In this document: positions 1 through 64,000 of the stretch, piece by piece
Layout of the letters: every line of letters starts with the position of its first letter
Position numbering within the stretch: the first letter of the stretch is position 1
Sequence record: OK040170.1
Length of the DNA: 64,000 nucleotides
Direction: 5' to 3' (one strand)
Made by a program: the position numbers and the translations under genes
The notes under the pieces: model-generated
What the model was told of the DNA's origin: nothing
The model's input: only the letters and a program-made list of their open reading frames with translations
The model's database searches: none

Positions 1-2
1 CT

Positions 3-251
3 ATCGAAGAGTATTTGGAAGATCTCGATAAGTTAAGGGAATATTACCAGACCGGCACCGAGAATTGGCGCATCGGCACGGTAGTTAAAGAACACACCGT
101 TGAAGAGATGTTTGAGTTGCTTCGTCAGAAGTGGGGCGATGCTGATGTCAACACGACTAAAGTCAAAGCGATTGGCGGCGGGTTCTGGGAGCTCATGCGC
201 TCGGAAGGCATTCCGGAATTCTCATTTGACGGCGAAATTAAATTATATTGA
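3..251 (+). CDS. hypothetical protein, 5'-truncated by window edge
   Basis: Frame is open from base 3 to TGA at 249-251. Confidence 0.6.
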   Translation: MEEYLEDLDKLREYYQTGTENWRIGTVVKEHTVEEMFELLRQKWGDADVNTTKVKAIGGGFWELMRSEGIPEFSFDGEIKLY

Positions 252-327
252 CCTGGTCGACAGTCTGTTTATCAAACAGACCGAACTATGATGCGATCAT
301 CGCTTACTAAAAAATAGGAAGTGTGTA

Positions 328-1188
328 ATGAAATACAGAATCGATACCAATATCCACAACCCGGCCCAACCAATTTCCATCATCGTGGATCATGGCGATA
401 AGGACTGGCGCAAGAAGGCTTTCAATACCCTGGTGGAAAAATACGAACTGCAGGACGTAGACGTCAGGGATGCAATTAATCCGATTCTCACAATGTGCGA
501 AGACGGTAACAGCTGTTCTGGTCACATTGCTTTTGCGCCAAGTGGATGGAACATGGCGTACACGATCACTCGTCTCTTGGGTGAAGAAGGTTGGAACAAT
601 CTGCTCAACGCCATCTCAGCTGAACCAGCACCAACTGATGAACTGAAGGAACTGATGAGTAGCCCTCGTCGTTACGTTAGACACGATCCTAAAGTAGTGA
701 CTATCGAAATCACTGGTCAAGCACGCGCCGGTAAAACATCGGTCGCTGCTATCTTGTATCGCTTACTGGAAAGCGCCGGGGTTTCAACTACCCTGCAGTC
801 CGATGATCTGTCAGTTGTCAGTGAAACACCAGACATCATGGCAGCTGTAGCTCGCTTGAAGGCGACTGGGTCTAAGGTAGTGATCAAAGACCTGCCAAGT
901 ACTGGCGATGCTCTTAAGATGGTATATACCGTCCCTGAGCTGATCCAAATGCTTCGTGAACTTGAAGGTGGCGCCAGTCTACTGATCCGCGTAGCTGAGA
1001 ACGGCACCCTCTATCGTGAAGAGTACGAGTATACCCCGGTAGAAACGTTCAATGCGCTTCTCGACCTGTCGCTGATCGGTTACGCCGGTAACCCGCACCA
1101 TGGTTCCGTTGAACTCACTTCACTGGGTCAAGTTGTATTCGATCAGTACACTGCGTTTATCGCCGATGAAGAAGACGAAGAAGTATAA
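328..1188 (+). CDS. hypothetical protein with central P-loop-like motif
   Basis: 286 aa, ITGQARAGKTS resembles Walker A; followed by terminator. Confidence 0.7.
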   Translation: MKYRIDTNIHNPAQPISIIVDHGDKDWRKKAFNTLVEKYELQDVDVRDAINPILTMCEDGNSCSGHIAFAPSGWNMAYTITRLLGEEGWNNLLNAISAEPAPTDELKELMSSPRRYVRHDPKVVTIEITGQARAGKTSVAAILYRLLESAGVSTTLQSDDLSVVSETPDIMAAVARLKATGSKVVIKDLPSTGDALKMVYTVPELIQMLRELEGGASLLIRVAENGTLYREEYEYTPVETFNALLDLSLIGYAGNPHHGSVELTSLGQVVFDQYTAFIADEEDEEV

Positions 1189-1196
1189 GTCATAAC

Positions 1197-1228
1197 AGCT
1201 AGGGGTTTTCCCCTAGCTTTTTATTTTT
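1197..1228 (+). terminator. intrinsic terminator
   Basis: agctagggg-tttt-cccctagct then ttttattttt. Confidence 0.85.
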
Positions 1229-1239
1229 TGGAGCAATGT

Positions 1240-1683
1240 ATGTTTGAATGGTTAAAACGTTTGATTCAAAAGGATTATTACCAACGTAAGTTAGAGATGA
1301 ATATCCGACTTTGGACACTGCATTTACGTGACCACAGAGGAACGGACTGTTATACGTTCACAACGAGATTGGATGCCAATCCTCGGTTCCACAAGTACGG
1401 TGAGAATCATACTCGTAACTATTATTACAACCTGGCGTTAGATGCATTTACCCGGATGCGGGACAACGGTAGGTTGAAAGAATTCAAGTTAACGGAGAGC
1501 TCTGATTACATTCGCTGCTACTACCGTTTTCCCACTAAGTCAGGTACAGTACATCACCACTACATCTCGCTCGCTTACTTTGACGTCGTTGATTTTGCAG
1601 TTGAGATGGATGCAATCATGGATTTCAGTAGGGTCACCAAACGTAACGTCAGATTCGGTTACCTTAGCACGAGGTATTTTTAA
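1240..1683 (+). CDS. hypothetical protein
   Basis: GGAG RBS at 1230 favours ATG 1240. Confidence 0.7.
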   Translation: MFEWLKRLIQKDYYQRKLEMNIRLWTLHLRDHRGTDCYTFTTRLDANPRFHKYGENHTRNYYYNLALDAFTRMRDNGRLKEFKLTESSDYIRCYYRFPTKSGTVHHHYISLAYFDVVDFAVEMDAIMDFSRVTKRNVRFGYLSTRYF

Positions 1684-1900
1684 ACTCTCGTTAAGTAAAT
1701 CGTAAAACTAACTTTTTGCATCTTTGTTTGGGTTGTATTTCAACATGGCTAACCCTTCGGTTTAAGATAAGTCATCATAGAACAGGTCGGAGTCTGATTA
1801 TTTTTTACGGGTCTAATGGTAGTATGAAGCTAACCCTCAAACCGTTAGCCGTGGGGAGAATAGTTGGAGTGGTTAACCCCACTCCAACCTATTTAACGTC

Positions 1901-1916
1901 TATATTACCTTTTTGA
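1901..1916 (+). promoter_or_regulatory. phiKZ-type early promoter TATATTAC-N5-TGA
   Basis: Matches the phiKZ early consensus TATATTAC; intergenic, upstream of 1954. Confidence 0.8.
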
Positions 1917-1953
1917 ATAGCAGTTCAAATTAACCTAAATAAGGAACACTAAA

Positions 1954-2460
1954 ATGACTACTCTAGAATCCCGTAAAGAAGCTCTGAAACACTTCATCCA
2001 GTCTCCAGCTACCGCTGAAGCCATCAGTGAATTCCGTCGCGATGAAGATCGTAAAGTTGGTAAGTTTATCGATACCGTTATGGGTGATGTGGAACGTGCG
2101 ATGGGAGTCATGTTTACTGACCTGGCTTCGATCTCCGCCACCGCCTGCCTGGCTGACAAATGGGCGGTTCACTCAAACCAAGGTGGCGAATCCTATTTCA
2201 GCTACAAAGCAGAAGTGGCGGGTTACACTGTCATCGGTACTATTGAAGTTAACTCTACTGTTACCTTCAGAATCAAATACAACGAAGAAGATTACAGTCG
2301 TATTACTTCCGGTGTATGTTTCTGCGCTATGCATCGTACCGAAGTTATCAAGCAACTCGAAGCTCTCCTCACACTGCATTATCCGGATATCGCAGTAATG
2401 GTAGATACGCCAAAGATCGACTTCACTAACGAAGCCATGAACAAAACCATCCGTCAATAA
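1954..2460 (+). CDS. hypothetical early protein
   Basis: 168 aa, AAGGA RBS, follows early promoter. Confidence 0.8.
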   Translation: MTTLESRKEALKHFIQSPATAEAISEFRRDEDRKVGKFIDTVMGDVERAMGVMFTDLASISATACLADKWAVHSNQGGESYFSYKAEVAGYTVIGTIEVNSTVTFRIKYNEEDYSRITSGVCFCAMHRTEVIKQLEALLTLHYPDIAVMVDTPKIDFTNEAMNKTIRQ

Positions 2461-2473
2461 TTCTAAGGAGAAA

Positions 2474-3007
2474 ATGATGGGAACTTATATTTACGCAGAG
2501 TCACAATGTAAGAAAGGTAAGACCTGGGTTGATACTTACAGCTCCTTCGGTCCTTTAAAAAGTAGCGAGCTTAGCCAACTATTTGGTTGGGGTAAATCAA
2601 ATTACCTGGCCGATGAGGTAGGCTTTATCCTTTCTAAACACAACGGTGCGCCGGAGGTTTTATTCTCATCTGAGTTTGAGTGGGATTACGACTACGCTCG
2701 TAACTGGTTTATGGGCTCTGAATTAATTGCTCTGATGGATTCGGGTAAGACCATTCCTCGTCGCGGTTATCTTTCCCGTAAGGAATTCTTGACCTGGGAC
2801 GGGAAAAGTGAATTGGATAGCTACTCAGGCAACGCTTGGGGCAAAACCGTCCATATGGCTGCGGCGAATAAAGTGGATGATTACGATTGCGTTCTGGTTA
2901 CCTGGGAAAGTACGCTTAGTTCGGTGTTAGGCACCTTCGGCACTTTTGTACGTGAAGAAGTTGCTGAGCATGGCGATGTTCGTATCGTTTATGGTTTCGA
3001 TCAATAA
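2474..3007 (+). CDS. conserved-type phage hypothetical protein
   Basis: 177 aa, AAGGAG RBS, ends RIVYGFDQ. Confidence 0.8.
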   Translation: MMGTYIYAESQCKKGKTWVDTYSSFGPLKSSELSQLFGWGKSNYLADEVGFILSKHNGAPEVLFSSEFEWDYDYARNWFMGSELIALMDSGKTIPRRGYLSRKEFLTWDGKSELDSYSGNAWGKTVHMAAANKVDDYDCVLVTWESTLSSVLGTFGTFVREEVAEHGDVRIVYGFDQ

Positions 3008-3022
3008 CTCCAAGGAGGAGAC

Positions 3023-3463
3023 ATGACCCTTTTAGCGCGCTACATTAAAGCTAACGAACCGGCACCTAAAGTGGATAAGGATGAGGAGTTTATCGAGAAG
3101 GTAAAACTAAACGCCTCGCTGGTAGTTATTGGGTACGTAACTGATATCTACGAGTCGGCCAAGAAACTCATCGATGAGAAGTCCAATCCGCTTTATTGGA
3201 CAATGTCCGTCAATGAGGAGAAAAACGAACTCACGGCGAAGAGTCGTAATACTTTCAAACGCGAAGGTATTACTTTCGATGTTGAGATAATTATCGTATC
3301 CCAGCCCGATAAAGAAAGTCTCATTGTCAAGTACGGCTTTGATGATGAGAAAGTCAAGTACATCGTTCAATACTACAGCGCTGACATAGAGGCGCTGATT
3401 GAATCGACCTTGGCGATGTCGAACTATAATTTCAGTAACGTGGAAATCGAGTTCCCTTATTAA
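3023..3463 (+). CDS. hypothetical protein
   Basis: 146 aa, AGGAGG RBS. Confidence 0.8.
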   Translation: MTLLARYIKANEPAPKVDKDEEFIEKVKLNASLVVIGYVTDIYESAKKLIDEKSNPLYWTMSVNEEKNELTAKSRNTFKREGITFDVEIIIVSQPDKESLIVKYGFDDEKVKYIVQYYSADIEALIESTLAMSNYNFSNVEIEFPY

Positions 3464-3480
3464 AGGTGGAGGATAATAGC

Positions 3481-3876
3481 ATGGGTTTAGATATTGATTT
3501 TTGCAAAGTACCAAAAAGTGCAGTTGATCCCAAAGTCGTGGAAGTACACGAACGTTTCGGTGCACTCAGTGAAAATGGCTGTAGTTACATGATAGATTAC
3601 CCTCGTTTGTCCGATAACCCGGAGAAAGAAGAGATTCAATATTACCGCAAGTGGCACGACGTTAGAAATACCATGACGGGGTTGTTTGATGCTACCAACC
3701 AATGCGACTACTATTTATTGACTAAGGAAGATGTCGCACTACTACTTGAGAACGTTGAGAATAGCGATGGCTGGTTGCTTGAATCTGAGCGAGTTGAATT
3801 TATCGCCATGATCAAGTCTAAACTTCTCGACTTCCCGTTCGATACCCACTATCTGACATACTCCTGGATTTCTTGA
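3481..3876 (+). CDS. hypothetical protein
   Basis: GGAGG RBS before ATG 3481; MGLDIDF and YYRKWH motifs typical of a common phage family. Confidence 0.75.
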   Translation: MGLDIDFCKVPKSAVDPKVVEVHERFGALSENGCSYMIDYPRLSDNPEKEEIQYYRKWHDVRNTMTGLFDATNQCDYYLLTKEDVALLLENVENSDGWLLESERVEFIAMIKSKLLDFPFDTHYLTYSWIS

Positions 3877-3905
3877 TTTAACCGCAAATAGCTAAAGGTC
3901 TTAAA

Positions 3906-4190
3906 ATGGCAAGGTCAGTTCTCTTTATCGCAATCCCGGTTATCGTTGTCACCGCTGTTGGTTATTACCAAAACCTCACTGCAAACACCAAGATCACATC
4001 GGAGATCGAATCGATGGGATACAAAGGGGTTAACTTGATGCAGCGTACCATGGACTGCTCAAGGGGTTATAGCGGGGAGATCTTCACCGGGACTAGCGAA
4101 AAGAATGAACGTGTCTATGCAGCTTTCTGCACAGCAGATAACCAACCTCCGTTCATCGAGGTGATCCGTAACTCTGGAGAAATAAAGTGA
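3906..4190 (+). CDS. small membrane-anchored protein
   Basis: N-terminal hydrophobic stretch, two Cys. Confidence 0.7.
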   Translation: MARSVLFIAIPVIVVTAVGYYQNLTANTKITSEIESMGYKGVNLMQRTMDCSRGYSGEIFTGTSEKNERVYAAFCTADNQPPFIEVIRNSGEIK

Positions 4191-4867
4191 AAACCGTAGA
4201 GAAGAAGATTCGATCAGAGCTTCAAATTGCAAACTACGAGCGTTACTTCGGTGACCATTCCGTAGAACACGCACGTAAGGTCGCAGAGCTGGCTACTCAG
4301 TTGGCCGAATTCCGCTGGACTGGTCATTGCCCGGAACGCGTAGTTTCTCAATATCGTTCATCTGATTATTGGGAGCGTCTGCTGGATATCAACTACAAAA
4401 CGTATTGTCGTCTGGTTTCCAGTGACCATTACAAATTCATCATGGACTATCTGTTCAAGATGGAGAACGCAGCCGGGAACTATCGTGAAGCTACCAAAAC
4501 GGCGATCAAAGTCTTCTACGCCATCTCCGGATATTCTCAGTTCGAAGACCTGACGGATGTCGAAAAAGCATCGATTCCGTTCATTGTCAATATGGACATC
4601 TGGCGCCGTAATATCATTGCGAGCGATTTCAGTTTCTCCGCTGAATCGGCCGAGTTCCTGGAAACATTTGTAGATCCCATCTACGTCGGCATGGATACGT
4701 TCCAGTTCGATGAAGACAACGACGATGAGTCGTGGGGTATCGCCAAGGTAACTACCGCTAAAGAGCTACTGAGCCTGATGGTTGCAGTTAGCCGTTTCAT
4801 CCTCAAACAGGATGAGGCGGAAGCGCAGGAACTCAACGGTCATGGGTTCCCTGATCGCATTGGTTGA
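4187..4867 (+). CDS. hypothetical protein
   Basis: 226 aa, GTGA overlap with upstream stop. Confidence 0.75.
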   Translation: MKTVEKKIRSELQIANYERYFGDHSVEHARKVAELATQLAEFRWTGHCPERVVSQYRSSDYWERLLDINYKTYCRLVSSDHYKFIMDYLFKMENAAGNYREATKTAIKVFYAISGYSQFEDLTDVEKASIPFIVNMDIWRRNIIASDFSFSAESAEFLETFVDPIYVGMDTFQFDEDNDDESWGIAKVTTAKELLSLMVAVSRFILKQDEAEAQELNGHGFPDRIG

Positions 4868-4934
4868 TTAAAACGTCATAGCCCAGGGGATTAACTCCCC
4901 TGGGAATTATTCACTTTGTTTAGTAAGGGACAAC

Positions 4935-5414
4935 ATGAACAGCAAGCTTTTGAATCCTGTAAAATCTGGACTATTAATCCTGATCTCCGCATTGGTCGTC
5001 AACTTCTTTAGTGAGGGAGACTCATTCTACAACTTCCTTAAAGTAATCGCCCTTTATACAGTTCTGGAAATTGCCAGTCTGTATATCGGCGGCGCTATAA
5101 ATAATAAAACCTTAGGTAACCCTAAGAAAGTTTACAGCAACAGTAAATATTACGTAGAGGCTAATAAAAGTCTCAACCATTTCTTCCTGGTAGACAAAAC
5201 GCCGTACAGCAACATTAACCGGGCTATCATCGAAGTCTCTGAGGCGACTGAAGAAAGGCTCGATGATAAGTCGCCGTTAATCAAAGCGTTTGTCATCGCA
5301 ATCCTGGAATCTCAAGGCTGGTCAATGAAGGATATCCTCGAAGCAGTGTTATTCGAGGATGAATATCCGAAAGAAATGAAAGCGGCTAGGGACTTTGTCA
5401 GTACCATCGGTTAA
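4935..5414 (+). CDS. membrane protein (2 N-terminal TM segments)
   Basis: Two hydrophobic segments in first 55 aa. Confidence 0.7.
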   Translation: MNSKLLNPVKSGLLILISALVVNFFSEGDSFYNFLKVIALYTVLEIASLYIGGAINNKTLGNPKKVYSNSKYYVEANKSLNHFFLVDKTPYSNINRAIIEVSEATEERLDDKSPLIKAFVIAILESQGWSMKDILEAVLFEDEYPKEMKAARDFVSTIG

Positions 5415-5433
5415 TTAAAAAAGGAAAAAAGAC

Positions 5434-5958
5434 ATGATCGTAAGCATGATTTTAGCACTGGACAAAAACATGTTGGTTGGTAAGGATGATACCTTGCCAT
5501 GGAACGAACCTATCGACATGCAGTGGTTCAAACGCAAGACTCGGCACAAAGCCATTCTCATGGGCTACCGTACCTACATGGGTATTGGTAAACCTTTACC
5601 TGGTCGTTTGAATCTAGTGATGGCCAGCAGCGAACCAGAAGTCCATGGCGCCGCTGTAGTACCTGATCTGTACGACGCTACTCAAGCTGCTAAGAAACAC
5701 CACTACAACGAGCTGGTGATCTGTGGCGGCCCTAGTTTATACAACCGTTACATTCTCTCGGTAGATAAGATCTACCTGACCGTATTAGAAAATGAATACG
5801 AAGGTAACGTCTACCTGAAGAACGATGTCATCGCAGAACTCATGCGCGTTCAGTCTAAAGAGACACTGACTGAGTCGGGTTTTGTTTTGGAGGATATCCG
5901 CACCGTTGAAGGTGTTGGTCAATTCAAAATCTTTACGCGCGTCCGTCGTCCACTTTAA
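5434..5958 (+). CDS. folA: dihydrofolate reductase
   Basis: LVGKDDTLPW, DMQWFKRKT, AILMGYRTY, KPLPGRLNLV, ICGGPSLY motifs. Confidence 0.95.
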   Translation: MIVSMILALDKNMLVGKDDTLPWNEPIDMQWFKRKTRHKAILMGYRTYMGIGKPLPGRLNLVMASSEPEVHGAAVVPDLYDATQAAKKHHYNELVICGGPSLYNRYILSVDKIYLTVLENEYEGNVYLKNDVIAELMRVQSKETLTESGFVLEDIRTVEGVGQFKIFTRVRRPL

Positions 5959-5977
5959 ATAGTCCCTGGAGAAAAGA

Positions 5978-6310
5978 ATGAAGGCAACAACCCGTACCTA
6001 CGACCGGGATACGATCGAATATATCGATGCCCTGTTGTTCGAAGGTAAGAAAGGTACCCTGGTGCAACGTGACGGTAAGATGTATTTCTACTGCGACGAA
6101 ATGCGCTTGGACTGCGGTGAGGTAGAAAGGACTAAACCCGTTGCTAATGACTCAACGGAAAACCTACTCTTTACCACGGCACCAAATGAAGAGTACGGTA
6201 AGGAGTTCAAGGAAAATGGTGACTTCATCATTCTTCGTGAGAACACCCATTACGGTCTGGTATTCCGTGGCAAGAAAATTCGCCCACTTAAATTTGCGGA
6301 GATAGCATGA
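5978..6310 (+). CDS. hypothetical protein
   Basis: 110 aa, GGAG RBS. Confidence 0.75.
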   Translation: MKATTRTYDRDTIEYIDALLFEGKKGTLVQRDGKMYFYCDEMRLDCGEVERTKPVANDSTENLLFTTAPNEEYGKEFKENGDFIILRENTHYGLVFRGKKIRPLKFAEIA

Positions 6311-7287
6311 TTAAGTTCTTTAAGGGTTTATTCGGTTTTAATCAAGAGTCGGTAGTAGAACGTAACTTGGTAGAAAAAGAGACCGACGAAGAACTTAACA
6401 CATCCGCTGAGCTGGATAAGGCGGAGTTGGAAGTTCTCGATTACAGTAATCTAGTTAAGGGTCGTGCTGCTAAAGTAGCTGACGCGGCATTGTCGTTAAC
6501 AGGGTTCTATTTGAACAATGGGACTACCGAAGTTATCCAGCAACATAATGGCGTTATCTCAGTGACATCTGCGCAGTGCCTCTATTTTGCAAATAGTTAT
6601 TTGGAATCTAAAGAACTGATAACCGGCAATCGCTCAGTTTCTCCTTATCTGAATGACCTCTTTACTTCCGAGGTAGATCGTTTGATGGCCGGGAAAGGCT
6701 ACTATCCAACAGATGCCGTGCAGATATTTCGGGTAGACCCTACCTGCAGTTATAACCACCACGCCGTACATGGTAGTCAGACAACAGGTTACGTGGAATT
6801 TGTTTTGAGCCGCAACTACGTCAAGGAGGGGGTTGATCTGATACTCAAAGGCATCGCTGCGTACAAACTGGATTTTGAAGCGGCCAAGGCCAATATGATG
6901 AAGAAACACTTCACTAATCGTTTCCGTCCGGTGATCGAGTGCTTAAACGATCTCTATCTGAAAAGTATTACGGATCTGCCAGCGACCAACTATAACCCAA
7001 TGGATCGTAGTGGTTTGTTAACGGTACCGCTCGGTCAACACTTCGAAGATATAGGGTTGAGTACCGAGCTGTCGTTAGGTCGATTCCGGTATACCACCGA
7101 TCGTTTTGAGGTTGATTACTACCTTAACGATCAAGATGAAGAGTTCATCTATACAGTACATGATCTTCGTGCTGTCGTCTCGTTCCTCTGGGAAGCTCTT
7201 GACCCTATCGTGAAAGTTGGTAAGTTAAACGTCTCTGTCGATCAGCGTGGCGGTGACGCTCGCTACACAATCTCAGTATCATTTTAA
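6307..7287 (+). CDS. hypothetical protein
   Basis: 326 aa, ATGA overlap. Confidence 0.8.
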   Translation: MIKFFKGLFGFNQESVVERNLVEKETDEELNTSAELDKAELEVLDYSNLVKGRAAKVADAALSLTGFYLNNGTTEVIQQHNGVISVTSAQCLYFANSYLESKELITGNRSVSPYLNDLFTSEVDRLMAGKGYYPTDAVQIFRVDPTCSYNHHAVHGSQTTGYVEFVLSRNYVKEGVDLILKGIAAYKLDFEAAKANMMKKHFTNRFRPVIECLNDLYLKSITDLPATNYNPMDRSGLLTVPLGQHFEDIGLSTELSLGRFRYTTDRFEVDYYLNDQDEEFIYTVHDLRAVVSFLWEALDPIVKVGKLNVSVDQRGGDARYTISVSF

Positions 7288-7345
7288 AATAACGCCTTCC
7301 TCTATTCAGATAGAGGAAGGTTCTATTCTGTCCTAGGAGATAACC

Positions 7346-7804
7346 ATGCTTGCAACGTTAGTAGATATCATCCGTACTTACGAAAAAGAAGTGAAACGTT
7401 ACATTACCCTGCACTTCTCTGCTAACCCGAACGATTTGGCGTTTGGTTTTGGTAAACTGTATCCGGGTAAAGGTCACTTCGTCTCTCTGGCACGAGAGAA
7501 CCCTAACACGATCATTGTCGATGGTCAGTTCCGTTGTGTCTGGATCGACAACGACGTCGACTTCGAAACACTCTTCCATGAGATTCGGGCTACAGAATTG
7601 CCTGTCCACGTATTCGGTTCCGGTAGTGTAAGGATGCCTGAGGATTTAGGTCCTGAGCGCATGAACTACGGGTTCCCTGTAAAAATGGTATTCGTTGCAC
7701 ATGTGGCAATTGAGTACCTCCGTGGCCACGGGGTAATTGAGGTAGTCTTGGTGCGAGACATCCGTCAGCCTTCTCGCGTCTCTCAAACTTTCGAGATTGA
7801 ATAA
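7346..7804 (+). CDS. hypothetical protein
   Basis: 152 aa, AGGAG RBS. Confidence 0.75.
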   Translation: MLATLVDIIRTYEKEVKRYITLHFSANPNDLAFGFGKLYPGKGHFVSLARENPNTIIVDGQFRCVWIDNDVDFETLFHEIRATELPVHVFGSGSVRMPEDLGPERMNYGFPVKMVFVAHVAIEYLRGHGVIEVVLVRDIRQPSRVSQTFEIE

Positions 7805-8190
7805 TGAGCGACAAAATCGTTCGGGTCTATTCTGGGTCACTTACCCCGGCCCTCAGCGCAGTCCTGTTGGAATATAACACCAACCAAAGCGCTATCCTTC
7901 AAGCGGCTAATAAACCCGGTGAGTTCATCCTGGGGAAAAGCGGTTTCCATTTCCTCATGGTAGACGATACCGTTGGAACGGAACGGATGAAGTTTCTTTC
8001 CGATCGAAATAACTACCCAGATGCCACCGTTGTCATTAGTTGTATTTCTACGAAATTCAGCGACCTGGTCGCACTAGGTTACATTAGTTCATCCCACATG
8101 ACCATAGATGTTATTGATGGTGAACTCTGTGCTACCGTCAACCGTAGCAACTATTTATCAATGGGGACCGTGATACGCATATGTTACTGA
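7804..8190 (+). CDS. hypothetical protein
   Basis: 128 aa, TAATG overlap. Confidence 0.7.
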   Translation: MSDKIVRVYSGSLTPALSAVLLEYNTNQSAILQAANKPGEFILGKSGFHFLMVDDTVGTERMKFLSDRNNYPDATVVISCISTKFSDLVALGYISSSHMTIDVIDGELCATVNRSNYLSMGTVIRICY

Positions 8191-8288
8191 TCGACGAACC
8201 TGAAGACCGTGGAGCATTTCAGCAGGAAGACCCCTCTGACTTCACCGGCAACCAACCCGTAAACTCTTAATCGAAAGGTAGATAATAA

Positions 8289-9947
8289 ATGGAACAGATT
8301 CAAAACGCAGGTACTGAACACGAAGCTGGTAAATCTCAATTCGACTTCGACCTGTTGGTTGAAGTAGTAAAAGAAAACATCAAACTCAACAGTAGCGCAC
8401 CTAACCTCCGTTTCGGCGAAAGCTCGTTCTTCCCACTCTTCCGCGTCAACGTGGCGCACGCTAACTCGAGCAAATCTCTGTACGACATTTACCTGGACTC
8501 CTTCGGTGAACAGGATCGCAAAGAGCTGACCTGCCGGACCTGTAAGCGTTGGTTGGAAGCTAACGGCAATCTCGTTACCATCGGTGCCGGCGGAGAAGTT
8601 TCATCTGTCGCTTTTAATACCGAGACTGGTAAGTTGGCCGAACTGCCAGTGGAAGTCTCTAACCTGCTTCTGAAGCTCCAGAGTGCAGTTGAGCGTTCTC
8701 CGGTTAATGGTTACCGTACACTTAGCCGCGGTAGCGATACTGCAGTACCTAACGATGGTCGGTGGCTGCACTTCCACGGTACCCTGGGTTCTATTCCTCT
8801 GAACCCGGTCAAAGTTAACTACGCAGGTGAAGAGAATGCGGCGGCTGAGAAAGTATTGGTAATGCGCAATGCGCTGAACCGTTGGTCTCTGGATATTCTG
8901 TCTCATGCAAAAGCGCTGGCTACCTACGGTGCTCTGCGCAATCACCGCCATCGTAACCGCATCAAGCAGTACGTCGATAACGCTAAGCTGTACCATGCGA
9001 TTAAAGACAACCGTAAGCGTGATGCACTGGTTTGGCTGTGGGCTAATACCCTGACTCCAGATCAGACTAACGTAGTCGGTACATCCCTGGGCATGTTGTT
9101 CGACGCCCTGGTGGAAGGCGGTGAGGATCTGGCACTGACTCGTTATATCCGTGAAACTGACGGTGTTAACTATCAGCGGCCGACTGAAGAGCCTACAGTA
9201 CGTGAGCTCGATGAAGCACAAGAGCTGGTGTCTAAGAACGGTTGGGATCGTTCGTTCCACCGTACCGCTGCTAAGCTGGAAGACATCCAGTACCTGTTCT
9301 GGGTACCGGGTGAAACTAAGCAGGAAGAAGGTCGCCAGGGTGTATTCAGCCAGGTGAAAACCAAGGATGCGCAACCTGAGAAGGCGGCAGTTGAAGGTGG
9401 CCGTATCTCGATTCTGGACTTCATGTCTAAAGTCGTACCTAACGCTACTTCTATCCAGTTCAAGTTCAATCCTCGCGGCGTGTTTAACTTCCTGTTCTAC
9501 ACGAAAGCCGAATTCGCCGATGCACCTCCTATCCTGAAGTGGGATCGCGAAGACCGCCGTAATACCGTTTCCGGTTACCAGTATAGCCAGTCAATCTATC
9601 CTGAGTATGCCGGTATCGATTCTCCACGTGTCGACGTCATTGGGATTACGGTTCCGCCTGAAACCTGGGCTAACCCAGAGATGGAGTACGGTACAATGAA
9701 GGACCCAGTGTTCTTGCTTAAAGGTGCGTACGATATCCGTAACAGCCAGAGCGCTTTGTTCCCTGAGAACATGCGTCATGAGCTGCACGGTTCCCGTCGC
9801 GTTATTGAAGCGTTCTCTTCCAGCACACCGCTGGCTGATAAAGTCGGCGTAACAGGTATTACTCCGATCAACTTCCCGCAATTGACCGCGGAAGTAGTTA
9901 CTAAAGACGGCGAGAAAGTGAGCTACTCGTTTATCGGTAATCACTAA
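8289..9947 (+). CDS. large conserved-type phage hypothetical protein with CxxC motif
   Basis: 552 aa, CRTC, WLHFH and LKWDREDRRN motifs; strongly biased codon usage. Confidence 0.8.
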   Translation: MEQIQNAGTEHEAGKSQFDFDLLVEVVKENIKLNSSAPNLRFGESSFFPLFRVNVAHANSSKSLYDIYLDSFGEQDRKELTCRTCKRWLEANGNLVTIGAGGEVSSVAFNTETGKLAELPVEVSNLLLKLQSAVERSPVNGYRTLSRGSDTAVPNDGRWLHFHGTLGSIPLNPVKVNYAGEENAAAEKVLVMRNALNRWSLDILSHAKALATYGALRNHRHRNRIKQYVDNAKLYHAIKDNRKRDALVWLWANTLTPDQTNVVGTSLGMLFDALVEGGEDLALTRYIRETDGVNYQRPTEEPTVRELDEAQELVSKNGWDRSFHRTAAKLEDIQYLFWVPGETKQEEGRQGVFSQVKTKDAQPEKAAVEGGRISILDFMSKVVPNATSIQFKFNPRGVFNFLFYTKAEFADAPPILKWDREDRRNTVSGYQYSQSIYPEYAGIDSPRVDVIGITVPPETWANPEMEYGTMKDPVFLLKGAYDIRNSQSALFPENMRHELHGSRRVIEAFSSSTPLADKVGVTGITPINFPQLTAEVVTKDGEKVSYSFIGNH

Positions 9948-9961
9948 TCGTTGTTCATATC

Positions 9962-9990
9962 GGCGGGGATTTTCCCCGCCTTTATTTTTT
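9962..9990 (+). terminator. intrinsic terminator
   Basis: ggcgggga-ttt-tccccgcc then tttatttttt. Confidence 0.85.
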
Positions 9991-10016
9991 GTTTGAATCT
10001 AAACTTTTTTGAAGCC

Positions 10017-10032
10017 TATATTACTTTATTGA
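10017..10032 (+). promoter_or_regulatory. phiKZ-type early promoter TATATTAC-N5-TGA
   Basis: Consensus match upstream of ATG 10065. Confidence 0.8.
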
Positions 10033-10064
10033 GGATAGAATTCCAATTTAGCGGAGAAACTTTT

Positions 10065-10619
10065 ATGGAGTATCAAGTATATCGAGGCTTAGTTCGTAAA
10101 GCACCTATCACTGAATCAGTTCATCCATCCATAACCTTTGCTGGTAATAAAGCAACGGCTGAGTATTACGCCCACAATCCAAACAACGCTGACCTGAAGG
10201 GTAATTGCCCTACGGTCTACTCGGCGACGATTGAGATCAATAACCCTTTCATTGTCGATAAGGATTACTCCGGCATCGAGTTCAAACAACTCCTTCGTGT
10301 TATGAGTAAGGTCGAGGTTTATAAGCTGATCTTAGAACACGAAGAATATGTCAAAGGGACTTACCTTTATCAGGAGTTCGTAAGGGAAGGCGCGTTGAGT
10401 AGTAACTACGTTCTGGAGTGTATCGGGAGAACCCCGTCTCTTCTGGAAGTGGCTTTACCTGCGTATGTGTTCCTGGATAATCCTGATATCATCTCGAGAC
10501 TTATTCGTTCAGGTTTTGACGGATCGATACATCGCGGTACGGGTGTCTCTATGGATGACGTCGAATATCGGATCTGGCTGAGTCACTCCCAGATAAAGAA
10601 GCATTGTTGCTGTAATTAG
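10065..10619 (+). CDS. putative ADP-ribosyltransferase-like protein (ART-PolyVal-like pattern)
   Basis: VYRG, SITF..NKATAEYYA, INNPF, GFDGSI, EYRIW...QIK pattern; start moved to ATG 10065 (GGAG RBS, downstream of promoter). Confidence 0.6.
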   Translation: MEYQVYRGLVRKAPITESVHPSITFAGNKATAEYYAHNPNNADLKGNCPTVYSATIEINNPFIVDKDYSGIEFKQLLRVMSKVEVYKLILEHEEYVKGTYLYQEFVREGALSSNYVLECIGRTPSLLEVALPAYVFLDNPDIISRLIRSGFDGSIHRGTGVSMDDVEYRIWLSHSQIKKHCCCN

Positions 10620-10627
10620 GAGGAGTT

Positions 10628-11017
10628 ATGAAACCTATTGAGCCTGGTTGTATGGCGGTTATAATTTCCCAGACCAAAGAAGAAGGTCGTAACGAAGTCG
10701 GTAAGGTAGTAAGAGTAGTTGGACTTGTTCCTGATGGGGAGAGTCTCTATTCTTTGGAAGGAGTGACTACGTGTACTGGGGGGTCGATTAAATCAACTGG
10801 GGCATTCATACCGGATGTTAGAAGTTGGGTAGTTCTTGGTGACATCGTGGTCGCTAAACTTACCACGGATAAGTACGGTACCATCTTTGCTAAAGGTGAA
10901 ATCACAATCGGTGGTTTTACTGGTAACGGGATGGTTGCCGAACATCGTTTAATGCGTATCGATGGTTTTGAGGACGAAGACAAAACCAAAGAAAAAGATT
11001 TACTGCTTACGGAGTAG
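10628..11017 (+). CDS. hypothetical protein
   Basis: 129 aa, AGGAGG RBS. Confidence 0.75.
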   Translation: MKPIEPGCMAVIISQTKEEGRNEVGKVVRVVGLVPDGESLYSLEGVTTCTGGSIKSTGAFIPDVRSWVVLGDIVVAKLTTDKYGTIFAKGEITIGGFTGNGMVAEHRLMRIDGFEDEDKTKEKDLLLTE

Positions 11018-11023
11018 AAAAAC

Positions 11024-11464
11024 ATGTACCTCCCAATTACTTTTGACCTGCTGCGAGAGAAATCAACGGGAACGATCGTTGAAGTAACTTCTTCTGATGC
11101 GGAACAGTCTACCATCAGTTTTGTTCCAGTGATCGATAAAGAGGGTAATGTCATTACATCAGGCGTTACCGATATCCTCTCTCTGGAAGAGATGGTTAAG
11201 CAGTTCGAACTACTGGAGAACCTGTCTTACTTCAACGTACGTGAAGAAGGTCAGATGGACTTTGGTAGCATGGTAGTCGTTAAGGATAACGATGAAGTTA
11301 ACAAGCTGATGCTTGCCTACTACGAATACATGGATCAACCGATGATGCTCCAGTATCTCGAGATCGATGTAGAGTGGCCGGCATTGGCTGTAGTAATGAA
11401 CCAGGCTCTCTTTGTAGAGTCGGTAAACAAAGTCAGTAAAATCATTCAAACTGTTAAAGGTTAA
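11024..11464 (+). CDS. hypothetical protein
   Basis: 146 aa, GGAG RBS. Confidence 0.75.
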   Translation: MYLPITFDLLREKSTGTIVEVTSSDAEQSTISFVPVIDKEGNVITSGVTDILSLEEMVKQFELLENLSYFNVREEGQMDFGSMVVVKDNDEVNKLMLAYYEYMDQPMMLQYLEIDVEWPALAVVMNQALFVESVNKVSKIIQTVKG

Positions 11465-11474
11465 GGAAAGTCAA

Positions 11475-11930
11475 ATGTCCGATAAAACTATTGCTCGTCG
11501 TGTCTTCATCGCATCTTCCGATCTGGTTAACAAAATCGGCTATACGGCCTTTAACCAGGTCTTGCTGAACGCCAAACATATTCAGTGTGCATTCGGGTTA
11601 CCTTACCCGGACGCAGGCTCTGCTAAGCTGGCAGAACCGTATTCCTATTCCCCGCTGCCAAACAACGGTTACGATACCGTAGAGAACCCGGTAGCTTATC
11701 TGCACGATTTCCGCCGTACTCCTTCTGGTATCTACGCACTGATCTCCCCGATGGAAGGTTGTACTAACAAAACCTTCCTGAAGGCGCTGGCGGGTACGCA
11801 GCAGACGTTCAAGTTCGTTCCGCGCGTTATCTTGAAGAAAGCGAAGCTCAAGTCAGTGAACAACTTCCACCTGCAGGCAGCCAACCGGGACTTCCACGAG
11901 ATCATCACTTTTGACATGATCTGGAAATAA
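11475..11930 (+). CDS. degenerate prohead-protease-fold paralog
   Basis: FGLPYP, IYALISP, FKFVPR and IITFD are spaced like the S78/S80 protease motifs; no catalytic His or Ser. Confidence 0.45.
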   Translation: MSDKTIARRVFIASSDLVNKIGYTAFNQVLLNAKHIQCAFGLPYPDAGSAKLAEPYSYSPLPNNGYDTVENPVAYLHDFRRTPSGIYALISPMEGCTNKTFLKALAGTQQTFKFVPRVILKKAKLKSVNNFHLQAANRDFHEIITFDMIWK

Positions 11931-11995
11931 CTAATCATAGCGGGTAGGGATTTCCCTACCCTTTATACTCCCATTTAATTAAGTAAGGAAATGTC

Positions 11996-12448
11996 ATGAA
12001 AGGTATTAGCGATTATTTGTTATCCATGTTGATTGAAGAAGGTACTGTTACTCGTGCTGAGATTAAGGACTTTATCCGTATCATCAAGGAGCCTTCTTCT
12101 TACGCGACGATTCGCATCGTAGTTCCTAAAGACGCCGGGATTGCTTTCCTGAAAGATCATATTCAGGCCGATGAGATCAAAGCAATGAAGTTCCGTCGGG
12201 TTCGCATTGTTGATGCGCAGTGGCGAGTTGGCGAAACGCTGGTTAACTTGGGCGATAATAAGCCTGGTTTCATCTACCGTGAAGACTCCCACTCTACGTT
12301 CCACCTGGATCAGGTGGTAGGTTATCGCGACCTGGGCCTACGGTTCTCATTTAAGGCAGATACCCTTGCGAGCGGTTTTACTCGTGATGTTTTCTTCCGT
12401 CAGCCTGACTGGGTGGAATTAGAATTCGCTGGGGTATTACTGAAATGA
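11996..12448 (+). CDS. hypothetical protein
   Basis: 150 aa, AAGGA RBS. Confidence 0.75.
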   Translation: MKGISDYLLSMLIEEGTVTRAEIKDFIRIIKEPSSYATIRIVVPKDAGIAFLKDHIQADEIKAMKFRRVRIVDAQWRVGETLVNLGDNKPGFIYREDSHSTFHLDQVVGYRDLGLRFSFKADTLASGFTRDVFFRQPDWVELEFAGVLLK

Positions 12449-12948
12449 TTACAACACTCATCACCTACCGTAAGGGCAGTGGGATGAATCAGATACGTAA
12501 GCAACTGCCAATTAAACACAATGCAGTTGTGTCTGAATCCACTGTCTCGATTGTCTACGCTAAATGGGCGAGTGGTGTAGAGATGACCAACCCTGATGTC
12601 GAAGTCAAGATGGAGGGTAAGTTACTTTCCTTCTCCATGATCCCTCCTGTTGTCGTTGATGACAATGAAGGGATTGAGCTCTTCGTCAACGATCGTTGGT
12701 TAGTTGATCTGAGTAAGATTACTACTGTCGATCAACCGGAGATCATCATCTTCGAGATCGAAACGGGAATTAAGTCGGCCAGTCTCTATCGTCACCACTC
12801 GGGTAAGATCTATCAGGTTATTACTTTAAGTAACATGAAGGTAACCAAACCCGAGTACAAAGAGACTGTGACTTATCGGGATATCGAGAGCGGCACGACC
12901 TACAGTCGTCCCCTTGAAGAATTCACTAAGAGCTTTACAGCTCTCTAA
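12445..12948 (+). CDS. hypothetical protein with C-terminal DUF1653-like domain
   Basis: LYRHHSGKIYQVI, VTYRD and YSRPLEEF motifs. Confidence 0.65.
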   Translation: MITTLITYRKGSGMNQIRKQLPIKHNAVVSESTVSIVYAKWASGVEMTNPDVEVKMEGKLLSFSMIPPVVVDDNEGIELFVNDRWLVDLSKITTVDQPEIIIFEIETGIKSASLYRHHSGKIYQVITLSNMKVTKPEYKETVTYRDIESGTTYSRPLEEFTKSFTAL

Positions 12949-12963
12949 AAAGGTAACGGGGAA

Positions 12964-14205
12964 ATGTTAGAGTCAATAATGACTGTGCTTGAGAAATTCA
13001 ACCACATTGCAAAAGACAACATGTTACTTAGCGTGTTGTTTGGCGGCTCTGGGGTGATGTTGATTACAGCGGTGGTGAAGGGCTTACCATCTAAGTTATT
13101 CAACTTCTTCTTACACCACCTCACTACACGCATCAACATGGAGACAATCTTCAACTATACGCACTTTTCTAACTTTGAAGAGTGGTTCTCCAGTAGTAAG
13201 TGGGTTCGCTACGTACGTTCGGTACAGCCGTCAGTAACGGGTAACGGCAAACAGTCAGCCGGGATGGGGACTCATTGGTTCTTCTATAAATGCAGACCTG
13301 TTAAGTTCACTAAGAAGATGGTGCAGAGCAATGGTCGTAATGATGGGTCAATGGATATGGAATTCCGATTCTTTACCCGTAACCATGCACTCATTGATCA
13401 GTTCTTTGCCGAGATATCTCGGTCGCCAGATCGTAACACGCACACGTTCATCTCAGAACAAGGTGCAGGTGCCTCGGTTAAGATACCCAGTCGAGATCTC
13501 GATACGGTAGTTATCGATGCTGAGACTAAATCGAAGATCATCACTACAATTGATAACTTCAGGAAGAACCGTCAGTGGTACTACGACCGTGGTATTCCTT
13601 ATAAGTTAGTCATCCTTCTTCACGGTTTGCCTGGTACGGGTAAGACGTCATTGATCCGTAGTATCGCAGGTTATCTGAAGATGGATATCATGGTGTTCGA
13701 CCCACGTCGCGACCCTTACAACATTGGCGCCAATCTACGCGGATTGTGGCCAGGGTACATTGGAGTTATCGAGGACATTAACGCCAAACCAATGTCTAAG
13801 GACTTAGCGATTGAGCGGGAACCAGATCCTTTCTCTCCAGTAAACTCCCCTGCATCCAATAAGCCGCCTATCAACGAAGTTGACATGAAGTCCATGTTGA
13901 ACGCGTTGGACGGGCCAGTGCCGTTGGACGATAAGATCATCTTCATTACGTCTAACCACGTAGAGGAGTTGGATCCTACCTTTATTCGGCCAGGTCGTAT
14001 TGATCTTTCCATCGAGATCAAACCACTGACCTACAAGGAAGTTAATGAGTTCAGTATCCTTAATTACGGCCGTGGCATTTCTGATGATGAGTCATATGGT
14101 ACAATCACCGGTGCCGCACTTCAACAGATCATGTTGGATAACATCGGTGATTTCGATGGCTTCTACAAAACACTTAAAACAAAACTTTCCGAAGAGGTAG
14201 CGTAA
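12964..14205 (+). CDS. BCS1-like membrane-anchored AAA+ ATPase
   Basis: N-terminal TM; LLHGLPGTGKTS (Walker A), IEDIN (Walker B), TSNH and LDPTFIRPGRID (SRH); WYYDRGIPYK typical of BCS1-like proteins. Confidence 0.85.
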   Translation: MLESIMTVLEKFNHIAKDNMLLSVLFGGSGVMLITAVVKGLPSKLFNFFLHHLTTRINMETIFNYTHFSNFEEWFSSSKWVRYVRSVQPSVTGNGKQSAGMGTHWFFYKCRPVKFTKKMVQSNGRNDGSMDMEFRFFTRNHALIDQFFAEISRSPDRNTHTFISEQGAGASVKIPSRDLDTVVIDAETKSKIITTIDNFRKNRQWYYDRGIPYKLVILLHGLPGTGKTSLIRSIAGYLKMDIMVFDPRRDPYNIGANLRGLWPGYIGVIEDINAKPMSKDLAIEREPDPFSPVNSPASNKPPINEVDMKSMLNALDGPVPLDDKIIFITSNHVEELDPTFIRPGRIDLSIEIKPLTYKEVNEFSILNYGRGISDDESYGTITGAALQQIMLDNIGDFDGFYKTLKTKLSEEVA

Positions 14206-14639
14206 TGTTTTCACCCATGTTCGAGATGATCGGTAACTTCCTCAACGGTTGTCCTCGGTCTTTCATCACTACCGACGGTTCAGTGACGCTGGAAGAAATG
14301 AAAGGGTGGTTTGGTAACGGTTACAATATCGTTGTTTTTACTCCCCCGGAAGATACTTCCAAATCACGTTCTTACCTCGCTAAGATGTTTGAGCAGGACG
14401 CCGCTGAATTAGAAAGCGAAGAAGGTGAGAATAAGATTTACTTCTACGAGTCAGAGGAAACCGACAGCTATCTGGATATGGCTATTCTGGTTTCCACCGA
14501 CGCGTTGGTTGAGTTCTCTCGTTACATTGATGTTGACGACAAGAATTTCAGCTACATCAACGCTACCATCAAAAAGTGCCGTGGTTACGAATCTTACGGT
14601 AAAGTCACGCTACAACTACCAATGGGGTATCCGCTGTGA
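14205..14639 (+). CDS. hypothetical protein
   Basis: 144 aa, TAATG overlap. Confidence 0.75.
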   Translation: MFSPMFEMIGNFLNGCPRSFITTDGSVTLEEMKGWFGNGYNIVVFTPPEDTSKSRSYLAKMFEQDAAELESEEGENKIYFYESEETDSYLDMAILVSTDALVEFSRYIDVDDKNFSYINATIKKCRGYESYGKVTLQLPMGYPL

Positions 14640-15028
14640 TCGAATACGTTATCTCAGAAACACATATCACTGACAAGACAAAGAAACGCCTGAGTGAACA
14701 ACTCGGCGAAGGTCGGGAGATTACTGCGGTTCTCTCCTTCGATCAGTCTTACGTCATGGAACGTAAAGGCCCTGACTTTTCTGGTCTGCTGGTAATCACC
14801 GGGCCACTGCTGGAATACCATATCTTCCGTAAGGTCGGTATGAAGTTCGTTCATGCAGGAGCCATGAAAACCTCCATTTCAACCGTGTCACTCAGCGATG
14901 ATAACTACAACGCGATGGCCGGTCTGGGAGTGGAGGATAAACTCACCGCTCTTTCCCATAAGGTCAAAGAGCTCCACCCACATATCCTCGCTTACTTTAA
15001 GACGGAGGAAATGAAAGGAGTACTCTGA
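14636..15028 (+). CDS. hypothetical protein
   Basis: 130 aa, GTGA overlap. Confidence 0.7.
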   Translation: MIEYVISETHITDKTKKRLSEQLGEGREITAVLSFDQSYVMERKGPDFSGLLVITGPLLEYHIFRKVGMKFVHAGAMKTSISTVSLSDDNYNAMAGLGVEDKLTALSHKVKELHPHILAYFKTEEMKGVL

Positions 15029-15417
15029 TGAAGAAGTTGATCATCGGCGTTGTTGCGTTGATGCTGGCGGTTTCGTTCAGCATCTCGTTTAGCTACGCAA
15101 AAGATCCGGTCGTGTTCCGTGAGGGCTATATCTTCGAAGCTATATTCACGGGCGACGTAGTCCACGTTAAAACTTTTGACTCCGGGGTTAATTGTACTTA
15201 CGATAGTCGGGTTGATAACGTAGACGAGTTCGAAGGTAAATACTACACGATGCGGTACAGTTGCTGGATCATTCCTGCCAAGTACTTTAACAGCGTTCAT
15301 CTGACTTACTACTACGACTCGGACACCTTTAATCTGATCTATCGGAGAAATTCGAAAGGAGAGATCATTTACGAAGGGATTTGGGCCGCTAAGGATGTGC
15401 TCGATGTACGCCAGTAA
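15028..15417 (+). CDS. secreted protein (signal peptide)
   Basis: MKKLIIGVVALMLAVSFSISFSYA signal peptide, 2 Cys. Confidence 0.75.
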   Translation: MKKLIIGVVALMLAVSFSISFSYAKDPVVFREGYIFEAIFTGDVVHVKTFDSGVNCTYDSRVDNVDEFEGKYYTMRYSCWIIPAKYFNSVHLTYYYDSDTFNLIYRRNSKGEIIYEGIWAAKDVLDVRQ

Positions 15418-15790
15418 AGCTCTCCTTGATCTGGAGGGGATACAGGTGCTACAGGTTGACAAGGAAGTCAATCTCCGTACGCTAGTGAGCTATTACCCCG
15501 TACCTGACGCTCGGGATATTCTCCGCGCAATAGGTCACCCTTGGGTGGAAATAAAGAGCGACTATCGATCTATCTTCTACTGTACGCTACGCAAAGGCAC
15601 AGACCAGAAGCGGTCGTTCATGGATTCGGCTAAGGTGAATAGTTTCTTGAGCAAAGCCAAGGTCGAGGGTAAGGGTGCATTACTCATCGTCCGCGGTTCA
15701 CTGGTCTATTCAGAGGCCAAGGAAGGCGTTAAACGTAAAGTGCGAGTCTACCGTAATCAACTGGGAAATATAACGGAAGTGCTATTGTGA
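15395..15790 (+). CDS. hypothetical protein
   Basis: 131 aa ORF; true start may be ATG 15407. Confidence 0.65.
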   Translation: MCSMYASKALLDLEGIQVLQVDKEVNLRTLVSYYPVPDARDILRAIGHPWVEIKSDYRSIFYCTLRKGTDQKRSFMDSAKVNSFLSKAKVEGKGALLIVRGSLVYSEAKEGVKRKVRVYRNQLGNITEVLL

Positions 15791-16059
15791 TGAAACCTTC
15801 AAGTAAGAGTATTATCATTTCGTGGGTGGTGGCGATCATGTATATTCTTTACATCGTTGCCCTGATGGTATCGCCATTACATTGGCTACCGTGGATCATC
15901 GTTGTTCGAGTGATTCCTTTTATTGGTATTTGGCTCTACGATCGTTACAAGGGAAATAAAGCCCACGGGTTCTTCTCGTACGTGCTTATGCCGCAAGGTA
16001 TACTGTCCATAGCGATCTTAAACTTCAAACAGGATGTCAAGTACGTCTTTGGCAAATAA
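15787..16059 (+). CDS. small 3-TM membrane protein
   Basis: Three hydrophobic segments in 90 aa. Confidence 0.7.
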   Translation: MMKPSSKSIIISWVVAIMYILYIVALMVSPLHWLPWIIVVRVIPFIGIWLYDRYKGNKAHGFFSYVLMPQGILSIAILNFKQDVKYVFGK

Positions 16060-16070
16060 ACACAGAGAAG

Positions 16071-16098
16071 CTCTCCTAGGGATTATTCCCTAGGAGAG
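16071..16098 (+). terminator. 12-bp perfect hairpin, probable terminator
   Basis: ctctcctaggga-ttat-tccctaggagag. Confidence 0.65.
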
Positions 16099-16102
16099 TC
16101 CT

Positions 16103-16141
16103 ATTATATCCATTTCCAATTTTTTTGGTGTCTATATAACC
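16103..16141 (+). repeat. 39-bp direct repeat copy 1, containing promoter variant TATATAAC
   Basis: attatatccatttccaatttttttggtgtctatataacc is identical to 39073-39111. Confidence 0.9.
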
Positions 16142-16199
16142 AGCGCGAAGGTCTATAGTAAAACCTTCTTTTCAAACGTTACAATAAAGGATTATAAAG

Positions 16200-16718
16200 A
16201 TGTTAAGTTCCCTGAAGAAGTGGGCAAAGACCGTCGTCTTTAACTACCGGGCAGATAAAGCCTGGGGTTCGGATGATGAAACTAAAATGGAGTATCTCGC
16301 TGCTATTAGAGCAATGGATTTTTGGAAGTTCAGAGAGATGCGTTTTTTCACAAAGATGGCCACCGAGGACTTTGTTAGGGTACATAATCTTACCGATCCT
16401 TTAAAGATAGCTGATGGATCAATGTTGGTCCATCGCTTACTCTCCAAGTCGACATTCAGTGCGGCGCTTAAGGTGCTCGGTATACTCTCCATATACTACA
16501 CCTTCCCGGTAGAAGGGGCTGTTCTTGGTACGTGTGCATTATTAGCTCACATACGCTTCTTGTACGTAAGAGAGCTGAGATACTTAACTATCAAGATAAT
16601 CCTGGAAACTGAACATAAAGAGTTGGACGGTTGCACCCGTCCAACTCTGGCTACGTGTCTTAAATCATACGTGGTTCGGATTAAACCAATTATAAAAAGG
16701 AGGTTAGGACTTAACTAA
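16200..16718 (+). CDS. hypothetical protein, probable membrane segment
   Basis: 172 aa, AAAGGA RBS, atypical codon usage. Confidence 0.7.
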   Translation: MLSSLKKWAKTVVFNYRADKAWGSDDETKMEYLAAIRAMDFWKFREMRFFTKMATEDFVRVHNLTDPLKIADGSMLVHRLLSKSTFSAALKVLGILSIYYTFPVEGAVLGTCALLAHIRFLYVRELRYLTIKIILETEHKELDGCTRPTLATCLKSYVVRIKPIIKRRLGLN

Positions 16719-16813
16719 CTCCGCTAACCGGGTCAGGTTATGATCCCTGGCTCGGTTACATACTAATTTAAAATACGTAAAAAATTACTTACTTACTTAA
16801 AAAGGAAACTATA

Positions 16814-17134
16814 ATGAAAACAATCATTACCGTACTAACTACTGTTCTTATTGCAACTGTACCTTTCCTTCCTAAAGCGGAAGCAAGCAACGTCTACCAT
16901 ACCGACAAAGGTGTTACATTCACCATTGATGGTAAGTTAGCAGAAATCGAACAAAACGGTAAAGTCACCAAGTGTGCTTTGGTAATCAGTAAAGATGCCA
17001 CCTCTGCCTGGAAATGCAGCAACGGCAAGCAGCTCTGGATTCGTAACAAGCCGGAAAGTGAACTGATCACGTTCGCTATCTTCGATCTGAAAGATGACTA
17101 CCCGGACTTCATTGATTCGGTTCTGAAGAAATAA
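16814..17134 (+). CDS. secreted two-Cys beta-rich protein, paralog 1
   Basis: Signal peptide ending AEA; TKC...WKC motif. Confidence 0.75.
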   Translation: MKTIITVLTTVLIATVPFLPKAEASNVYHTDKGVTFTIDGKLAEIEQNGKVTKCALVISKDATSAWKCSNGKQLWIRNKPESELITFAIFDLKDDYPDFIDSVLKK

Positions 17135-17208
17135 CCAAAATTACGGAGGGGTTATCCCCTCCTCTAATAACTAAATACAAACACTTTAAACTTAAAAAGG
17201 AAATAACA

Positions 17209-17661
17209 ATGAACCCGATCCAACACCTCAAAAAATTCGTTAAGTCAGACGTAGAAGGTCATGCTTTCATCGCGCTATCTGATTCACCTTTCCAGACCGC
17301 AATTGTAAAATGCATTCTTGGGAACGAATTCGGTGAAGCGTTTGAATTGGCCAAGGCTAATAAAAACTCATTCAAATTCTTCGAAATAAAAGAACAGAAA
17401 TATGCCGTAGTGGTGGCCAACGAATACGACTTCACAACCTACATGGACTTACCTGGACTAGTGAACCTGGAAACTGAACTGGGAACTCGCGTAATCGTCT
17501 TTGGAGAGTATGCCCAAGGCGAAGTGCTGGGTAACCTGTTAATCGCTGTTGGGGCTTCCTGGTACGGTTTTACGGCGCCATGGAAACATCACAACGATGC
17601 TCTCCATTATGTCACTTCCAGATATGCCGGTTGTGAAATGGCTCAGTGCAAAATTGCTTAA
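17209..17661 (+). CDS. hypothetical protein
   Basis: 150 aa, AAGGA RBS. Confidence 0.75.
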   Translation: MNPIQHLKKFVKSDVEGHAFIALSDSPFQTAIVKCILGNEFGEAFELAKANKNSFKFFEIKEQKYAVVVANEYDFTTYMDLPGLVNLETELGTRVIVFGEYAQGEVLGNLLIAVGASWYGFTAPWKHHNDALHYVTSRYAGCEMAQCKIA

Positions 17662-17730
17662 CAAACTTTACTAGGGGACATGTTCCCCTAGTTTATTCTC
17701 ACTTGTCCCAATCTTAATTAGGAAAACCAA

Positions 17731-18090
17731 ATGAAACTCATCCACGCTATCTTCGCTATCGCTCTTCTGACTTTTGCTGGTTCTGCTTATGCTAACAACT
17801 ATCGTCTGTACGATGACTACAGCAATGAGATTACTCTTCGCGGTAACCTGCTGAAAATTAAGAACGACGCACACGGCGGTGTTACTCGTTGTACCTTCAA
17901 CGAAAACATCACGGGTAAAGAAAGTGATGGTACAACTTACCGTGGCGCTAACTACCTTTGTGGTGGTAAGATGTGGGCTACCTTCACCACTAACCAAGAA
18001 CGTCACACTGTAGAGGTTAGCGTCTTCCTGTACAAAGATACTCTCTACACCAAAGAACTGCCGCTGGCTGCTCTTGAACTCATCGACTAA
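17731..18090 (+). CDS. secreted two-Cys beta-rich protein, paralog 2
   Basis: Signal peptide ending AYA; TRC...YLC. Confidence 0.8.
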   Translation: MKLIHAIFAIALLTFAGSAYANNYRLYDDYSNEITLRGNLLKIKNDAHGGVTRCTFNENITGKESDGTTYRGANYLCGGKMWATFTTNQERHTVEVSVFLYKDTLYTKELPLAALELID

Positions 18091-18108
18091 TCAATAAGGC
18101 AATCTGAC

Positions 18109-18450
18109 ATGAACCGTTTTATCATCGTATTACTGGCTTTGATTTCTTTTAGCGCTTATGCTGACACCACGACCCTTAGTGAGGGAACTGACTTTAATGC
18201 CGTGATCGGTGATAAAACCTCAGTCGTTAATTACGACGACCAGACCCTGTATTGTGAATTAGAGAAGACCAGCCGGGAACTCGATTCAGAATACGGCAAG
18301 TATCAACTGAAACTCTATAGCTGTGGCGCCAACATCATGTTCGCCCACAAGACCTACGACAGCCAACCTTTCACGCAAGCTATCATCGGTGACAAGGCAA
18401 CCAATGTAGTTTACTACAGCAACTACTTCAATAAGGAAACAACTAAATGA
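18109..18450 (+). CDS. secreted two-Cys beta-rich protein, paralog 3
   Basis: Signal peptide ending AYA; LYC...YSC. Confidence 0.8.
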   Translation: MNRFIIVLLALISFSAYADTTTLSEGTDFNAVIGDKTSVVNYDDQTLYCELEKTSRELDSEYGKYQLKLYSCGANIMFAHKTYDSQPFTQAIIGDKATNVVYYSNYFNKETTK

Positions 18451-18812
18451 AATTCGTTATCGCGTTATTCGTAGCCGTACTGTCCCTGGCGTCTTTCTCT
18501 GCCAATGCAAGTCTGATCCATATGAGCGATGCACCTGAATACGATTTCGTAGTAGGTGACACTACTGCTCGGGTCAAAAACCTGCAAACCAATAAAACCT
18601 CTCGCTGTACGCTGATGTACAATGACAACGGTATCGATAAAGATAACCTCGTCTACGTCGTTAGCTTCTTCCAATGCGATGCAGGATTCGAGCTGATGGC
18701 CAAGATCACAACCGAGAACGGCAACATCATCGTAGCCATGATTCGTAACGGTGCCAATAAAGAGTTCTATCGCAAGTACGCTCCTAAAGGTACTTGGGTT
18801 GTCATGAACTAA
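18447..18812 (+). CDS. secreted two-Cys beta-rich protein, paralog 4
   Basis: Signal peptide ending ANA; SRC...FQC. Confidence 0.8.
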   Translation: MKFVIALFVAVLSLASFSANASLIHMSDAPEYDFVVGDTTARVKNLQTNKTSRCTLMYNDNGIDKDNLVYVVSFFQCDAGFELMAKITTENGNIIVAMIRNGANKEFYRKYAPKGTWVVMN

Positions 18813-18940
18813 ACCGATCCCTCTACCTATCCGGGTAGGGGGATTATTTTACGTATTACTCTTTTATTTTTTATGAACGCGAAACGTTTCTGAACTCCCC
18901 CGTTTCAGAAACCTCTTAATCTCCCGCTAAGGTGGTACAG

Positions 18941-19717
18941 ATGGGTCGTCAAAAAGCCGCGACAGTTAAACGTCGCGATGTTCGTAAAGCAAAAAGACAA
19001 AACAACCGTGGCATTGATAATCTGGTAGAGTTCCCGACTGCCGGTGGTCACGACGTTATCGGCATGGCTAAAGAGAAGCGCGATACAAGCCCTCTGGAGC
19101 CACGTAACGATAACCAAGCGCAATACCTTAACGCTTTAGAACTAAGCAACATCGTCGTTTCTACGGGCTCCGCTGGTGCAGGTAAAACCTATATCTGCGC
19201 TGCCTGGGCAGCTGATCGTCTTCTGGCAAAAGAGACTGATCGGATTATCGTAACGCGTCCTGTGTTGACTGCTGAAGAAGATCTGGGTTTCTTGCCCGGT
19301 GACATCTCCGAAAAATTCCGCCCGTTCTTCCGTCCAGTTTACGACGTGTTGCGTAAACGCCTGGGTAATAGCTTCCTCGAGTATTGCCTGAAACCGATGA
19401 TCGAGAAAGTCGAGATTGCACCTTTCGCTTATATGCGTGGTCGTACATTCGATGATGCGGTTGTCATTCTGGACGAAGCTCAGAACGTTACTGTCAACCA
19501 GATGCGTCTCTTCATTACGCGTATCGGCATGAACTCCACTGTAATTATCAATGGCGACATTGAGCAGTGCGATCTGCCAAACAAAAACGATTCAGGTCTG
19601 CTTGATCTGATTCGTCGTATTGAAGAACGGGATATTGACATTCCCGTAATCAAGTTCGTTAAGGATGACTGCGTGCGTTCACCGATCTGTCAGCTGGGTC
19701 TGGAGATTTATTCGTAA
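18941..19717 (+). CDS. phoH: PhoH family ATPase
   Basis: GSAGAGKTY, IIVTRP, APFAYMRGRTF, ILDEAQN, RIG, NGDIEQCD motifs. Confidence 0.95.
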   Translation: MGRQKAATVKRRDVRKAKRQNNRGIDNLVEFPTAGGHDVIGMAKEKRDTSPLEPRNDNQAQYLNALELSNIVVSTGSAGAGKTYICAAWAADRLLAKETDRIIVTRPVLTAEEDLGFLPGDISEKFRPFFRPVYDVLRKRLGNSFLEYCLKPMIEKVEIAPFAYMRGRTFDDAVVILDEAQNVTVNQMRLFITRIGMNSTVIINGDIEQCDLPNKNDSGLLDLIRRIEERDIDIPVIKFVKDDCVRSPICQLGLEIYS

Positions 19718-19769
19718 CCATTGGGTAGAGGGCTTCGGCTCTCTACCTTATTCGAATTCTTTTCAGAAC

Positions 19770-19785
19770 TATATCACTTATTTGA
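19770..19785 (+). promoter_or_regulatory. early promoter variant TATATCAC-N5-TGA
   Basis: Consensus-like site upstream of a small acidic ORF. Confidence 0.7.
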
Positions 19786-19821
19786 ATGAACATTTAATAA
19801 AACATATTGGAGTTTTTAAAG

Positions 19822-19938
19822 ATGGGTGATTTCTTGGACTTTATCATGGGTGCTATTCTTTGTTCTGCTGCTGCGGGGGAATTGGACGAAGAAGAGGAAG
19901 AGCTGGAAGTTGAAGAAGTAGAGGATGAAGACGATTAA
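19822..19938 (+). CDS. 38-aa poly-acidic microprotein (not in ORF track)
   Basis: MGDFLDFIMGAILCSAAAGELDEEEEELEVEEVEDEDD; GGAG RBS; sole ORF between a promoter and a terminator. Confidence 0.75.
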   Translation: MGDFLDFIMGAILCSAAAGELDEEEEELEVEEVEDEDD

Positions 19939-20005
19939 GTTCGTTCTTCGGCAGGGGTAGTTCCCTGCCCTCTATTTTTTGTTTTGTCTAATAAGGAGAT
20001 TCGTT

Positions 20006-20290
20006 GTGCCCCGTTTACTTACGTTGATTGTTCCGATTTATGCTGCTGCACTTACTTATATTTTCTCAGTGATCTACAAAGACCTCAGTGAAGATACACT
20101 CATGGTTATTACTACGCTGGGTTTCTCCGGAGTAGTCGTTTGCATTATGCTTTATAGCTACGGTATCTTCCGTAGTACGAATCGCCTCAAGGCGTGGCTG
20201 GAGAAAGGGTACTTGGATTACCTGTCGATGATCCCAAGTATTTCATTCGCCGTTTCATTAACGATCCTTTTCTACATCATGGACATTTAA
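20006..20290 (+). CDS. small 3-TM membrane protein
   Basis: AAGGAG RBS before GTG 20006; hydrophobic. Confidence 0.7.
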   Translation: MPRLLTLIVPIYAAALTYIFSVIYKDLSEDTLMVITTLGFSGVVVCIMLYSYGIFRSTNRLKAWLEKGYLDYLSMIPSISFAVSLTILFYIMDI

Positions 20291-20291
20291 A

Positions 20292-20621
20292 ATGATAGAG
20301 TATATTCGTTCTGAGAATTTCCTGTCTGGCTTTTACTTCGTTCTCTTCGTGATGTCAACCTTCACGTTCATCGGGATTCGTCACTCTGAAGTCATTGGTC
20401 AGTTGACTAGAGCGACGACTTGGGTGTTGGTCGCAGCTGGTCTTATGACTATCTTTGGTTTTGTGGTTATCGCGCCCATTACCGAAGACTGGAGTCATCT
20501 CGGCTTCCTGCCCTTCACTTCGTTCCTCGGTTACGTTGTAGCCAGGGTCACTACGTCGATGGAGAACGAGAGAGTCGATAACAAGTCTAAACGACGGAGC
20601 ATTCACCATGCTAAAGACTGA
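20292..20621 (+). CDS. small 3-TM membrane protein
   Basis: Three hydrophobic segments, basic tail. Confidence 0.7.
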   Translation: MIEYIRSENFLSGFYFVLFVMSTFTFIGIRHSEVIGQLTRATTWVLVAAGLMTIFGFVVIAPITEDWSHLGFLPFTSFLGYVVARVTTSMENERVDNKSKRRSIHHAKD

Positions 20622-20907
20622 CCAAAAATACCCGCGTCGTGGCGGGGCGGTAGAGAACTTAATCTACCTCGTGCAATTCGTGGTGGTTGTCTTTGGGTAC
20701 TTCCAGTTCTTGGTTGAACCTGAAGACATTTACAACCAACTGGTCTTTATTTTCATTGCGTCGATTATCATTGAGAATCTGGCAGTACTGTGGATTCTCC
20801 GTGCTAAGATCGTTACCTCGGTCACTAACGCAGTTATCTGGTGTGCGTTGGGATCGGTTCTGGGTTGTGTTATTACGGCCTGGTACTTTGAGGTATTCAC
20901 GCTTTAA
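20608..20907 (+). CDS. small 3-TM membrane protein
   Basis: Three hydrophobic segments. Confidence 0.7.
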   Translation: MLKTDQKYPRRGGAVENLIYLVQFVVVVFGYFQFLVEPEDIYNQLVFIFIASIIIENLAVLWILRAKIVTSVTNAVIWCALGSVLGCVITAWYFEVFTL

Positions 20908-20919
20908 AGGAATCGCTAG

Positions 20920-21501
20920 ATGTCAAATCTTTACTTCTACTACGCTTCCATGAACTCAGGGAAATCGACCACGCTTATTCAGTCGGCCTATAACTACCGT
21001 GAACGTCGTATGCGTCCTCTGGTAATGAAGCCTGCAATCGATACGCGTGACTCTGAGCAAGAAGTCGTCAGTCGAATCGGCCTTCACGTTGAAGCTGTCA
21101 TCATCCGTGAAGAGATGGATCTTCCAAGTTATATCCGTAACGACATTTTGTTAAACGGAAAGCTGGATTGTATCCTGGTTGATGAGGCTCAATTCCTCAC
21201 CGCTGCTCAAGTAAGTCAGTTAGCCTTCATTGTAGACGCTATGGATATCCCAGTGCTCTGCTATGGGCTGCGTAACGACTTCCGTGGTGAAGCGTTCCCT
21301 GGTTCTGCTCGGTTGTTAGCAATGGCTGACAAGTTGGTAGAAATCAAATCGATCTGTTGGTGCGGTTCTAAATCTACTCATGTTCTCCGTTTGGATGGCG
21401 AGGGTAAGGTTCTGCGTTCCGGGCCACAGGTTCAGATTGGGGGTAACGATAGCTACGTAGCTGTCTGCCGTAAACATTGGCGGGAGGGGAAATATGAGTA
21501 G
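20920..21501 (+). CDS. tdk: thymidine kinase
   Basis: YASMNSGKST, LVDEAQFL, VLCYGLRNDF, CWCG, IGGNDSYVAVCRKHW motifs. Confidence 0.95.
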   Translation: MSNLYFYYASMNSGKSTTLIQSAYNYRERRMRPLVMKPAIDTRDSEQEVVSRIGLHVEAVIIREEMDLPSYIRNDILLNGKLDCILVDEAQFLTAAQVSQLAFIVDAMDIPVLCYGLRNDFRGEAFPGSARLLAMADKLVEIKSICWCGSKSTHVLRLDGEGKVLRSGPQVQIGGNDSYVAVCRKHWREGKYE

Positions 21502-21742
21502 TGCGTGTAAGGTTGCCATTGCCGTTACACTGGCATGTTTGACGGTGTTAACTTTGGCACTCGCCGTTCCTAACTTTCACGATGTCGTTCCTTTCTGGAT
21601 CGCACCTATCGCTTCGATCGTTTCTTTCATTGTAGCGGTCGGACTCTTCGTTAGTAAATACCGCGAGGCCAAATGGGCTATTATCGTCCAGTACGTTTCG
21701 CTGTACGTCTATATCGTGTCAGTTATCTGTATCAGTAACTAA
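21494..21742 (+). CDS. small 3-TM membrane protein
   Basis: 82 aa, three hydrophobic segments. Confidence 0.7.
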   Translation: MSSACKVAIAVTLACLTVLTLALAVPNFHDVVPFWIAPIASIVSFIVAVGLFVSKYREAKWAIIVQYVSLYVYIVSVICISN

Positions 21743-21796
21743 GCGTAGGGAGGGGTTAATTCCTCTCCCTTATTTTTAACCTAAAGGGAACGTATT

Positions 21797-21841
21797 ATGA
21801 ATAATGCGCATTTCTCCTGGCCTGATGAGTGGTACTGTTAA
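21797..21841 (+). CDS. 14-aa upstream peptide MNNAHFSWPDEWYC
   Basis: AAAGGGA RBS; its TAA overlaps the ATG at 21841. Confidence 0.45.
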   Translation: MNNAHFSWPDEWYC

Positions 21842-22281
21842 TGTCTGAACATTCGCGCGTAGTTAACGAAGATGGCACCATTACTATCTTCGTAAGTAAG
21901 TTAGGTGTCCCGTCTAAAATCGACGGACGGATCTATAACGCTTCGGAAGAAGTAATCGATAAGTTCACTAAGGACAACATCGGTAAAGTCGTAGGTACGT
22001 TTGGGCACCCGGACATGACCGGCTTTGTCGACGTCGCCGATTACTTCAAACGACTCGAAGCAAAAGATCTGTTTAACAGCATCGGGATCTTGGTAGACGC
22101 CAACCTTAAGGTAGACGAGCCGTATCTCGTAATCGAACCGAGCAAGCGCCTCAAAAAGATGGTTGACGATAACGTACCATTTGGGCTGGGTATACGCGCT
22201 ATTGTGATCGCGCATTCTCTTGAGTCGAACAATGTTCTGACTATTGAAAAACTCATCGGCTACGATGTCGTCACTAAGTAA
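21841..22281 (+). CDS. prohead-protease-like protein (S80/T4 gp21 fold), probably inactive
   Basis: DGRIY, GTFGHP, FGLGIRA, LIGYDVV; His kept, Ser position is Gly. Confidence 0.65.
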   Translation: MSEHSRVVNEDGTITIFVSKLGVPSKIDGRIYNASEEVIDKFTKDNIGKVVGTFGHPDMTGFVDVADYFKRLEAKDLFNSIGILVDANLKVDEPYLVIEPSKRLKKMVDDNVPFGLGIRAIVIAHSLESNNVLTIEKLIGYDVVTK

Positions 22282-22331
22282 CTAAAAACATGAGGGCTTC
22301 GGCCCTCTATTATTTTTGTCAGGAGATCACC

Positions 22332-22883
22332 ATGGCTAACAAAACGAGAGAACAGCTGCTCGAAGAATTGAAAGTAGCAATTAACGCAAACGTCCAACAT
22401 TGCTCCCGCATCGCAAAAACAAAAGAAGAAGCGGCCGTCATGGTCGCCGGGTCTATCCTCCGTATTCTGGACGGGGTAACTTCTTCTTTCCCTCACGCAG
22501 TTAACCTGGTGGCTAACGCGAACACGAAAGAGGATAAAGATTATCTTCGCTCAACTAACCGTGATTGGCTGAGTGAGGACACCGACTTTACTCCGATGGA
22601 TTATATCTATAAAACGATAACGATCGATTACCAGCCTGCAGATTTCTTCCCGTCTTTAGTTAAGCGCTATAAGGACATGGCTATGTCACTTAATCTAGAA
22701 GACCCTACCATGACAGGTAGTCATTTAGTCTGGATGTTAGAAGAGATGGCTTCTAATGAGGATCAGTCCGATACCAAGAAACATCGTTGGTTAGGTTACA
22801 TCCAGGGCATCCTTATTGCGCACGGCGTAACTACCGTCGATAAAGAACGTAACTTTACTCGGAGGATCTTCAATGGTGCGTAA
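22332..22883 (+). CDS. hypothetical protein
   Basis: AGGAG RBS; C-terminal KKHRWLGYIQGIL motif of a common phage domain. Confidence 0.75.
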   Translation: MANKTREQLLEELKVAINANVQHCSRIAKTKEEAAVMVAGSILRILDGVTSSFPHAVNLVANANTKEDKDYLRSTNRDWLSEDTDFTPMDYIYKTITIDYQPADFFPSLVKRYKDMAMSLNLEDPTMTGSHLVWMLEEMASNEDQSDTKKHRWLGYIQGILIAHGVTTVDKERNFTRRIFNGA

Positions 22884-22998
22884 GGTTTGGGAACGTCGAT
22901 TAGAGATCATTATTGTTTTGGTCTTTGTTGTTTGTATCCCGGCCGCAGTAGTCGCGGCATTGATGTTCCTTCTGGAAATGAACGGTAGCCTTAAATGA
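22873..22998 (+). CDS. 41-aa single-TM microprotein
   Basis: MVRKVWERRLEIIIVLVFVVCIPAAVVAALMFLLEMNGSLK; GGAGG RBS. Confidence 0.65.
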   Translation: MVRKVWERRLEIIIVLVFVVCIPAAVVAALMFLLEMNGSLK

Positions 22999-23120
22999 AT
23001 TCTAAAGAAAACTTCATTTCATGGATTAACTCGATAGTAACCGCTGCAGTAATTGCGCTGCCGGTACTAATCTCGATGATCTTACTCCTTTACTTTTCTA
23101 CTGGCGGGGAAGTCTACTGA
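22995..23120 (+). CDS. 41-aa single-TM microprotein
   Basis: MNSKENFISWINSIVTAAVIALPVLISMILLLYFSTGGEVY; ATGA overlap upstream, TGATG downstream. Confidence 0.65.
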   Translation: MNSKENFISWINSIVTAAVIALPVLISMILLLYFSTGGEVY

Positions 23121-23581
23121 TGTTCCTTGAAACGTATCGTGATATGTGGAGATCCTTCTATACTCGCTACCGTTACGAAGGGGCAAAAGGAAAGGTCTTT
23201 AAATTCGCCGTATCTGAAGACGTGGTCGATACATTAGATAAACGCATGGCGGTAATATTCCTAAAAGATCCTGGGCAAGAACCTAAGCTCCTTTGGGTCT
23301 ATTACAACGAACCCATTTACCCTACAGTTTTCATCAGAGCACTGAAGGCTGCAGGCGTTATTAAAGAGGGTATCGGTTACGAACACGGGTGCGCTGCTAA
23401 TCTCAGTGTGTCTAGACACTCTCGTAGCGATGTCTGGCAGATCTACACGGGTTCGCGGCCATTGTTGAAAGTAGGGTTGTTTAGCTCTACGTTCTACGCC
23501 AAAGCTATCGATCATGTCGGCTTCTTGGTAAATGACCATAAAGCCTTTCTCAAATTCTGTACTAATAAGGGTCTAAAATGA
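23120..23581 (+). CDS. hypothetical protein
   Basis: 153 aa. Confidence 0.75.
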   Translation: MFLETYRDMWRSFYTRYRYEGAKGKVFKFAVSEDVVDTLDKRMAVIFLKDPGQEPKLLWVYYNEPIYPTVFIRALKAAGVIKEGIGYEHGCAANLSVSRHSRSDVWQIYTGSRPLLKVGLFSSTFYAKAIDHVGFLVNDHKAFLKFCTNKGLK

Positions 23582-24648
23582 GCATTGCTACATTAGAGAA
23601 ATATAAAAAAGGTTTCCATGAATCTAAGCGATTTACTCCTTGGATGGTTAACTTTGCCGAAGGTTTCATCGACCTATTCCTCGTAGCAGATGGGGAGTAC
23701 TCTTATTTGTTGAGTAGTCGTTTTACGTTGCACGAGCTGAGTGGTCACATCTCCGACCAACCTGCGTTACTCGCAGCGGTCACTGCCATATGGCAATCAA
23801 ACCCTAACCTGGTTCGCGTTGTACTGCGCGTTTGTGATCTTTTACAAAACGGTCATCGACTCGACGTACTGGAAGAGATCGATCCAAGTAAGGTTAAGTA
23901 CGACCAGATGTCGGATGTAACCTATTACGAAGGTTACGATATCGTTAAACAGGGCGACGAGTGGCTGGCGGTCTATCGTTCGAGAGTCCATCCTAGCGAT
24001 ACTTACAGCACCTGGCAAAGTTTCGGGGAACGTACTCCGGTTAAGTTCCCATACGACCCGCTGGATGAAGCGGAGAAGACTTACTACACGACCCCGTATA
24101 TCCCACTTCCGTCTGGCGGTGAGGAACTGGAGTATACGGCCATTCCTAAAGGGACGGATGTTGATCTCTGGTTAGCTGAACGGGCAACTAAGTACTACTA
24201 CGGCGTTAAGTATACCGAATACGGTAGTACTGTCTGTTTCCTTACTGCGGAACAGGTGACTGCAATTGCTGAGTTATGGGTAGGTAAACTCTCCACTGAT
24301 GCGTTGGTTAAATCGTTAGAAGCAAAAGATCCGATGCTAGCTCACCAGATCTTACAACTCTACGGTATGATCTACATTCCGTCTATCCATCTCCCGCCGC
24401 TCTACGTAGGCCACGTACATTCTCACCTGCCGGGTATCATGTCACCTGCGCCTAAGTACGACAGTTTTGTACTGGCTGTAGATCCAGATAAGGTTCCAGC
24501 CTTCCTGGATAAAATGGGTACGCGTTACGAGGCGTTCTTTGCTCGTGACGAAAAAGGAAACTACCAACCCGCTAAAGTCAAGCATTTCAAAATGACTGAG
24601 GTTGACATCGGTAGCCTGAAGTTGAAGACCTTCCCTTCTAAACTTTAA
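23578..24648 (+). CDS. hypothetical protein
   Basis: 356 aa, ATGA overlap. Confidence 0.8.
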   Translation: MSIATLEKYKKGFHESKRFTPWMVNFAEGFIDLFLVADGEYSYLLSSRFTLHELSGHISDQPALLAAVTAIWQSNPNLVRVVLRVCDLLQNGHRLDVLEEIDPSKVKYDQMSDVTYYEGYDIVKQGDEWLAVYRSRVHPSDTYSTWQSFGERTPVKFPYDPLDEAEKTYYTTPYIPLPSGGEELEYTAIPKGTDVDLWLAERATKYYYGVKYTEYGSTVCFLTAEQVTAIAELWVGKLSTDALVKSLEAKDPMLAHQILQLYGMIYIPSIHLPPLYVGHVHSHLPGIMSPAPKYDSFVLAVDPDKVPAFLDKMGTRYEAFFARDEKGNYQPAKVKHFKMTEVDIGSLKLKTFPSKL

Positions 24649-24716
24649 AACATAGACGAGTAGGGGAAACCCTACTCGCTTTTAACGTATCGCCGACTAC
24701 TATAGAGAGGTGTTAC

Positions 24717-25403
24717 ATGGAACAATTAATTGAGTTTGCTAAGACGTTCGCAATCGCTGCCCATTCTGCAATCGGGCAAAAGAGAAAGGGTAGCGACATC
24801 CCTTACTGGAGACATCCAGAGCAAGTCGCCAATATCGTAAGTCGTTACCATCCGATTCCTTCGCTCATCGCGGCAGCGTGGCTCCACGACGTATTGGAGG
24901 ATACTCAGTCGGAGAAGCGGGACATTGCTTATGCGTTCTTGAATTCAAGGACGTTGCTGGATAAGGCAAGTAGTGAGATGACGATGGCTATGAATATACT
25001 GACTGAACTTACCGATGAGTTCAAGGGTACTCCTGGCGTTAATCGTCTGTACCGTGTTTCAGCAGAAATCCTTCGCCATTCTCGTTGCGACCTGGATGGA
25101 TTTTGGGTCGTTAAGATTGGGGACGTACTCTCTAATCTTTCGTGTAAGGATACCGTAGATCTTTCTTTCCTTCCGGTGTTCTTGTCAGAGACGTATACGT
25201 TAATGACTATGGCGCCGGAGCGCATCAAGGCTTTACCTATTTATCTCGATCTCATGACCGAGTTCGATAAGTATGAAGAAGAGGTTCAATTCAAAGAATC
25301 GCTTCGAACCGCTACTTACCGTGTAGCGATAAAAACGCTTAACGCTAAATTCCCAAAACCTTTTACTCAGGAGCAACTCCGTGACTACTTCACTTCGAAA
25401 TGA
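24717..25403 (+). CDS. HD-domain hydrolase, RelA/SpoT (Mesh1/SAH)-like
   Basis: AHSAIGQKRKGSDIPYWRHPEQVA, AAAWLHDVLEDT, VVKIGDVLSNL. Confidence 0.85.
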   Translation: MEQLIEFAKTFAIAAHSAIGQKRKGSDIPYWRHPEQVANIVSRYHPIPSLIAAAWLHDVLEDTQSEKRDIAYAFLNSRTLLDKASSEMTMAMNILTELTDEFKGTPGVNRLYRVSAEILRHSRCDLDGFWVVKIGDVLSNLSCKDTVDLSFLPVFLSETYTLMTMAPERIKALPIYLDLMTEFDKYEEEVQFKESLRTATYRVAIKTLNAKFPKPFTQEQLRDYFTSK

Positions 25404-25827
25404 TTTCCCACAAGTTCACTTTAACCTGCTGTCTTCTTACGGTCTGGCAGAAGCTTCGGTCGGCTTCATCGACGGTCAACTGAAACGTAACAACGGCTCT
25501 CTGATGGCGCTTAAAGCGAACATGGTAACTAACGTTGCCCGTGCGCTGTATCACAGCGACTATCGCCAGGAACGTACCATCGGGGAAATCAAAGAGCAAC
25601 TTCGCTCTATGAGTCTTTACGAGCTGGGTGTGTTGGGCTATGCGATGACTATCGGGGAAGATAACTTCACCTTTGGTTATATCCAGAACGACGAAGCGCC
25701 AACTGCGACTACCGTTGCCGAGCTGCTGCGCGAAATCCAATCTGCGTTCACCGAGCGCGGTAACACCGTAGCCGATAATATCCTGGCTGCACTCGTAACC
25801 GAATATGACAACAAGGCCCTCAACTGA
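25381..25827 (+). CDS. hypothetical protein
   Basis: AGGAG RBS before GTG. Confidence 0.7.
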   Translation: MTTSLRNDFPQVHFNLLSSYGLAEASVGFIDGQLKRNNGSLMALKANMVTNVARALYHSDYRQERTIGEIKEQLRSMSLYELGVLGYAMTIGEDNFTFGYIQNDEAPTATTVAELLREIQSAFTERGNTVADNILAALVTEYDNKALN

Positions 25828-26177
25828 TGTCTACGCCATACGAGCAGTTAGTTGTAAACAGAGCGGCCGGGGTTTCTATCCGCTACTCCAACTTCAAGGA
25901 CGACCAAAGCCTGGATCATTGCAAAATGGTAAACCGGGCTTACCATAGCTCGGATGAGGACATCGTTGTAGGTGACTTCAAAGAGGGTGATATTATCGTA
26001 GCGCTGAGTGTCAGGATGAATCAACCTGAACCAAAGAAGAACACTTGGAGCACTCAGTACTACCGCACCTTTATGCTGCGTGTGTTCGCTAAAACAAACA
26101 GCGAAGCATTCAAAGCTGCAAACAAATATCTGGATGAACATCCGGAGCTGATTAAAACCATCCCGCAAGGAGAGTAA
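25827..26177 (+). CDS. hypothetical protein
   Basis: 116 aa, TGATG overlap. Confidence 0.7.
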   Translation: MSTPYEQLVVNRAAGVSIRYSNFKDDQSLDHCKMVNRAYHSSDEDIVVGDFKEGDIIVALSVRMNQPEPKKNTWSTQYYRTFMLRVFAKTNSEAFKAANKYLDEHPELIKTIPQGE

Positions 26178-26178
26178 T

Positions 26179-26355
26179 ATGGACGAAGGCCAAGATACCA
26201 ACTCAGGAATAATTTGGGGTGTTGGGTTAATCCTGGCGTCCTTATTCATCATCTTTACTCTGGTCTGCGCTATAATCTGGAGAGCCGTTGGTTCCCTGGG
26301 CAGCGCAACCATCACATTCATCAAACGGGGTACTCGTTATGTACTACGACGGTAA
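26179..26355 (+). CDS. 58-aa single-TM microprotein (not in ORF track)
   Basis: MDEGQDTNSGIIWGVGLILASLFIIFTLVCAIIWR...; AAGGAG RBS. Confidence 0.6.
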   Translation: MDEGQDTNSGIIWGVGLILASLFIIFTLVCAIIWRAVGSLGSATITFIKRGTRYVLRR

Positions 26356-26656
26356 TGAGTTACGTGAGCGTTTCGTTGCTGATATCAAAAAGATCGCTGA
26401 TGAAGTTCGTGAAGGGACAAGTCACGATAAAGTCGGCCAAGTAGTCAAAGAGCTACTTGAATACATGGACGGTACTCACAAGCTCAGTGTCAATCCGATG
26501 CTCCTCTACGTTGATGCCATGGAGCAAGATAAGATCAATAAGTTAATGATGGCTGGTGATCAGATTATTGAAGATCCTATCTGCATTAACACGGGCGAAT
26601 ATCTCGCCCCTCACTTTAAGGTGAAGCGCGATGACCCAAAGTCGATACACGAGTAA
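26339..26656 (+). CDS. hypothetical protein
   Basis: Likely start ATG 26339 (GGGG RBS). Confidence 0.65.
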   Translation: MYYDGNELRERFVADIKKIADEVREGTSHDKVGQVVKELLEYMDGTHKLSVNPMLLYVDAMEQDKINKLMMAGDQIIEDPICINTGEYLAPHFKVKRDDPKSIHE

Positions 26657-26972
26657 AGACCTCAATATGGAAGTCTTTGCTCAGGAACTGGAGCAGGGCT
26701 ATCTGCACGAAGATATAGCGTACCGCTACGATGTTCCGGTAAGCGACATTGAACGAATGCATACGCTCTTACGACTGACCGAGTATTCTGCCCGTACTGG
26801 GAATGCTATTTGCTTCCCGTTGCCATCGTTCGCATTTCCTGCCGATGAGTCTACTGCGGATCTTTTACGCTATACTCCACGCAGTCCAAGGATGGACTCG
26901 GTTAATTTGAATCTCACCATGGATGAAATCCTCGACGATCGTTGTCCAGGTGAGATCTATCTGGAGAAGTAA
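26631..26972 (+). CDS. small HTH-like protein, paralog of 38512-38808
   Basis: LEQGYLHEDIAYRYDVPVSDIER. Confidence 0.55.
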   Translation: MTQSRYTSKDLNMEVFAQELEQGYLHEDIAYRYDVPVSDIERMHTLLRLTEYSARTGNAICFPLPSFAFPADESTADLLRYTPRSPRMDSVNLNLTMDEILDDRCPGEIYLEK

Positions 26973-26973
26973 A

Positions 26974-27432
26974 ATGAAATTTGCTTTCTACAAGGGTCAG
27001 CGGGGTAAGTTTACTAAGGCTAACCGCGCATTGACTTCAATGGCTAATATCAAGGTCGGTGTCTCTGCTAGTCTGGGTTTCAACAACACAGTGATCTATA
27101 CTGACGGCGGTACACTTAATGTCTTGATGCTTGGCGATCGGATGTTACGCACCTCGGTGATTTATGTCAAGTCACTCAAACCGAAACGCATCCCTGGCAA
27201 AGACGGGAATGTGACATTCACTTCGGTTAGTATCGATACGGATATCGTAGGTTACGGTGATCTTGGCCTGACTTCTGGTTTCCGTGTATTGGGTGAGCGT
27301 ATCGTCAATGAGATTAATCGTGGTACCTTCGACGTGGCGAAACTTATTTACTGTCGCGACCATGGTCACTCTACCGTAACTGAAGGCTTGGCTGAAACAG
27401 AGCCAGGCGAAGAGTTTTACGTTAAGGCGTAA
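26974..27432 (+). CDS. hypothetical protein
   Basis: GGAG RBS before ATG 26974. Confidence 0.7.
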   Translation: MKFAFYKGQRGKFTKANRALTSMANIKVGVSASLGFNNTVIYTDGGTLNVLMLGDRMLRTSVIYVKSLKPKRIPGKDGNVTFTSVSIDTDIVGYGDLGLTSGFRVLGERIVNEINRGTFDVAKLIYCRDHGHSTVTEGLAETEPGEEFYVKA

Positions 27433-27540
27433 TTAAATGTCAACTAACCGTTCTCGCCAGCGGGCGAATACTTATTCCGAAAAACTACCTAGCCCTAGGG
27501 GATAGTCTTCTAGGGCTGATGGTTATTTGGAATATCAATA

Positions 27541-27786
27541 ATGTCAAATCGTACTCGTGCTTTCCGTCGTTACAAACGTGAACTTAAGAAACAAGCTGTT
27601 CGTCGCTATGGCGTTGCTGGTTACTGGTTCAATGGCGATAATCCCGTTAGTGACAAAGTCGTTATCGGTAAGGTTGCTACGACACCTAAAGCATGTAGTT
27701 GCTGGATGTGCGCCAATCACGGTAAGGTATTCGGTGAGCGTTTCTCCGATACTCGTCGTAAGTTGAAGCACACCGGCGGTGAGTAA
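27541..27786 (+). CDS. small basic protein with CSCWMC motif
   Basis: 81 aa, Arg/Lys-rich, possible Zn site. Confidence 0.7.
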   Translation: MSNRTRAFRRYKRELKKQAVRRYGVAGYWFNGDNPVSDKVVIGKVATTPKACSCWMCANHGKVFGERFSDTRRKLKHTGGE

Positions 27787-27835
27787 TCATAACGGCTAGG
27801 GGAAATCCCCTAGCCTATTTCTGGAGTTATACAAG

Positions 27836-28141
27836 ATGGTCATGATGTCTTTACCTACCGCAATCGTTGCTGCAAGTGACATGGAAGAAACCTTTGGTGA
27901 AACCGTTACTCATGGCGGCTTCTCCGATAACGGTATGTTCCTTCTGTCTAACGACGGTAAGTTCCGTAACATCGTAGGGAGTAGTGATGACGGACGTAAA
28001 CTCTGGGATGAGTTAACTAAAGCTCGTACTATGGGTAAACCTATCCTCTGGGGCACTGGCTTCTTCAGTGAGGATCTGGTACTGAAAGGGTTCGGTGAGG
28101 AACTCGATAAGTCTTACCGTAAAAGTTACCAAATGAAATAA
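27836..28141 (+). CDS. hypothetical protein
   Basis: 101 aa, GGAG RBS. Confidence 0.7.
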   Translation: MVMMSLPTAIVAASDMEETFGETVTHGGFSDNGMFLLSNDGKFRNIVGSSDDGRKLWDELTKARTMGKPILWGTGFFSEDLVLKGFGEELDKSYRKSYQMK

Positions 28142-28151
28142 ATCTCACATC

Positions 28152-28167
28152 TATATCACTCTATTGA
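28152..28167 (+). promoter_or_regulatory. early promoter variant TATATCAC-N5-TGA
   Basis: Consensus-like site upstream of 28235. Confidence 0.7.
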
Positions 28168-28234
28168 TAACGAATCAAATAAATGTTTTCGTTATCAATA
28201 ACCATTCATTCAAACTGCAAAATAGGAGACTAAC

Positions 28235-28582
28235 ATGTCTAATGCAAACCAAACTAAAACCACCTTCTCTCTCGCTGATATCGAAGCTCAAGTCATGGAA
28301 CTCGAAGGTATCCGTATCGTCTTCCACGCTCCAGCTCGCTTGAAACTTACCGGCGTTTCCTACGCTGATAAATACAGCAACAAAGTTGCCCATAACGGTA
28401 ATGCGACTTTGCTCATCAACCGCGTGAAAGCAGTTATCAAAGGCGCTGTGAACGGTAACCAGCGCGGCTGGCTTTCCACCTACCCAATCACCGAAATCGA
28501 TTTCGTTATCGTCGACGGTACCGGTAACGTACCTAACGGCGGCACGCACATCAAAACCATCCGTGATTCTTACTCTAAGTAA
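28235..28582 (+). CDS. hypothetical early protein
   Basis: 115 aa, AGGAG RBS, strong codon bias, single-gene unit. Confidence 0.8.
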   Translation: MSNANQTKTTFSLADIEAQVMELEGIRIVFHAPARLKLTGVSYADKYSNKVAHNGNATLLINRVKAVIKGAVNGNQRGWLSTYPITEIDFVIVDGTGNVPNGGTHIKTIRDSYSK

Positions 28583-28641
28583 TAATCAATAAATAAAGGG
28601 GCTTCGGCTCCTTTATTTTTTTGTTCAATTTGGAGATACTC

Positions 28642-29076
28642 ATGACTTTAGCAAATGAACCGGCTGGGGAAGTTGTACTCATCAGCTGCAAGGTTAAGTC
28701 TCTCGGACTAGAGTTCATCTCCGAGTTGACTTACAAAATGGAAGAAGACGTTTCAGTTATCGCCGGGCAATCTGTTCAGCGTTTATTGAACGAGGTACGT
28801 AAGTTAGCTGCTAGCGTTAACAAACGAACTTTCTTTCTGATCTACCCATGGGAGTTCCTGAAGGTTTCTTGCGAATCAGATATCGATTATATCTCCTTAT
28901 TCGAGGAGGCTATAAAAGATACTCTGGTTACCCTCTTGATCTTCCACAAACCGTCCACATTCAAATATAACGACGGTACCCATCCAAAGTTACGGGGTAA
29001 AATTAAAACCTCGTACAGGCTCTCTAAGACAGAATTCTCACGCACCATCGTAAAGGTAAAAGGAAAATTATGTTGA
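28642..29076 (+). CDS. hypothetical protein
   Basis: GGAG RBS before ATG 28642. Confidence 0.65.
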   Translation: MTLANEPAGEVVLISCKVKSLGLEFISELTYKMEEDVSVIAGQSVQRLLNEVRKLAASVNKRTFFLIYPWEFLKVSCESDIDYISLFEEAIKDTLVTLLIFHKPSTFKYNDGTHPKLRGKIKTSYRLSKTEFSRTIVKVKGKLC

Positions 29077-29438
29077 CTCGCTATGAACGTATTGAGTTTC
29101 TCCTTAAGTCAACGGGCTCGGATATTAAGGTAGTTCGCCGGAACCTACCAAAGATCAGCGATCAGCTTCGTAAGAAGTGGAATACTCGCGGTCTGATATT
29201 TGATGCCATTGATTCTAATGGCCGTGCATTAGAGATGCGCCTGCTTCTTATCTACTTCAGAATCCCTGAAGGTAAGCTGTTGAAGTTAAACTGGCGTAAG
29301 TTTAAGAAATCTGTATCCAAGGAACTAGGTCAGGAATTCGTCCAATGTTTCAATCGCCCCAAACCGCATTGGATCGTTTCAAAGATCTCTGAGGATCGCG
29401 ACTACTTTAATGTCTGGGTTTCAGATAAAAAACCATAG
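29070..29438 (+). CDS. hypothetical basic protein
   Basis: 122 aa. Confidence 0.65.
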   Translation: MLTRYERIEFLLKSTGSDIKVVRRNLPKISDQLRKKWNTRGLIFDAIDSNGRALEMRLLLIYFRIPEGKLLKLNWRKFKKSVSKELGQEFVQCFNRPKPHWIVSKISEDRDYFNVWVSDKKP

Positions 29439-29459
29439 TGCCTCCGAAAGGACGGCACA

Positions 29460-29490
29460 AAAGAAAGGGCCGAAGCCCTTTCTTTTTTTT
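29460..29490. terminator. bidirectional terminator between convergent units
   Basis: aaagaaagggc-cgaa-gccctttcttt with T-run. Confidence 0.8.
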
Positions 29491-29504
29491 GCTTTTTTGA
29501 TGAC

Positions 29505-30776
29505 TTAGTCGATGCACTTCTCGATCAGGTCAAGTTCTGCGTTAGCCACTTTGAAGAAGTGACTGGTGTACGCAGCTACCGGGCCGGTGTAGCAACGAGT
29601 GTACATGCGAGACATGGAGTTAACCAGAGCCCACATGGAACGAGTGTCTTCGCCTTCCAGGATCCAGGTGATAACACCAGACAGTTCAGCAGATGCCCAG
29701 TCGATGTTTGCCATGGCGTTGGTTTTGGAGAAGGTTGCCAGGGTACCTGATGCAGTTTTCAGTTTACGGATGATGCCAGTTGCACTGGACTTATCCATGC
29801 CCTTGAACTTAACGGCGGAAGAGTGGTCGTTACTGGCCGGTCCGATATCAACCAGAGTCTTCTTAGCTGCGTTAGGGATCTGGTTAGCTTCAGTTACCTG
29901 AGTACCGAAGTTAGAACCCACGTAGAAAGAACCCAGCTCTTTGGAGTTTTCACCGTACAGGCCTTTGGCTTGTTTCTGGAAGTCGTTGAACAACTTAACC
30001 AGTTTGCCACGCAGGTCATCGCGCAGACGGTCATTGTCTTTACCGCGACCAGAGTTACGAGCAGCCTGGACTACTACTTCCAGGAATTTGTCGTATTCAC
30101 CAGCGGTCAGTTTGGACAGACCTACACCTTTACCCTGGACATCCCGGATGAAGGTTTCCACAGCAGAGTTCAGGGCAGCGGCGTTATCGATCTGATCATT
30201 ACCTACGGTCAGGGCGCGTTTAGCCAGAGCTTTAGGAACGTCGACTTCTTCTTTGAATTCGCCGGAACCTACTTTACTTTCTACTTCCTGAATACGTTTC
30301 TTCAGAGCGCCCAGGCGAGTGAAGGTTGATTTCATAAAGTCGGTGAAGGCATCTTTCGCAGATTCTACCAGATCACCAACGGCGCCGACCAGGGCTTTGA
30401 TTTTGTCCTGGAAGCCTTCCAGGGAAACGGTGGAGTCTACATACGCTTCCATCGAAGGCATGACTTCTTCCACTTCGATACCGGTGCCGTCCAGGTTAGC
30501 GGCGGTCGCTTGTTCGATCAGCGCAACTTCGTTGATCGGGGTATTTTGGTTTGGGTTGATTTCGCTTTCGATGAACTCGCACATGTCGGTCATGCGATCG
30601 GCGCGGTCGGTCAGATTCTCTGACTCATCCAGGCGGTCAGCGATACCGTTGCGGCCTTCTTCCAATTCAACTGCCAGTTCGGCGTCATCGACATAATCAG
30701 GGATGTCGATTGATTCAAACGCTGGGCAGGAGAATTCTTCGCGTTTCTGTTGGATGATATTCCGGGTGTGTTTCAT
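29505..30776 (-). CDS. internal head (inner body/ejection) protein with acidic propeptide
   Basis: Acidic N-terminal ~120 aa ending PSMEAY...VSLEGFQDKIK, matching the S/A/G-x-E cleavage motif of phiKZ head proteins. Confidence 0.75.
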   Translation of the reverse strand: MKHTRNIIQQKREEFSCPAFESIDIPDYVDDAELAVELEEGRNGIADRLDESENLTDRADRMTDMCEFIESEINPNQNTPINEVALIEQATAANLDGTGIEVEEVMPSMEAYVDSTVSLEGFQDKIKALVGAVGDLVESAKDAFTDFMKSTFTRLGALKKRIQEVESKVGSGEFKEEVDVPKALAKRALTVGNDQIDNAAALNSAVETFIRDVQGKGVGLSKLTAGEYDKFLEVVVQAARNSGRGKDNDRLRDDLRGKLVKLFNDFQKQAKGLYGENSKELGSFYVGSNFGTQVTEANQIPNAAKKTLVDIGPASNDHSSAVKFKGMDKSSATGIIRKLKTASGTLATFSKTNAMANIDWASAELSGVITWILEGEDTRSMWALVNSMSRMYTRCYTGPVAAYTSHFFKVANAELDLIEKCID

Positions 30777-30829
30777 GGTAGTCTCTAGTCCTTGGATACG
30801 GATAAAAAGGCCGGTAAACCGGCCATTTG

Positions 30830-33007
30830 TTAAATTTGCCTCATATAGATACTGTTGATCCGATGAGCCATGTTCATTGGTGCCCGAGTAACGTCAATCA
30901 TGAACGCTGCATGGGTCGCCCAGTCAGGAATCGTGGTAAAGGAAAGTGGCTGTCCGTCGTAACCTTGGATGTTAAGCGGAGTCTCGTAAGTCTTGATCGA
31001 GGACCCTGGTCCGTTCAACTGAAGGTCGTAACCGCCACCAAATACCGACTTGTAAACGATAGGTGAACGCTCATCGTCTGGACCGAAGAACTCAGCTGCC
31101 ATGTAGACTACGCGAATACTAATCGTACCCGAAGATGCCCAACTACTTAAGTTGACTCGAGCGATTACCGGACCGTTACCTTTGAGAGGCATAGAACCGA
31201 TATACAGTTGATACTTACCATCTTTAGGTACGGTGTTAGTACCGACTTGCATGTAACCGTTAAGGCGCTGGATGGAGAAGTTAGTAGACGAGGCAGTACC
31301 CCAGCCCACTCGGTTCTTACGAATCTCACAACCCGTACCGCCAGGAGATGGGATCCAAACTTCGTGTGCGTAGTGAGATACATCGCTAAAGATCTCTGAA
31401 CGAATGTAGTTCTCTTCAGGGACTTCAGGTTGAATCGAAGTCAATGCCAACGGCGGGCCGTTCTGCGGCAACTTACTATCACGGAAGGTAACTGTACCTT
31501 TACCCGATACCCAACCAGTAATTGCAGGGTCGTCGTTGCTGATACCCAAATTACTGAAGTAACATTTATCGAACGACATCGCACAGCGATCACCCGCAAA
31601 GAAGACGTTACTCTTAGCCTTCGTATTGGATGCACGGAAAATGAAGTTAACGCCGTTGAACGCGATATTGGCATTGAGTCCGTCTTTCACTTCGAAAGCA
31701 TACTCGTAAGGACCTTCGCCTTCGAACCAGCCATCATTAAAGATCAAACGAGCCGAACCACTGTCTACTAAGACGTAACGCTTGTACGCATAGTCGAAGG
31801 AACAGTTGTCAAAGATCGTGTGTGCTTTGTTAACGTTGATGAAGTAATTCGACTGGGAGAAGATACAGGAGATGAAGTGGATCTGTTCCCCGGAGTTAGT
31901 CATTGCAGCATTGTTGGTGTAGCAGATGTTACAATGGTTAAACTGGTAGTTGAAGAACTTGACGTAGTACGTATTGGAGTTATAGGTAAACCCAGTGGAG
32001 AAAAGATCACAACCGCCACCCATAAAGCACATGGAGTTCTGTGCCCAGAAATAAGCGAAGGTGTCGTTCATCCCCATGAAGTGCACGTACTTATCCATCC
32101 CAGGTCCGACCGCACGGAGATTACGACACTCCATGGTACCTTGGGTATAACCACGCAAGTTAACCCAGCTAATGCCGTATACAGGTGCCGCTGCAGTACC
32201 TGGGGTCATCATGGTAAAGTCGAGGATGGCTCCAGAGAAATCGTAATCGATTGTCTTAGTCTGAAGCGTAATCGTAGTCTTGATAAAGTACCGACCAGGA
32301 TTACATTCCATCTTAATGTTACCGTTAATCGAACGAGTCGTATCGTTAGTAAACGGAACAGTCTCAGACCACTTGGACATCCGGGTAAATGCAGGGCCAG
32401 AGTCGATGCTGTTGTCGTTAGGCGTCGCGCCCCAGAACGTAGGGTTGATTACACCGGCGTTGTCGAATACACGTTTCCACCGACTACCATCTGTGGCAAC
32501 AATAGTTGCACCACCGTCATCGGTAGAAGTTTTGTCCGCCTTAATAAAGGCAAACTTACCGCCACCGATACCTGAACCTGCACGATAACTTTTAACTTCA
32601 ATAACTTCGTTATCGAAAATAGGTTTAGTAGTACGAAGATCAGAGACGCTCTCAACCGTACGTAATACTTTAGCGTACTGGAGTGCTTCGTTGGTGATGA
32701 GACGTTTAATCTTACCCTGTTCGTTCAGTGTAGCTACTGCACCGGCATCGTTACGAGTATATTCGTTAACGTAGAAGTGGCGACTGTCTTCGTAAGTAAA
32801 GAAAATATCGCCGACTTTAGTTGCTGCGATCCCTTTCTCAAGAGAATCAAACGCAGAATGATAATCAAGTTGTTTACGCAGATCGTTCAAGTCCAATACT
32901 GCGGTTTCCAATACACCTTGTTCATTCACCGTGTTGAATGGGAAATAGTCGTTTTCTTTTGGCGTAGACGACGAAGGTAATTGAGATATCTTTTGGCCAT
33001 TAATCAT
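30830..33007 (-). CDS. tailspike / tail fibre with beta-helix
   Basis: N-terminal anchor; SYRAGSGIGGGKF and DDGGATIVATDGSRWKR tailspike linker; WGATPND start of beta-helix. Confidence 0.8.
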   Translation of the reverse strand: MINGQKISQLPSSSTPKENDYFPFNTVNEQGVLETAVLDLNDLRKQLDYHSAFDSLEKGIAATKVGDIFFTYEDSRHFYVNEYTRNDAGAVATLNEQGKIKRLITNEALQYAKVLRTVESVSDLRTTKPIFDNEVIEVKSYRAGSGIGGGKFAFIKADKTSTDDGGATIVATDGSRWKRVFDNAGVINPTFWGATPNDNSIDSGPAFTRMSKWSETVPFTNDTTRSINGNIKMECNPGRYFIKTTITLQTKTIDYDFSGAILDFTMMTPGTAAAPVYGISWVNLRGYTQGTMECRNLRAVGPGMDKYVHFMGMNDTFAYFWAQNSMCFMGGGCDLFSTGFTYNSNTYYVKFFNYQFNHCNICYTNNAAMTNSGEQIHFISCIFSQSNYFINVNKAHTIFDNCSFDYAYKRYVLVDSGSARLIFNDGWFEGEGPYEYAFEVKDGLNANIAFNGVNFIFRASNTKAKSNVFFAGDRCAMSFDKCYFSNLGISNDDPAITGWVSGKGTVTFRDSKLPQNGPPLALTSIQPEVPEENYIRSEIFSDVSHYAHEVWIPSPGGTGCEIRKNRVGWGTASSTNFSIQRLNGYMQVGTNTVPKDGKYQLYIGSMPLKGNGPVIARVNLSSWASSGTISIRVVYMAAEFFGPDDERSPIVYKSVFGGGYDLQLNGPGSSIKTYETPLNIQGYDGQPLSFTTIPDWATHAAFMIDVTRAPMNMAHRINSIYMRQI

Positions 33008-33091
33008 GAGATAACCTTATCTGTATTTGGTCAATTCATAGGAAGTTGCATAATAGAGTAGAGCGGTCACCCGCTCTACTCGTATGTTTAT

Positions 33092-34648
33092 TTACTGCAT
33101 CCAGCCGATGTTGTTTCCATTGTTACCAATTACGTCGGGTAACGCGTTAACGGTACCAGAGTTAAAGGCAGAAGATCCAGCCATCAATCGGATTAACTTC
33201 GCTGCCTCTAGACCAGACGGCGGTACGTCGCTGAGATTAGAGAACTTAGGGTCCTCAAAAATAGAATTCGTTACCGTACCCGACCGAGGGTTCCAGTCGC
33301 GCGGATCCCCAGACTCTGTCCAGAAAATGTTATTCTTCCAGATGATGTTATTGAAGTTACCGTATCCGATCTCGCCCGGTGCGCCAGTACCAGACCTGTA
33401 CCGCGGGTATTTGAAGTAGAAGATGTTATTCTCCATAACCATCGGATACTTTTTCCAGATAGGCTCGTAGTAATACTCCAGCAGTTCCACTAAGTGGAGA
33501 TCGGTTCTACTGATCGTATCTATAATTGTACAGTTACGCACTGCACAGTTTACAGGATTACTCACGAACGTTATCTTAGGGTACCAGCCACCGTAAATCC
33601 CTCTGGCAACTGCATCGTTGTAAGAAAGACAATATTCGAAAACGCAGTTCTGGATACCGTGCTCTTCGGTGATCAAGAATTTTTCAGCTTCCTCAAGAGA
33701 TGCAAAGTTTTTACCTTTACTCTCCGCATCAGCAAACATGATAAACCCGCCTGCGTTATTGTGGCTATAGCAGTAACGTACCCAAACGTTCTTACAGTTA
33801 CCGTCGATATCAAACCCCATCTTATCGTAACGGTTAGGGAGTGTACCTGCCGCTTCGCAGTACTCGATACCGGTATTAGCACAACCATACATCCACATAG
33901 CTGCTGTGTAGATAGTCGTGTCATCGCGGTAAGCAGACGAACGAGAGTAGCAGTTAGTCATGCACGCTTTCCCTTCTCCATCAGCACGCATGACCATCCA
34001 CGAGTCACCTACTCCGTCCAAATGGGAGCAGTTGTCTATCAGCACTTTCTTAGCTCGGTAAGGATCACCGCCATCAATGCGATAATAAGCGCCACCACCA
34101 TTTATCTGAGCAGCCCAGTGACCGCCGTAGACATTACAGTTCTTGATGTACAGAACATCATTGCTGTATTTCAGATTGGCGCCGCCGATAGCGTCGATGT
34201 AAAAGGCTTTCGTCTTTGTAACTACAGTGGTCTGATAAACCACATCAACATTAGTGATGCCCACATTAGCGACGTTGTTGTTCAGACCCTCACTATCTGC
34301 CCTAAGAAAAATTGCATTCTCAGAGGTATAAGAGAAAAGATCTACAGTTACGTCAATGTCAGTTATCAATAAGTTCTTAACTAAGGTAGACGTAATCACA
34401 GGGGTCGATGCGGACAACGGTAACAAGATGGGTTTATTACCCGTACCGTAAGAGCCGATCGTGGTCAGTTCCGTCTGACCTGTCATCGAAGGTAGCTGAA
34501 TCGAAACCCTCTCCTGCGTACCGCGTTTAATCAGGGCGGTGTACGGGTAACTCAAGTTCAATATCTCGTTTAGAGTATTGAATGGTTTAGCCATTGTCCC
34601 GTCACCGTTGACCTTTGCCGATGGGTCTACGTAATAAGTATTAGACAT
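33092..34648 (-). CDS. right-handed beta-helix polysaccharide lyase/depolymerase-like protein
   Basis: TYYVDPS...GDGTMAKPFNTL start; repeated CxxxNC turns; GFDID...HNNAGG motifs. Confidence 0.75.
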   Translation of the reverse strand: MSNTYYVDPSAKVNGDGTMAKPFNTLNEILNLSYPYTALIKRGTQERVSIQLPSMTGQTELTTIGSYGTGNKPILLPLSASTPVITSTLVKNLLITDIDVTVDLFSYTSENAIFLRADSEGLNNNVANVGITNVDVVYQTTVVTKTKAFYIDAIGGANLKYSNDVLYIKNCNVYGGHWAAQINGGGAYYRIDGGDPYRAKKVLIDNCSHLDGVGDSWMVMRADGEGKACMTNCYSRSSAYRDDTTIYTAAMWMYGCANTGIEYCEAAGTLPNRYDKMGFDIDGNCKNVWVRYCYSHNNAGGFIMFADAESKGKNFASLEEAEKFLITEEHGIQNCVFEYCLSYNDAVARGIYGGWYPKITFVSNPVNCAVRNCTIIDTISRTDLHLVELLEYYYEPIWKKYPMVMENNIFYFKYPRYRSGTGAPGEIGYGNFNNIIWKNNIFWTESGDPRDWNPRSGTVTNSIFEDPKFSNLSDVPPSGLEAAKLIRLMAGSSAFNSGTVNALPDVIGNNGNNIGWMQ

Positions 34649-36239
34649 CTTTACTGTACCCCATTGATTCCGGGTTAATGAAGTTTAGGTGGACTATGTC
34701 CCAAGTTTCAAAAGGAACAATAGCCGACATTATTGTAGAGTTCGTTGCTGCAGCGGTAGTATAACGGAAGTTACGGTTATACGTGAAGTCGAACACATAA
34801 CCCGGATTGGCCACCTTCACCGTTTCGGTGGTAGTTGTTTTGGCGTCGAAGTTAACCCCAGTAACCACCGTTTTGTCAATGTACTGATTAGGAGCCTTTA
34901 TCGAGTCCTTGATAGCTTTCGTTAAAGTGAAGGCTTCTGTCAGGTTTAAGGTGAAGTTATTGAACGGGTCGGTAAGTTGTGTTCCAGGTTGCATTGTAAC
35001 AGTTTTAGGCAAACCGATTAACACGAACGTATCAAACCCACAGGCCGGATCCGTGGAAGCGGTCCCAGGAGTCCTGGTTATATCTGCAGCTTTCCCGTCG
35101 GGGTCAGTAAGGTAATTCTCGATCATGAGGTGGGTCATGTTAGCGCCATCGCCGTTCAGGTAATACTCGGCCTTATTCACAATTTTATAAAGTCCGAAGT
35201 TACTATCCCCTTTGACCTTATAACTGATGTAGAAGTTCATGCCTGAGTTTATCATGGAGCAGATAAAGTTACCCTGTAGTGAACGGATATAAATGTGCAG
35301 GGTAGTCCCGGTAGGGCTTCGACCCATCTTAACTCTGTAGTCTGTACCCGGCACTATCGTACCCGATGTAGCTTCCGACTGTATCTTCTGATAATAGAGC
35401 GAACTTCCTTGTTTAAAGTTCTTCTCGTCAGGGACTATAATGGCGCGCGAATTCCAATCTGGGGCACTTGTGAAGAGGAGAGGGTGGCGAATAACCACAG
35501 TGGGTTTTAACCCAGTGTTGGTCGAGAATTCAATCTCGAATTCGTTGTTTATATCACTCTTCCCAGAACCAGGGATCTTCATTATACGGGTCATCTTCCC
35601 GTCCGCCCCGGCCCTACCCGAGTCGGATACATAAGGGTGATGGGTAATAGGAGTTAATGGTACGCGACTATTACGTAGTTGAGTTACCAAACCACCTTGT
35701 CCGTTCACCATGATGAACGACCGATACTCATCGCCACCGAAGGAAATACCTGAGCCGGTTATTGGCTGAGTGCCGGTGGGCCATACGTCGAATTGGCCAC
35801 GTTCACCCTTCCACTCGGTAATTGATTTACTTTTACCGAAGTCGCCCTGAGTTTCACCCTTAAGACCCTGGGATTTTAGGTCATCTACTTTACTGATAAT
35901 CGACGCTAAGGTCTTATCGGTAATGTAGTGGAAGATCTCATTGCCAAGCTCATCTTTTATCTCTACCGCGCCAGCGCCTGCTCGAACGAAAGGACTAACT
36001 TTAAAAATCTCACCATTCTCTTCTGGCTTATATACGTAGAATATTTGACCAGATTTGGTCTTCGCTATTCCCTCAGATGCACTGGAAAATGCACCTTTAT
36101 AGTTGAGCAGGTCTCGCAGGGTCTGTACGCTGATTTTGTTAGTCAGTAAGTTGGATGTGTCAACAACACTCAAAAAGTCAGTGTCATTAAGATCCATCAG
36201 TTCAGGTAGTTTCGAAATAGAGATTCCATTGTTTGACAC
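34641..36239 (-). CDS. tail fibre-like protein
   Basis: N-terminal ~70 aa paralogous to that of 30830-33007 (ISKLP, AFSSASEGIAKTKSGQIFYVY). Confidence 0.7.
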   Translation of the reverse strand: MSNNGISISKLPELMDLNDTDFLSVVDTSNLLTNKISVQTLRDLLNYKGAFSSASEGIAKTKSGQIFYVYKPEENGEIFKVSPFVRAGAGAVEIKDELGNEIFHYITDKTLASIISKVDDLKSQGLKGETQGDFGKSKSITEWKGERGQFDVWPTGTQPITGSGISFGGDEYRSFIMVNGQGGLVTQLRNSRVPLTPITHHPYVSDSGRAGADGKMTRIMKIPGSGKSDINNEFEIEFSTNTGLKPTVVIRHPLLFTSAPDWNSRAIIVPDEKNFKQGSSLYYQKIQSEATSGTIVPGTDYRVKMGRSPTGTTLHIYIRSLQGNFICSMINSGMNFYISYKVKGDSNFGLYKIVNKAEYYLNGDGANMTHLMIENYLTDPDGKAADITRTPGTASTDPACGFDTFVLIGLPKTVTMQPGTQLTDPFNNFTLNLTEAFTLTKAIKDSIKAPNQYIDKTVVTGVNFDAKTTTTETVKVANPGYVFDFTYNRNFRYTTAAATNSTIMSAIVPFETWDIVHLNFINPESMGYSKDV

Positions 36240-36250
36240 GGGGTTCCGCC

Positions 36251-36796
36251 TTATCTATCTGTTTTGAATGGGTTGAATTGAACCGCTAACTGATACGTAT
36301 CAAAGTTCTCGGTTTTCAACTTCCAACCCAAGTAGATTTTGATACGTTTACCTTTAATGAAGCTAGGACCCATGTAATAGATCATCCAGTAGTGGTCTTT
36401 GTAGATCCCTGTCTGATTGTTCCAAGCTGGACCTTTTACCGTCGGTTTGACTGAAGACTTAGGTGCACCCAAGAACCGGATACTGAAGTTATATAGCGGA
36501 TTCCGATAAAGCCAAAGTACTCGACAAATGTACTGCGCTGTTTTTGGCGGTAGGTTCTTTCTCCAGACCGTATGCTCTGTCTTCCAGCCGTTATCCCCAT
36601 CTAAATCGTTATCTGGCATCATGAACCAATCGAGCCATTTAGGAAGTCGTGCATCCTTAGTCGCAAAGATTGGAAGGAATGGTGTCACTACTGCGGCAAC
36701 TGCCAAAGCCAGTAGGTAAACAACCAACAATAAACACCAGTGAATAAATCCCTTCAAGGGAACGGGCGTGCTGAACACCGTAATAGTTTTCATCAT
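36251..36796 (-). CDS. membrane-anchored phage hypothetical protein
   Basis: N-terminal TM; WLDWFMMPDNDLDGDNGW, WLYRNP and YLGWKL motifs. Confidence 0.75.
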   Translation of the reverse strand: MMKTITVFSTPVPLKGFIHWCLLLVVYLLALAVAAVVTPFLPIFATKDARLPKWLDWFMMPDNDLDGDNGWKTEHTVWRKNLPPKTAQYICRVLWLYRNPLYNFSIRFLGAPKSSVKPTVKGPAWNNQTGIYKDHYWMIYYMGPSFIKGKRIKIYLGWKLKTENFDTYQLAVQFNPFKTDR

Positions 36797-36839
36797 GAGT
36801 CACTCTAGGTTAAAGGTCATATCAAACTTAATTTACGCC

Positions 36840-36855
36840 TATATCACAATTATGA
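36840..36855 (+). promoter_or_regulatory. early promoter variant TATATCAC-N5-TGA
   Basis: In the divergent gap, upstream of 36886. Confidence 0.7.
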
Positions 36856-36885
36856 ATAGGATAAATTAATCTGAGGGCTTTATGC

Positions 36886-37407
36886 ATGAACATTGAAAAC
36901 TTCAAGAAAGACTTTGCTGAAATCGCTGACAAATTCAAAGTGATGTACGGTCACTTCAATCCAGAGAAGACTCGTCCAGATCTGGATATCAACAACGGTG
37001 ACTGTGGCGTATTCGCACTGGCTGTCGGTGCAGTACTCCAGAACAAAGGTTACAGTATCCAGTACGTAGATAACCTCAACCACGGCTTCATTCGTCTTTA
37101 CGACGTCGATGAAGACCTCTGCTTCGACAGCAACAACTACGAAGGTTGTTCCACTGCTGACATGAATGAGCGTTGGAGTTCGGATGAAATCAATCCGCTT
37201 GACTACAACGGCATGTGCGATGCATTTGTCCCTTACGACGTTAAGGGTGCGTACATGATCAAAACAATCCTGGATCATTACTCGGTCCCATTGCCAGAGT
37301 ATATCCAGAACGTACTCAAAGAAGAACTCGAATACGAGATCACCGAGTACGTTGAGAAATACCAAGTGTTCATGGCTCGGTCTATCGAAGAAATGAACGC
37401 AGCGTAA
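36886..37407 (+). CDS. putative papain/transglutaminase-like Cys-His-Asp protein
   Basis: NGDCGVFALAV, NHGFI, CFDS order. Confidence 0.5.
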   Translation: MNIENFKKDFAEIADKFKVMYGHFNPEKTRPDLDINNGDCGVFALAVGAVLQNKGYSIQYVDNLNHGFIRLYDVDEDLCFDSNNYEGCSTADMNERWSSDEINPLDYNGMCDAFVPYDVKGAYMIKTILDHYSVPLPEYIQNVLKEELEYEITEYVEKYQVFMARSIEEMNAA

Positions 37408-37498
37408 CCCTGAGCAATTCCGCTCGACACCCCGGCCGTAGTTCTCACAGGTCAATAGCGACACTCGTAGAGGCTACGGTTTTTAGGAGAGTAGTACG

Positions 37499-38371
37499 AT
37501 GAAAACAACTGTAAAAGAGTTAACCAAAAATGTCTATCTGGTCACCTTCGATCTGTTCGAGGCCAGTAGAATGATGAACATGTCCTACTCGGATATGCAA
37601 TCGTTATTCTGCCAACTGCGTAACATGAACGTCGGTAAAGATGACATGTATGGTCGGGTTATTAACAACCACCAACGTGCTCAGTACAACGGTCATGACC
37701 ACTACGACTTCACTTGCTCACCGGACTTCATAATCCGGACAAGTGGTATCCGCATGGATAGCGAAGAGGCTATTGTCTCTATCAAGTTGGAAGTACTTAA
37801 CGAACACGCGTTCCCTGCCTCTGCTGCTGAATTCGCTACCTACTTTAACGAGTACGGTTGGCGCTTCGTACCACGTTGCTTCTACGTGAACTACGAAGTC
37901 GAGGATGCTAAGTTTGAAAATCCAATTCGCTCTTACGTCGGTCAGCCGAAAGAACTGCCCAAAGGCTGGGTTAAGGACGAAAACGTCAACTATAGAACCA
38001 TCGATATTTGGATCGATGACGAAACTGGTACTGAGCTTGGCGAGAATCCAGATGAAGATATCGGCGTGTCGGATTCCGACGAGCGTAACCCGGTAATCAT
38101 CGTCGATCAGACCCATTCTGAAATCATCAAAATGATGCTCTGCTCCGGTTATAATTTCTCTACTGTCATCGACGGTAAAGAAGTTCATTTCGAAATCACC
38201 GGGCCTAAGGACAATTCAAATAACCCTTACGCAGCAAAGTTGGATGAGCACTGTAAAGATCTGAAAGGTTCCTTCAAACAGAAGGAAGGTTATGTCGGGC
38301 CGACCTTTACGCCGGAACAACCAAAACACGTCCCCAATGATCCAACTAGAAGTATGTGGGGGCCAGAATAA
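37499..38371 (+). CDS. hypothetical protein, N-terminal degenerate prohead-protease-like fold
   Basis: MYGRV, WRFVPR and TIDIW resemble 11475-11930. Confidence 0.45.
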   Translation: MKTTVKELTKNVYLVTFDLFEASRMMNMSYSDMQSLFCQLRNMNVGKDDMYGRVINNHQRAQYNGHDHYDFTCSPDFIIRTSGIRMDSEEAIVSIKLEVLNEHAFPASAAEFATYFNEYGWRFVPRCFYVNYEVEDAKFENPIRSYVGQPKELPKGWVKDENVNYRTIDIWIDDETGTELGENPDEDIGVSDSDERNPVIIVDQTHSEIIKMMLCSGYNFSTVIDGKEVHFEITGPKDNSNNPYAAKLDEHCKDLKGSFKQKEGYVGPTFTPEQPKHVPNDPTRSMWGPE

Positions 38372-38381
38372 AAGAGGGTGT

Positions 38382-38552
38382 ATGGAAAAAGAAACCAAGA
38401 AAGAGAAGCGCCCGGCAACGGTGCGGGAGGTTATTGAGAATATCCTCGAACTCCAGCCTTCCATTGATCCGAAGTATCTGAAAGGGTTCCATACCTTATC
38501 GGAACCCACAGATGACAACGGGAGGGTTTGTCGTGAATTCCTTCGCTGGTAA
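38382..38552 (+). CDS. small hypothetical protein
   Basis: GAGGG RBS before ATG 38382. Confidence 0.55.
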   Translation: MEKETKKEKRPATVREVIENILELQPSIDPKYLKGFHTLSEPTDDNGRVCREFLRW

Positions 38553-38808
38553 ACTCGCAATTGAAGGATCTTTCTTAGCCGATGAATTAGAGTTATCGGT
38601 GAGGGAACAAGATCATCACTTCGAAGAATACCGTAGACATAATGCAGACGTTAACGTTCTGGCTAACCGCCAACGGGAAATAATGCATTTACATGGTATC
38701 GCTGAATGTTTGGATCGTGGGGTATTGGCTGAGGAAATTGCCTACTACCTGGACGCTCCGGTATCAGAGATCGAAGAGAAGATTGAAAAGATCAAGTCGT
38801 TTAAGTAA
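38512..38808 (+). CDS. small HTH-like protein, paralog of 26631-26972
   Basis: LDRGVLAEEIAYYLDAPVSEIEE. Confidence 0.55.
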   Translation: MTTGGFVVNSFAGKLAIEGSFLADELELSVREQDHHFEEYRRHNADVNVLANRQREIMHLHGIAECLDRGVLAEEIAYYLDAPVSEIEEKIEKIKSFK

Positions 38809-38869
38809 ATAAATGAGGTAGGGTTAATTCCCTACCTTTATTCTGTCTTATCATAAAGGGTAATTGTAA

Positions 38870-39031
38870 ATGCATATTTTAATTCTGTTGGTTCTCTGGG
38901 TTATCGGCTCTTATGTTGTTGCTAATCGCGCGCAGTCTAAGGGCGGTAATTTCAAAACGTGGTTCTGGATCTCCATGATCTTCGATCCTCTCGGCGGCTA
39001 CGTGATCTATAAGCTCCTGTTACGCAAATAA
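38870..39031 (+). CDS. 53-aa 2-TM microprotein (not in ORF track)
   Basis: MHILILLVLWVIGSYVVANRAQSKGGNFKTWFWISMIFDPLGGYVIYKLLLRK; AAAGGG RBS. Confidence 0.7.
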   Translation: MHILILLVLWVIGSYVVANRAQSKGGNFKTWFWISMIFDPLGGYVIYKLLLRK

Positions 39032-39041
39032 ACATAACACT

Positions 39042-39071
39042 CCCTCAGTAGACCTAATGGTCTACTGAGGG
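39042..39071 (+). terminator. 13-bp perfect hairpin, probable terminator
   Basis: ccctcagtagacc-taat-ggtctactgaggg. Confidence 0.65.
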
Positions 39072-39072
39072 G

Positions 39073-39111
39073 ATTATATCCATTTCCAATTTTTTTGGTG
39101 TCTATATAACC
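39073..39111 (+). repeat. 39-bp direct repeat copy 2, containing promoter variant TATATAAC
   Basis: Identical to 16103-16141. Confidence 0.9.
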
Positions 39112-39314
39112 GTGGCGCAAGGGTAGAAGTAATACCTTTGTTAAAATCACAAACCTGCCTCTAAAGGGGAAATACTGTAATCAGATAGAAACCATATACT
39201 CCTATTGAAGTACTTAACCAGTTTTGACTTACGGACTACGTGAGTCGAAGAGCGTGTACGATTGTACACGTTAAACTGAGTTCCGGAACATTCGTCCGGA
39301 ATAGGAGCACTACC

Positions 39315-39929
39315 ATGGAAATCGACTACGATTTCAAAACACCTAGTTTATGGATTGACAAAGGTGTTGTCGAAGACGCTAAGAGATTTAAGTCTCTTAA
39401 TAAATCCGGCAAGAAAAAGTTCATTGAAGAACTAAACGACTACGCCAGTAAAATGGGCGCGACTGACTACTCTAGTGATGGATTGAATCTACTTTGTACT
39501 CTTCTTGATAATATCGAGAAGGGATATGACGTAGAGGCATCTAAGGTGGTTATCTACTGCTTGTTGAAGCGCGTTGGTTTCAATGAGCTCGCCGAGAAGT
39601 TAGAGTCAGCTACTATGGAATCGTTATTAGTTAAAACGATTTTGAAGAAAGCGGCTCGTACGTTGTTATTCTTTATCTGTACAACATACTTAAAGTCCTT
39701 TTCGATATCAGCTTTCATAGCTAAGTTTGCTTATGAATTCATGATACTAGTCGAAAAACGACTGGCGTTGATTAAAGCTGTTTTTAGATACTTTACCGTT
39801 AAAGGACATAAAGAGAAGACTGGGGACAACCAGTCTTCTCTGATTTACGGTCTTGGTACTAAGATCAGTTTGGTTTTCACTTTCTTAAAAAGGAAGTGGA
39901 GGAATATCTATAAGATACTGAGGAGATAA
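39315..39929 (+). CDS. hypothetical helical protein with hydrophobic/basic C-terminus
   Basis: AGGAG RBS before ATG 39315; atypical codon usage. Confidence 0.7.
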   Translation: MEIDYDFKTPSLWIDKGVVEDAKRFKSLNKSGKKKFIEELNDYASKMGATDYSSDGLNLLCTLLDNIEKGYDVEASKVVIYCLLKRVGFNELAEKLESATMESLLVKTILKKAARTLLFFICTTYLKSFSISAFIAKFAYEFMILVEKRLALIKAVFRYFTVKGHKEKTGDNQSSLIYGLGTKISLVFTFLKRKWRNIYKILRR

Positions 39930-40021
39930 ACTACCACTAGGCCCGTGTTACCGCACGGGCCAATACCCTTTTCATAAAAAGAAAAGGTACGTAAAAATTG
40001 ATTTCCATTACTTTTCAAGTC

Positions 40022-40055
40022 TATATAACCTAGGCGAATATCCAGAGTAATCTGG
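40022..40055 (+). promoter_or_regulatory. promoter variant TATATAAC plus AGTAA-containing hairpin
   Basis: Third, diverged copy of the 16.1/39.1 kb element. Confidence 0.65.
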
Positions 40056-40087
40056 TCTTTTATCATACTTTATTTAGGAAAATCACC

Positions 40088-40423
40088 ATGTTCAACAAAC
40101 TGAAATCTCACCCAATCGTAAACCGCATCAAAGCTATCGCTCAGAAAGTTCCAGTGATCAAAGTAGAGATCATGACTATCTCTGAAAACGATTCCGCTCT
40201 GCAGGTTGAAGTGAAACAGACTCTGAACTTCGGTCTGTCTGTAATCATGACCATCGCTCTGCTGGTAACTCTGGCAAACCTGATCGCAGTCACTTGGCCT
40301 ATCCTGGCGTTCTACTCTGTTGTTCGTCTGTGCAACCGTGCTAGCCAAGCGTACAACAACTGGGCAGCTAAGCGTAAGGAAACCGAAACTCAAACCCCTG
40401 AAGCAGAACCAGTAACTGCGTAA
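40088..40423 (+). CDS. 2-TM membrane protein, paralog of 40520
   Basis: MFNKLKS.. basic N-terminus, two TMs, strong codon bias. Confidence 0.8.
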   Translation: MFNKLKSHPIVNRIKAIAQKVPVIKVEIMTISENDSALQVEVKQTLNFGLSVIMTIALLVTLANLIAVTWPILAFYSVVRLCNRASQAYNNWAAKRKETETQTPEAEPVTA

Positions 40424-40519
40424 TAGCTCGATAACCCAAACTGTCGCGACCAGTGAGGGATCATCGAGGATCGTTCTATCACAAACTCCAATCCATCATC
40501 TAATATTGAGGAAAACATT

Positions 40520-40969
40520 ATGTTCACTAAAGCTAAATCTTTCATCCGTAATATCGTCTCTCGTGCTAAAGCTGAGAAAATCGAAGTGCTGACCGTTGAG
40601 CTGGTAGAAGTTCAGGACGTTGCTACTGCAGTTAAAACTGCTAAGAGCCGTCGTAACAAAGCCTTCGCAATCAACATGATTGCAAACTGCATCGTTTCGT
40701 TCTCCTTCGGTTACGCGTTCATGTTCATCCTGTGCCTGTTCCCAGAAATCGTTCTGGCTCTGTGCACCCTGTTCGCTTTCATTAAATGCGTCGATAAGAT
40801 TGCCAACTTCTTTGCGGCGCGCGATGTTAACTCCACTAAAGCTCACCACGCTAACATGGAAGTAATCCTGAGCGTCTTCGGCGGTGAGGCTGTCAGCAAT
40901 GTTCTGGATAAAAAATCTAAGTCGTCCAAGGAGGTGGCGGCTGACGATGGTGTAGTTGCTGCAGCGTAA
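40520..40969 (+). CDS. 2-TM membrane protein, paralog of 40088
   Basis: MFTKAKS.. N-terminus, two TMs. Confidence 0.8.
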   Translation: MFTKAKSFIRNIVSRAKAEKIEVLTVELVEVQDVATAVKTAKSRRNKAFAINMIANCIVSFSFGYAFMFILCLFPEIVLALCTLFAFIKCVDKIANFFAARDVNSTKAHHANMEVILSVFGGEAVSNVLDKKSKSSKEVAADDGVVAAA

Positions 40970-41032
40970 TAAACAGACGGCGGTGGTAATCCCACCGCCA
41001 ATTATTTAAACTTGTTCAAAAGGTATATCCTA

Positions 41033-41206
41033 ATGGAACTGATCTTCTTGATGGTACTTCTCATCGTACTGCTGTCTTTCGTCACCAAATACCGTCCGAG
41101 CTTCATTACCGTGTTAGCGCTCAATCTCGCTATTGATGAGATCGGTATTAGAATCGCGCAGATGGCTTTCCGTGGCCTGGGCTCTGCTTTTAGTCGGGGT
41201 AATTGA
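41033..41206 (+). CDS. small membrane protein
   Basis: AAGGT RBS before ATG 41033; hydrophobic. Confidence 0.6.
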   Translation: MELIFLMVLLIVLLSFVTKYRPSFITVLALNLAIDEIGIRIAQMAFRGLGSAFSRGN

Positions 41207-41207
41207 A

Positions 41208-41405
41208 ATGGTACTAATCACTCTGTTGATGCTCATGTTCGTATTCGCTGAATGTAAGAACCCTATCTTGCGTTTCATTGCGAACATCGTATTCAAAATG
41301 TGTTACTGGATCGGGATGACCTATATTGTCATCGTAGGGACTTTCCTGAAACTGTTAACATTCATCTACGCTTCCATCTTCGGTCGCCGTAATTCTTTAG
41401 CTTAA
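41208..41405 (+). CDS. small membrane protein
   Basis: ATG 41208 right after upstream stop; two TMs. Confidence 0.6.
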   Translation: MVLITLLMLMFVFAECKNPILRFIANIVFKMCYWIGMTYIVIVGTFLKLLTFIYASIFGRRNSLA

Positions 41406-41416
41406 GGAGTTTAATC

Positions 41417-41698
41417 ATGATCAGTAAATTGATGATGTTCCTGTTCGTCATGACGGTATTCGTCTTGAACGCAGCAGCCGGTTTCGTAGTTACCATTGTC
41501 ATGCTGATTTCTTGGATCGCCTCTAAGGTGTACAACGATGCGGCAGTGGGCTACGTGATCAACGTAACTGCTCTGATTGCCATGGGTATCATCTTTGGCA
41601 TCGATGCGGTAGTTCCAGTAATTGCTTTGGCGGTACTGTTCAAGGTATCTGCGGAAGTCATTAAGACAATGGCTACTCCAGTACCAGCAGTGGCCTGA
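41417..41698 (+). CDS. 3-TM membrane protein
   Basis: AAGGAG RBS; hydrophobic. Confidence 0.75.
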   Translation: MISKLMMFLFVMTVFVLNAAAGFVVTIVMLISWIASKVYNDAAVGYVINVTALIAMGIIFGIDAVVPVIALAVLFKVSAEVIKTMATPVPAVA

Positions 41699-41772
41699 TC
41701 GAAAAATACTCTAATAAAGAGTATTATGCTTTTGTTAACAACCCACTCAACTTAGTAAAAGGAAAGTGAAAT

Positions 41773-42747
41773 ATGGCAACTCCAAAAGTAGTAGACTTCT
41801 TTGACACCAACGCAGCGGCGGCTAACCTCAACGTACCGGTTCGCAAGTTCCGTAGCTGGGCCAATGGTCAGCTGAACAAGGCTGAAAAAGAAGCCGGTCT
41901 GAGCCTGGTCGGCTTCCCTAAGCCGGTAGGTAAATCCGGCAAACATCACTGGTCGAATCGTGCCCTGTCTAAATGGACTAAGGTGAACAACGCAGCACTG
42001 GTTACTCTGGGTTACCATGTTAAGGTAGCTGAGAAGAAGACCGTTCAAACTATCGGCACTGCTGAACTGACTCGCGAATACGGTATTTCCGCAACCCGTC
42101 TGAATATGCTGGCGAAAGCAACTGGCGTGACTCGGGAAGAGGCTGGAGCAGGAATGTCCTTGGGCGGATTCCCTAAACCGATAAAAGTCGGGGCTGCAAA
42201 TCTCTGGCCTAAAGTAGCGATCCGTAAGTGGTTCAAAGCTAACAAGGATGCCCTGGAGCATCTCGGTTATATCCCTTCATTTAACAAAAAGGCTGCTAAA
42301 CCAGCTAACGCCGCTAAGGCAATCAAACCTAAGGCGCTGAAACAACCGGTCGTTAAGGCGAGCAAGAAAGTTGAAACGGCGCCGGATATTCTGGGCGAAG
42401 AAAACACAAAGAGAAAGCCGAGCTACTCTGCGACGATCTCCGCTCCGGATAATTTGAAATTCCTTATTGCCACTAAGCCCGGTAGTTCGGTTAGAGCGTC
42501 CTCTATCTCCGTCGCCAGCACGGATGTAGAAACCGCCCTCATCGCACTGGCTGAACTGTTAAAACCCGTCGTCGTCGTTAGCACCAACGCTACGGCTCGT
42601 CTTGTCATGAGCAAGTACAATGCTCAACTCAAAGAACTGATGGGTGACGCGGGACAGCTCACTAAACTGAGTAACGACTTTGAAAAGCGTCTGATGGACG
42701 TTCAACGTCTGTCGTCCGGTATCGAGATCGCTGTAACTAAACTGTAA
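41773..42747 (+). CDS. DNA-binding protein with two AlpA/excisionase-like HTH repeats
   Basis: Two copies of G-FPKP-x-K-xG-xxx-W-xxx-A-xx-KW; Lys/Ala linker; helical C-terminus. Confidence 0.7.
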   Translation: MATPKVVDFFDTNAAAANLNVPVRKFRSWANGQLNKAEKEAGLSLVGFPKPVGKSGKHHWSNRALSKWTKVNNAALVTLGYHVKVAEKKTVQTIGTAELTREYGISATRLNMLAKATGVTREEAGAGMSLGGFPKPIKVGAANLWPKVAIRKWFKANKDALEHLGYIPSFNKKAAKPANAAKAIKPKALKQPVVKASKKVETAPDILGEENTKRKPSYSATISAPDNLKFLIATKPGSSVRASSISVASTDVETALIALAELLKPVVVVSTNATARLVMSKYNAQLKELMGDAGQLTKLSNDFEKRLMDVQRLSSGIEIAVTKL

Positions 42748-42817
42748 TATCCCTACCCGAGTAGAGAGGAATAACCCTCTCTACTTATACTCTTTTTTAA
42801 CATCAGGAATAAATATC

Positions 42818-43261
42818 ATGAAGAAACTCACCGCTGTTATCGCACTGACCGCCGCTCTGTTCTCCGCCAATACCCTGGCCGGTACATGGGGCTCGTCCTG
42901 GGCACAAGGAACCACTGAGGTTATTAACAATAACGCAAACGGTTCCTCTGTAAACTTCTCCTGTTCGGACGATGGCGATAAGCGCATTCTGTTCGTAGAT
43001 ACTGCAGATGGCCGTCGCTACGACAGCGAAACTGACAGTTACACTATCGTTGCTAAAATCGATGGTAACGAAGTTCAGTTCGTTTCTACCCTTAGCCGCG
43101 TTGGTGAGGCGAACTGGGCGTACTTCTGGAAGAAGGCGGAAACTGTGAAATCCAAAACCATCACAGTGATCGTCCCTAACCACAAACCGTTCACTGTATC
43201 CACCGCAGGCCTGAAAGCTGTCGCAAAAGACAAATCGCTGAAAGACTGCTTCTTTAAATAA
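42818..43261 (+). CDS. secreted protein (signal peptide)
   Basis: MKKLTAVIALTAALFSANTLA signal peptide; 2 Cys. Confidence 0.8.
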   Translation: MKKLTAVIALTAALFSANTLAGTWGSSWAQGTTEVINNNANGSSVNFSCSDDGDKRILFVDTADGRRYDSETDSYTIVAKIDGNEVQFVSTLSRVGEANWAYFWKKAETVKSKTITVIVPNHKPFTVSTAGLKAVAKDKSLKDCFFK

Positions 43262-43272
43262 TCGAGGTATCG

Positions 43273-43572
43273 ATGAAGTTCGAAATTGATAAAGGCCTTC
43301 TGCAATTCCTGTACGCTGACGACACAGGTACTTACGCCGTAGTCGGTGCGCCAGGGAAACGTGACTTCTCACTCAACCTTCGTTCCGGTGTCTACAAACA
43401 GGTTTCATTCGCTGATTTCGGCTCAAAGCCTAAAGACGGCGATAAGATCTACTTCGACGTCAACGGGACTTTCGTCACTCTCGTTAAAAAGGCGAAGAGT
43501 ACTGAAAAAGTTAACGAAGGGAAAGGTGGCATGGGCAAAGGCTCAAAAACTTTCCGTGAACACTGCTTCTAA
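43273..43572 (+). CDS. hypothetical protein
   Basis: 99 aa, GAGG RBS. Confidence 0.75.
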   Translation: MKFEIDKGLLQFLYADDTGTYAVVGAPGKRDFSLNLRSGVYKQVSFADFGSKPKDGDKIYFDVNGTFVTLVKKAKSTEKVNEGKGGMGKGSKTFREHCF

Positions 43573-43640
43573 CGGGGCATAGGAGAGGGCATTTAGCCCT
43601 CTCTTTATTTTTTGTTTCATTGACAAATAAGGAGATCGCT

Positions 43641-44168
43641 TTGTCCATTATTCTTTATCACAAGGGTGTTATTGCTGCTGACTCAAGAGGGATTATTGAT
43701 CAGGGGAAATACACAGAGCGTTTGTGCGGTATGCTCAAGTTATTCTCATTCGGCGGGAAAGTCGTTATGGGGATGGTTGGCGATAACACGACTATTGACT
43801 GGGCGTGTAAAGAGTTCTTTTATTTCAGTGAGAAAGTCATTGAAATGGAGGAGGGGGATTTAGATACGCTTCCATTATCTAAAGACATCCTGGAACGATA
43901 CGGTATGGAAGACTCTACTCGTACGCTTTGCTTCATGACACGTAGACACCATTACTACGTCGGGGTGACTGGTATCATACGCTGGGAGAAAGGTATCCCA
44001 TGGGCAGCAGGTAACGGGATGCGTACTGCTCTGCAATCGTTATCTAACGGATTCGATGTAGAGTCATCGGTGCGGAACGCCATATTGATGAATCCTGATT
44101 GCGGTGGCACGGTAGTCATTCACCATGCTAAAGATCTGGAGCTTATCAAAAGGAAGAAATCTAAATGA
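43641..44168 (+). CDS. HslV/proteasome-beta-like Ntn hydrolase
   Basis: AAGGAG RBS then TTG gives (M)SIILY..VIAADSR; GMVGD, AAGNG and NPDCGG motifs. Confidence 0.65.
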   Translation: MSIILYHKGVIAADSRGIIDQGKYTERLCGMLKLFSFGGKVVMGMVGDNTTIDWACKEFFYFSEKVIEMEEGDLDTLPLSKDILERYGMEDSTRTLCFMTRRHHYYVGVTGIIRWEKGIPWAAGNGMRTALQSLSNGFDVESSVRNAILMNPDCGGTVVIHHAKDLELIKRKKSK

Positions 44169-44644
44169 AAAACTTCGCAGCTTTCTACGATGATAAAGTC
44201 ATCTTTAGTACGAAGATCCAAAAGAGTTCAGGGCTACCGACTACTCTTAGCTGGGATTCTCTATTCACGCCACACGGATTCATTGTCCCCTACTCTCTAA
44301 GCTGTTTCGCTATCCTTGATATCATCGAAGACAACAAGGTTCCCGTTGATCGTTCCGGTGAAATGCTAGGGATGCTCATTACTCCCGAGGGTAGGGTTTA
44401 CGAGTATGCGGTAGGGAGTAACAACAAAGTTATCTGTAACCGTCTGGTAATCGGTAAAGGTTTCCGTCATTGCCGTTCTGCCGATTACCTTACTGAAGAT
44501 ACAATGAACTCTGCGATCCACTTAACAACCAGTCCAGAAGCAGCGTTGGATTGGTTCCACAAAACTTTGCCGACATTCACTAACAGTTACTTCGTCATGG
44601 GTGTCGACGACATCGTAGCCAAGATTAAGGAAAAGGGTCTATGA
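44165..44644 (+). CDS. possible inactive paralog of the upstream Ntn-fold protein
   Basis: Similar length and secondary-structure pattern; no N-terminal Ser/Thr. Confidence 0.4.
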   Translation: MKNFAAFYDDKVIFSTKIQKSSGLPTTLSWDSLFTPHGFIVPYSLSCFAILDIIEDNKVPVDRSGEMLGMLITPEGRVYEYAVGSNNKVICNRLVIGKGFRHCRSADYLTEDTMNSAIHLTTSPEAALDWFHKTLPTFTNSYFVMGVDDIVAKIKEKGL

Positions 44645-45264
44645 ACGAAATAGAAAAAGATGAGGTTGTCACCAGCAGGCCTCCCGCTACTGATCGCGCT
44701 ACGCTTTACGATGTACTGAACGTAGACATCAACAAAGTGGTACTCCGTGTGCGTGGTCGCGTTACGCCGGTTGATGCAGCTAAACGGCTGTTGGCTTTGG
44801 TGGAAACTGCTAGAAGTAAATACTCGGGTGAACATTCGATCGATCTTCATGACGTTTCTGATCATCGTTACATGATCATCGAACGTAATAACGACATCAT
44901 TGAGTTCGGTGGCGTCGATACTACCAGTGACCGTGTCGCCTCAGTTAATCTGTCTTTAGAGGTTGCTATACTGGATCGCGGTATCGAATTCCTCACCAAG
45001 TTCATTGAGATAAAGTCTGCGGAAGTTGATCAGATTTTACTCGGCGGCGGCCGTGCTATTAGTTGCCCGGCTGTAATTGAGAAATACTTCGAAGCTGAAG
45101 AGATCGAACTCTTACGCGATGAGTCTGAGTTACCTCAACTAAAGATGTTTAAACCTAAGGGGATGAACATCCCAGGGAACAACCGATCCATCCACAACAA
45201 AGTTAAACCAGGGAAATTCTTCAACAAAAACAGGAACTTCCGTTCTTCTGGTCGGGGCAGATAA
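44641..45264 (+). CDS. hypothetical protein with basic RG-ending tail
   Basis: 207 aa, ATGA overlap. Confidence 0.75.
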   Translation: MNEIEKDEVVTSRPPATDRATLYDVLNVDINKVVLRVRGRVTPVDAAKRLLALVETARSKYSGEHSIDLHDVSDHRYMIIERNNDIIEFGGVDTTSDRVASVNLSLEVAILDRGIEFLTKFIEIKSAEVDQILLGGGRAISCPAVIEKYFEAEEIELLRDESELPQLKMFKPKGMNIPGNNRSIHNKVKPGKFFNKNRNFRSSGRGR

Positions 45265-45434
45265 TTTCCCCTTGATTCTATGATTCCGGGAAGTAAGCAG
45301 TACAAATAACCCCTCCCTTTTGGGAGGGATTCTTAAGAGGGTCGTCCCTCTTTTTTTGTTCCCTTATTTTTTCAAATACTCTTTAAATAGTTTAGTAACA
45401 ACTAGACTATCACCCCTCCTTTAAGGAATAAACC

Positions 45435-45593
45435 ATGCAACAGTCAGCACCTGCTAATGTAGCAGAAGTAAAACCAGAGAACGCTTATTTCGAATCTGGT
45501 TCAAACGAGCAACCTGTGTCAGTCTCTCAATGCGACTTCCATTACGGTAGCCTGGACGGCCTGGCAACCATTATGGCAAACCCTCAGCACTAA
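45435..45593 (+). CDS. 52-aa hypothetical peptide (not in ORF track)
   Basis: AAGGA RBS; MQQSAPANVAEVKPENAYFESG...MANPQH. Confidence 0.6.
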   Translation: MQQSAPANVAEVKPENAYFESGSNEQPVSVSQCDFHYGSLDGLATIMANPQH

Positions 45594-45604
45594 GGAAAAT
45601 AAAC

Positions 45605-45874
45605 GTGACTAAAGATCTTTCTTCCTATTTCAAACCAGCCGCCGATTCTACTGCTCTGCCAGGTCAAACTCGTGGCGAAACTAAATTAACAACGACCTTC
45701 GACGAGCTCCCTGTAACTGGCGCCGGCGCAAAGGTTATCGATCAAAGTGGTGATTCCCTGGATTCTCTGTTCGACGGCATCGATTTCGACGCGGTAGCTG
45801 CTCGTAACGAAGAGCGGGCTGAAAGCGGTGAAGAGTTCGTCGATGACGGCGACTGCGAAGGCTGCAAGATCTGA
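45605..45874 (+). CDS. stand-alone acidic protein ending in an NrdA-like redox C-terminal tail
   Basis: AAGGA RBS, GTG start; ends EEFVDDGDCEGCKI-stop. Confidence 0.7.
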   Translation: MTKDLSSYFKPAADSTALPGQTRGETKLTTTFDELPVTGAGAKVIDQSGDSLDSLFDGIDFDAVAARNEERAESGEEFVDDGDCEGCKI

Positions 45875-45889
45875 AGATAATTTCAGGTC

Positions 45890-45905
45890 TATATTACTTT
45901 AATGA
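45890..45905 (+). promoter_or_regulatory. phiKZ-type early promoter TATATTAC-N5-TGA
   Basis: 20-mer tctatattactttaatgata is identical to 63949-63968. Confidence 0.85.
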
Positions 45906-45986
45906 TAATCGAATCAGTCGATTAAATCGAGAGTAGGATTTTCCTACTCTCTACTATTTTACAATTTAGTTTAGAGAGATTTACAC

Positions 45987-46361
45987 ATGAGCGTTACATC
46001 TTTGACCAAAGTCCGTTTACCGATTCCATCTTTCTGGCGTCAAAGCGATTTGGAAAAGATCGCAAAAGCTTTGAACAACCGTAGCGTGGTACTGGGTGAA
46101 ACTAACCCTACCTTCCCAGTTAAAGAACCGGGTCGCTTCTACGAAATCAAAAAGCCAACGCATCGCCTGGAAAACTTCCGTGCTACTGACGGACAGTTAA
46201 CCGCAAGTGTTAAGATCATCGACCCTGAAGTGCTGGGTGACATTATCGATGGTCGTTCTTACAATTTCAGTATCCGTCGTAACAATGACGTTTTCGCTAA
46301 AGACGGTAGTACTTGCTCAAGTGCTCCTGGTCTGATCGCGATCGATATCCGTTTTAACTAG
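45987..46361 (+). CDS. degenerate prohead-protease-fold paralog
   Basis: VLGETNP, NFSIRR, LIAID; Ser kept, His lost. Confidence 0.5.
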   Translation: MSVTSLTKVRLPIPSFWRQSDLEKIAKALNNRSVVLGETNPTFPVKEPGRFYEIKKPTHRLENFRATDGQLTASVKIIDPEVLGDIIDGRSYNFSIRRNNDVFAKDGSTCSSAPGLIAIDIRFN

Positions 46362-46408
46362 CCGTTGTGAAGTACGAGTAATTCACTGGCAATACCAGGG
46401 AAACCATT

Positions 46409-46702
46409 ATGTCTGAACTTAAACAAATAGAGGAAGCGATGATGAACATGAGCCAAGTAGAAAAGGAAGAAATGTCGGATGCCCTGATCTCCCTTCAGTT
46501 GTGCAACTACAACAACCCGACTAACAACGTCGCGATTAAGAACTGCGCTGCATCTATCCGTGGCCGGGCACTGACTTTACCGGTACGTGATCTGATGCAT
46601 CTGGTTCAGATGTCGCCGCAACCACTGCGTTCAGTTATCAACGCGCTGCAGAAGTACCGTCCAACTGACTTGAAGGAAGGTACGTTGTCAATACACCGTT
46701 AA
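46409..46702 (+). CDS. hypothetical protein
   Basis: 97 aa, AGGGA RBS. Confidence 0.75.
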   Translation: MSELKQIEEAMMNMSQVEKEEMSDALISLQLCNYNNPTNNVAIKNCAASIRGRALTLPVRDLMHLVQMSPQPLRSVINALQKYRPTDLKEGTLSIHR

Positions 46703-46712
46703 CAGGTGGAAC

Positions 46713-47132
46713 ATGGCATTCAACACAACACCAAGGAAACGCGTCCTCGTACTCGGGGACGTACCTATTTATTTCAAGGCGTACGCGAAAGCATACCGTC
46801 TTGATATAAACGACATCGCTAACGCGCTATTACAAGGTGTAGCCTATGTCCTCTCCAACGAATGGGACGCAAACAGCGACCGTGATGAGAACTTCTCTAT
46901 GGCGATTCAAGACTACCTTTATTGGGAGTATGAATTAGCTCAGATAACGGAAGAGGACTTGCAGCACTTAATAGATCGTTGGGAAGAGATCATTCATAGC
47001 GTACTGGTAAACAACCGGTTAGATTGGTTAATTCGGATGGCGGAAAGTAACGGACTTGACGTCGATAGTTGTCGAGATCGTTTCAAAGCTCGCGTCGTCA
47101 AGAATCGATTAGAGATCGAATTCCTGAGGTAA
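46713..47132 (+). CDS. hypothetical protein
   Basis: 139 aa. Confidence 0.7.
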   Translation: MAFNTTPRKRVLVLGDVPIYFKAYAKAYRLDINDIANALLQGVAYVLSNEWDANSDRDENFSMAIQDYLYWEYELAQITEEDLQHLIDRWEEIIHSVLVNNRLDWLIRMAESNGLDVDSCRDRFKARVVKNRLEIEFLR

Positions 47133-47137
47133 GAAAG

Positions 47138-47329
47138 ATGTCCGTAATTTCGATTACCCCTCCGGACTACAGTCCGGTTACGATTTCGGGTCAGGTTGCT
47201 CAAGATAGTCTGCGCGATATCGAAGCACTTGAGGCTAAGTTAGGTATCACACTTCCACGCAAACTTCGTATCACGATGATTGAGAAGTTGATTACCAGCA
47301 AACTTAACAAATGTAATATCACACAGTGA
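47138..47329 (+). CDS. small hypothetical protein
   Basis: GAGGT RBS before ATG 47138. Confidence 0.65.
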   Translation: MSVISITPPDYSPVTISGQVAQDSLRDIEALEAKLGITLPRKLRITMIEKLITSKLNKCNITQ

Positions 47330-47366
47330 GGCGAAAGCCTCACTCCTATTTTCTACAGGAGGATAA

Positions 47367-47654
47367 ATGTCTGTACCTTCAGCTAATGGAACGTCAATGG
47401 ATGAGCTTCGTTGCTTTATGGATGTCCTCATGACTATCGCCATCAGTTACAAAATTCATAACGGTAATCCCGGTAAGGTAATGGCTACCGCGATGTTGGT
47501 ATTGCAGCGTGTCCCTTATGATTATCCTAAGGAAGTTTGCAAGGCGGTCATTAATGAACCTAAGAACACATTGGCAATTGTTAATACGATTACCATGTCT
47601 CACTTCAAACGACCAATAATCATCCCAAGCCCGGCTGATCTTAAGCGCGGGTAA
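47367..47654 (+). CDS. hypothetical protein
   Basis: AGGAGG RBS. Confidence 0.7.
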   Translation: MSVPSANGTSMDELRCFMDVLMTIAISYKIHNGNPGKVMATAMLVLQRVPYDYPKEVCKAVINEPKNTLAIVNTITMSHFKRPIIIPSPADLKRG

Positions 47655-47703
47655 AAATACGTACAGAGGGGTTCTGATGAACCTCTCTTTATTTTTTGTT
47701 TAG

Positions 47704-49698
<1,995 letters not shown>

Positions 49699-49803
49699 AA
49701 CGATTAATTAAAGGCTGCCTCTTCGGAGGCGCCTTCCTTTTTGTTGCTGGCTTTTCTTTTTTGTTCGGATTATGGTTTACGTTTATAAACATCTGAGGTC
49801 AAA

Positions 49804-50082
49804 ATGCCATACGTAAATTTACCTGAGGGGGAGTTAACTAAAGACTCCAGTTTAATCATCACCGGGGTAATTTCTAAGGAAATTACCTATCTGCCTTTAG
49901 TCGATATTAAAACTATCGGTAAACCTTATCGTAGCGGGCCAGGTAAATGGGCTCTCTGGGTATTCGAAGTGGAGAAGAAGGACGGTACTTCCATTACTCT
50001 TACTCCTTTAAAGAACTTCGGTGGGACTCGTGAAGAGCTCCATCAAAAGTGCGAGTTAATCAGTTCACTGTTGGGGGAATGA
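49804..50082 (+). CDS. hypothetical protein
   Basis: 92 aa, GAGG RBS. Confidence 0.7.
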   Translation: MPYVNLPEGELTKDSSLIITGVISKEITYLPLVDIKTIGKPYRSGPGKWALWVFEVEKKDGTSITLTPLKNFGGTREELHQKCELISSLLGE

Positions 50083-50083
50083 A

Positions 50084-51016
50084 ATGTACGATTATCCTGT
50101 TAATGATAAAAACGTTGTAGTCTTCTATCACGATAGTTGCATGGACGGCTTCGCAGCCGCTGCGCTGATGTATACTCGCTATCCATTGGCCACGTATCAA
50201 CCAATTAACTACGGCCGTCCTAATACCATGGACGTCGAAGGTAAGGTAGTCTTCTTCGTAGACTTCTGTCCTGACACTGAGTGGACAAGCGCTAACTGGG
50301 AAAAGACCCAGCGTTGCATTCTACTCGATCATCACAAAGACTCTACTGACCGTGCTGGTCATGCGAAAGAGCACGTGCGTCCAGGTGACCACATCGGTTT
50401 CGATATGGCTCACTCAGGTGCAGGCCTGGCATGGGAATACCTCTATCCAAACGAACCAATGCCACCTATGGTTAAATTGGTAGAACTACGTGACCTTTGG
50501 TTACTTACCCCGGACATGCGTAAGTATCATGAGTACTTCGCTACCTTCCTGGCTAAGGGTGAGCCGGATGTTATCTTCCCGCCGTTCGTTGAAATCCTTT
50601 ACACTCAAGACCAAGCCGGTGTAGATGAGATTACTGCGATGGCAGATATCTTGGTCAAGGCACGCGATCAGCAAGTAGAGTGGTTCATGAAGAATGCTAC
50701 TTGGTGGTATCGCGGTCAGGTTATTCGTGGCCCTAAAGGTCAAGTCGATACTACCATCGCCGTTCTGAACTGCCCGCATATCTTCATCTCTGAGGTTGCT
50801 TCTCAGATCATGGAGAAGAACCCGCGTGTCGATCTGGTGATCGGTACAAGTATTAGCGGTAAGGGTATGGGATTCAGCTTCCGTTCTCGTGCTGGTTCCG
50901 GGCTAGCGTCCCATGTAGCTAAGAAGTTCTCTGGTGGCGGCCACCCTGATGCAGCAGGTGGTCGTTGTGCGGGTATTAAGAGTTACGAAGAACTGGTGAA
51001 AGAGGCCTGTGAATGA
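50084..51016 (+). CDS. DHH/DHHA1 family phosphoesterase
   Basis: YHDSCMDG, FVDF, LDHH, SGAGLAW, GGGHPDAAG motifs. Confidence 0.9.
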   Translation: MYDYPVNDKNVVVFYHDSCMDGFAAAALMYTRYPLATYQPINYGRPNTMDVEGKVVFFVDFCPDTEWTSANWEKTQRCILLDHHKDSTDRAGHAKEHVRPGDHIGFDMAHSGAGLAWEYLYPNEPMPPMVKLVELRDLWLLTPDMRKYHEYFATFLAKGEPDVIFPPFVEILYTQDQAGVDEITAMADILVKARDQQVEWFMKNATWWYRGQVIRGPKGQVDTTIAVLNCPHIFISEVASQIMEKNPRVDLVIGTSISGKGMGFSFRSRAGSGLASHVAKKFSGGGHPDAAGGRCAGIKSYEELVKEACE

Positions 51017-51525
51017 TCGAAGCTCCTGAACTATCTATAGAGCCCTGCGGGGGCTCTAAACAAATGATTCGTTACGCCGGTACGACCATCGTAGTCGACT
51101 TCGATACACTGGCGAACATCTCAATCAATAAACCAAATTCCTTTGGCTATCGTTCTTCGATAGTCTTTATTGACAACACCGGGTTCCAACAAGTCGTCCA
51201 AGTCGAAGGTAACGACTTTGCTCTCTACGAAGAGTTCACTCTCCGTGTTATCGATATCTGGAAAGTTTGGCTACGTAACACTGCTGGCTTTGTTAACGAT
51301 ATTGAACCACCTGTTATGAGATATTATGCTGATAGAAAATTATTGGCTATCAAGTGGGGTGGTAATACAGTTAACGTCTACAAAGATGGACTCGAAACTG
51401 TTAGGCATTTAGGTGACCAATTGGTCATCGATTACGGTAATCGAAAAGTTATCAGGCTGCTGAGTGCTCGAGTGGATCTCCTGGATACAGTTAACAAGGA
51501 GATACAAGGCAGACTGATAGTGTAA
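51013..51525 (+). CDS. hypothetical protein
   Basis: 170 aa, ATGA overlap. Confidence 0.7.
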   Translation: MIEAPELSIEPCGGSKQMIRYAGTTIVVDFDTLANISINKPNSFGYRSSIVFIDNTGFQQVVQVEGNDFALYEEFTLRVIDIWKVWLRNTAGFVNDIEPPVMRYYADRKLLAIKWGGNTVNVYKDGLETVRHLGDQLVIDYGNRKVIRLLSARVDLLDTVNKEIQGRLIV

Positions 51526-51546
51526 TAATCACAGCAGAGTCCTCGT

Positions 51547-51822
51547 ATGCAAAAAGACATCTTTATGGCCCTTAACCAAGATGAGACTTCTTTCATCGTT
51601 AAGGATAAAAACAGTAACACTGTAGTAATGGCAGATAAGATCCTCAGTGTCGGTAATGTCTTCCGTCGTTGTCTGGTAGGATCTTGGTTCCTCGACTTAC
51701 GTTTCACCTCTGGTGAAGCCGTCAGGTTCGTGGCCAATCGTGATCAATTAATCCGCTTGAAGATCGCTTTGATCAGTGCGGTAGAAACTAACGCCCGGCG
51801 TTTACGTCGAAAGACCAACTAA
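51547..51822 (+). CDS. hypothetical protein
   Basis: 91 aa. Confidence 0.65.
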   Translation: MQKDIFMALNQDETSFIVKDKNSNTVVMADKILSVGNVFRRCLVGSWFLDLRFTSGEAVRFVANRDQLIRLKIALISAVETNARRLRRKTN

Positions 51823-51835
51823 GAAAGGAAAGTAA

Positions 51836-52453
51836 ATGGAACAACAGCTCGCTCAAAATATTCCCGGTTACAAATTGTTTATTGTCTGGGATCTGGACGA
51901 TACTGTATTTGATACCGAACATGCTTTAGTTAATTGGATTAACAAAAAGTATAACGCCAACTATGTCTGGGGTAATCGACTGGGTCGTAAAGGTGTTGAA
52001 GGTGAACGCCTGATGGATGCACTGGAAGATGCATTCTTCATGCGCGACGGAGTATTCTGTCCGGGCTGGGAAAAGTTCCCTGAATGGTTACGCTTTATGG
52101 AGTTCGCGTATCCTGAAGTTGGTCACCTCTTCGTTACTCACCGTGGTTACCACAAACGCGGCATGGAGTACACGTTAGAGAACTTCAAGAAACATGACCT
52201 CGTTATGGAAGGTGTCGCTTTGGATCCTGAAGTTCACCCAGATAAAGAAGCCTGGCTGAAAACCCAGACTAACTTACCTTTCCTGTTATTCGACGATCGT
52301 CCTCATTGGACGAACGGCAATGGCGGATCGGATAATGTCATTTTGGTTAATCGTCCGTGGAACTCTGAGCTACAAGGCTATCGTCGTGTTGAGTCTTTCA
52401 AGGATGTTCAGAAGCAAACGGTTGATTTCATTGTTTCTCATTTGGGTTATTAA
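51836..52453 (+). CDS. HAD-family 5'(3')-deoxyribonucleotidase-like protein
   Basis: VWDLDDTVFDT (DxDxT), FVTHRG, K, LLFDDRP motifs. Confidence 0.8.
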   Translation: MEQQLAQNIPGYKLFIVWDLDDTVFDTEHALVNWINKKYNANYVWGNRLGRKGVEGERLMDALEDAFFMRDGVFCPGWEKFPEWLRFMEFAYPEVGHLFVTHRGYHKRGMEYTLENFKKHDLVMEGVALDPEVHPDKEAWLKTQTNLPFLLFDDRPHWTNGNGGSDNVILVNRPWNSELQGYRRVESFKDVQKQTVDFIVSHLGY

Positions 52454-52528
52454 AATAACGGGGTGCGCTGATGCGTACTCCGTTTATTTGTTTATGCACT
52501 CTTTTATTTTTTATTGAGGTATAACCTA

Positions 52529-53200
52529 ATGATGGAATTCGATCGTAACACTGCTAAGGCTCTGCAAGAGTCTCTGAACGCTGCAGGTTTTAACTGTGGC
52601 ACTCCTGACGGTATCTGGGGAAAGAACTCCCAGGCTGCGCTGGAAGCATCTTATAAGCAGTACGATATCGCTTGGTCGGGTAACAAGAACGTCAATGACG
52701 AGTTCGTTACTAAGACTAAGAAAATTGCTAAGGATCTGCAGCAGACAGATGATGGCGGTTGGTTAATGTCTTGCATGGCATTCGAAACTGGCCGTACTTT
52801 CTCCCCTACCATCCAGAATGGAGCAGGAGCCCAGTACTTTGGCCTCGTACAGTTTGGCTCCATGGCGATGCAGGACATCGGTGTCACTAAAGCACAACTG
52901 CTGGCTATGACCGCAGTTCAGCAATTAGACTGCGTCTACAAATACTTCAAACCGTACACCGGTAAGCTCTACGATCTGACTTCATGCTACATGCGTATCT
53001 TGTGGCCGGTTGGTGTTACTAAACCGAACTCTTACGTCATGTGGGATAAAAATATTCCAAGTCAAGCTAAGGCCTACGAGCAAAACCGTGGCCTGGACGT
53101 GGATAAGGACGGTAAGATTACCCGTGCAGAAGTGGGTACTACCATTTGGAAAATCTACGGAGAAGGTCTTCTGATCAAGAACCGTAAGAAGATCGCGTAA
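52529..53200 (+). CDS. modular endolysin (PG-binding domain plus lysozyme/lytic transglycosylase-like domain)
   Basis: LQESLNAAGF..GTPDGIWGKNS PG-binding motif; MAFET catalytic Glu, GLVQF, QQLD; GAGG RBS before ATG 52529. Confidence 0.9.
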   Translation: MMEFDRNTAKALQESLNAAGFNCGTPDGIWGKNSQAALEASYKQYDIAWSGNKNVNDEFVTKTKKIAKDLQQTDDGGWLMSCMAFETGRTFSPTIQNGAGAQYFGLVQFGSMAMQDIGVTKAQLLAMTAVQQLDCVYKYFKPYTGKLYDLTSCYMRILWPVGVTKPNSYVMWDKNIPSQAKAYEQNRGLDVDKDGKITRAEVGTTIWKIYGEGLLIKNRKKIA

Positions 53201-53217
53201 CCTCGTAGGGGTGGCGT

Positions 53218-53340
53218 ATGAATGCAGAGATAGTAGTTACTATTTCCGCAGCTGAGGTCTTAATCACTTCCGTGGTTATCTTGGCTATCCTGGTTGGGAT
53301 ATCGGGAGCAATTGCGTTTGTTAAGTTTGGACCTAAGTAA
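53218..53340 (+). CDS. 40-aa single-TM microprotein after endolysin (not in ORF track)
   Basis: MNAEIVVTISAAEVLITSVVILAILVGISGAIAFVKFGPK; AGGGG RBS. Confidence 0.65.
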   Translation: MNAEIVVTISAAEVLITSVVILAILVGISGAIAFVKFGPK

Positions 53341-53350
53341 TAAAGCAAAC

Positions 53351-53379
53351 ATAGACCAGGGCGTTTTGCCCTGGTCTAT
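53351..53379. terminator. bidirectional terminator
   Basis: atagaccagggc-gtttt-gccctggtctat between convergent genes. Confidence 0.8.
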
Positions 53380-53395
53380 TATCTTATTTTGTCGA

Positions 53396-54265
53396 TTAGA
53401 TACCGACGCCGCCTTTGGACATTTTCTGCATCCACTCAACGTAACCAGTATCAGCAGCAGCCACGTCAGCTTCTGCGGATTGCAGGAAGGCCGGACGGGT
53501 GTTGATGTCAATACCAGTTTGACGAGCGCGATCCAGGAACTGCTGGCCCAGTTTACGAACACCGTCACCTACTTGCTGAATACCCGTGAAGGTAATCGAG
53601 TGGGTTACGGATTCAGGGGTAGCGGTGATGTCACGACTACCTTCGTTACGAGGACCCTGCATTGGCATCATGTTGGTAACCAACCATGCTTCCTGGCAAT
53701 AACGCTGAGATGCATCCGGCTCTACGAAGAGTACGGTGAACGCAGTGTAGTCAGGGTAGCTGGTACCAGGAGTGATGTTGCCTTTGGCGATGATACCTGG
53801 AACGTTACTCTCTGGGTTACCCAGGAAGTAAATGATGTAGCGCTGCCAGAAGTTCAGGACCGGACGACCGATCTTCTCTACCCACTCGAACTGAGGAACA
53901 GAACGAGCGCGGCGAACTTTAGCCAGAGACTGCATCATCTCACCAGAACCACCGAACGGGTTTTCGACGTATTCAACGTCCAACGACTGATCCAGGCCGG
54001 AGATAGAACGCGGGTGCAGTTCGATCAGGGCCTTCAGAGCTGCTTGCCATTTCGCCGGGTCATCCGTGTCCAACATTGCTGCAGGACATTCCAGAAGGAA
54101 TGGGATAACCGGACGGCGGGTGTAGTCAGCTGCACCGTGGTAGTAACGGAAATCAGGAGCGTACCCCATCATGCCTGAGTTAGGCAGGTTGGTTACGGGC
54201 CCGAAGGACCCGTTGACGTACGCTGTGTTGGAAGGGAGAATGGTATTTGGATCTTTCTTAGCCAT
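53396..54265 (-). CDS. tail tube protein (phiKZ gp30-like)
   Basis: 289 aa directly downstream of the sheath; synteny and size match phiKZ-like phages. Confidence 0.8.
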   Translation of the reverse strand: MAKKDPNTILPSNTAYVNGSFGPVTNLPNSGMMGYAPDFRYYHGAADYTRRPVIPFLLECPAAMLDTDDPAKWQAALKALIELHPRSISGLDQSLDVEYVENPFGGSGEMMQSLAKVRRARSVPQFEWVEKIGRPVLNFWQRYIIYFLGNPESNVPGIIAKGNITPGTSYPDYTAFTVLFVEPDASQRYCQEAWLVTNMMPMQGPRNEGSRDITATPESVTHSITFTGIQQVGDGVRKLGQQFLDRARQTGIDINTRPAFLQSAEADVAAADTGYVEWMQKMSKGGVGI

Positions 54266-56336
54266 TCGCTAACTCCTCGGCGGTATAAGCTACGGACGAC
54301 ATGTCCAATACGGTACGCATGTGGTTCGCACCGAAATCAACACGCAACGACCAGCTGTAACCACGTTCACGGTCACCGTCGGTGATCTGAGCATGAGGGA
54401 TATAACGCAGACGGTTATCGAAGGCGTTTGCACCGCGATCTGTTACGATCTTCTCGGTACGTTCCAACAGCTGATCGTCAGACAGTTTACCGTTACCCGA
54501 CAGATCACGCCATGCATCGAAGCCGAATCGGTTGATGTTGGCAACCAGCAGACCAGTCATGGAAGACTTCAGCACAGAACCAGGTTCTGGGTAGAAGCTC
54601 TGCTGACCGGCATAGAACTGGGAGCGGGTGTCGTAGTCTTCCACGTACACCAGACCACTTGCCCACTGACGGCGTTTTACACGCCAGGACTTGTCGAGGT
54701 TGGTCACGTTTTTGACTACTTGAACGATACGGTTCGCACCGTCGTCGATCGCGTTTTCAGATTTCAGTACGCCGTTAGCTGCGCCGGCATAAGAGCACAT
54801 TGCAGCGAAACGGTCCAGGTTCAGCGGAACACGGAACTTGCGAGTAGTACCGGTGTAGTCGCCACACTGACCTACGATCTGACCACGGAATGCCGGGGTA
54901 GCGAAATCGGTAGAATCAGGGAACTGTTGGACACGGGTCAACAGAGACAGAGCGATGGACTCTTCTTCTTCGTTGGTGTTGTCCGGGAGGCTGATATCCT
55001 GTGTACACAAGCTGATCCAGGTATCAGCACGGAAGCCGATAATTGCCGGGATGAGTTGCTTGGTAGCCAGATCGTAACCGGAGTCCCAGAAGGCGTTGAA
55101 TGGATAACGCGCCATGTTGCTCAGGTTGATACCGGTGTTGCTGGTCAGGTTACCCAGGATTTTAGCCACTGCCTTGTTAAAGGAAGCGTTACCCAGAGTA
55201 CCGTCACCACCACCTACCATGTAGAAGGATGCGTTCTCAGAGAGAACAGTACCGCCTTCAGAAACCGGCTGTATTTGCACAGTGTGGTAAGGTACGCCTT
55301 CCACAGTTTGTGCGCCGAACAGGTTGATTTCGTACAGGTCATCCGGGTTGTCAGAGACAGCCGGGTTAGCCGCAGATTCCAGAGCCTGGATTTCTTTCAG
55401 CAGCATGTCTACGTTAGCCTGATACAGATAAGGCTTATCGATTGGAGATTCCAACCAAGTAGACGGGTCGCTATCATTGTAGCGCTCATCGATGCGTTCA
55501 GCGAAATCGTAAACGATCCCAGTTTCACGGTCGATGGTGTCAGTCCCCAGGCTTACCAATACGGAAGATTCCTGAGACAGAGTCTCAAGGATTGCCGGAG
55601 AAGACAGTTCGTTTTCACGAACCAGCATCTGGAAGCGATACAGGAAAGACTTCAGTCGAGCTTGCAGATCGGAATCTGCCGCTTGACGAGATTGGGTAGT
55701 CGGAGCCCAGATGCGCAGTGCGGTGTTTGGACCCAGAGACGATTTGTCACGAGCGATCCAGTCTACCAGCGGCAGCAACTGAGATTTACCCGCGGTGTCG
55801 TCACCCAGGGTACCGTCGGATTTTTCACGGCGGCCGTACATTGTTTGTTGGCTATCTTTGTCAACCGGAATCGCGCCGAAATGGAACGACATCAGGATGC
55901 CAGGGATAGTGGTACCAGTTGCTTGCTTCTGGCCATTGGAGTCCAGAATGTAGCGACCTTCTTCGTCACGTTTGTATTCTGGAAGATCTTTCTTCATCCA
56001 GTCTACAGACAGACCGAGAGTTGCTGGGTCGGGAATATCTTCCGGCTCAACACGCATTGCCAAGAACTGGTTGCCGGCTTTACGCGCTTCGATAACGAAT
56101 GGCGTAGAGTGAGTAGCATAAGGGGAGTTCAGGTCAACAGCTTCGGAACCGAAGATATCTTCGAACTTGTTCGGGTCGATCCACATCGGCGTAGTTGGCC
56201 CTTTCCGCGAGAAGAACGGAATCAGAGGACGGTGCAAAGGGAGCGTGGTTGGTGCCCCAGTGCTACGCTGATAAGATGTGTCCCGAGTACCCCGATAATA
56301 AATATTGGGAGTAGAGCTTGTGATTTGCTCAGACAT
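54258..56336 (-). CDS. tail sheath protein (phiKZ gp29-like)
   Basis: 692 aa; PLHRPLIPFFSRKGP, FWDSGYDLATK, GYSWSLRVDFGANHMRTV; synteny. Confidence 0.88.
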   Translation of the reverse strand: MSEQITSSTPNIYYRGTRDTSYQRSTGAPTTLPLHRPLIPFFSRKGPTTPMWIDPNKFEDIFGSEAVDLNSPYATHSTPFVIEARKAGNQFLAMRVEPEDIPDPATLGLSVDWMKKDLPEYKRDEEGRYILDSNGQKQATGTTIPGILMSFHFGAIPVDKDSQQTMYGRREKSDGTLGDDTAGKSQLLPLVDWIARDKSSLGPNTALRIWAPTTQSRQAADSDLQARLKSFLYRFQMLVRENELSSPAILETLSQESSVLVSLGTDTIDRETGIVYDFAERIDERYNDSDPSTWLESPIDKPYLYQANVDMLLKEIQALESAANPAVSDNPDDLYEINLFGAQTVEGVPYHTVQIQPVSEGGTVLSENASFYMVGGGDGTLGNASFNKAVAKILGNLTSNTGINLSNMARYPFNAFWDSGYDLATKQLIPAIIGFRADTWISLCTQDISLPDNTNEEEESIALSLLTRVQQFPDSTDFATPAFRGQIVGQCGDYTGTTRKFRVPLNLDRFAAMCSYAGAANGVLKSENAIDDGANRIVQVVKNVTNLDKSWRVKRRQWASGLVYVEDYDTRSQFYAGQQSFYPEPGSVLKSSMTGLLVANINRFGFDAWRDLSGNGKLSDDQLLERTEKIVTDRGANAFDNRLRYIPHAQITDGDRERGYSWSLRVDFGANHMRTVLDMSSVAYTAEELANG

Positions 56337-56371
56337 GGTGTTGCTCCGTATACAGAGTGATCTTACGTAAG

Positions 56372-56381
56372 TATGTACATA
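56372..56381. promoter_or_regulatory. palindromic TATGTACATA: back-to-back phiKZ-type late TATG motifs
   Basis: Lies in the 109-bp divergent gap between sheath and structural operons. Confidence 0.55.
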
Positions 56382-56445
56382 TCACGTGTGACATTACGCG
56401 TCATAATAAGCATTTAAGCCTTAGTTAAACATTTGGAGAGTAGAA

Positions 56446-57381
56446 ATGTTCAAACGAACCTACGATACTACCGCAGGAAGTATCCACTACCAGAACACTT
56501 TACCAGGTCGTCTGCTGGTAGCAAAAGCAGAACAAACCCTGACTGCAGATCTGATCCCTGGTATCCCTGACCTTTACTGTCTGGTAGAGAAGTCTGCTCG
56601 TACCGACATGATCCCGACTTTCTTCCACTTGATGAAAGTTTCAGCTTCCGCCAATGAAGCGCCGTTCTACGTTATCGACCTGCGTCCTTATCGTAGCCAA
56701 CTTCGTGACGGTGGCAATGGTCGCCCTATCCTGTCTAACGAAGGTACCGTTGGCCACTTCACTCGCCGTGCTCTGCTGGAAATGCATTGGGACAAATTCG
56801 GCGGTCGTCCTCTGCTGTTCGCTGGGGATGTTCCGGTAGTTATCTTCGCACGTTGGATCGGTGGTCTGCTTCGTAGTCGTTTCAATCTGAACGAAGAAAG
56901 CTCTCCGCGTGTTCAGGTGTTTGCAGCTTACTACTACATGTGCCTGCACTTTAATAAGGAAGACTTCACTGCTGATTCGAACAAAATGCTGGCCGTTCGT
57001 ATCTCACGTGCTCTTCGTCTCCCTGTACAGAAAGTCATCGACTGGGTAGCGCCGCTTCCTTATTTAGCTAACCTGGACGACTTCTGCAACATCGCCCTGG
57101 TCAAGAACAGCGGTACTGTAGCGCTGAGCGGTATTGACCGTCGTGTTCTCTGGGCCATGACCGGTACCGGTTGGTTCGGCTCTGCTGATACTAAAGAAGT
57201 ATTGGCTGTCTCTCTGGAGTTCCCTCCAGCGTTTGTTTCCATGGTTTATACCGGGACTACCGATCGCCTGGCTCGTAAAGCTGCTCTCAGTCAATTGATT
57301 GAGAAAGAAGGCCGCACCCTGGGTGCGCAGGCTTACTGTCAGCGGATCGATGGTCTAATTCGTGAATTGAAAATCGTTTGA
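56446..57381 (+). CDS. virion structural protein (phiKZ gp28 position)
   Basis: 311 aa; synteny. Confidence 0.7.
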   Translation: MFKRTYDTTAGSIHYQNTLPGRLLVAKAEQTLTADLIPGIPDLYCLVEKSARTDMIPTFFHLMKVSASANEAPFYVIDLRPYRSQLRDGGNGRPILSNEGTVGHFTRRALLEMHWDKFGGRPLLFAGDVPVVIFARWIGGLLRSRFNLNEESSPRVQVFAAYYYMCLHFNKEDFTADSNKMLAVRISRALRLPVQKVIDWVAPLPYLANLDDFCNIALVKNSGTVALSGIDRRVLWAMTGTGWFGSADTKEVLAVSLEFPPAFVSMVYTGTTDRLARKAALSQLIEKEGRTLGAQAYCQRIDGLIRELKIV

Positions 57382-57388
57382 TGCTAAG

Positions 57389-59956
57389 GTGCGCGACATG
57401 AATAGTCTTACAGCTAGTTATTTACTCGATCATGCGCGCACTAACCTTTGGTGCGCACCATTCCAAGACCGACAGGTCATCTTAGACCTGACCCGTATCA
57501 GCCGAGATGGCGGTGCTTTGCAATCTATCCTTGTTCAATGGACAGATATTCCACTGCCTACTAAGGATGAGTTCTACCACGTTTACCAGATCGGTAACAA
57601 CAGTAGCTGGCGTACTAACTTGCCTGACCAACGAAATATTTGGTTCCAGATGAGTGCATGGTCTGCTACGGGTAATCTCATTACTGATCTCTATCTGAAC
57701 AACGGGGAAAGAATCCCTACCTTCAGCAGTTACGTCCTTCGTACCAAGAACGACAACTTGATTGTCGCAGTGAAGCTCTATAAGTCTCGCTGGAATCTGG
57801 ACGAAGACAATCTCTACCTCCGCATTTACAACAACGCCTTCTTCTCCTCTAAACGCTCAGCAACGATCGAAACGAAAGTTGCCTACGGCGGTGGTGAATA
57901 CAAAAACCCTAATGATGGGAAAACGTGGCGTGACGAAATTCGTGCATGGCGTAAGAAACGCGGTATCGTAAACGTATTCGTCAATGGGGTATGGGTAGAC
58001 GATTTAAATCTCTCTGCGATGGTTACAGGCGATTTGGTCGAATGGGTTTATGACAGTGCTGTCTCCCGTATCGTTGACTTTAAGTTGACGTCGTTACCGG
58101 ACTTCACTTCTACCTTAGATAAAACGAAAAAGTATTTGCTTCACCCCAGTAAGAACTCTCATGAGGAAATGATCTACTATCGCGACGATGTGGACGTTTA
58201 CCTTTATGCCAAGAGCGGGGATGGCAACGACAAGCTGATTGGTCGTTATTACCAGCGTAACCGAGAAGACTCGATGCGCATGGTCACTCACGCTGATTAC
58301 TCGATCCCAACTGGTTACATCTACAACTACGTCGTTGATGGATGGACTAACCGCGACAACTTCTACATCCGCTTACATCTGCGTGACAGTGGATTTAAGC
58401 GTCCTCTCATTAATGAGGTCAACCGTATCCAAACTTTGTATCGTTTAGACGATATGGATATTCTTCGCGCTATGCTGGGCATTGATGCGACGATCAAGGA
58501 ATGGAAGGTTGAGAATCTAGAAGAGTCCATGTACACCGCTATCATGCGTGACCAGTATGCAACCTTCACTGCAGAAGATGTAGTGAACGCTTACGGGTAT
58601 AACGCATTGGCTAAGCTGTTTGCTGACACTCCAGTAGACAGTAACCCGGATAGTAATGGTGACTGGGCGCAAGTGCCATTCGGGATTCAACAAGGCGGGA
58701 CATTCTTCGAGTACACCAAAGATGGTAAACTCTTAGGATGGAGTTTTGACGGGTTCAGTGATCGCTTCTTTACCAAGTTCGAAGGGACTGGAATGGTAGA
58801 GATGCTCATGGGTCACGGTAGAAAGGATATCAACTGGAATCCTTCTAACGACGATTTCCAGATGGGCGACAAGTACCAGTATTACTTCTTCGTAAGTCCA
58901 GTCAAGAACGGAGTTATTACCGGAGCATGGCGGCCTGCAGAGGAAGGTAAGGACTACATGGTTAGTCCTAATGGACTGGTTACCTGGATCCACGTAAAAG
59001 CGCGTAACATGGGTTTGGTGCTCTCTAACGAGTACTTCCTCTGTTACACCCAGGATGTTAATCCGTCCGATGGCATCATGCGGTTCTCCATCACCCACTC
59101 TAATCAGCTAGGTACCGTACTTCCTATCCAACCTGAAGTTCTCGATATCTTCCAAGGGAGTTATTCGCTTATTGAAGGTTTGGACTATATCGTAGAGTGG
59201 CCGGTAGTTACGGTCATCACTCCGCGTTACAACGTGCCGGGTGATGTGCAGCGGTTTACCATTCGCGGTATGGGCTGGGAGACTCCGACTGTTAAACGTC
59301 GCAAGCCAGATGATGCAGGGTTCGCTTACCAAGGAATCTTGAGCCTCAACGGTCGCTTCGATGTACGTGACGATAAAGTCATGCGTTGTGTTGTTGACGG
59401 TAAGCTCGGGATCGCAAGTGAATTGCCATTTGCTGAGAACTACGGTAAGCCGGGAATTATTACTGTCCCTAATGGTACGGCGTATTCAGAAATGACCATG
59501 TACGTTCCGCTGTTCGGTTTGTCCACTAAACAGAATGAGATCCTCATGCTGCGTGGTGAAGAAAGCGATAAGCGTTTGAGCGATTACATGACGCTGAAGT
59601 ACCCGGAAGTAGTGGTAGAAGGCCCGAACCCGATTGAGGAACATTATCGTCTCTTCAGTCCGTTGATCACCCGCCTCTACTATGAAATCAACTTGGGAAC
59701 ATTGACTCCTCCGTCCAATCCGAAAGATCGTGTAACGCTCTCTAACGTGATCAATGATTATCTCGATTACTTGAACATCGACCCTTGTCGTTTCGATTTG
59801 AACGAGAACTATCTACGGATTGATTGTCACCCGTTTGACGATATGCTTCCTATCGATAAAGCAACTTGGCTGTTCTTCGAGCAGGTTAACCGAGTGTACC
59901 TTCGTGGGAAACTCAAGTTAAATAGCTTCTTCATCATCAAGGACAAAACTGTATGA
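57389..59956 (+). CDS. virion structural/baseplate-region protein (phiKZ gp27 position)
   Basis: 855 aa; NLWCAPFQDRQ start; synteny. Confidence 0.75.
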   Translation: MRDMNSLTASYLLDHARTNLWCAPFQDRQVILDLTRISRDGGALQSILVQWTDIPLPTKDEFYHVYQIGNNSSWRTNLPDQRNIWFQMSAWSATGNLITDLYLNNGERIPTFSSYVLRTKNDNLIVAVKLYKSRWNLDEDNLYLRIYNNAFFSSKRSATIETKVAYGGGEYKNPNDGKTWRDEIRAWRKKRGIVNVFVNGVWVDDLNLSAMVTGDLVEWVYDSAVSRIVDFKLTSLPDFTSTLDKTKKYLLHPSKNSHEEMIYYRDDVDVYLYAKSGDGNDKLIGRYYQRNREDSMRMVTHADYSIPTGYIYNYVVDGWTNRDNFYIRLHLRDSGFKRPLINEVNRIQTLYRLDDMDILRAMLGIDATIKEWKVENLEESMYTAIMRDQYATFTAEDVVNAYGYNALAKLFADTPVDSNPDSNGDWAQVPFGIQQGGTFFEYTKDGKLLGWSFDGFSDRFFTKFEGTGMVEMLMGHGRKDINWNPSNDDFQMGDKYQYYFFVSPVKNGVITGAWRPAEEGKDYMVSPNGLVTWIHVKARNMGLVLSNEYFLCYTQDVNPSDGIMRFSITHSNQLGTVLPIQPEVLDIFQGSYSLIEGLDYIVEWPVVTVITPRYNVPGDVQRFTIRGMGWETPTVKRRKPDDAGFAYQGILSLNGRFDVRDDKVMRCVVDGKLGIASELPFAENYGKPGIITVPNGTAYSEMTMYVPLFGLSTKQNEILMLRGEESDKRLSDYMTLKYPEVVVEGPNPIEEHYRLFSPLITRLYYEINLGTLTPPSNPKDRVTLSNVINDYLDYLNIDPCRFDLNENYLRIDCHPFDDMLPIDKATWLFFEQVNRVYLRGKLKLNSFFIIKDKTV

Positions 59957-61674
59957 CTGTCTTGAAAACGACTGGCGGTTTGCCTTACGTTACAGGACTT
60001 ACGGATACCACACCGGGCGATGTCCCGGTTTGGAACCCCAAGGCCCTGTGGCAGTATCGGCACATCAGTGAAATTTATAGGGGTCGTGAAAATATTGGCC
60101 AAGGTAATATCGGTCGTTATGTCCCTAATAAAGGCGATAAAGTATTTGACCCAGAAACGGGCGATTACCTGGTATCCGAAGTTGATCAATCAACTCTGCT
60201 CTCTACGTTGATCTCTTATACGCCGCCGACCACCGAAGGTTCCAATCTTCCTGATAAACTCCTCGGTGTTGGCCCGCGTTATCCGCAGGCTGGTTACTTT
60301 GTCTACGTTGACAGTACCGTTAACCCGCCACGGATGAGTTTCGACTCCATGCTTCACTACTACTCTAAGAGTGCGATTAAAGTTCGCGTCTATGCTGGGG
60401 AAGATATTACTTCTAACCCAGAGGTATTGTCTGCATGGTACGATCAGTCCGGTGTTTATCGTGGTGACACGATTGACCTGGTTAAGGTAAACGATATTGC
60501 CGGTAATGCCGACTACAAGGTTCCTCTGGAAGCCTGGTCTAAACGACCAATCAAACAGGGTGAATCTGTCATGGTTGTCTGCTACAGTGCGGAAGGTATC
60601 CCTACTTCTAAAGTAGTGATGCGCGCCATCGACTCCGGTATCATCCGTCAGAACAACACTGCACAGCGCGAGATCCACTCTATTGAGTTGGTATCGAGTT
60701 ACCTGTCACCTACCGATAAGACTCGTCTCCTGATTCCTTCTCAGGCTCTGATGGATTCTATCGATCTGGGTTGCCGGGTTACTTACAGCGACGGTACTGT
60801 GTCTCCACTGAAACCGATTGATGACTCTAAGATTCGTCTGTCTGGTTTCCGTGAGTACGTGTCTACTGAAGTTGGTCGTGAGAACCCACTGACGTTGTTC
60901 TATCAGCTGGATAGTACCGAGAGTTATTCCGGTACCAACACTTCGGCTAACGGCGTGGTTGCTGTTCGTTACACGATCGAAACAGTTGCTGTCCGTAACG
61001 CATTTGCCGTTAAGCTGTTCATGTATCCTTACTGGGTAGATGATAACAACGGCTACCGTCTGCGCTTCTGGCTGCACTCCTTGGATCGTCTGTCGATGTA
61101 CGACGTGACTAACTTGATCGAAATCTCTCCGAGCTCAGCTACCTGGGATCCGAAAGGTTACGGGATTAAACAACACATGCAGTTCGACTTGGACTTGTCT
61201 CGTGTTGATCCTAGCTATCAAGCGTATCGTCACACTCAACGTAACGACATCTCTCTGGTTCGCGACGGTGTTACCGATGACGGTACCGCCTGGTTCGTTA
61301 ACTTCGAGAATGGTGACGAGGACTACGGCGGTGGTTTGGAATGTCGTCTGAAGTTCGTGAGTTCTCAGAACTGGAGCGTCGATATCGCTGCTCAGGCTAA
61401 AACCCTGGAAGAGTGGCTGGATCGCGTTTACTACCGTACTCACCCTCTGTACGATAGCAGCAACGAACTGGCACCTCCGGCACCGACTCACTTCGTACTG
61501 GTTGTTGACGGGATGCGTGTACGTCGTCCGATCTCTGATTGGAACCAACCATTCACTGTTCCTACCGGTGGTAAAGTTGGTGATCTGGCAGCAGTTCACT
61601 GGATCAAAGAAGTCGACGATGTCGATTTGCAGTTGGGTACTAGCGGCTTCATTATCCGCCAGAACATCCCATAA
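59953..61674 (+). CDS. virion structural protein (phiKZ gp26 position)
   Basis: 573 aa; ATGA overlap; synteny. Confidence 0.75.
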   Translation: MTVLKTTGGLPYVTGLTDTTPGDVPVWNPKALWQYRHISEIYRGRENIGQGNIGRYVPNKGDKVFDPETGDYLVSEVDQSTLLSTLISYTPPTTEGSNLPDKLLGVGPRYPQAGYFVYVDSTVNPPRMSFDSMLHYYSKSAIKVRVYAGEDITSNPEVLSAWYDQSGVYRGDTIDLVKVNDIAGNADYKVPLEAWSKRPIKQGESVMVVCYSAEGIPTSKVVMRAIDSGIIRQNNTAQREIHSIELVSSYLSPTDKTRLLIPSQALMDSIDLGCRVTYSDGTVSPLKPIDDSKIRLSGFREYVSTEVGRENPLTLFYQLDSTESYSGTNTSANGVVAVRYTIETVAVRNAFAVKLFMYPYWVDDNNGYRLRFWLHSLDRLSMYDVTNLIEISPSSATWDPKGYGIKQHMQFDLDLSRVDPSYQAYRHTQRNDISLVRDGVTDDGTAWFVNFENGDEDYGGGLECRLKFVSSQNWSVDIAAQAKTLEEWLDRVYYRTHPLYDSSNELAPPAPTHFVLVVDGMRVRRPISDWNQPFTVPTGGKVGDLAAVHWIKEVDDVDLQLGTSGFIIRQNIP

Positions 61675-61687
61675 TCGATTATAGACC

Positions 61688-61720
61688 GAGAGGGGACCTT
61701 AGGGTTCCCTCTCTCTATTT
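61688..61720 (+). terminator. intrinsic terminator
   Basis: gagaggggacc-ttag-ggttccctctc then T-rich. Confidence 0.7.
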
Positions 61721-61817
61721 TGTCTTATTGTGAGGCCCTATAGAGGCTACTAGCCTATTAACTGAGTCTTCTGGCTCGGTATTAACTATTAAAGCCAACC
61801 GTTTATGGAGCAATAAG

Positions 61818-63932
61818 ATGATACTGCACAAAAAAGATTGGGATAAGTTCCCCAGCGCAATTCCGCATATTTCGACAAAAAATAAATCGTTCAAACGATT
61901 CGTCGGTGTGCTGCAGAAAATGGGGATCGAGAACTGTTGGTGGCCTTTGGCACTGCTCAACCCGGAGTTGGCTAATGTCGACCCATTCGACCCTAACCTG
62001 ACTGACTCGCAGAAAGCAGCAGTCAAACTGGAAGCTGAATACAACATCTGGTATTACCTGAGGGAATGTGTTCTCGTACCTAACCCTGCAGGTGATGGTG
62101 GTGATATGTTCCGTGCTAACCGTGCGAACATGTCCTTGATCTGGTCTTACATGAATCACGTAGCATATCTTCTGATTCAGCCTCGTCAGACTGGTAAATC
62201 GATTTCCTCTTATGTACTGTACAGCTGGTTACTTTACATCAAGTATCGTAAGACCCGTATCTCCCTGGTAACTAAGTCGGATGAACTGCGTGCTGAAACC
62301 ACAACTAAGGTTAGACAGATTCGCGAGCTTCTTCCTCCGTACATGACCATTACGGATAAGACCGATACCATCGCAGGTGACAAGGCGACTTACAACGTTC
62401 GTCAAAACTTACTGGCTGTTGCGGTATCGCGTTCTGACCCAGCGGGTGCTAACAAAGTTGGTCGTGGTAACACCTCCCCTACCGTAGGTTGGGATGAGGC
62501 CCCCTTCATTACCCACATCAAGATTGCTTACACCGCAGCAATGCCAGGTATGAACGCCGCGATCAAAGCAGCGCGTGACCGTGGTATGCCATACGGTACC
62601 ATCATGACAACTACTGCCGGTGAGCAAACAGACCGTGACGGTGAGTTCATCCACAAAATGTGGACTGAAGCAGCTCCATGGACTGAACACTTCCTGGACG
62701 CAGGGGATCAGGATAAACTGGAAGGGATGGTTAAGTTATCCTGTAAAGGCCGTCAGGTTCTGATCAACGGTACGTGGTCACATACTCAGGTTGGTGTTAG
62801 TGACCGTGAGCACTACGATAACATGGCACGTGCGCAGGCTGATGGCCCAGAGGCAGACCGTGACTTCTTTAACATCTGGACTTCCGGTGGTGCTAATAAC
62901 CCATTGGATAAAGGTACTCTGGCTCAGATCGTTGCAAGTCAGCGTTACTCGGATTACTCTGAAGTATTCGCTGGCGGCTACGTTATCCACTGGTATTTGA
63001 GTAAAGAAGAGCTAGAGGAACGTAGACCTAACCTTCAGATGATTGTGGGCGCCGATACCTCCGAAGGCGGCGGTAACGATGCCTTGACGCTCATCTTCAC
63101 TGACCCGTATGATTTGTCGGTGCTAGGTACTTCGGTCATTAACGAGGCGCTTATTCCTAAGTACGCTGAGTTCCTCCATCAGATGTTAGTTCGTTATCCT
63201 AAGTCAGTCTTTATCCCTGAACGTAAGTCAACCGGTCAAACCTTTATCGACTACTTGTGTATCATGTTGCACAAAGACGGTATCGATCCATTCACTCGTA
63301 TTTACAACACTATCGTAAACGAGTCGGACAGTGACCGTGTTGCATTCCAGGAAATCAAAGGGTCGATGGATCATCGCGATGACTCGTTCTACATTCGTCG
63401 TAAAACGAAGTTTGGTTTCTGTACCGGTACCACAACTCGCCGTACTCTCTACAGCGAGATTCTTCAGATTGCTGGTAAGAAAGGCGCGAGTCGTGTGCAC
63501 GATAAAGTACTGATCTCCGAACTGACTGGACTGGTGTCCAAGAACGGTCGTGTCGACCACGCTTCGGGTAAACACGATGATACCGTCATCGCATGGTTAC
63601 TGAGCGTCTGGTTGCTCGTATACGGTCGTAACCTCGACTACTACGGCATTGATGCTCGTCGTGTAATGACACGTGCTCTGGAAAGCTCTGGGATGTCTAA
63701 GGAAGAAGAACAACGCCACATGGACATCGAAGCGTTGCAACGTCAGATTGAAAGTACCCTTGAGCAACTCAAGAGTGCAGATAGTCCAGCGTTGGCTATT
63801 CGCTACGAGAAACGAATCACTCACCTCAGCGAGATGTTAAGTGAGATGGGTATCGATTCTGTAAACATCTCAGGTAAGATCGAAGAGATCAATGACGAGC
63901 GGAGACGTAAGGTTTACAACAACTATTACTAA
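61818..63932 (+). CDS. terL: terminase large subunit (phiKZ gp25-like)
   Basis: QPRQTGKS Walker A, VGWDEAPF Walker B, GADTSEGGGND nuclease motif, HDDTVIA. Confidence 0.93.
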   Translation: MILHKKDWDKFPSAIPHISTKNKSFKRFVGVLQKMGIENCWWPLALLNPELANVDPFDPNLTDSQKAAVKLEAEYNIWYYLRECVLVPNPAGDGGDMFRANRANMSLIWSYMNHVAYLLIQPRQTGKSISSYVLYSWLLYIKYRKTRISLVTKSDELRAETTTKVRQIRELLPPYMTITDKTDTIAGDKATYNVRQNLLAVAVSRSDPAGANKVGRGNTSPTVGWDEAPFITHIKIAYTAAMPGMNAAIKAARDRGMPYGTIMTTTAGEQTDRDGEFIHKMWTEAAPWTEHFLDAGDQDKLEGMVKLSCKGRQVLINGTWSHTQVGVSDREHYDNMARAQADGPEADRDFFNIWTSGGANNPLDKGTLAQIVASQRYSDYSEVFAGGYVIHWYLSKEELEERRPNLQMIVGADTSEGGGNDALTLIFTDPYDLSVLGTSVINEALIPKYAEFLHQMLVRYPKSVFIPERKSTGQTFIDYLCIMLHKDGIDPFTRIYNTIVNESDSDRVAFQEIKGSMDHRDDSFYIRRKTKFGFCTGTTTRRTLYSEILQIAGKKGASRVHDKVLISELTGLVSKNGRVDHASGKHDDTVIAWLLSVWLLVYGRNLDYYGIDARRVMTRALESSGMSKEEEQRHMDIEALQRQIESTLEQLKSADSPALAIRYEKRITHLSEMLSEMGIDSVNISGKIEEINDERRRKVYNNYY

Positions 63933-63950
63933 TCCACTTGGATTGAGATC

Positions 63951-63966
63951 TATATTACTTTAATGA
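63951..63966 (+). promoter_or_regulatory. phiKZ-type early promoter TATATTAC-N5-TGA
   Basis: Consensus match; serves a gene beyond the window. Confidence 0.8.
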
Positions 63967-64000
63967 TAGCTGAGTAGTGGCTTCGGTCACTACTCCTATT

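Follow-up and report, generated by a model that had tools for sequence, protein, structure and literature searches.

Ali et al. (2017, PMC5694885) described diverged paralogues of the prohead protease in giant phages, namely SPN3US gp117, 201phi2-1 gp206 and PhiPA3 gp143, and interpreted gp117 as a remnant of an old duplication. SPN3US gp117 retains the catalytic Ser and Asp, and the C-terminal tail of the genuine protease of that phage, gp245, is autocleaved and has been inferred to target the prohead (PMC5694885). As the diverged giant-phage paralogues were published in 2017 (PMC5694885), the kind of protein considered here is already known; what is new is the copy number, the catalytic degeneracy, and the early context. 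We compared the two analogous mini-proteins of 201phi2-1, gp206 and gp210, with a local S80 HMM, which they matched with E-values of 8e-8 and 2e-10, respectively, in a two-sequence target file. Both proteins end soon past the Asp strand, and neither carries a virion mass-spectrometry note of the kind that many neighbouring genes have.

The window analyzed (i.e., the whole 64,000-nucleotide stretch of record OK040170.1) belongs to the Serratia jumbo phage BUCT660 (Moabitevirus), to which phage 2050HW is near-identical. Four ORFs, P1 to P4 (Table 1), had been proposed in a preliminary description to be dispersed, catalytically degenerate prohead-protease paralogues. All four are annotated CDS of BUCT660 (4/4), and every motif quoted from them is present. 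The genuine S80 prohead protease is found in 2050HW at ~101.6 kb (PF20034, E 2e-68, 227 bits), while the P1–P4 genes are located at 160.0, 170.4, 184.9, and 193.4 kb, leaving a gap of about 58–92 kb. Judging from these 2050HW positions, the head-morphogenesis module contains none of P1–P4, as had been claimed. Their setting is one of arrays of small genes, many of them unrelated. A related-locus search for the genuine protease returned only three loci. The database annotation needs correcting: neither Moabite gp281 nor the BUCT660 CDS that bears the label “capsid maturation protease” is the maturation enzyme, which is encoded by another gene.

Table 1. Coordinates in the window of the four ORFs, of residues at or near the positions of the catalytic triad, and of associated transcription signals.
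Feature	Position	Strand	Basis or remark
P1, S80-derived mini-protein (predicted), 151 aa	11475..11930	+	hhalign, Atlas features, dN/dS
P1 Val115	11817-11819		at catalytic Ser position
P1 Asp147	11913-11915		kept
P2, S80-derived mini-protein (predicted), 146 aa	21841..22281	+	hhalign, Pfam, dN/dS
P2 His56	22006-22008		present
P2 Gly117	22189-22191		at Ser position
P2 Asp142	22264-22266		kept
P3, 290 aa; candidate protease-like N-terminal ~175 aa	37499..38371	+	weak profile and model scores
P3 Val124	37868-37870		in WRFVPR
P3 Asp169	38003-38005		in RTIDIW
P4, protease-fold mini-protein (modelled), 124 aa	45987..46361	+	Atlas model, family alignment, dN/dS
P4 Asn40	46104-46106		in GETNP
P4 Ser95	46269-46271		present
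P4 Asp120	46344-46346		invariant in family
phiKZ-type promoter motif CTATATTAC	10016..10024	+	heads four-gene unit 10065-11930, P1 last
Stem-loop behind P1	within 11931-11995 gap		
Terminator-like stem-loop upstream of P2	21747..21770	+	
Second stem-loop, downstream of P2	22292-22307		
Promoter motif CTATATCAC	36839..36847	+	heads unit 36886-37407 plus P3
Promoter motif CTATATTAC	45889..45897	+	P4 is first gene downstream
Stem-loop	45929-45951		between promoter motif and P4

Profile comparisons indicate that P2 is a true S80 homologue. Aligned with 13 genuine S80 proteases by the profile–profile method hhalign, it scored 89.8% (P 1.8e-6, 134 columns), and it matched the Pfam model Peptidase_S80 at 15.4 bits (E 0.01), under the gathering score of 23.4 bits. 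P2 ranked first among the 651 window ORFs by S80 HMM, and the Moabite record cites an HHpred score of 81% to 5JBL for it. When an HMM built from S80 was iterated over all 2050HW ORFs, only P2 was recruited; no further paralogue was found in that genome by this search, which never reached P3 or P4. Gly117 occupies the Ser position, confirming the preliminary reading of this ORF as S80-like with Gly for Ser, to which we add that His56, present in P2, is Arg in two orthologues. Asp142 is kept, and the protein ends 4 aa later.

By the same kind of evidence, P1 is an S80 homologue without Ser and His. Its hhalign match to S80 had a P of 0.046 with close homologues only, of 8e-4 once P0013 was added, and of 8.1e-6 (83.6%, 102 columns) after two homologues from Klebsiella phages had joined the alignment. 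P0013 was the sole useful distant member that a full HMMER search returned for the P1 profile, the rest being repeat-protein false positives. P1 ranked third of the 651 window ORFs by S80 HMM and had no match to Pfam Peptidase_S80 at E<=1; its ESM Atlas features scored 0.95 to both the S77 and S80 clusters, and its AF2 model, made from a shallow alignment, had a pLDDT of 34. The Ser position is Val115 in P1 and Val, Ala or Tyr across its family. The segment equivalent to the protease GELGHP is FGLPYP, which has no His, and a homologue in a Klebsiella phage retains ELGH. Asp147 is kept, again 4 aa from the C-terminal end.

As modelled, P4 matches the prohead-protease fold. A single source, the ESM Atlas, gives this assignment through its model (pLDDT 0.70) and features, with TM scores of 0.72 to the S77, 0.70 to the Mu-like_Pro, 0.70 to the DUF2213, and 0.64 to the S78 clusters. 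The sequence link by hhalign was non-significant (P 0.14 vs S80, P 0.0037 vs the P1 family), and Pfam Peptidase_S80 gave no match at E<=1. GETNP stands in place of the protease GELGHP, and the canonical His is absent; His59 and Asp120 are invariant in the family, and the protein ends 4 aa beyond Asp120. The FSIR motif is kept within the Moabitevirus clade, and Ser95 is Thr or Arg in the Klebsiella-phage homologues, such that the earlier statement that this ORF keeps Ser and lacks His holds for P4 itself, with a Ser that is not conserved.

The membership of the N-terminal domain of P3, which is followed by an acidic linker and a further C-terminal domain, is unproven. Its WRFVPR and RTIDIW motifs place Val or Phe at the Ser position across homologues and keep the Asp, and the His is absent; as described previously, both P1 and this domain thus have neither Ser nor His. 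The chance that P3 is not a member, with its FVPR and TID motifs a fortuitous resemblance and its domain of another fold, we put just short of even. No significant profile match linked P3 to S80 or to any of the mini-protein families (P 0.04–0.5), Pfam Peptidase_S80 gave none at E<=1, and the AF2 model (pLDDT 43, shallow alignment) yielded no protease among its Foldseek matches against the PDB and a Z of 4.4 to T4 gp21 (5JBL), which is within the noise band. Arguing against non-membership, the match to 5JBL covers 105/165 residues, and several weak local matches run collinearly with S80 (N-terminal hairpin to S80, Ser strand to P1, and Asp strand to gp210). FVPR is common to P3 and P1, with 43–57 collinear columns between P3 and the P1 family (hhalign, P 0.04–0.07), and the P3 homologue in FBKp24 has the more canonical pair YNFVPR ... 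IIGFDLL. Comparison with S80 and T4 gp21 by profile and fold therefore bore out three of the four proposed pseudo-protease paralogues, P1 and P2 by hhalign profile and P4 by its Atlas model, and not P3.

Measured against the triad of SPN3US gp245 (H77/S153/D178; PMC5694885), none of P1–P4 has a complete His-Ser-Asp set, and the Asp is kept in all four. The S80 proteases (phiKZ gp175, SPN3US gp245; PF20034) appear homologous to the mini-proteins in the core domain, including the Asp and Ser strands; however, the mini-proteins are ~100 residues shorter and have neither a C-terminal tail nor autocleavage sites. P1, P2, and P4 stop 3–5 residues past the Asp strand, whereas genuine S80 proteases run ~70–100 residues further. 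With T4 gp21 (S77, 5JBL) and the herpesvirus-assemblin-like fold (S78, DUF2213, Mu-like_Pro) the likeness is at the level of the fold only, the catalytic residues having been lost. P1, P2, and P4 are clearly under purifying selection, with dN/dS values of 0.09 (P1, vs phage Totoro), 0.16, and 0.15, respectively. It is highly probable that the genome contains at least three dead S80-derived copies.

The mini-proteins share with the gp117/gp206 type a length of ~125–150 aa, a probable S80 derivation, the missing tail, and a location away from the real protease. They differ in number (three or four here, as opposed to two per genome in some phages) and in the Ser, which is clearly lost in most of them and kept in gp117. 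The direct hhalign link to gp206 and gp210 was non-significant, with best P values of 0.0025 (gp210/P1) and 0.027 (gp210/P2), and the mini-proteins appear to be separate, more diverged families of another jumbo-phage lineage. Their early-type promoter context also goes beyond what has been described for the gp117/gp206 type. The motif CTATATHAC, which equals the phiKZ promoter TATATTAC (PMC7058600), has 11 occurrences against 1.4 expected. P1, P3, and P4 lie in units headed by this motif, from which early timing may be inferred, and P4 is indeed the first gene behind such a promoter motif, as the preliminary description had noted. No promoter motif belongs to the P2 unit, which, because stem-loops flank the gene on both sides, is predicted to consist of that gene alone.

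We consider it somewhat more probable than not that the phage's own S80 (phiKZ gp175-type) protease was duplicated long ago and gave rise to P1, P2, P4, and possibly the N-terminal domain of P3, which have since diverged to an extreme degree. The copies would be cut down to the core domain with the Asp strand kept and Ser and/or His lost, held under purifying selection, three of them in an early context, and would act as cytoplasmic, non-catalytic protease mimics. The mini-proteins would then be neither proteases nor parts of head assembly.

The divergence among the copies is extreme. BLASTP between all pairs of P1–P4 gave no in-register match, and under E 0.1 there was a single hit, between P2 and P4, over 20 residues and out of register (E 0.026). 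In cross-family hhalign comparisons with 72 window proteins, the other mini-proteins came near the top at non-significant scores, the P2–P4 match again being out of register, and P1–P4 are connected solely via the S80 protease. Word-based searches found 2–4 close relatives per protein, a PHROGs search returned no match, and PDB profile searches with the P1, P2, and P4 families yielded nothing relevant. Out of 809 ORFs, a motif-plus-spacing pattern selected P1, P4, the real protease, and no others; it was built post hoc and is not evidence. That P1–P4 are mutually as different as unrelated proteins, and that their neighbours are many unrelated small early genes, would fit a fold reused outside proteolysis, in which a beta-rich, generic binding scaffold is put to use in taking over the host or in other early tasks, its protease ancestry being no more than history; the view of gp117 as an old duplication trace (Ali et al. 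2017) is compatible with this as well. We regard such reuse as possible, on the doubtful side, as conservation in every family is strongest in two strands of the active-site region, those with the Asp and with x-F-x-x-R, a surprising pattern if that region had lost its importance.

Rather unlikely, in our estimation, is a role in regulating the genuine protease, in which the mini-proteins would co-oligomerise with S80 in the cytoplasm, hold it inactive or soluble until it reaches the prohead, and limit off-target cleavage. T4 gp21 has been described as pentameric, and herpesvirus proteases as dimeric. The mini-proteins and the real enzyme have the fold and core strands in common, and the former have no C-terminal tail of the kind inferred to target SPN3US gp245 to the prohead (PMC5694885); because that tail is missing, they would be unable to enter the head along with the protease. 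However, their early-type promoter context contrasts with a presumably late protease, and their divergence makes conserved oligomer interfaces doubtful. That some mini-proteins are still active through non-canonical residues (e.g., Ser95/His59/Asp120 of P4, or the Klebsiella-phage P1 homologue with ELGH) is very improbable: the FSIR of Moabitevirus P4, its invariant His59 and Asp120, and the Ser and Asp of SPN3US gp117 speak for it, but the P4 Ser gives way to Thr or Arg in Klebsiella-phage homologues, the Ser position is Val, Ala, Tyr or Gly in P1, P2, and P3, and no family has a constant canonical His, which either varies or is missing.

For the preferred reading, that of cytoplasmic mimics, we tentatively suggest a mechanism. 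The mini-proteins would retain the groove that binds substrates and would sit on protease-recognition loops while leaving them uncut, thereby shielding proteins from the late protease; these would include immune baits such as the activation loops of CBASS CD-NTases, and several very different copies would match several different targets. A 2026 preprint (PMC12991175) reports that cleavage by the prohead protease activates CBASS CD-NTases, and that the activity of this protease is a major trigger of CBASS immunity. With this reported sensing, the candidate decoy or inhibitor role is better motivated and has become testable. The specific role in which early, dead mimics blind protease-sensing defences, by either (i) occupying the bait loops, or (ii) sequestering free protease, is nonetheless an unlikely one at present. 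If this holds, a pseudo-enzyme copy of the immune trigger would for the first time be the basis of an anti-defence. Dead, tail-less copies of the protease that are predicted to be made earlier than the real enzyme are obvious candidates for counter-measures or self-regulation, and such paralogues appear to occur in larger numbers, and across a wider range of jumbo phages, than was known in 2017, when one or two per genome had been reported.

The window is 100% identical to positions 208721-272720 of BUCT660, a 273-kb Serratia jumbo myophage of the genus Moabitevirus, whose close relatives include Moabite, 2050HW and Totoro. The four ORFs that a preliminary description had grouped as degenerate prohead-protease paralogs (here P1-P4) are all annotated CDS of BUCT660, and each motif reported for them was found in the translated ORFs. 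Pairwise BLASTP among the four yielded no in-register similarity; the sole match at E<0.1 (P2-P4) spans 20 residues and is out of register. Overall, the observation is largely right: it holds for three of the four ORFs, firmly or probably, while the fourth is a candidate.

Coordinates of the candidate ORFs, promoter-like motif copies and related loci (window positions unless another record is named)
Feature	Record	Position	Strand	Remark
P1	window	11475-11930		151 aa
P2	window	21841-22281		146 aa
P3	window	37499-38371		290 aa
P3 second domain	window	38100-38371		residues ~200-290
P4	window	45987-46361		124 aa
CTATAT[T/A/C]AC (motif search)	window	1900	+	
CTATAT[T/A/C]AC	window	10016	+	heads four-gene unit, P1 last
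CTATAT[T/A/C]AC	window	16132	+	
CTATAT[T/A/C]AC	window	19769	+	
CTATAT[T/A/C]AC	window	28151	+	
CTATAT[T/A/C]AC	window	36488	-	
CTATAT[T/A/C]AC	window	36839	+	P3 second gene downstream
CTATAT[T/A/C]AC	window	39102	+	
CTATAT[T/A/C]AC	window	40021	+	
CTATAT[T/A/C]AC	window	45889	+	P4 first gene downstream
CTATAT[T/A/C]AC	window	63950	+	
gp206	201phi2-1 (L042)	10214-10651		145 aa
gp210	201phi2-1 (L042)	12091-12468		125 aa
Two adjacent CDS	HHBS36_1 (L033)	320-730, 780-1124		first CDS 136 aa
P2-like match	pEa_SNUABM_37 (L031)	401-796		tblastn, E 0.3

The genuine protease of these phages is a different gene. A Pfam model search of 2050HW returned a single strong match to the prohead protease family Peptidase_S80 (PF20034, E 2e-68), at 101.6 kb, and none to S77, the T4 gp21 family. 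This 249-aa protein is related to the head-maturation proteases of many jumbo phages, phiKZ-like and SPN3US-like ones among them. Its motifs GELGHP, AFSIRS and ITFDVV carry the catalytic His, Ser and Asp, respectively, because the triad of gp245, the SPN3US protease, is H77, S153 and D178 (Ali et al. 2017, PMC5694885). The 2050HW counterparts of the four candidates are found at 160.0, 170.4, 184.9 and 193.4 kb, 58-92 kb from the protease, bearing out the claim, for the confirmed and probable members, that these pseudo-proteases lie outside the head module. An iterated HMM run over all 2050HW ORFs revealed no further paralogues. The P2 gene is labelled ‘capsid maturation protease’ in the BUCT660, Moabite and Yaphecito records (in Moabite, on an HHpred match of 81% to T4 gp21); as the real maturation protease is another gene, this label is misleading.

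Homology was assessed by hhalign between an alignment of 13 genuine S80 proteases and a small family alignment built for each candidate. P2 aligned with S80 over 134 columns, almost its entire length (89.8%, P 1.8e-6), and ranked first of 651 window ORFs with the 13-sequence HMM (E 0.0076), while its Pfam S80 match (E 0.01) fell under the gathering score; in the reverse search of the genome with a P2 HMM, the real protease was the second-best, non-significant match (E 0.95). For P1, close homologues only gave a marginal result (P 0.046), which became P 8e-4 upon addition of P0013, the one distant member that HMMER recovered in a full search across 1.8 billion proteins. The P1 profile also matched proteins of two Klebsiella jumbo phages (E 1e-12 to 1e-13); with these homologues added, the alignment to S80 extended from the His motif through the Asp strand (102 columns, 83.6%, P 8.1e-6). 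Independently of hhalign, ESM Atlas features grouped P1 with the S77 and S80 clusters (0.95; 174 and 170 features in common). When the S80 profile was compared with the 72 annotated window proteins as single sequences, P2 ranked 1st, P1 2nd, P4 6th (by an out-of-register match) and P3 24th; the smallest control P was 0.04, indicating that the P-values behave sensibly. By these profile comparisons, P1 and P2 are true S80 homologues.

P4 is probably a member, judging from its ESM Atlas model (pLDDT 0.70), our single source: all structural neighbours having a Pfam family belong to prohead-protease families (TM: S77 0.72, Mu-like_Pro 0.70, DUF2213 0.70, S78 0.64), and the feature search returned DUF2213, YonD_N, S77 and S80. 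By hhalign, P4 was non-significant against both S80 (P 0.14, though in the predicted register) and the enlarged P1 family (P 0.0037, 79 columns). The proposed family of four therefore stands for P1, P2 and, probably, P4, but P3 lacks a significant S80 match by profile comparison. Weak local matches in P3 are collinear with the S80 order, and its FVPR strand is similar to that of P1. Its poor AF2 model (pLDDT 43) matched T4 gp21 (5JBL) at rank 11, within the noise band (Z 4.4, 105/165 residues aligned), and Foldseek searches with it found no protease in PDB and one weak protease match in BFVD. We lean slightly toward membership. Unlike the other three, P3 runs on through an acidic linker into a second small domain, which returned no match and has low confidence in the AF2 model; the C-terminal end of P3, SMWGPE, is kept in Totoro.

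The catalytic set has decayed differently in each family. As described initially, P2 has Gly in place of the catalytic Ser and P1 of BUCT660 lacks both Ser and His; the Gly is shared by all P2 orthologues. The Ser position is Val, Ala or Tyr in the P1 family and Val or Phe in that of P3. P4 does have the reported Ser and lacks His (segment GE[TL]NP), but this Ser is limited to Moabitevirus, and homologues from Klebsiella phages have Thr or Arg there. His is present in P2 of BUCT660 (Arg in two orthologues) and retained in one Klebsiella-phage P1 homologue (ELGH); the Asp strand is invariant across the P1, P2 and P4 families. P1, P2 and P4, like 201phi2-1 gp206, end 4 residues past Asp, whereas genuine S80 proteins continue for ~70-100 residues; this tail is autocleaved in gp245 and inferred to mediate prohead targeting (Ali et al. 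2017, PMC5694885). Relative to Totoro, dN/dS is 0.09 (P1), 0.16 (P2) and 0.15 (P4), so these three are maintained by selection; P3 is saturated. P1, P2 and, probably, P4 are thus copies of the protease core that are dead, have lost the tail, are kept by selection and are encoded outside the head module; together with, possibly, the P3 N-terminal domain, they are hereafter called “minis”.

Intergenic regions of the window contain 11 copies of CTATAT[T/A/C]AC (1.4 expected), 10 on the plus strand, frequently following a T-rich stretch and near stem-loops. The motif is the phiKZ promoter core TATATTAC and is similar to the 201phi2-1 consensus (PMC7058600, Table 2), pointing to promoters of the phiKZ type (virion RNA polymerase) in Moabitevirus; by analogy with phiKZ, they would mark early genes. 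The copy preceding P4 agrees with its earlier placement first behind an early promoter, early again by that analogy. P2 has no motif of its own and is flanked on both sides by terminator-like stem-loops.

Paralogues of this kind have been published. Ali et al. (2017, PMC5694885) termed the prohead-protease paralogue of SPN3US, gp117, which is missing the 3' portion of the protease gene, ‘unprecedented’, listed counterparts including 201phi2-1 gp206 and PhiPA3 gp143, and noted two copies in some Erwinia phages. In 201phi2-1, gp206 and gp210 are both ‘head maturation protease’ in RefSeq and match the S80 HMM (8e-8 and 2e-10, in a target file of these two sequences only); neither carries the note ‘identified as virion protein by mass spectrometry’ found on many neighbour genes. 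The two lie 1.4 kb apart, adjoining polymerase genes; gp210 keeps His (YRHP) and is missing the Ser segment, and in gp206 Glu takes the place of His. P1, P2 and, probably, P4 are likewise small, tail-less, S80-derived copies, but the families in this phage are new, more diverged, more numerous and clearly without a complete catalytic set. P2 also matches the first of two CDS in Pseudomonas phage HHBS36_1, a ‘hypothetical protein’ directly 5' of a short head maturation protease CDS; the genuine protease gene may be split there, whether through a frameshift, an intron or misannotation. In Erwinia phage pEa_SNUABM_37, a hypothetical protein of 766 aa, distant from the real protease, contains a weak P2-like match in its C-terminal portion, which may be a fused mini-protease domain.

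Our literature search found no paper giving such paralogues a function. We tentatively propose that the minis are cytoplasmic, non-catalytic mimics of the protease that shield its substrate or a bait. The earlier suggestion of decoys for host sensors becomes concrete because prohead proteases are reported to switch on CBASS through a cut in the CD-NTase activation loop (2026 preprint, PMC12991175): bait loops could be occupied by such an inactive copy, or the copy could bind and hold free protease. Such a role in defence could apply, and is speculative. Reuse of the fold for something unrelated is about as likely as the shielding mimic, and regulation of the genuine protease by the minis is somewhat less likely. 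Residual catalysis is very improbable, as the complete catalytic set is clearly missing in the mini families. The minis add members to a published class of paralogues.

Follow-up and report, generated by a model that had tools for sequence, protein, structure and literature searches.

Regeneration of the active site of ribonucleotide reductase (RNR) by the flexible tail of its large subunit can be rate-limiting for dNTP synthesis and is poorly visualised, and we know of no bacterial or phage protein that acts at this step. The tail of class I enzymes usually carries a CXXC pair, while the CX4C pair of the E. coli type is found in a minority (PMC9669993). E. coli K-12 NrdA ends in ...QDDGCESGACKI, with the tail DDGCESGACKI (Cx4C; Cys754/Cys759), and 120 Enterobacterales NrdA proteins share this type of end with minor variation. 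A CxxC dithiol is also found in thioredoxin, glutaredoxin and NrdH, the redoxins of the RNR reduction pathway. In yeast, RNR is acted on by Sml1, Hug1, Dif1 and Spd1, which are small and intrinsically disordered, and Sml1 acts where the CX2C tail of R1 regenerates the active site (PMC6382339). Other described proteins to be compared here are the Acb4 anti-CBASS sponges (PF13876, N4 Gp49 / Sf6 gp66) and the members of the PHROG phrog_10239, an entry without a function or a stated link to RNR.

We analysed the last 64 kb (64,000 nucleotides, the whole stretch being called the window) of the genome of the Serratia jumbo phage BUCT660 (Moabitevirus, phiKZ-like; OK040170.1; 272,720 bp). The window contains a two-gene unit, the second gene of which encodes an acidic 89-aa protein with a C-terminal end of the NrdA type. 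The features of this unit are as follows.

45335 to 45352, + strand: terminator-like hairpin with a T-run, which ends the preceding transcription unit; a terminator is annotated there in Moabite, and the hairpin is conserved in Totoro
45360 to 45422, + strand: conserved intergenic stretch, candidate phage promoter of the two-gene unit
45435 to 45593, + strand: 52-aa ORF (Moabite gp320), co-oriented neighbour, whose product has a single Cys and is conserved in its C-terminal third
45592 to 45597, + strand: AAGGAA, the RBS of the 89-aa ORF, 7 nt 5' of its GTG, overlapping the stop codon of the 52-aa ORF; an RBS is annotated here in Moabite
45605 to 45874, + strand: 89-aa ORF (Moabite gp321), encoding an acidic, predicted disordered protein with an NrdA-type C-terminal tail, a member of phrog_10239
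45867 to 45890, + strand: 10-bp hairpin that covers the final codons and the stop codon of the 89-aa ORF
45929 to 45951, + strand: terminator-like hairpin that ends the two-gene unit; a terminator in the Moabite annotation, conserved in Totoro

The class Ia NrdA tail, whether of the E. coli form or with CXXC as in most class I enzymes, and the end of the 89-aa protein both consist of an acidic flexible stretch, a Cys pair and two further residues, the final one being Ile. Unlike the NrdA tail, however, the 89-aa protein is a separate polypeptide with an unrelated upstream part, and is encoded by a genome without RNR. Searches of the protein against Pfam (E<=1) did not detect the ATP-cone, all-alpha or barrel domains of NrdA (PF03477, PF00317, PF02867), and there was no match in Pfam at this threshold, NCBIfam or PADLOC at all. 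In contrast to the redoxins, the protein has no thioredoxin fold, the AlphaFold2 model being without a fold, and its Cys pair lies at the extreme C-terminus, as in a redoxin substrate. The yeast regulators are eukaryotic and contain neither a copy of the tail nor a Cys pair used in this way, and no relation to Sml or Hug proteins was found in Pfam (E<=1) or among the homologues; the role of the 89-aa protein is, moreover, a predicted one. Some Acb4 homologues of Enterobacterales phages end in the same tail, which is the sole part that they have in common with the 89-aa protein, and Pfam did not detect an Acb4 domain (PF13876) in the latter. Compared with phrog_10239, the 89-aa protein has an additional N-terminal motif and a linker.

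The 89-aa ORF starts with GTG, where the orthologue of phage Totoro has ATG, and its product ends in ...EEFVDDGDCEGCKI, followed by TGA. Its codon score was 0.469 bits/codon, compared to 0.305 +/- 0.134 for the 25 long ORFs of the window, and the score of the remaining five frames at this position was negative in four and 0.12 in the fifth. Comparison with Totoro gave a dN/dS of 0.076 for the whole ORF and a pN/pS of 0.16 over residues 46-89. The AAGGAA, the codon score and the dN/dS agree with the first-pass annotation, which had described an ORF with its own RBS, core-like codons and no sign of decay: this is a real gene under purifying selection, and not a decayed fragment. The same annotation had described a short acidic and probably disordered protein, and we counted 20 D+E against 8 K+R residues, with 15 acidic residues within 46-89. 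The AlphaFold2 model (mean pLDDT 58, pTM 0.21, a single helix at residues 61-73) is of low confidence, which fits with disorder of the protein, and such predicted disorder is as expected of a tail.

Long blocks of the stretch from 45360 to 45422 are identical in BUCT660 and Totoro, while the adjoining coding DNA has diverged, and this stretch is probably the promoter that drives the 52-aa and 89-aa genes. A sigma-70 scan of the stretch gave no match, and since the conserved motif upstream of the two-gene unit occurs only once in the window, no promoter family could be defined. At the other end of the unit, synonymous divergence from Totoro drops from 0.66-0.79 to 0.12 over the last 16 codons of the 89-aa ORF, and the 3' UTR that follows is nearly identical in the two phages. 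The 52-aa ORF, which has an AAGGAA upstream (45423-45428), is 47% identical to its Totoro copy with a pN/pS of 0.49, and gave no match in Pfam, PHROG, NCBIfam or PADLOC. By its distribution it is a lineage-specific neighbour. It was seen in Moabitevirus only and the neighbours of other family members are unrelated to it, so that the earlier suggestion that it may be a partner does not extend to a general one.

The 89-aa protein can be divided into the following parts.

45605 to 45637, + strand: N-terminal 11-residue motif MTKDLSSYFKP, common to jumbo-phage family members only
45662 to 45739, + strand: variable linker, residues 20-45, deleted in the Totoro orthologue
45740 to 45823, + strand: family core, residues 46-73, in which the sole predicted helix (61-73) and an acidic/hydrophobic ...DFD... 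motif are found
45824 to 45871, + strand: acidic run and terminal Cys pair, residues 74-89, ending ...DDGDCEGCKI
45851 to 45871, + strand: NrdA-type tail DCEGCKI, the last seven residues

The N-terminal motif is conserved in Totoro P0002, P0003, P0005 and Erwinia phage Yoloswag gp34, and is absent from the short phage forms and the chromosomal forms of the family. Residues 15-54 also appeared to match some giant proteins (P0004, P0006, P0007), but these matches were spurious, being the sum of weak repeated matches to Ig/FN3 repeats. Within the family core, D60 is invariant or nearly so in alignments A2 and A5, as is F61 in A2, and no likeness of residues 46-73 to NrdA could be detected. The end of the protein is far more constant. 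All 20 of the relatives that were found by homology, rather than by the terminal pattern, retain the last seven residues except for E or D at position -5, and all 20 stop right at the Cys pair and two residues, after an acidic run. The Cys pair is present in every homologue seen, including the divergent forms of phiKDA1 (...TCDGCTI) and ECBP1 (...TCDGGGCTI), which answers the question of terminal cysteine conservation raised in the first-pass annotation.

The full-length NrdA of T4-like phages ends in ...EDCEGCKI (CxxC), the final seven residues of which are identical to those of the 89-aa protein; the reported resemblance to an NrdA redox tail is thus confirmed. In all, 13 viral-contig loci encode full-length NrdA that ends in DCEGCKI after an acidic run, is 47-60% identical to E. 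coli NrdA and has an adjoining nrdB. One of these, used as a positive control (L234), showed the ATP-cone, all-alpha and barrel domains (Pfam E 1e-121) and matched the RNR large-subunit gene of T4-like phages. Searches of PDB sequences with phmmer, and with hmmsearch using the family profile, did not retrieve NrdA at E<=10, indicating that the likeness is a short terminal motif and not detectable homology, and the family HMM without its last 8 columns did not find the NrdA tail region. As judged from these comparisons, the likeness to NrdA is real but limited to the acidic run and the Cys pair, about 10-16 residues. The DNA pattern for D-C-[DE]-G-C-K-I-stop had at least 120 matches in the genome collection, compared to about 13 expected from an arithmetic estimate, which places the frequency of the terminal motif far above chance. 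Among the matches listed, the ORFs were true NrdA or family members, the exceptions being one spurious ORF that recurs and a few short ORFs that match by chance. The recurrent one, a non-acidic ORF of ~134 aa with the same last seven residues and ~60 occurrences in viral contigs, belongs to a much-sampled element and also matches by chance.

The phrog_10239 profile (47 positions) matched residues 57-89 of the 89-aa protein with an E value of 1.9e-4, and matched its relatives more strongly (9e-8 for the chromosomal 43-aa protein, and 1e-10 for L139 and L226). Relatives of the 89-aa protein were retrieved by phmmer and hmmsearch with E values of 2e-27 to 1e-4. Together they form a large and undescribed family of 38-150-aa proteins, present in many unrelated Enterobacterales phages (jumbo, T7-like, N4-like and Chaseviridae) and in host chromosomes. 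Our search of the literature found no published description of such a tail protein, in line with the earlier remark that no system like it had been described. The chromosomal branch is a conserved 43-aa gene of Serratia, Erwinia, Pantoea and relatives, found in many Erwiniaceae and Yersiniaceae chromosomes next to ylaC, yedI, dgcQ or cvrA, and in neither a prophage nor a defence island. No homologue of this gene was detected at the DNA level in 5,426 E. coli genomes or in plasmids, and yodC, which lies between yedI and dgcQ in E. coli at the place of the small gene of Pantoea and Erwinia, is unrelated.

Orthologous small proteins bear either the CxxC or the Cx4C form of the NrdA tail. The Cx4C form, which is that of the host enzyme, ends 35 small acidic phage ORFs, and some of these sister proteins share their last 10 residues with Enterobacterales NrdA; L268 (Cx4C) is one such protein, and is orthologous to L146 (CxxC) with 60% identity (E 4e-23). 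The terminal module is invariant in >150 sequences. Among the matches listed, the isolate hosts of the CxxC form are all Enterobacterales with an NrdA ending in ...CKI, and for the Cx4C form one of 48 records lists Stenotrophomonas as host. Neighbours of the phage genes include thyA, a deaminase, primase and genes of no known function, and are conserved solely within lineages. Thymidylate synthase is encoded directly upstream in five loci, a dCMP/cytidine deaminase 0.8 kb upstream in four, and a nucleotide kinase about 0.3 kb upstream in phiKDA1; in Y2 and Yoloswag, thyA lies within 2.4 kb. The BUCT660 gene is far from genes of nucleotide metabolism, with thyA 46 kb and tdk 24 kb away. We also considered a RiPP precursor peptide, and rejected it, since there are no maturase or modifying-enzyme genes nearby and the neighbours vary between lineages.

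No nrdA, nrdB, thioredoxin or glutaredoxin gene is annotated in the whole genome of BUCT660, and tblastn of the genome with E. coli NrdA and NrdB gave only chance segments of ~20 aa (best E 0.12-0.5). The statement of the first-pass annotation that the window is without nrdA and nrdB therefore holds for the window, and for the entire genome as well. Erwinia phage Y2 (the first 50 of 56.6 kb) and Enterobacter phage phiKDA1 likewise contained no RNR, thioredoxin or glutaredoxin gene.

The invariant end and the absence of RNR from the phage may indicate that the 89-aa protein is a diffusible copy or mimic of the NrdA C-terminal redox tail, which acts through the partners of that tail; we give this reading an even chance. 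The partners engaged would be those of the host, namely thioredoxin or glutaredoxin and the active site of NrdA in its oxidised state. Since both cysteines are invariant, thiol-disulfide chemistry, and not docking alone, is probably required. In the version that we prefer, the protein would be a trans-acting dithiol shuttle, which is reduced by host thioredoxin or glutaredoxin and then re-reduces the active site of host NrdA, such that dNDP output could be raised or secured where a phage relies on the RNR of its host. The added value of a free tail is not obvious, as each NrdA (761-aa proteins) already has a tethered one, and whether the effect is a boost or a brake is the point of the RNR-tail reading of which we are least sure.

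The same tail mimicry could also serve as a brake, in which the free tail competes with that of NrdA for thioredoxin or glutaredoxin, or for the NrdA active site, and lowers the output of host RNR. Such a protein would be, by analogy, a bacterial and phage counterpart of the disordered RNR inhibitors of yeast. Small size and disorder are described for Sml1, Hug1 and Spd1 (PMC4245953), and Sml1 blocks the regeneration of R1 by its CX2C tail (PMC6382339, citing Zhang 2007). Upstream of the tail, the second conserved acidic/hydrophobic motif and the helix could strengthen binding in the manner of a bivalent inhibitor. In the T7-like phiKDA1 the gene has endonuclease, exonuclease and nucleotide kinase genes around it, consistent with salvage of host DNA. 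However, pure inhibition is chemically awkward, because a peptide with both cysteines is a competent reductant; docking alone would predict Cys-to-Ser variants, and none were seen; and a phage without RNR profits little from starving dNTP synthesis. We regard a brake or decoy as unlikely.

The distribution of the tail on other proteins introduces a further, and somewhat less probable, explanation, namely that the tail works as a tag for anti-defence or host takeover that can be moved between proteins, with the likeness to NrdA misleading or blocking an immune sensor or another host protein while dNTP supply is unaffected. In many phages, NrdA-type tails of both flavours are joined to Acb4 (PF13876) domains (L156, L174, L212, L223 and L314 are tail-bearing proteins with this domain), and the tail is joined to other domains as well. 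As an anti-CBASS sponge, Acb4 belongs to a group of proteins that often occur in fusions with further anti-defence modules, and the paper on Acb4 mentions unexplained extensions in some of its homologues. The tail-bearing Acb4 fusion of ECBP1 adjoins a DUF2829 gene, and these fusions and this neighbour do point to counter-defence and against the reading in terms of RNR. DRT defence systems sense RNR activity, and the 89-aa gene is part of a long series of small genes without a known function, as is typical of host-takeover regions. Nevertheless, recognition of the NrdA tail has been reported for no known defence system, PADLOC gave no match, and the chromosomal 43-aa gene lies outside prophages and defence islands. 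The proximity of family members to thyA, deaminase and kinase genes suggests nucleotide metabolism instead, and small phage functions that are independent of one another are commonly fused, which does not prove that they share a role.

We consider it very improbable that the Cys pair holds zinc or an iron-sulfur cluster, for example in pairing chains or bridging to a partner, and that the likeness to NrdA is convergent. CxxC and Cx4C pairs are able to bind metals, and some relatives have an additional N-terminal cluster of four cysteines (P0017, P0021, P0022 and phiKDA1 gpORF37) or a zinc-ribbon-like part (L265, with weak matches), but metal binding does not account for the invariance of the residues behind the second Cys, for the acidic run that precedes the pair, or for the recurrence of exactly the two natural forms of the NrdA tail, identical over 7 and 10 residues. 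The position of the small gene directly after thymidylate synthase in five loci, which is that of nrdA after td on the T4 gene map, hints at the origin of the family, but a phage NrdA that is split and has its tail encoded separately, as the first-pass annotation had suggested, must be rejected given the complete BUCT660 genome without an RNR gene, and such a tail or a decaying vestige of the nrdA 3' end is scarcely credible in view of the purifying selection, good codon usage, RBS and terminator of the gene and the conservation of the family in unrelated phages and chromosomes.

Returning to the diffusible tail, its extension to the whole family, for which we would claim a little less than even odds, is that Enterobacterales phages and many Erwiniaceae and Yersiniaceae chromosomes encode diffusible 'RNR tails' that tune the re-reduction of host class Ia RNR in trans. 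These would be disordered proteins of 38-150 aa in which only the NrdA thiol end, in its two forms, is invariant, and the tail could also be borne by further phage proteins, the Acb4 sponges for example. The Acb4 fusions raise the question of whether nucleotide supply is tied to counter-defence. Even if the reading in terms of RNR is wrong, an invariant module shared with an essential enzyme needs to be explained. If it is true, bacterial RNR turnover would have its first regulator or accessory factor at the level of proteins, and phages without RNR would have a new means of controlling dNTP supply. A natural and widespread free tail, in two flavours that match the two types of NrdA tail, would offer a defined handle on the regeneration step, and would explain how phages without RNR might control host dNTPs, which bears on replication and on the defence systems that read dNTPs.

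The 89-aa open reading frame at 45605-45874 belongs to the Moabitevirus BUCT660, whose annotation includes a tubulin-like protein and both the virion and non-virion sets of multisubunit RNA polymerase genes, identifying it as a phiKZ-like jumbo phage. Region 44600-47200 matched Serratia phage BUCT660 (OK040170) at 100% identity and 2050HW, Moabite and related phages at 99.2-99.8%, and by its coordinates the window is the final 64 kb of the 272,720-bp BUCT660 record. The ORF forms a two-gene unit with a 52-aa ORF upstream (45435-45593), and its neighbours are small genes without assigned function, an HslV-like peptidase and an NAD-dependent ligase:

Within 43620-44644: HslV-like peptidase, phrog_1040 (E 2e-21), named ATP-dependent protease subunit in Moabite
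Within 43620-44644: 159-aa phrog_8172 protein (E 2e-64), its gene overlapping that of the HslV-like peptidase by 4 nt
45335-45352 and 45929-45951: terminator-like hairpins flanking the two-gene unit, both annotated as terminators in Moabite
45605-45874, + strand: 89-aa ORF, GTG start, C-terminus ...EEFVDDGDCEGCKI-stop
46409-46702: DUF7740 domain protein of 97 aa (Pfam E 8e-14)
47704-49698: NAD-dependent DNA ligase

The peptidase and the 159-aa protein are a possible phage-encoded protease pair. The start of the ligase varied by source (TTG at 47704 in the ORF listing, a shorter CDS in BUCT660 and a longer one in Moabite). Across region 44600-47200, Pectobacterium phage vB_ParM-25 (record ON375847) was 99.8% identical to the Serratia phages, indicating either a cross-genus host listing or a very widely distributed species.

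An AAGGAA ribosome-binding site lies 7 nt 5' of the start of the 89-aa ORF. Its codon score was 0.469 bits/codon, compared to a mean of 0.305 +/- 0.134 for the 25 long ORFs of the window; of the remaining frames, four scored negative and one 0.12. Comparison with Totoro, a divergent relative, gave an overall dN/dS of 0.076, and the start position is retained there as ATG. The protein contains 20 acidic and 8 basic residues, the acidic ones clustered at residues 46-89, and AlphaFold2 (21-sequence alignment) modelled a single helix at residues 61-73 (pLDDT 58, pTM 0.21). The ribosome-binding site, terminators, codon score, dN/dS and model together indicate a real, expressed-looking gene with a mostly disordered, acidic product, and the first-pass annotation had described it correctly (a short acidic, probably disordered protein with its own ribosome-binding site and core-like codon usage). 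The suggestion that the 52-aa ORF is a partner fared less well, since that ORF is restricted to Moabitevirus (47% identity between the BUCT660 and Totoro copies, the C-terminal third being conserved) and provides no evidence for a general partnership with the tail family.

Synonymous divergence from Totoro (pS) fell to 0.12 in the last 16 codons of the 89-aa ORF compared to 0.66-0.79 upstream, the following ~37 nt did not differ at all (region 45824-45905), and the stop codon lies within a 10-bp hairpin (45867-45890). This low synonymous divergence at the 3' end suggests RNA-level constraint or recent exchange. At the N-terminus, an 11-residue motif (window 45605-45637) is common to the 89-aa protein, Totoro, two metagenomic relatives and the 146-aa gp34 of Erwinia jumbo phage Yoloswag (L246:2171-2611; L-numbers are loci from pattern scans), and is missing from the short family forms and those of chromosomes. 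This N-terminal stretch probably represents a second short linear motif that only jumbo phages carry.

The C-terminus was compared with that of E. coli K-12 NrdA (nrdA record NC_000913), which ends ...QDDLVPSIQDDGCESGACKI. A similar end, with small variations, was present in 120 NrdA proteins from Salmonella, Enterobacter, Klebsiella, Erwinia, Pantoea, Pectobacterium, Leminorella and others (nearly all complete ones being 760-762 aa), so that the host-type tail can be defined as an acidic run, Cx4C and K-I. The 89-aa ORF ends in an acidic run, CxxC and K-I. When public collections were scanned with a DNA pattern for D-C-[DE]-G-C-K-I-stop, 13 loci in viral contigs were NrdA, full-length or truncated, with exactly these end residues; over their length they share 47-60% identity with E. 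coli NrdA, and nrdB is adjacent. One of them, L234, contains the three NrdA Pfam domains (E 1e-121), and its match in ~170 T4-like phages (of Klebsiella, Enterobacter, Cronobacter and Citrobacter) is their gene for the RNR large subunit. Among class I RNR tails CXXC is common, and CX4C, the E. coli type, is the minority form (PMC9669993). Since full-length phage NrdA share its end residues, the 89-aa ORF carries a genuine NrdA tail, of phage flavour; the likeness to class Ia NrdA proposed earlier thus holds for the terminal motif, in its CxxC rather than its E. coli Cx4C form. Searches of PDB chains by sequence reported no NrdA, and at the level of sequence the likeness is that of a short motif.

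The same scan also recovered a non-acidic ORF of ~134 aa ending in the same seven residues, nearly unchanged in ~60 prophage-like viral contigs (among L129-L240, e.g. L132 and L135) and, once, in an Enterobacter MAG (L008). The match is attributed to chance, the ORF apparently being read off-frame from an element that has been sampled many times.

Homology searches made without the pattern yielded ~20 small proteins (38-101 aa), each with the same seven end residues (E or D at -5). Members found by tblastn, all in phages of Enterobacterales, came from Erwinia Y2-like Chaseviridae, Pantoea SSEM1, Enterobacter and Salmonella Koutsourovirus (T7-like) and Yoloswag. Among 122 distinct cores, D occupied -10 in 81%, E or D occupied -9 (82% and 17%), and -7 to -1 were invariant except -5 (E 89%, D 11%), a fixity that is partly by construction for pattern-derived sequences and holds in homology-derived ones too. 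The divergent phiKDA1 gpORF37 ends ...DDGTCDGCTI, keeping the Cys pair and final Ile and losing the D and K; the terminal cysteines are conserved in every member found by homology. The PHROGs entry, phrog_10239, has no assigned function, and profile libraries either list the family without function or lack it. Full-text literature searches turned up no account of proteins of this kind, in agreement with the initial impression that no such system had been described. The closest functional analogues are the disordered RNR regulators of yeast (PMC6382339, PMC4245953), which have no sequence relation to the tail family. A T7-like (Koutsourovirus) subgroup carries an added N-terminal four-cysteine cluster (phiKDA1 gpORF37, L245:17256-17534; L247:1345-1629; and the homology-search proteins P0017, P0021 and P0022).

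When the host-type end (C-E-x-G-A-C-K-I-stop) was used as the pattern on viral contigs, 64 loci were recovered, of which 22 were NrdA, 35 were acidic ORFs of small size (<=110 aa) and 7 were larger proteins. The last ten residues of one small ORF, from Erwinia jumbo phage pEa_SNUABM_2 (L268:355-516; 54 aa), are those of Enterobacterales NrdA, with Cx4C, whereas its orthologue in Erwinia phage Y3 (L146; 60% identity, E 4e-23; orthologues 51-54 aa) has the CxxC end. Orthologous small proteins therefore alternate between exactly the two natural NrdA tail forms, which in our view is the strongest evidence for a putative functional mimicry over a generic Cys motif.

The tail also occurs in bacterial chromosomes. 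In one genome per bacterial species, the D-C-[DE]-G-C-K-I-stop scan gave at least 120 loci, compared to ~13 expected by our arithmetic; among the matches listed, ~110 (of L003-L122) were a conserved ~43-aa gene of Erwiniaceae, Yersiniaceae and relatives, present in Pantoea, Erwinia, Serratia (including the marcescens group), Rahnella, Sodalis, Tatumella, Hafnia, Budvicia and others. An example is:

L006:6205-6336: ~43-aa gene of Serratia proteamaculans, with the same seven end residues as the 89-aa ORF

This gene has its own -10-like box, ribosome-binding site and strong terminator, shows many synonymous changes, occurs on >980 contigs and matches phrog_10239 (E 9e-8). It is located 3' of ylaC in the Serratia/Rahnella group and lies between yedI (5') and dgcQ (3') in Pantoea and Erwinia, where E. 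coli has the unrelated yodC. All sources call it hypothetical, save for a single automatic annotation as 'Conjugal transfer protein TraD'. As its hosts retain full-length NrdA with its own tail, the gene is an addition and not a replacement.

The NrdA tail carries electrons from thioredoxin or glutaredoxin to the active-site disulfide (PMC9669993, PMC6382339). The free 89-aa protein may use the same partners, and we regard it as an even call whether it acts through them. It could do so as a brake on host RNR, by a purely competitive block of these partners; as neither cysteine is ever lost in the family, a redox-active shuttle is favoured, and a boost is somewhat more likely than a brake.

A counter-defence role of the tail is unlikely but is kept in view by fusions: in CxxC and Cx4C forms, the tail is joined as a C-terminal extension to homologues of Acb4 (PF13876), an anti-CBASS sponge (L156, L164, L174 (1913-2266), L212, L223 and L314). 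The discoverers of Acb4 had remarked on unexplained extensions in some homologues. A related end, ...TCDGGGCTI, occurs on Acb4 in G7C-like N4 phages of E. coli (e.g. ECBP1_0056, L254:1492-1872, adjoining a DUF2829 gene), and the tail is also found on a zinc-ribbon-like peptide and on uncharacterised domains (71-360 aa). Since the shortest free forms (38 aa) comprise little besides a helix and the tail, the tail alone appears sufficient for its own function, judging from these sequences. Metal binding by the Cys pair is improbable. A split NrdA with the rest encoded elsewhere, one of the possibilities raised in the first-pass annotation, or a remnant of NrdA can practically be dismissed, as nrdA, nrdB, thioredoxin and glutaredoxin genes are absent from the complete 272,720-bp BUCT660 genome.

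RNR was likewise not found in phiKDA1 or in the first 50 of the 56.6 kb of Y2. BUCT660 carries thyA and tdk, and outside BUCT660 the link of the family to dNTP genes is recurrent. Thymidylate synthase lies directly 5' of the small gene in five jumbo-type loci (Pfam E 2e-116), and dCMP/cytidine deaminase 0.8 kb 5' in four, including Yoloswag; thyA is 1.3 kb 3' in Yoloswag and 2.4 kb 3' in Y2, and a gp1.7-like nucleotide kinase gene is ~0.3 kb 5' of gpORF37 in phiKDA1. In a redox-active role, the free tail protein would be a diffusible shuttle that supports turnover of the host RNR.
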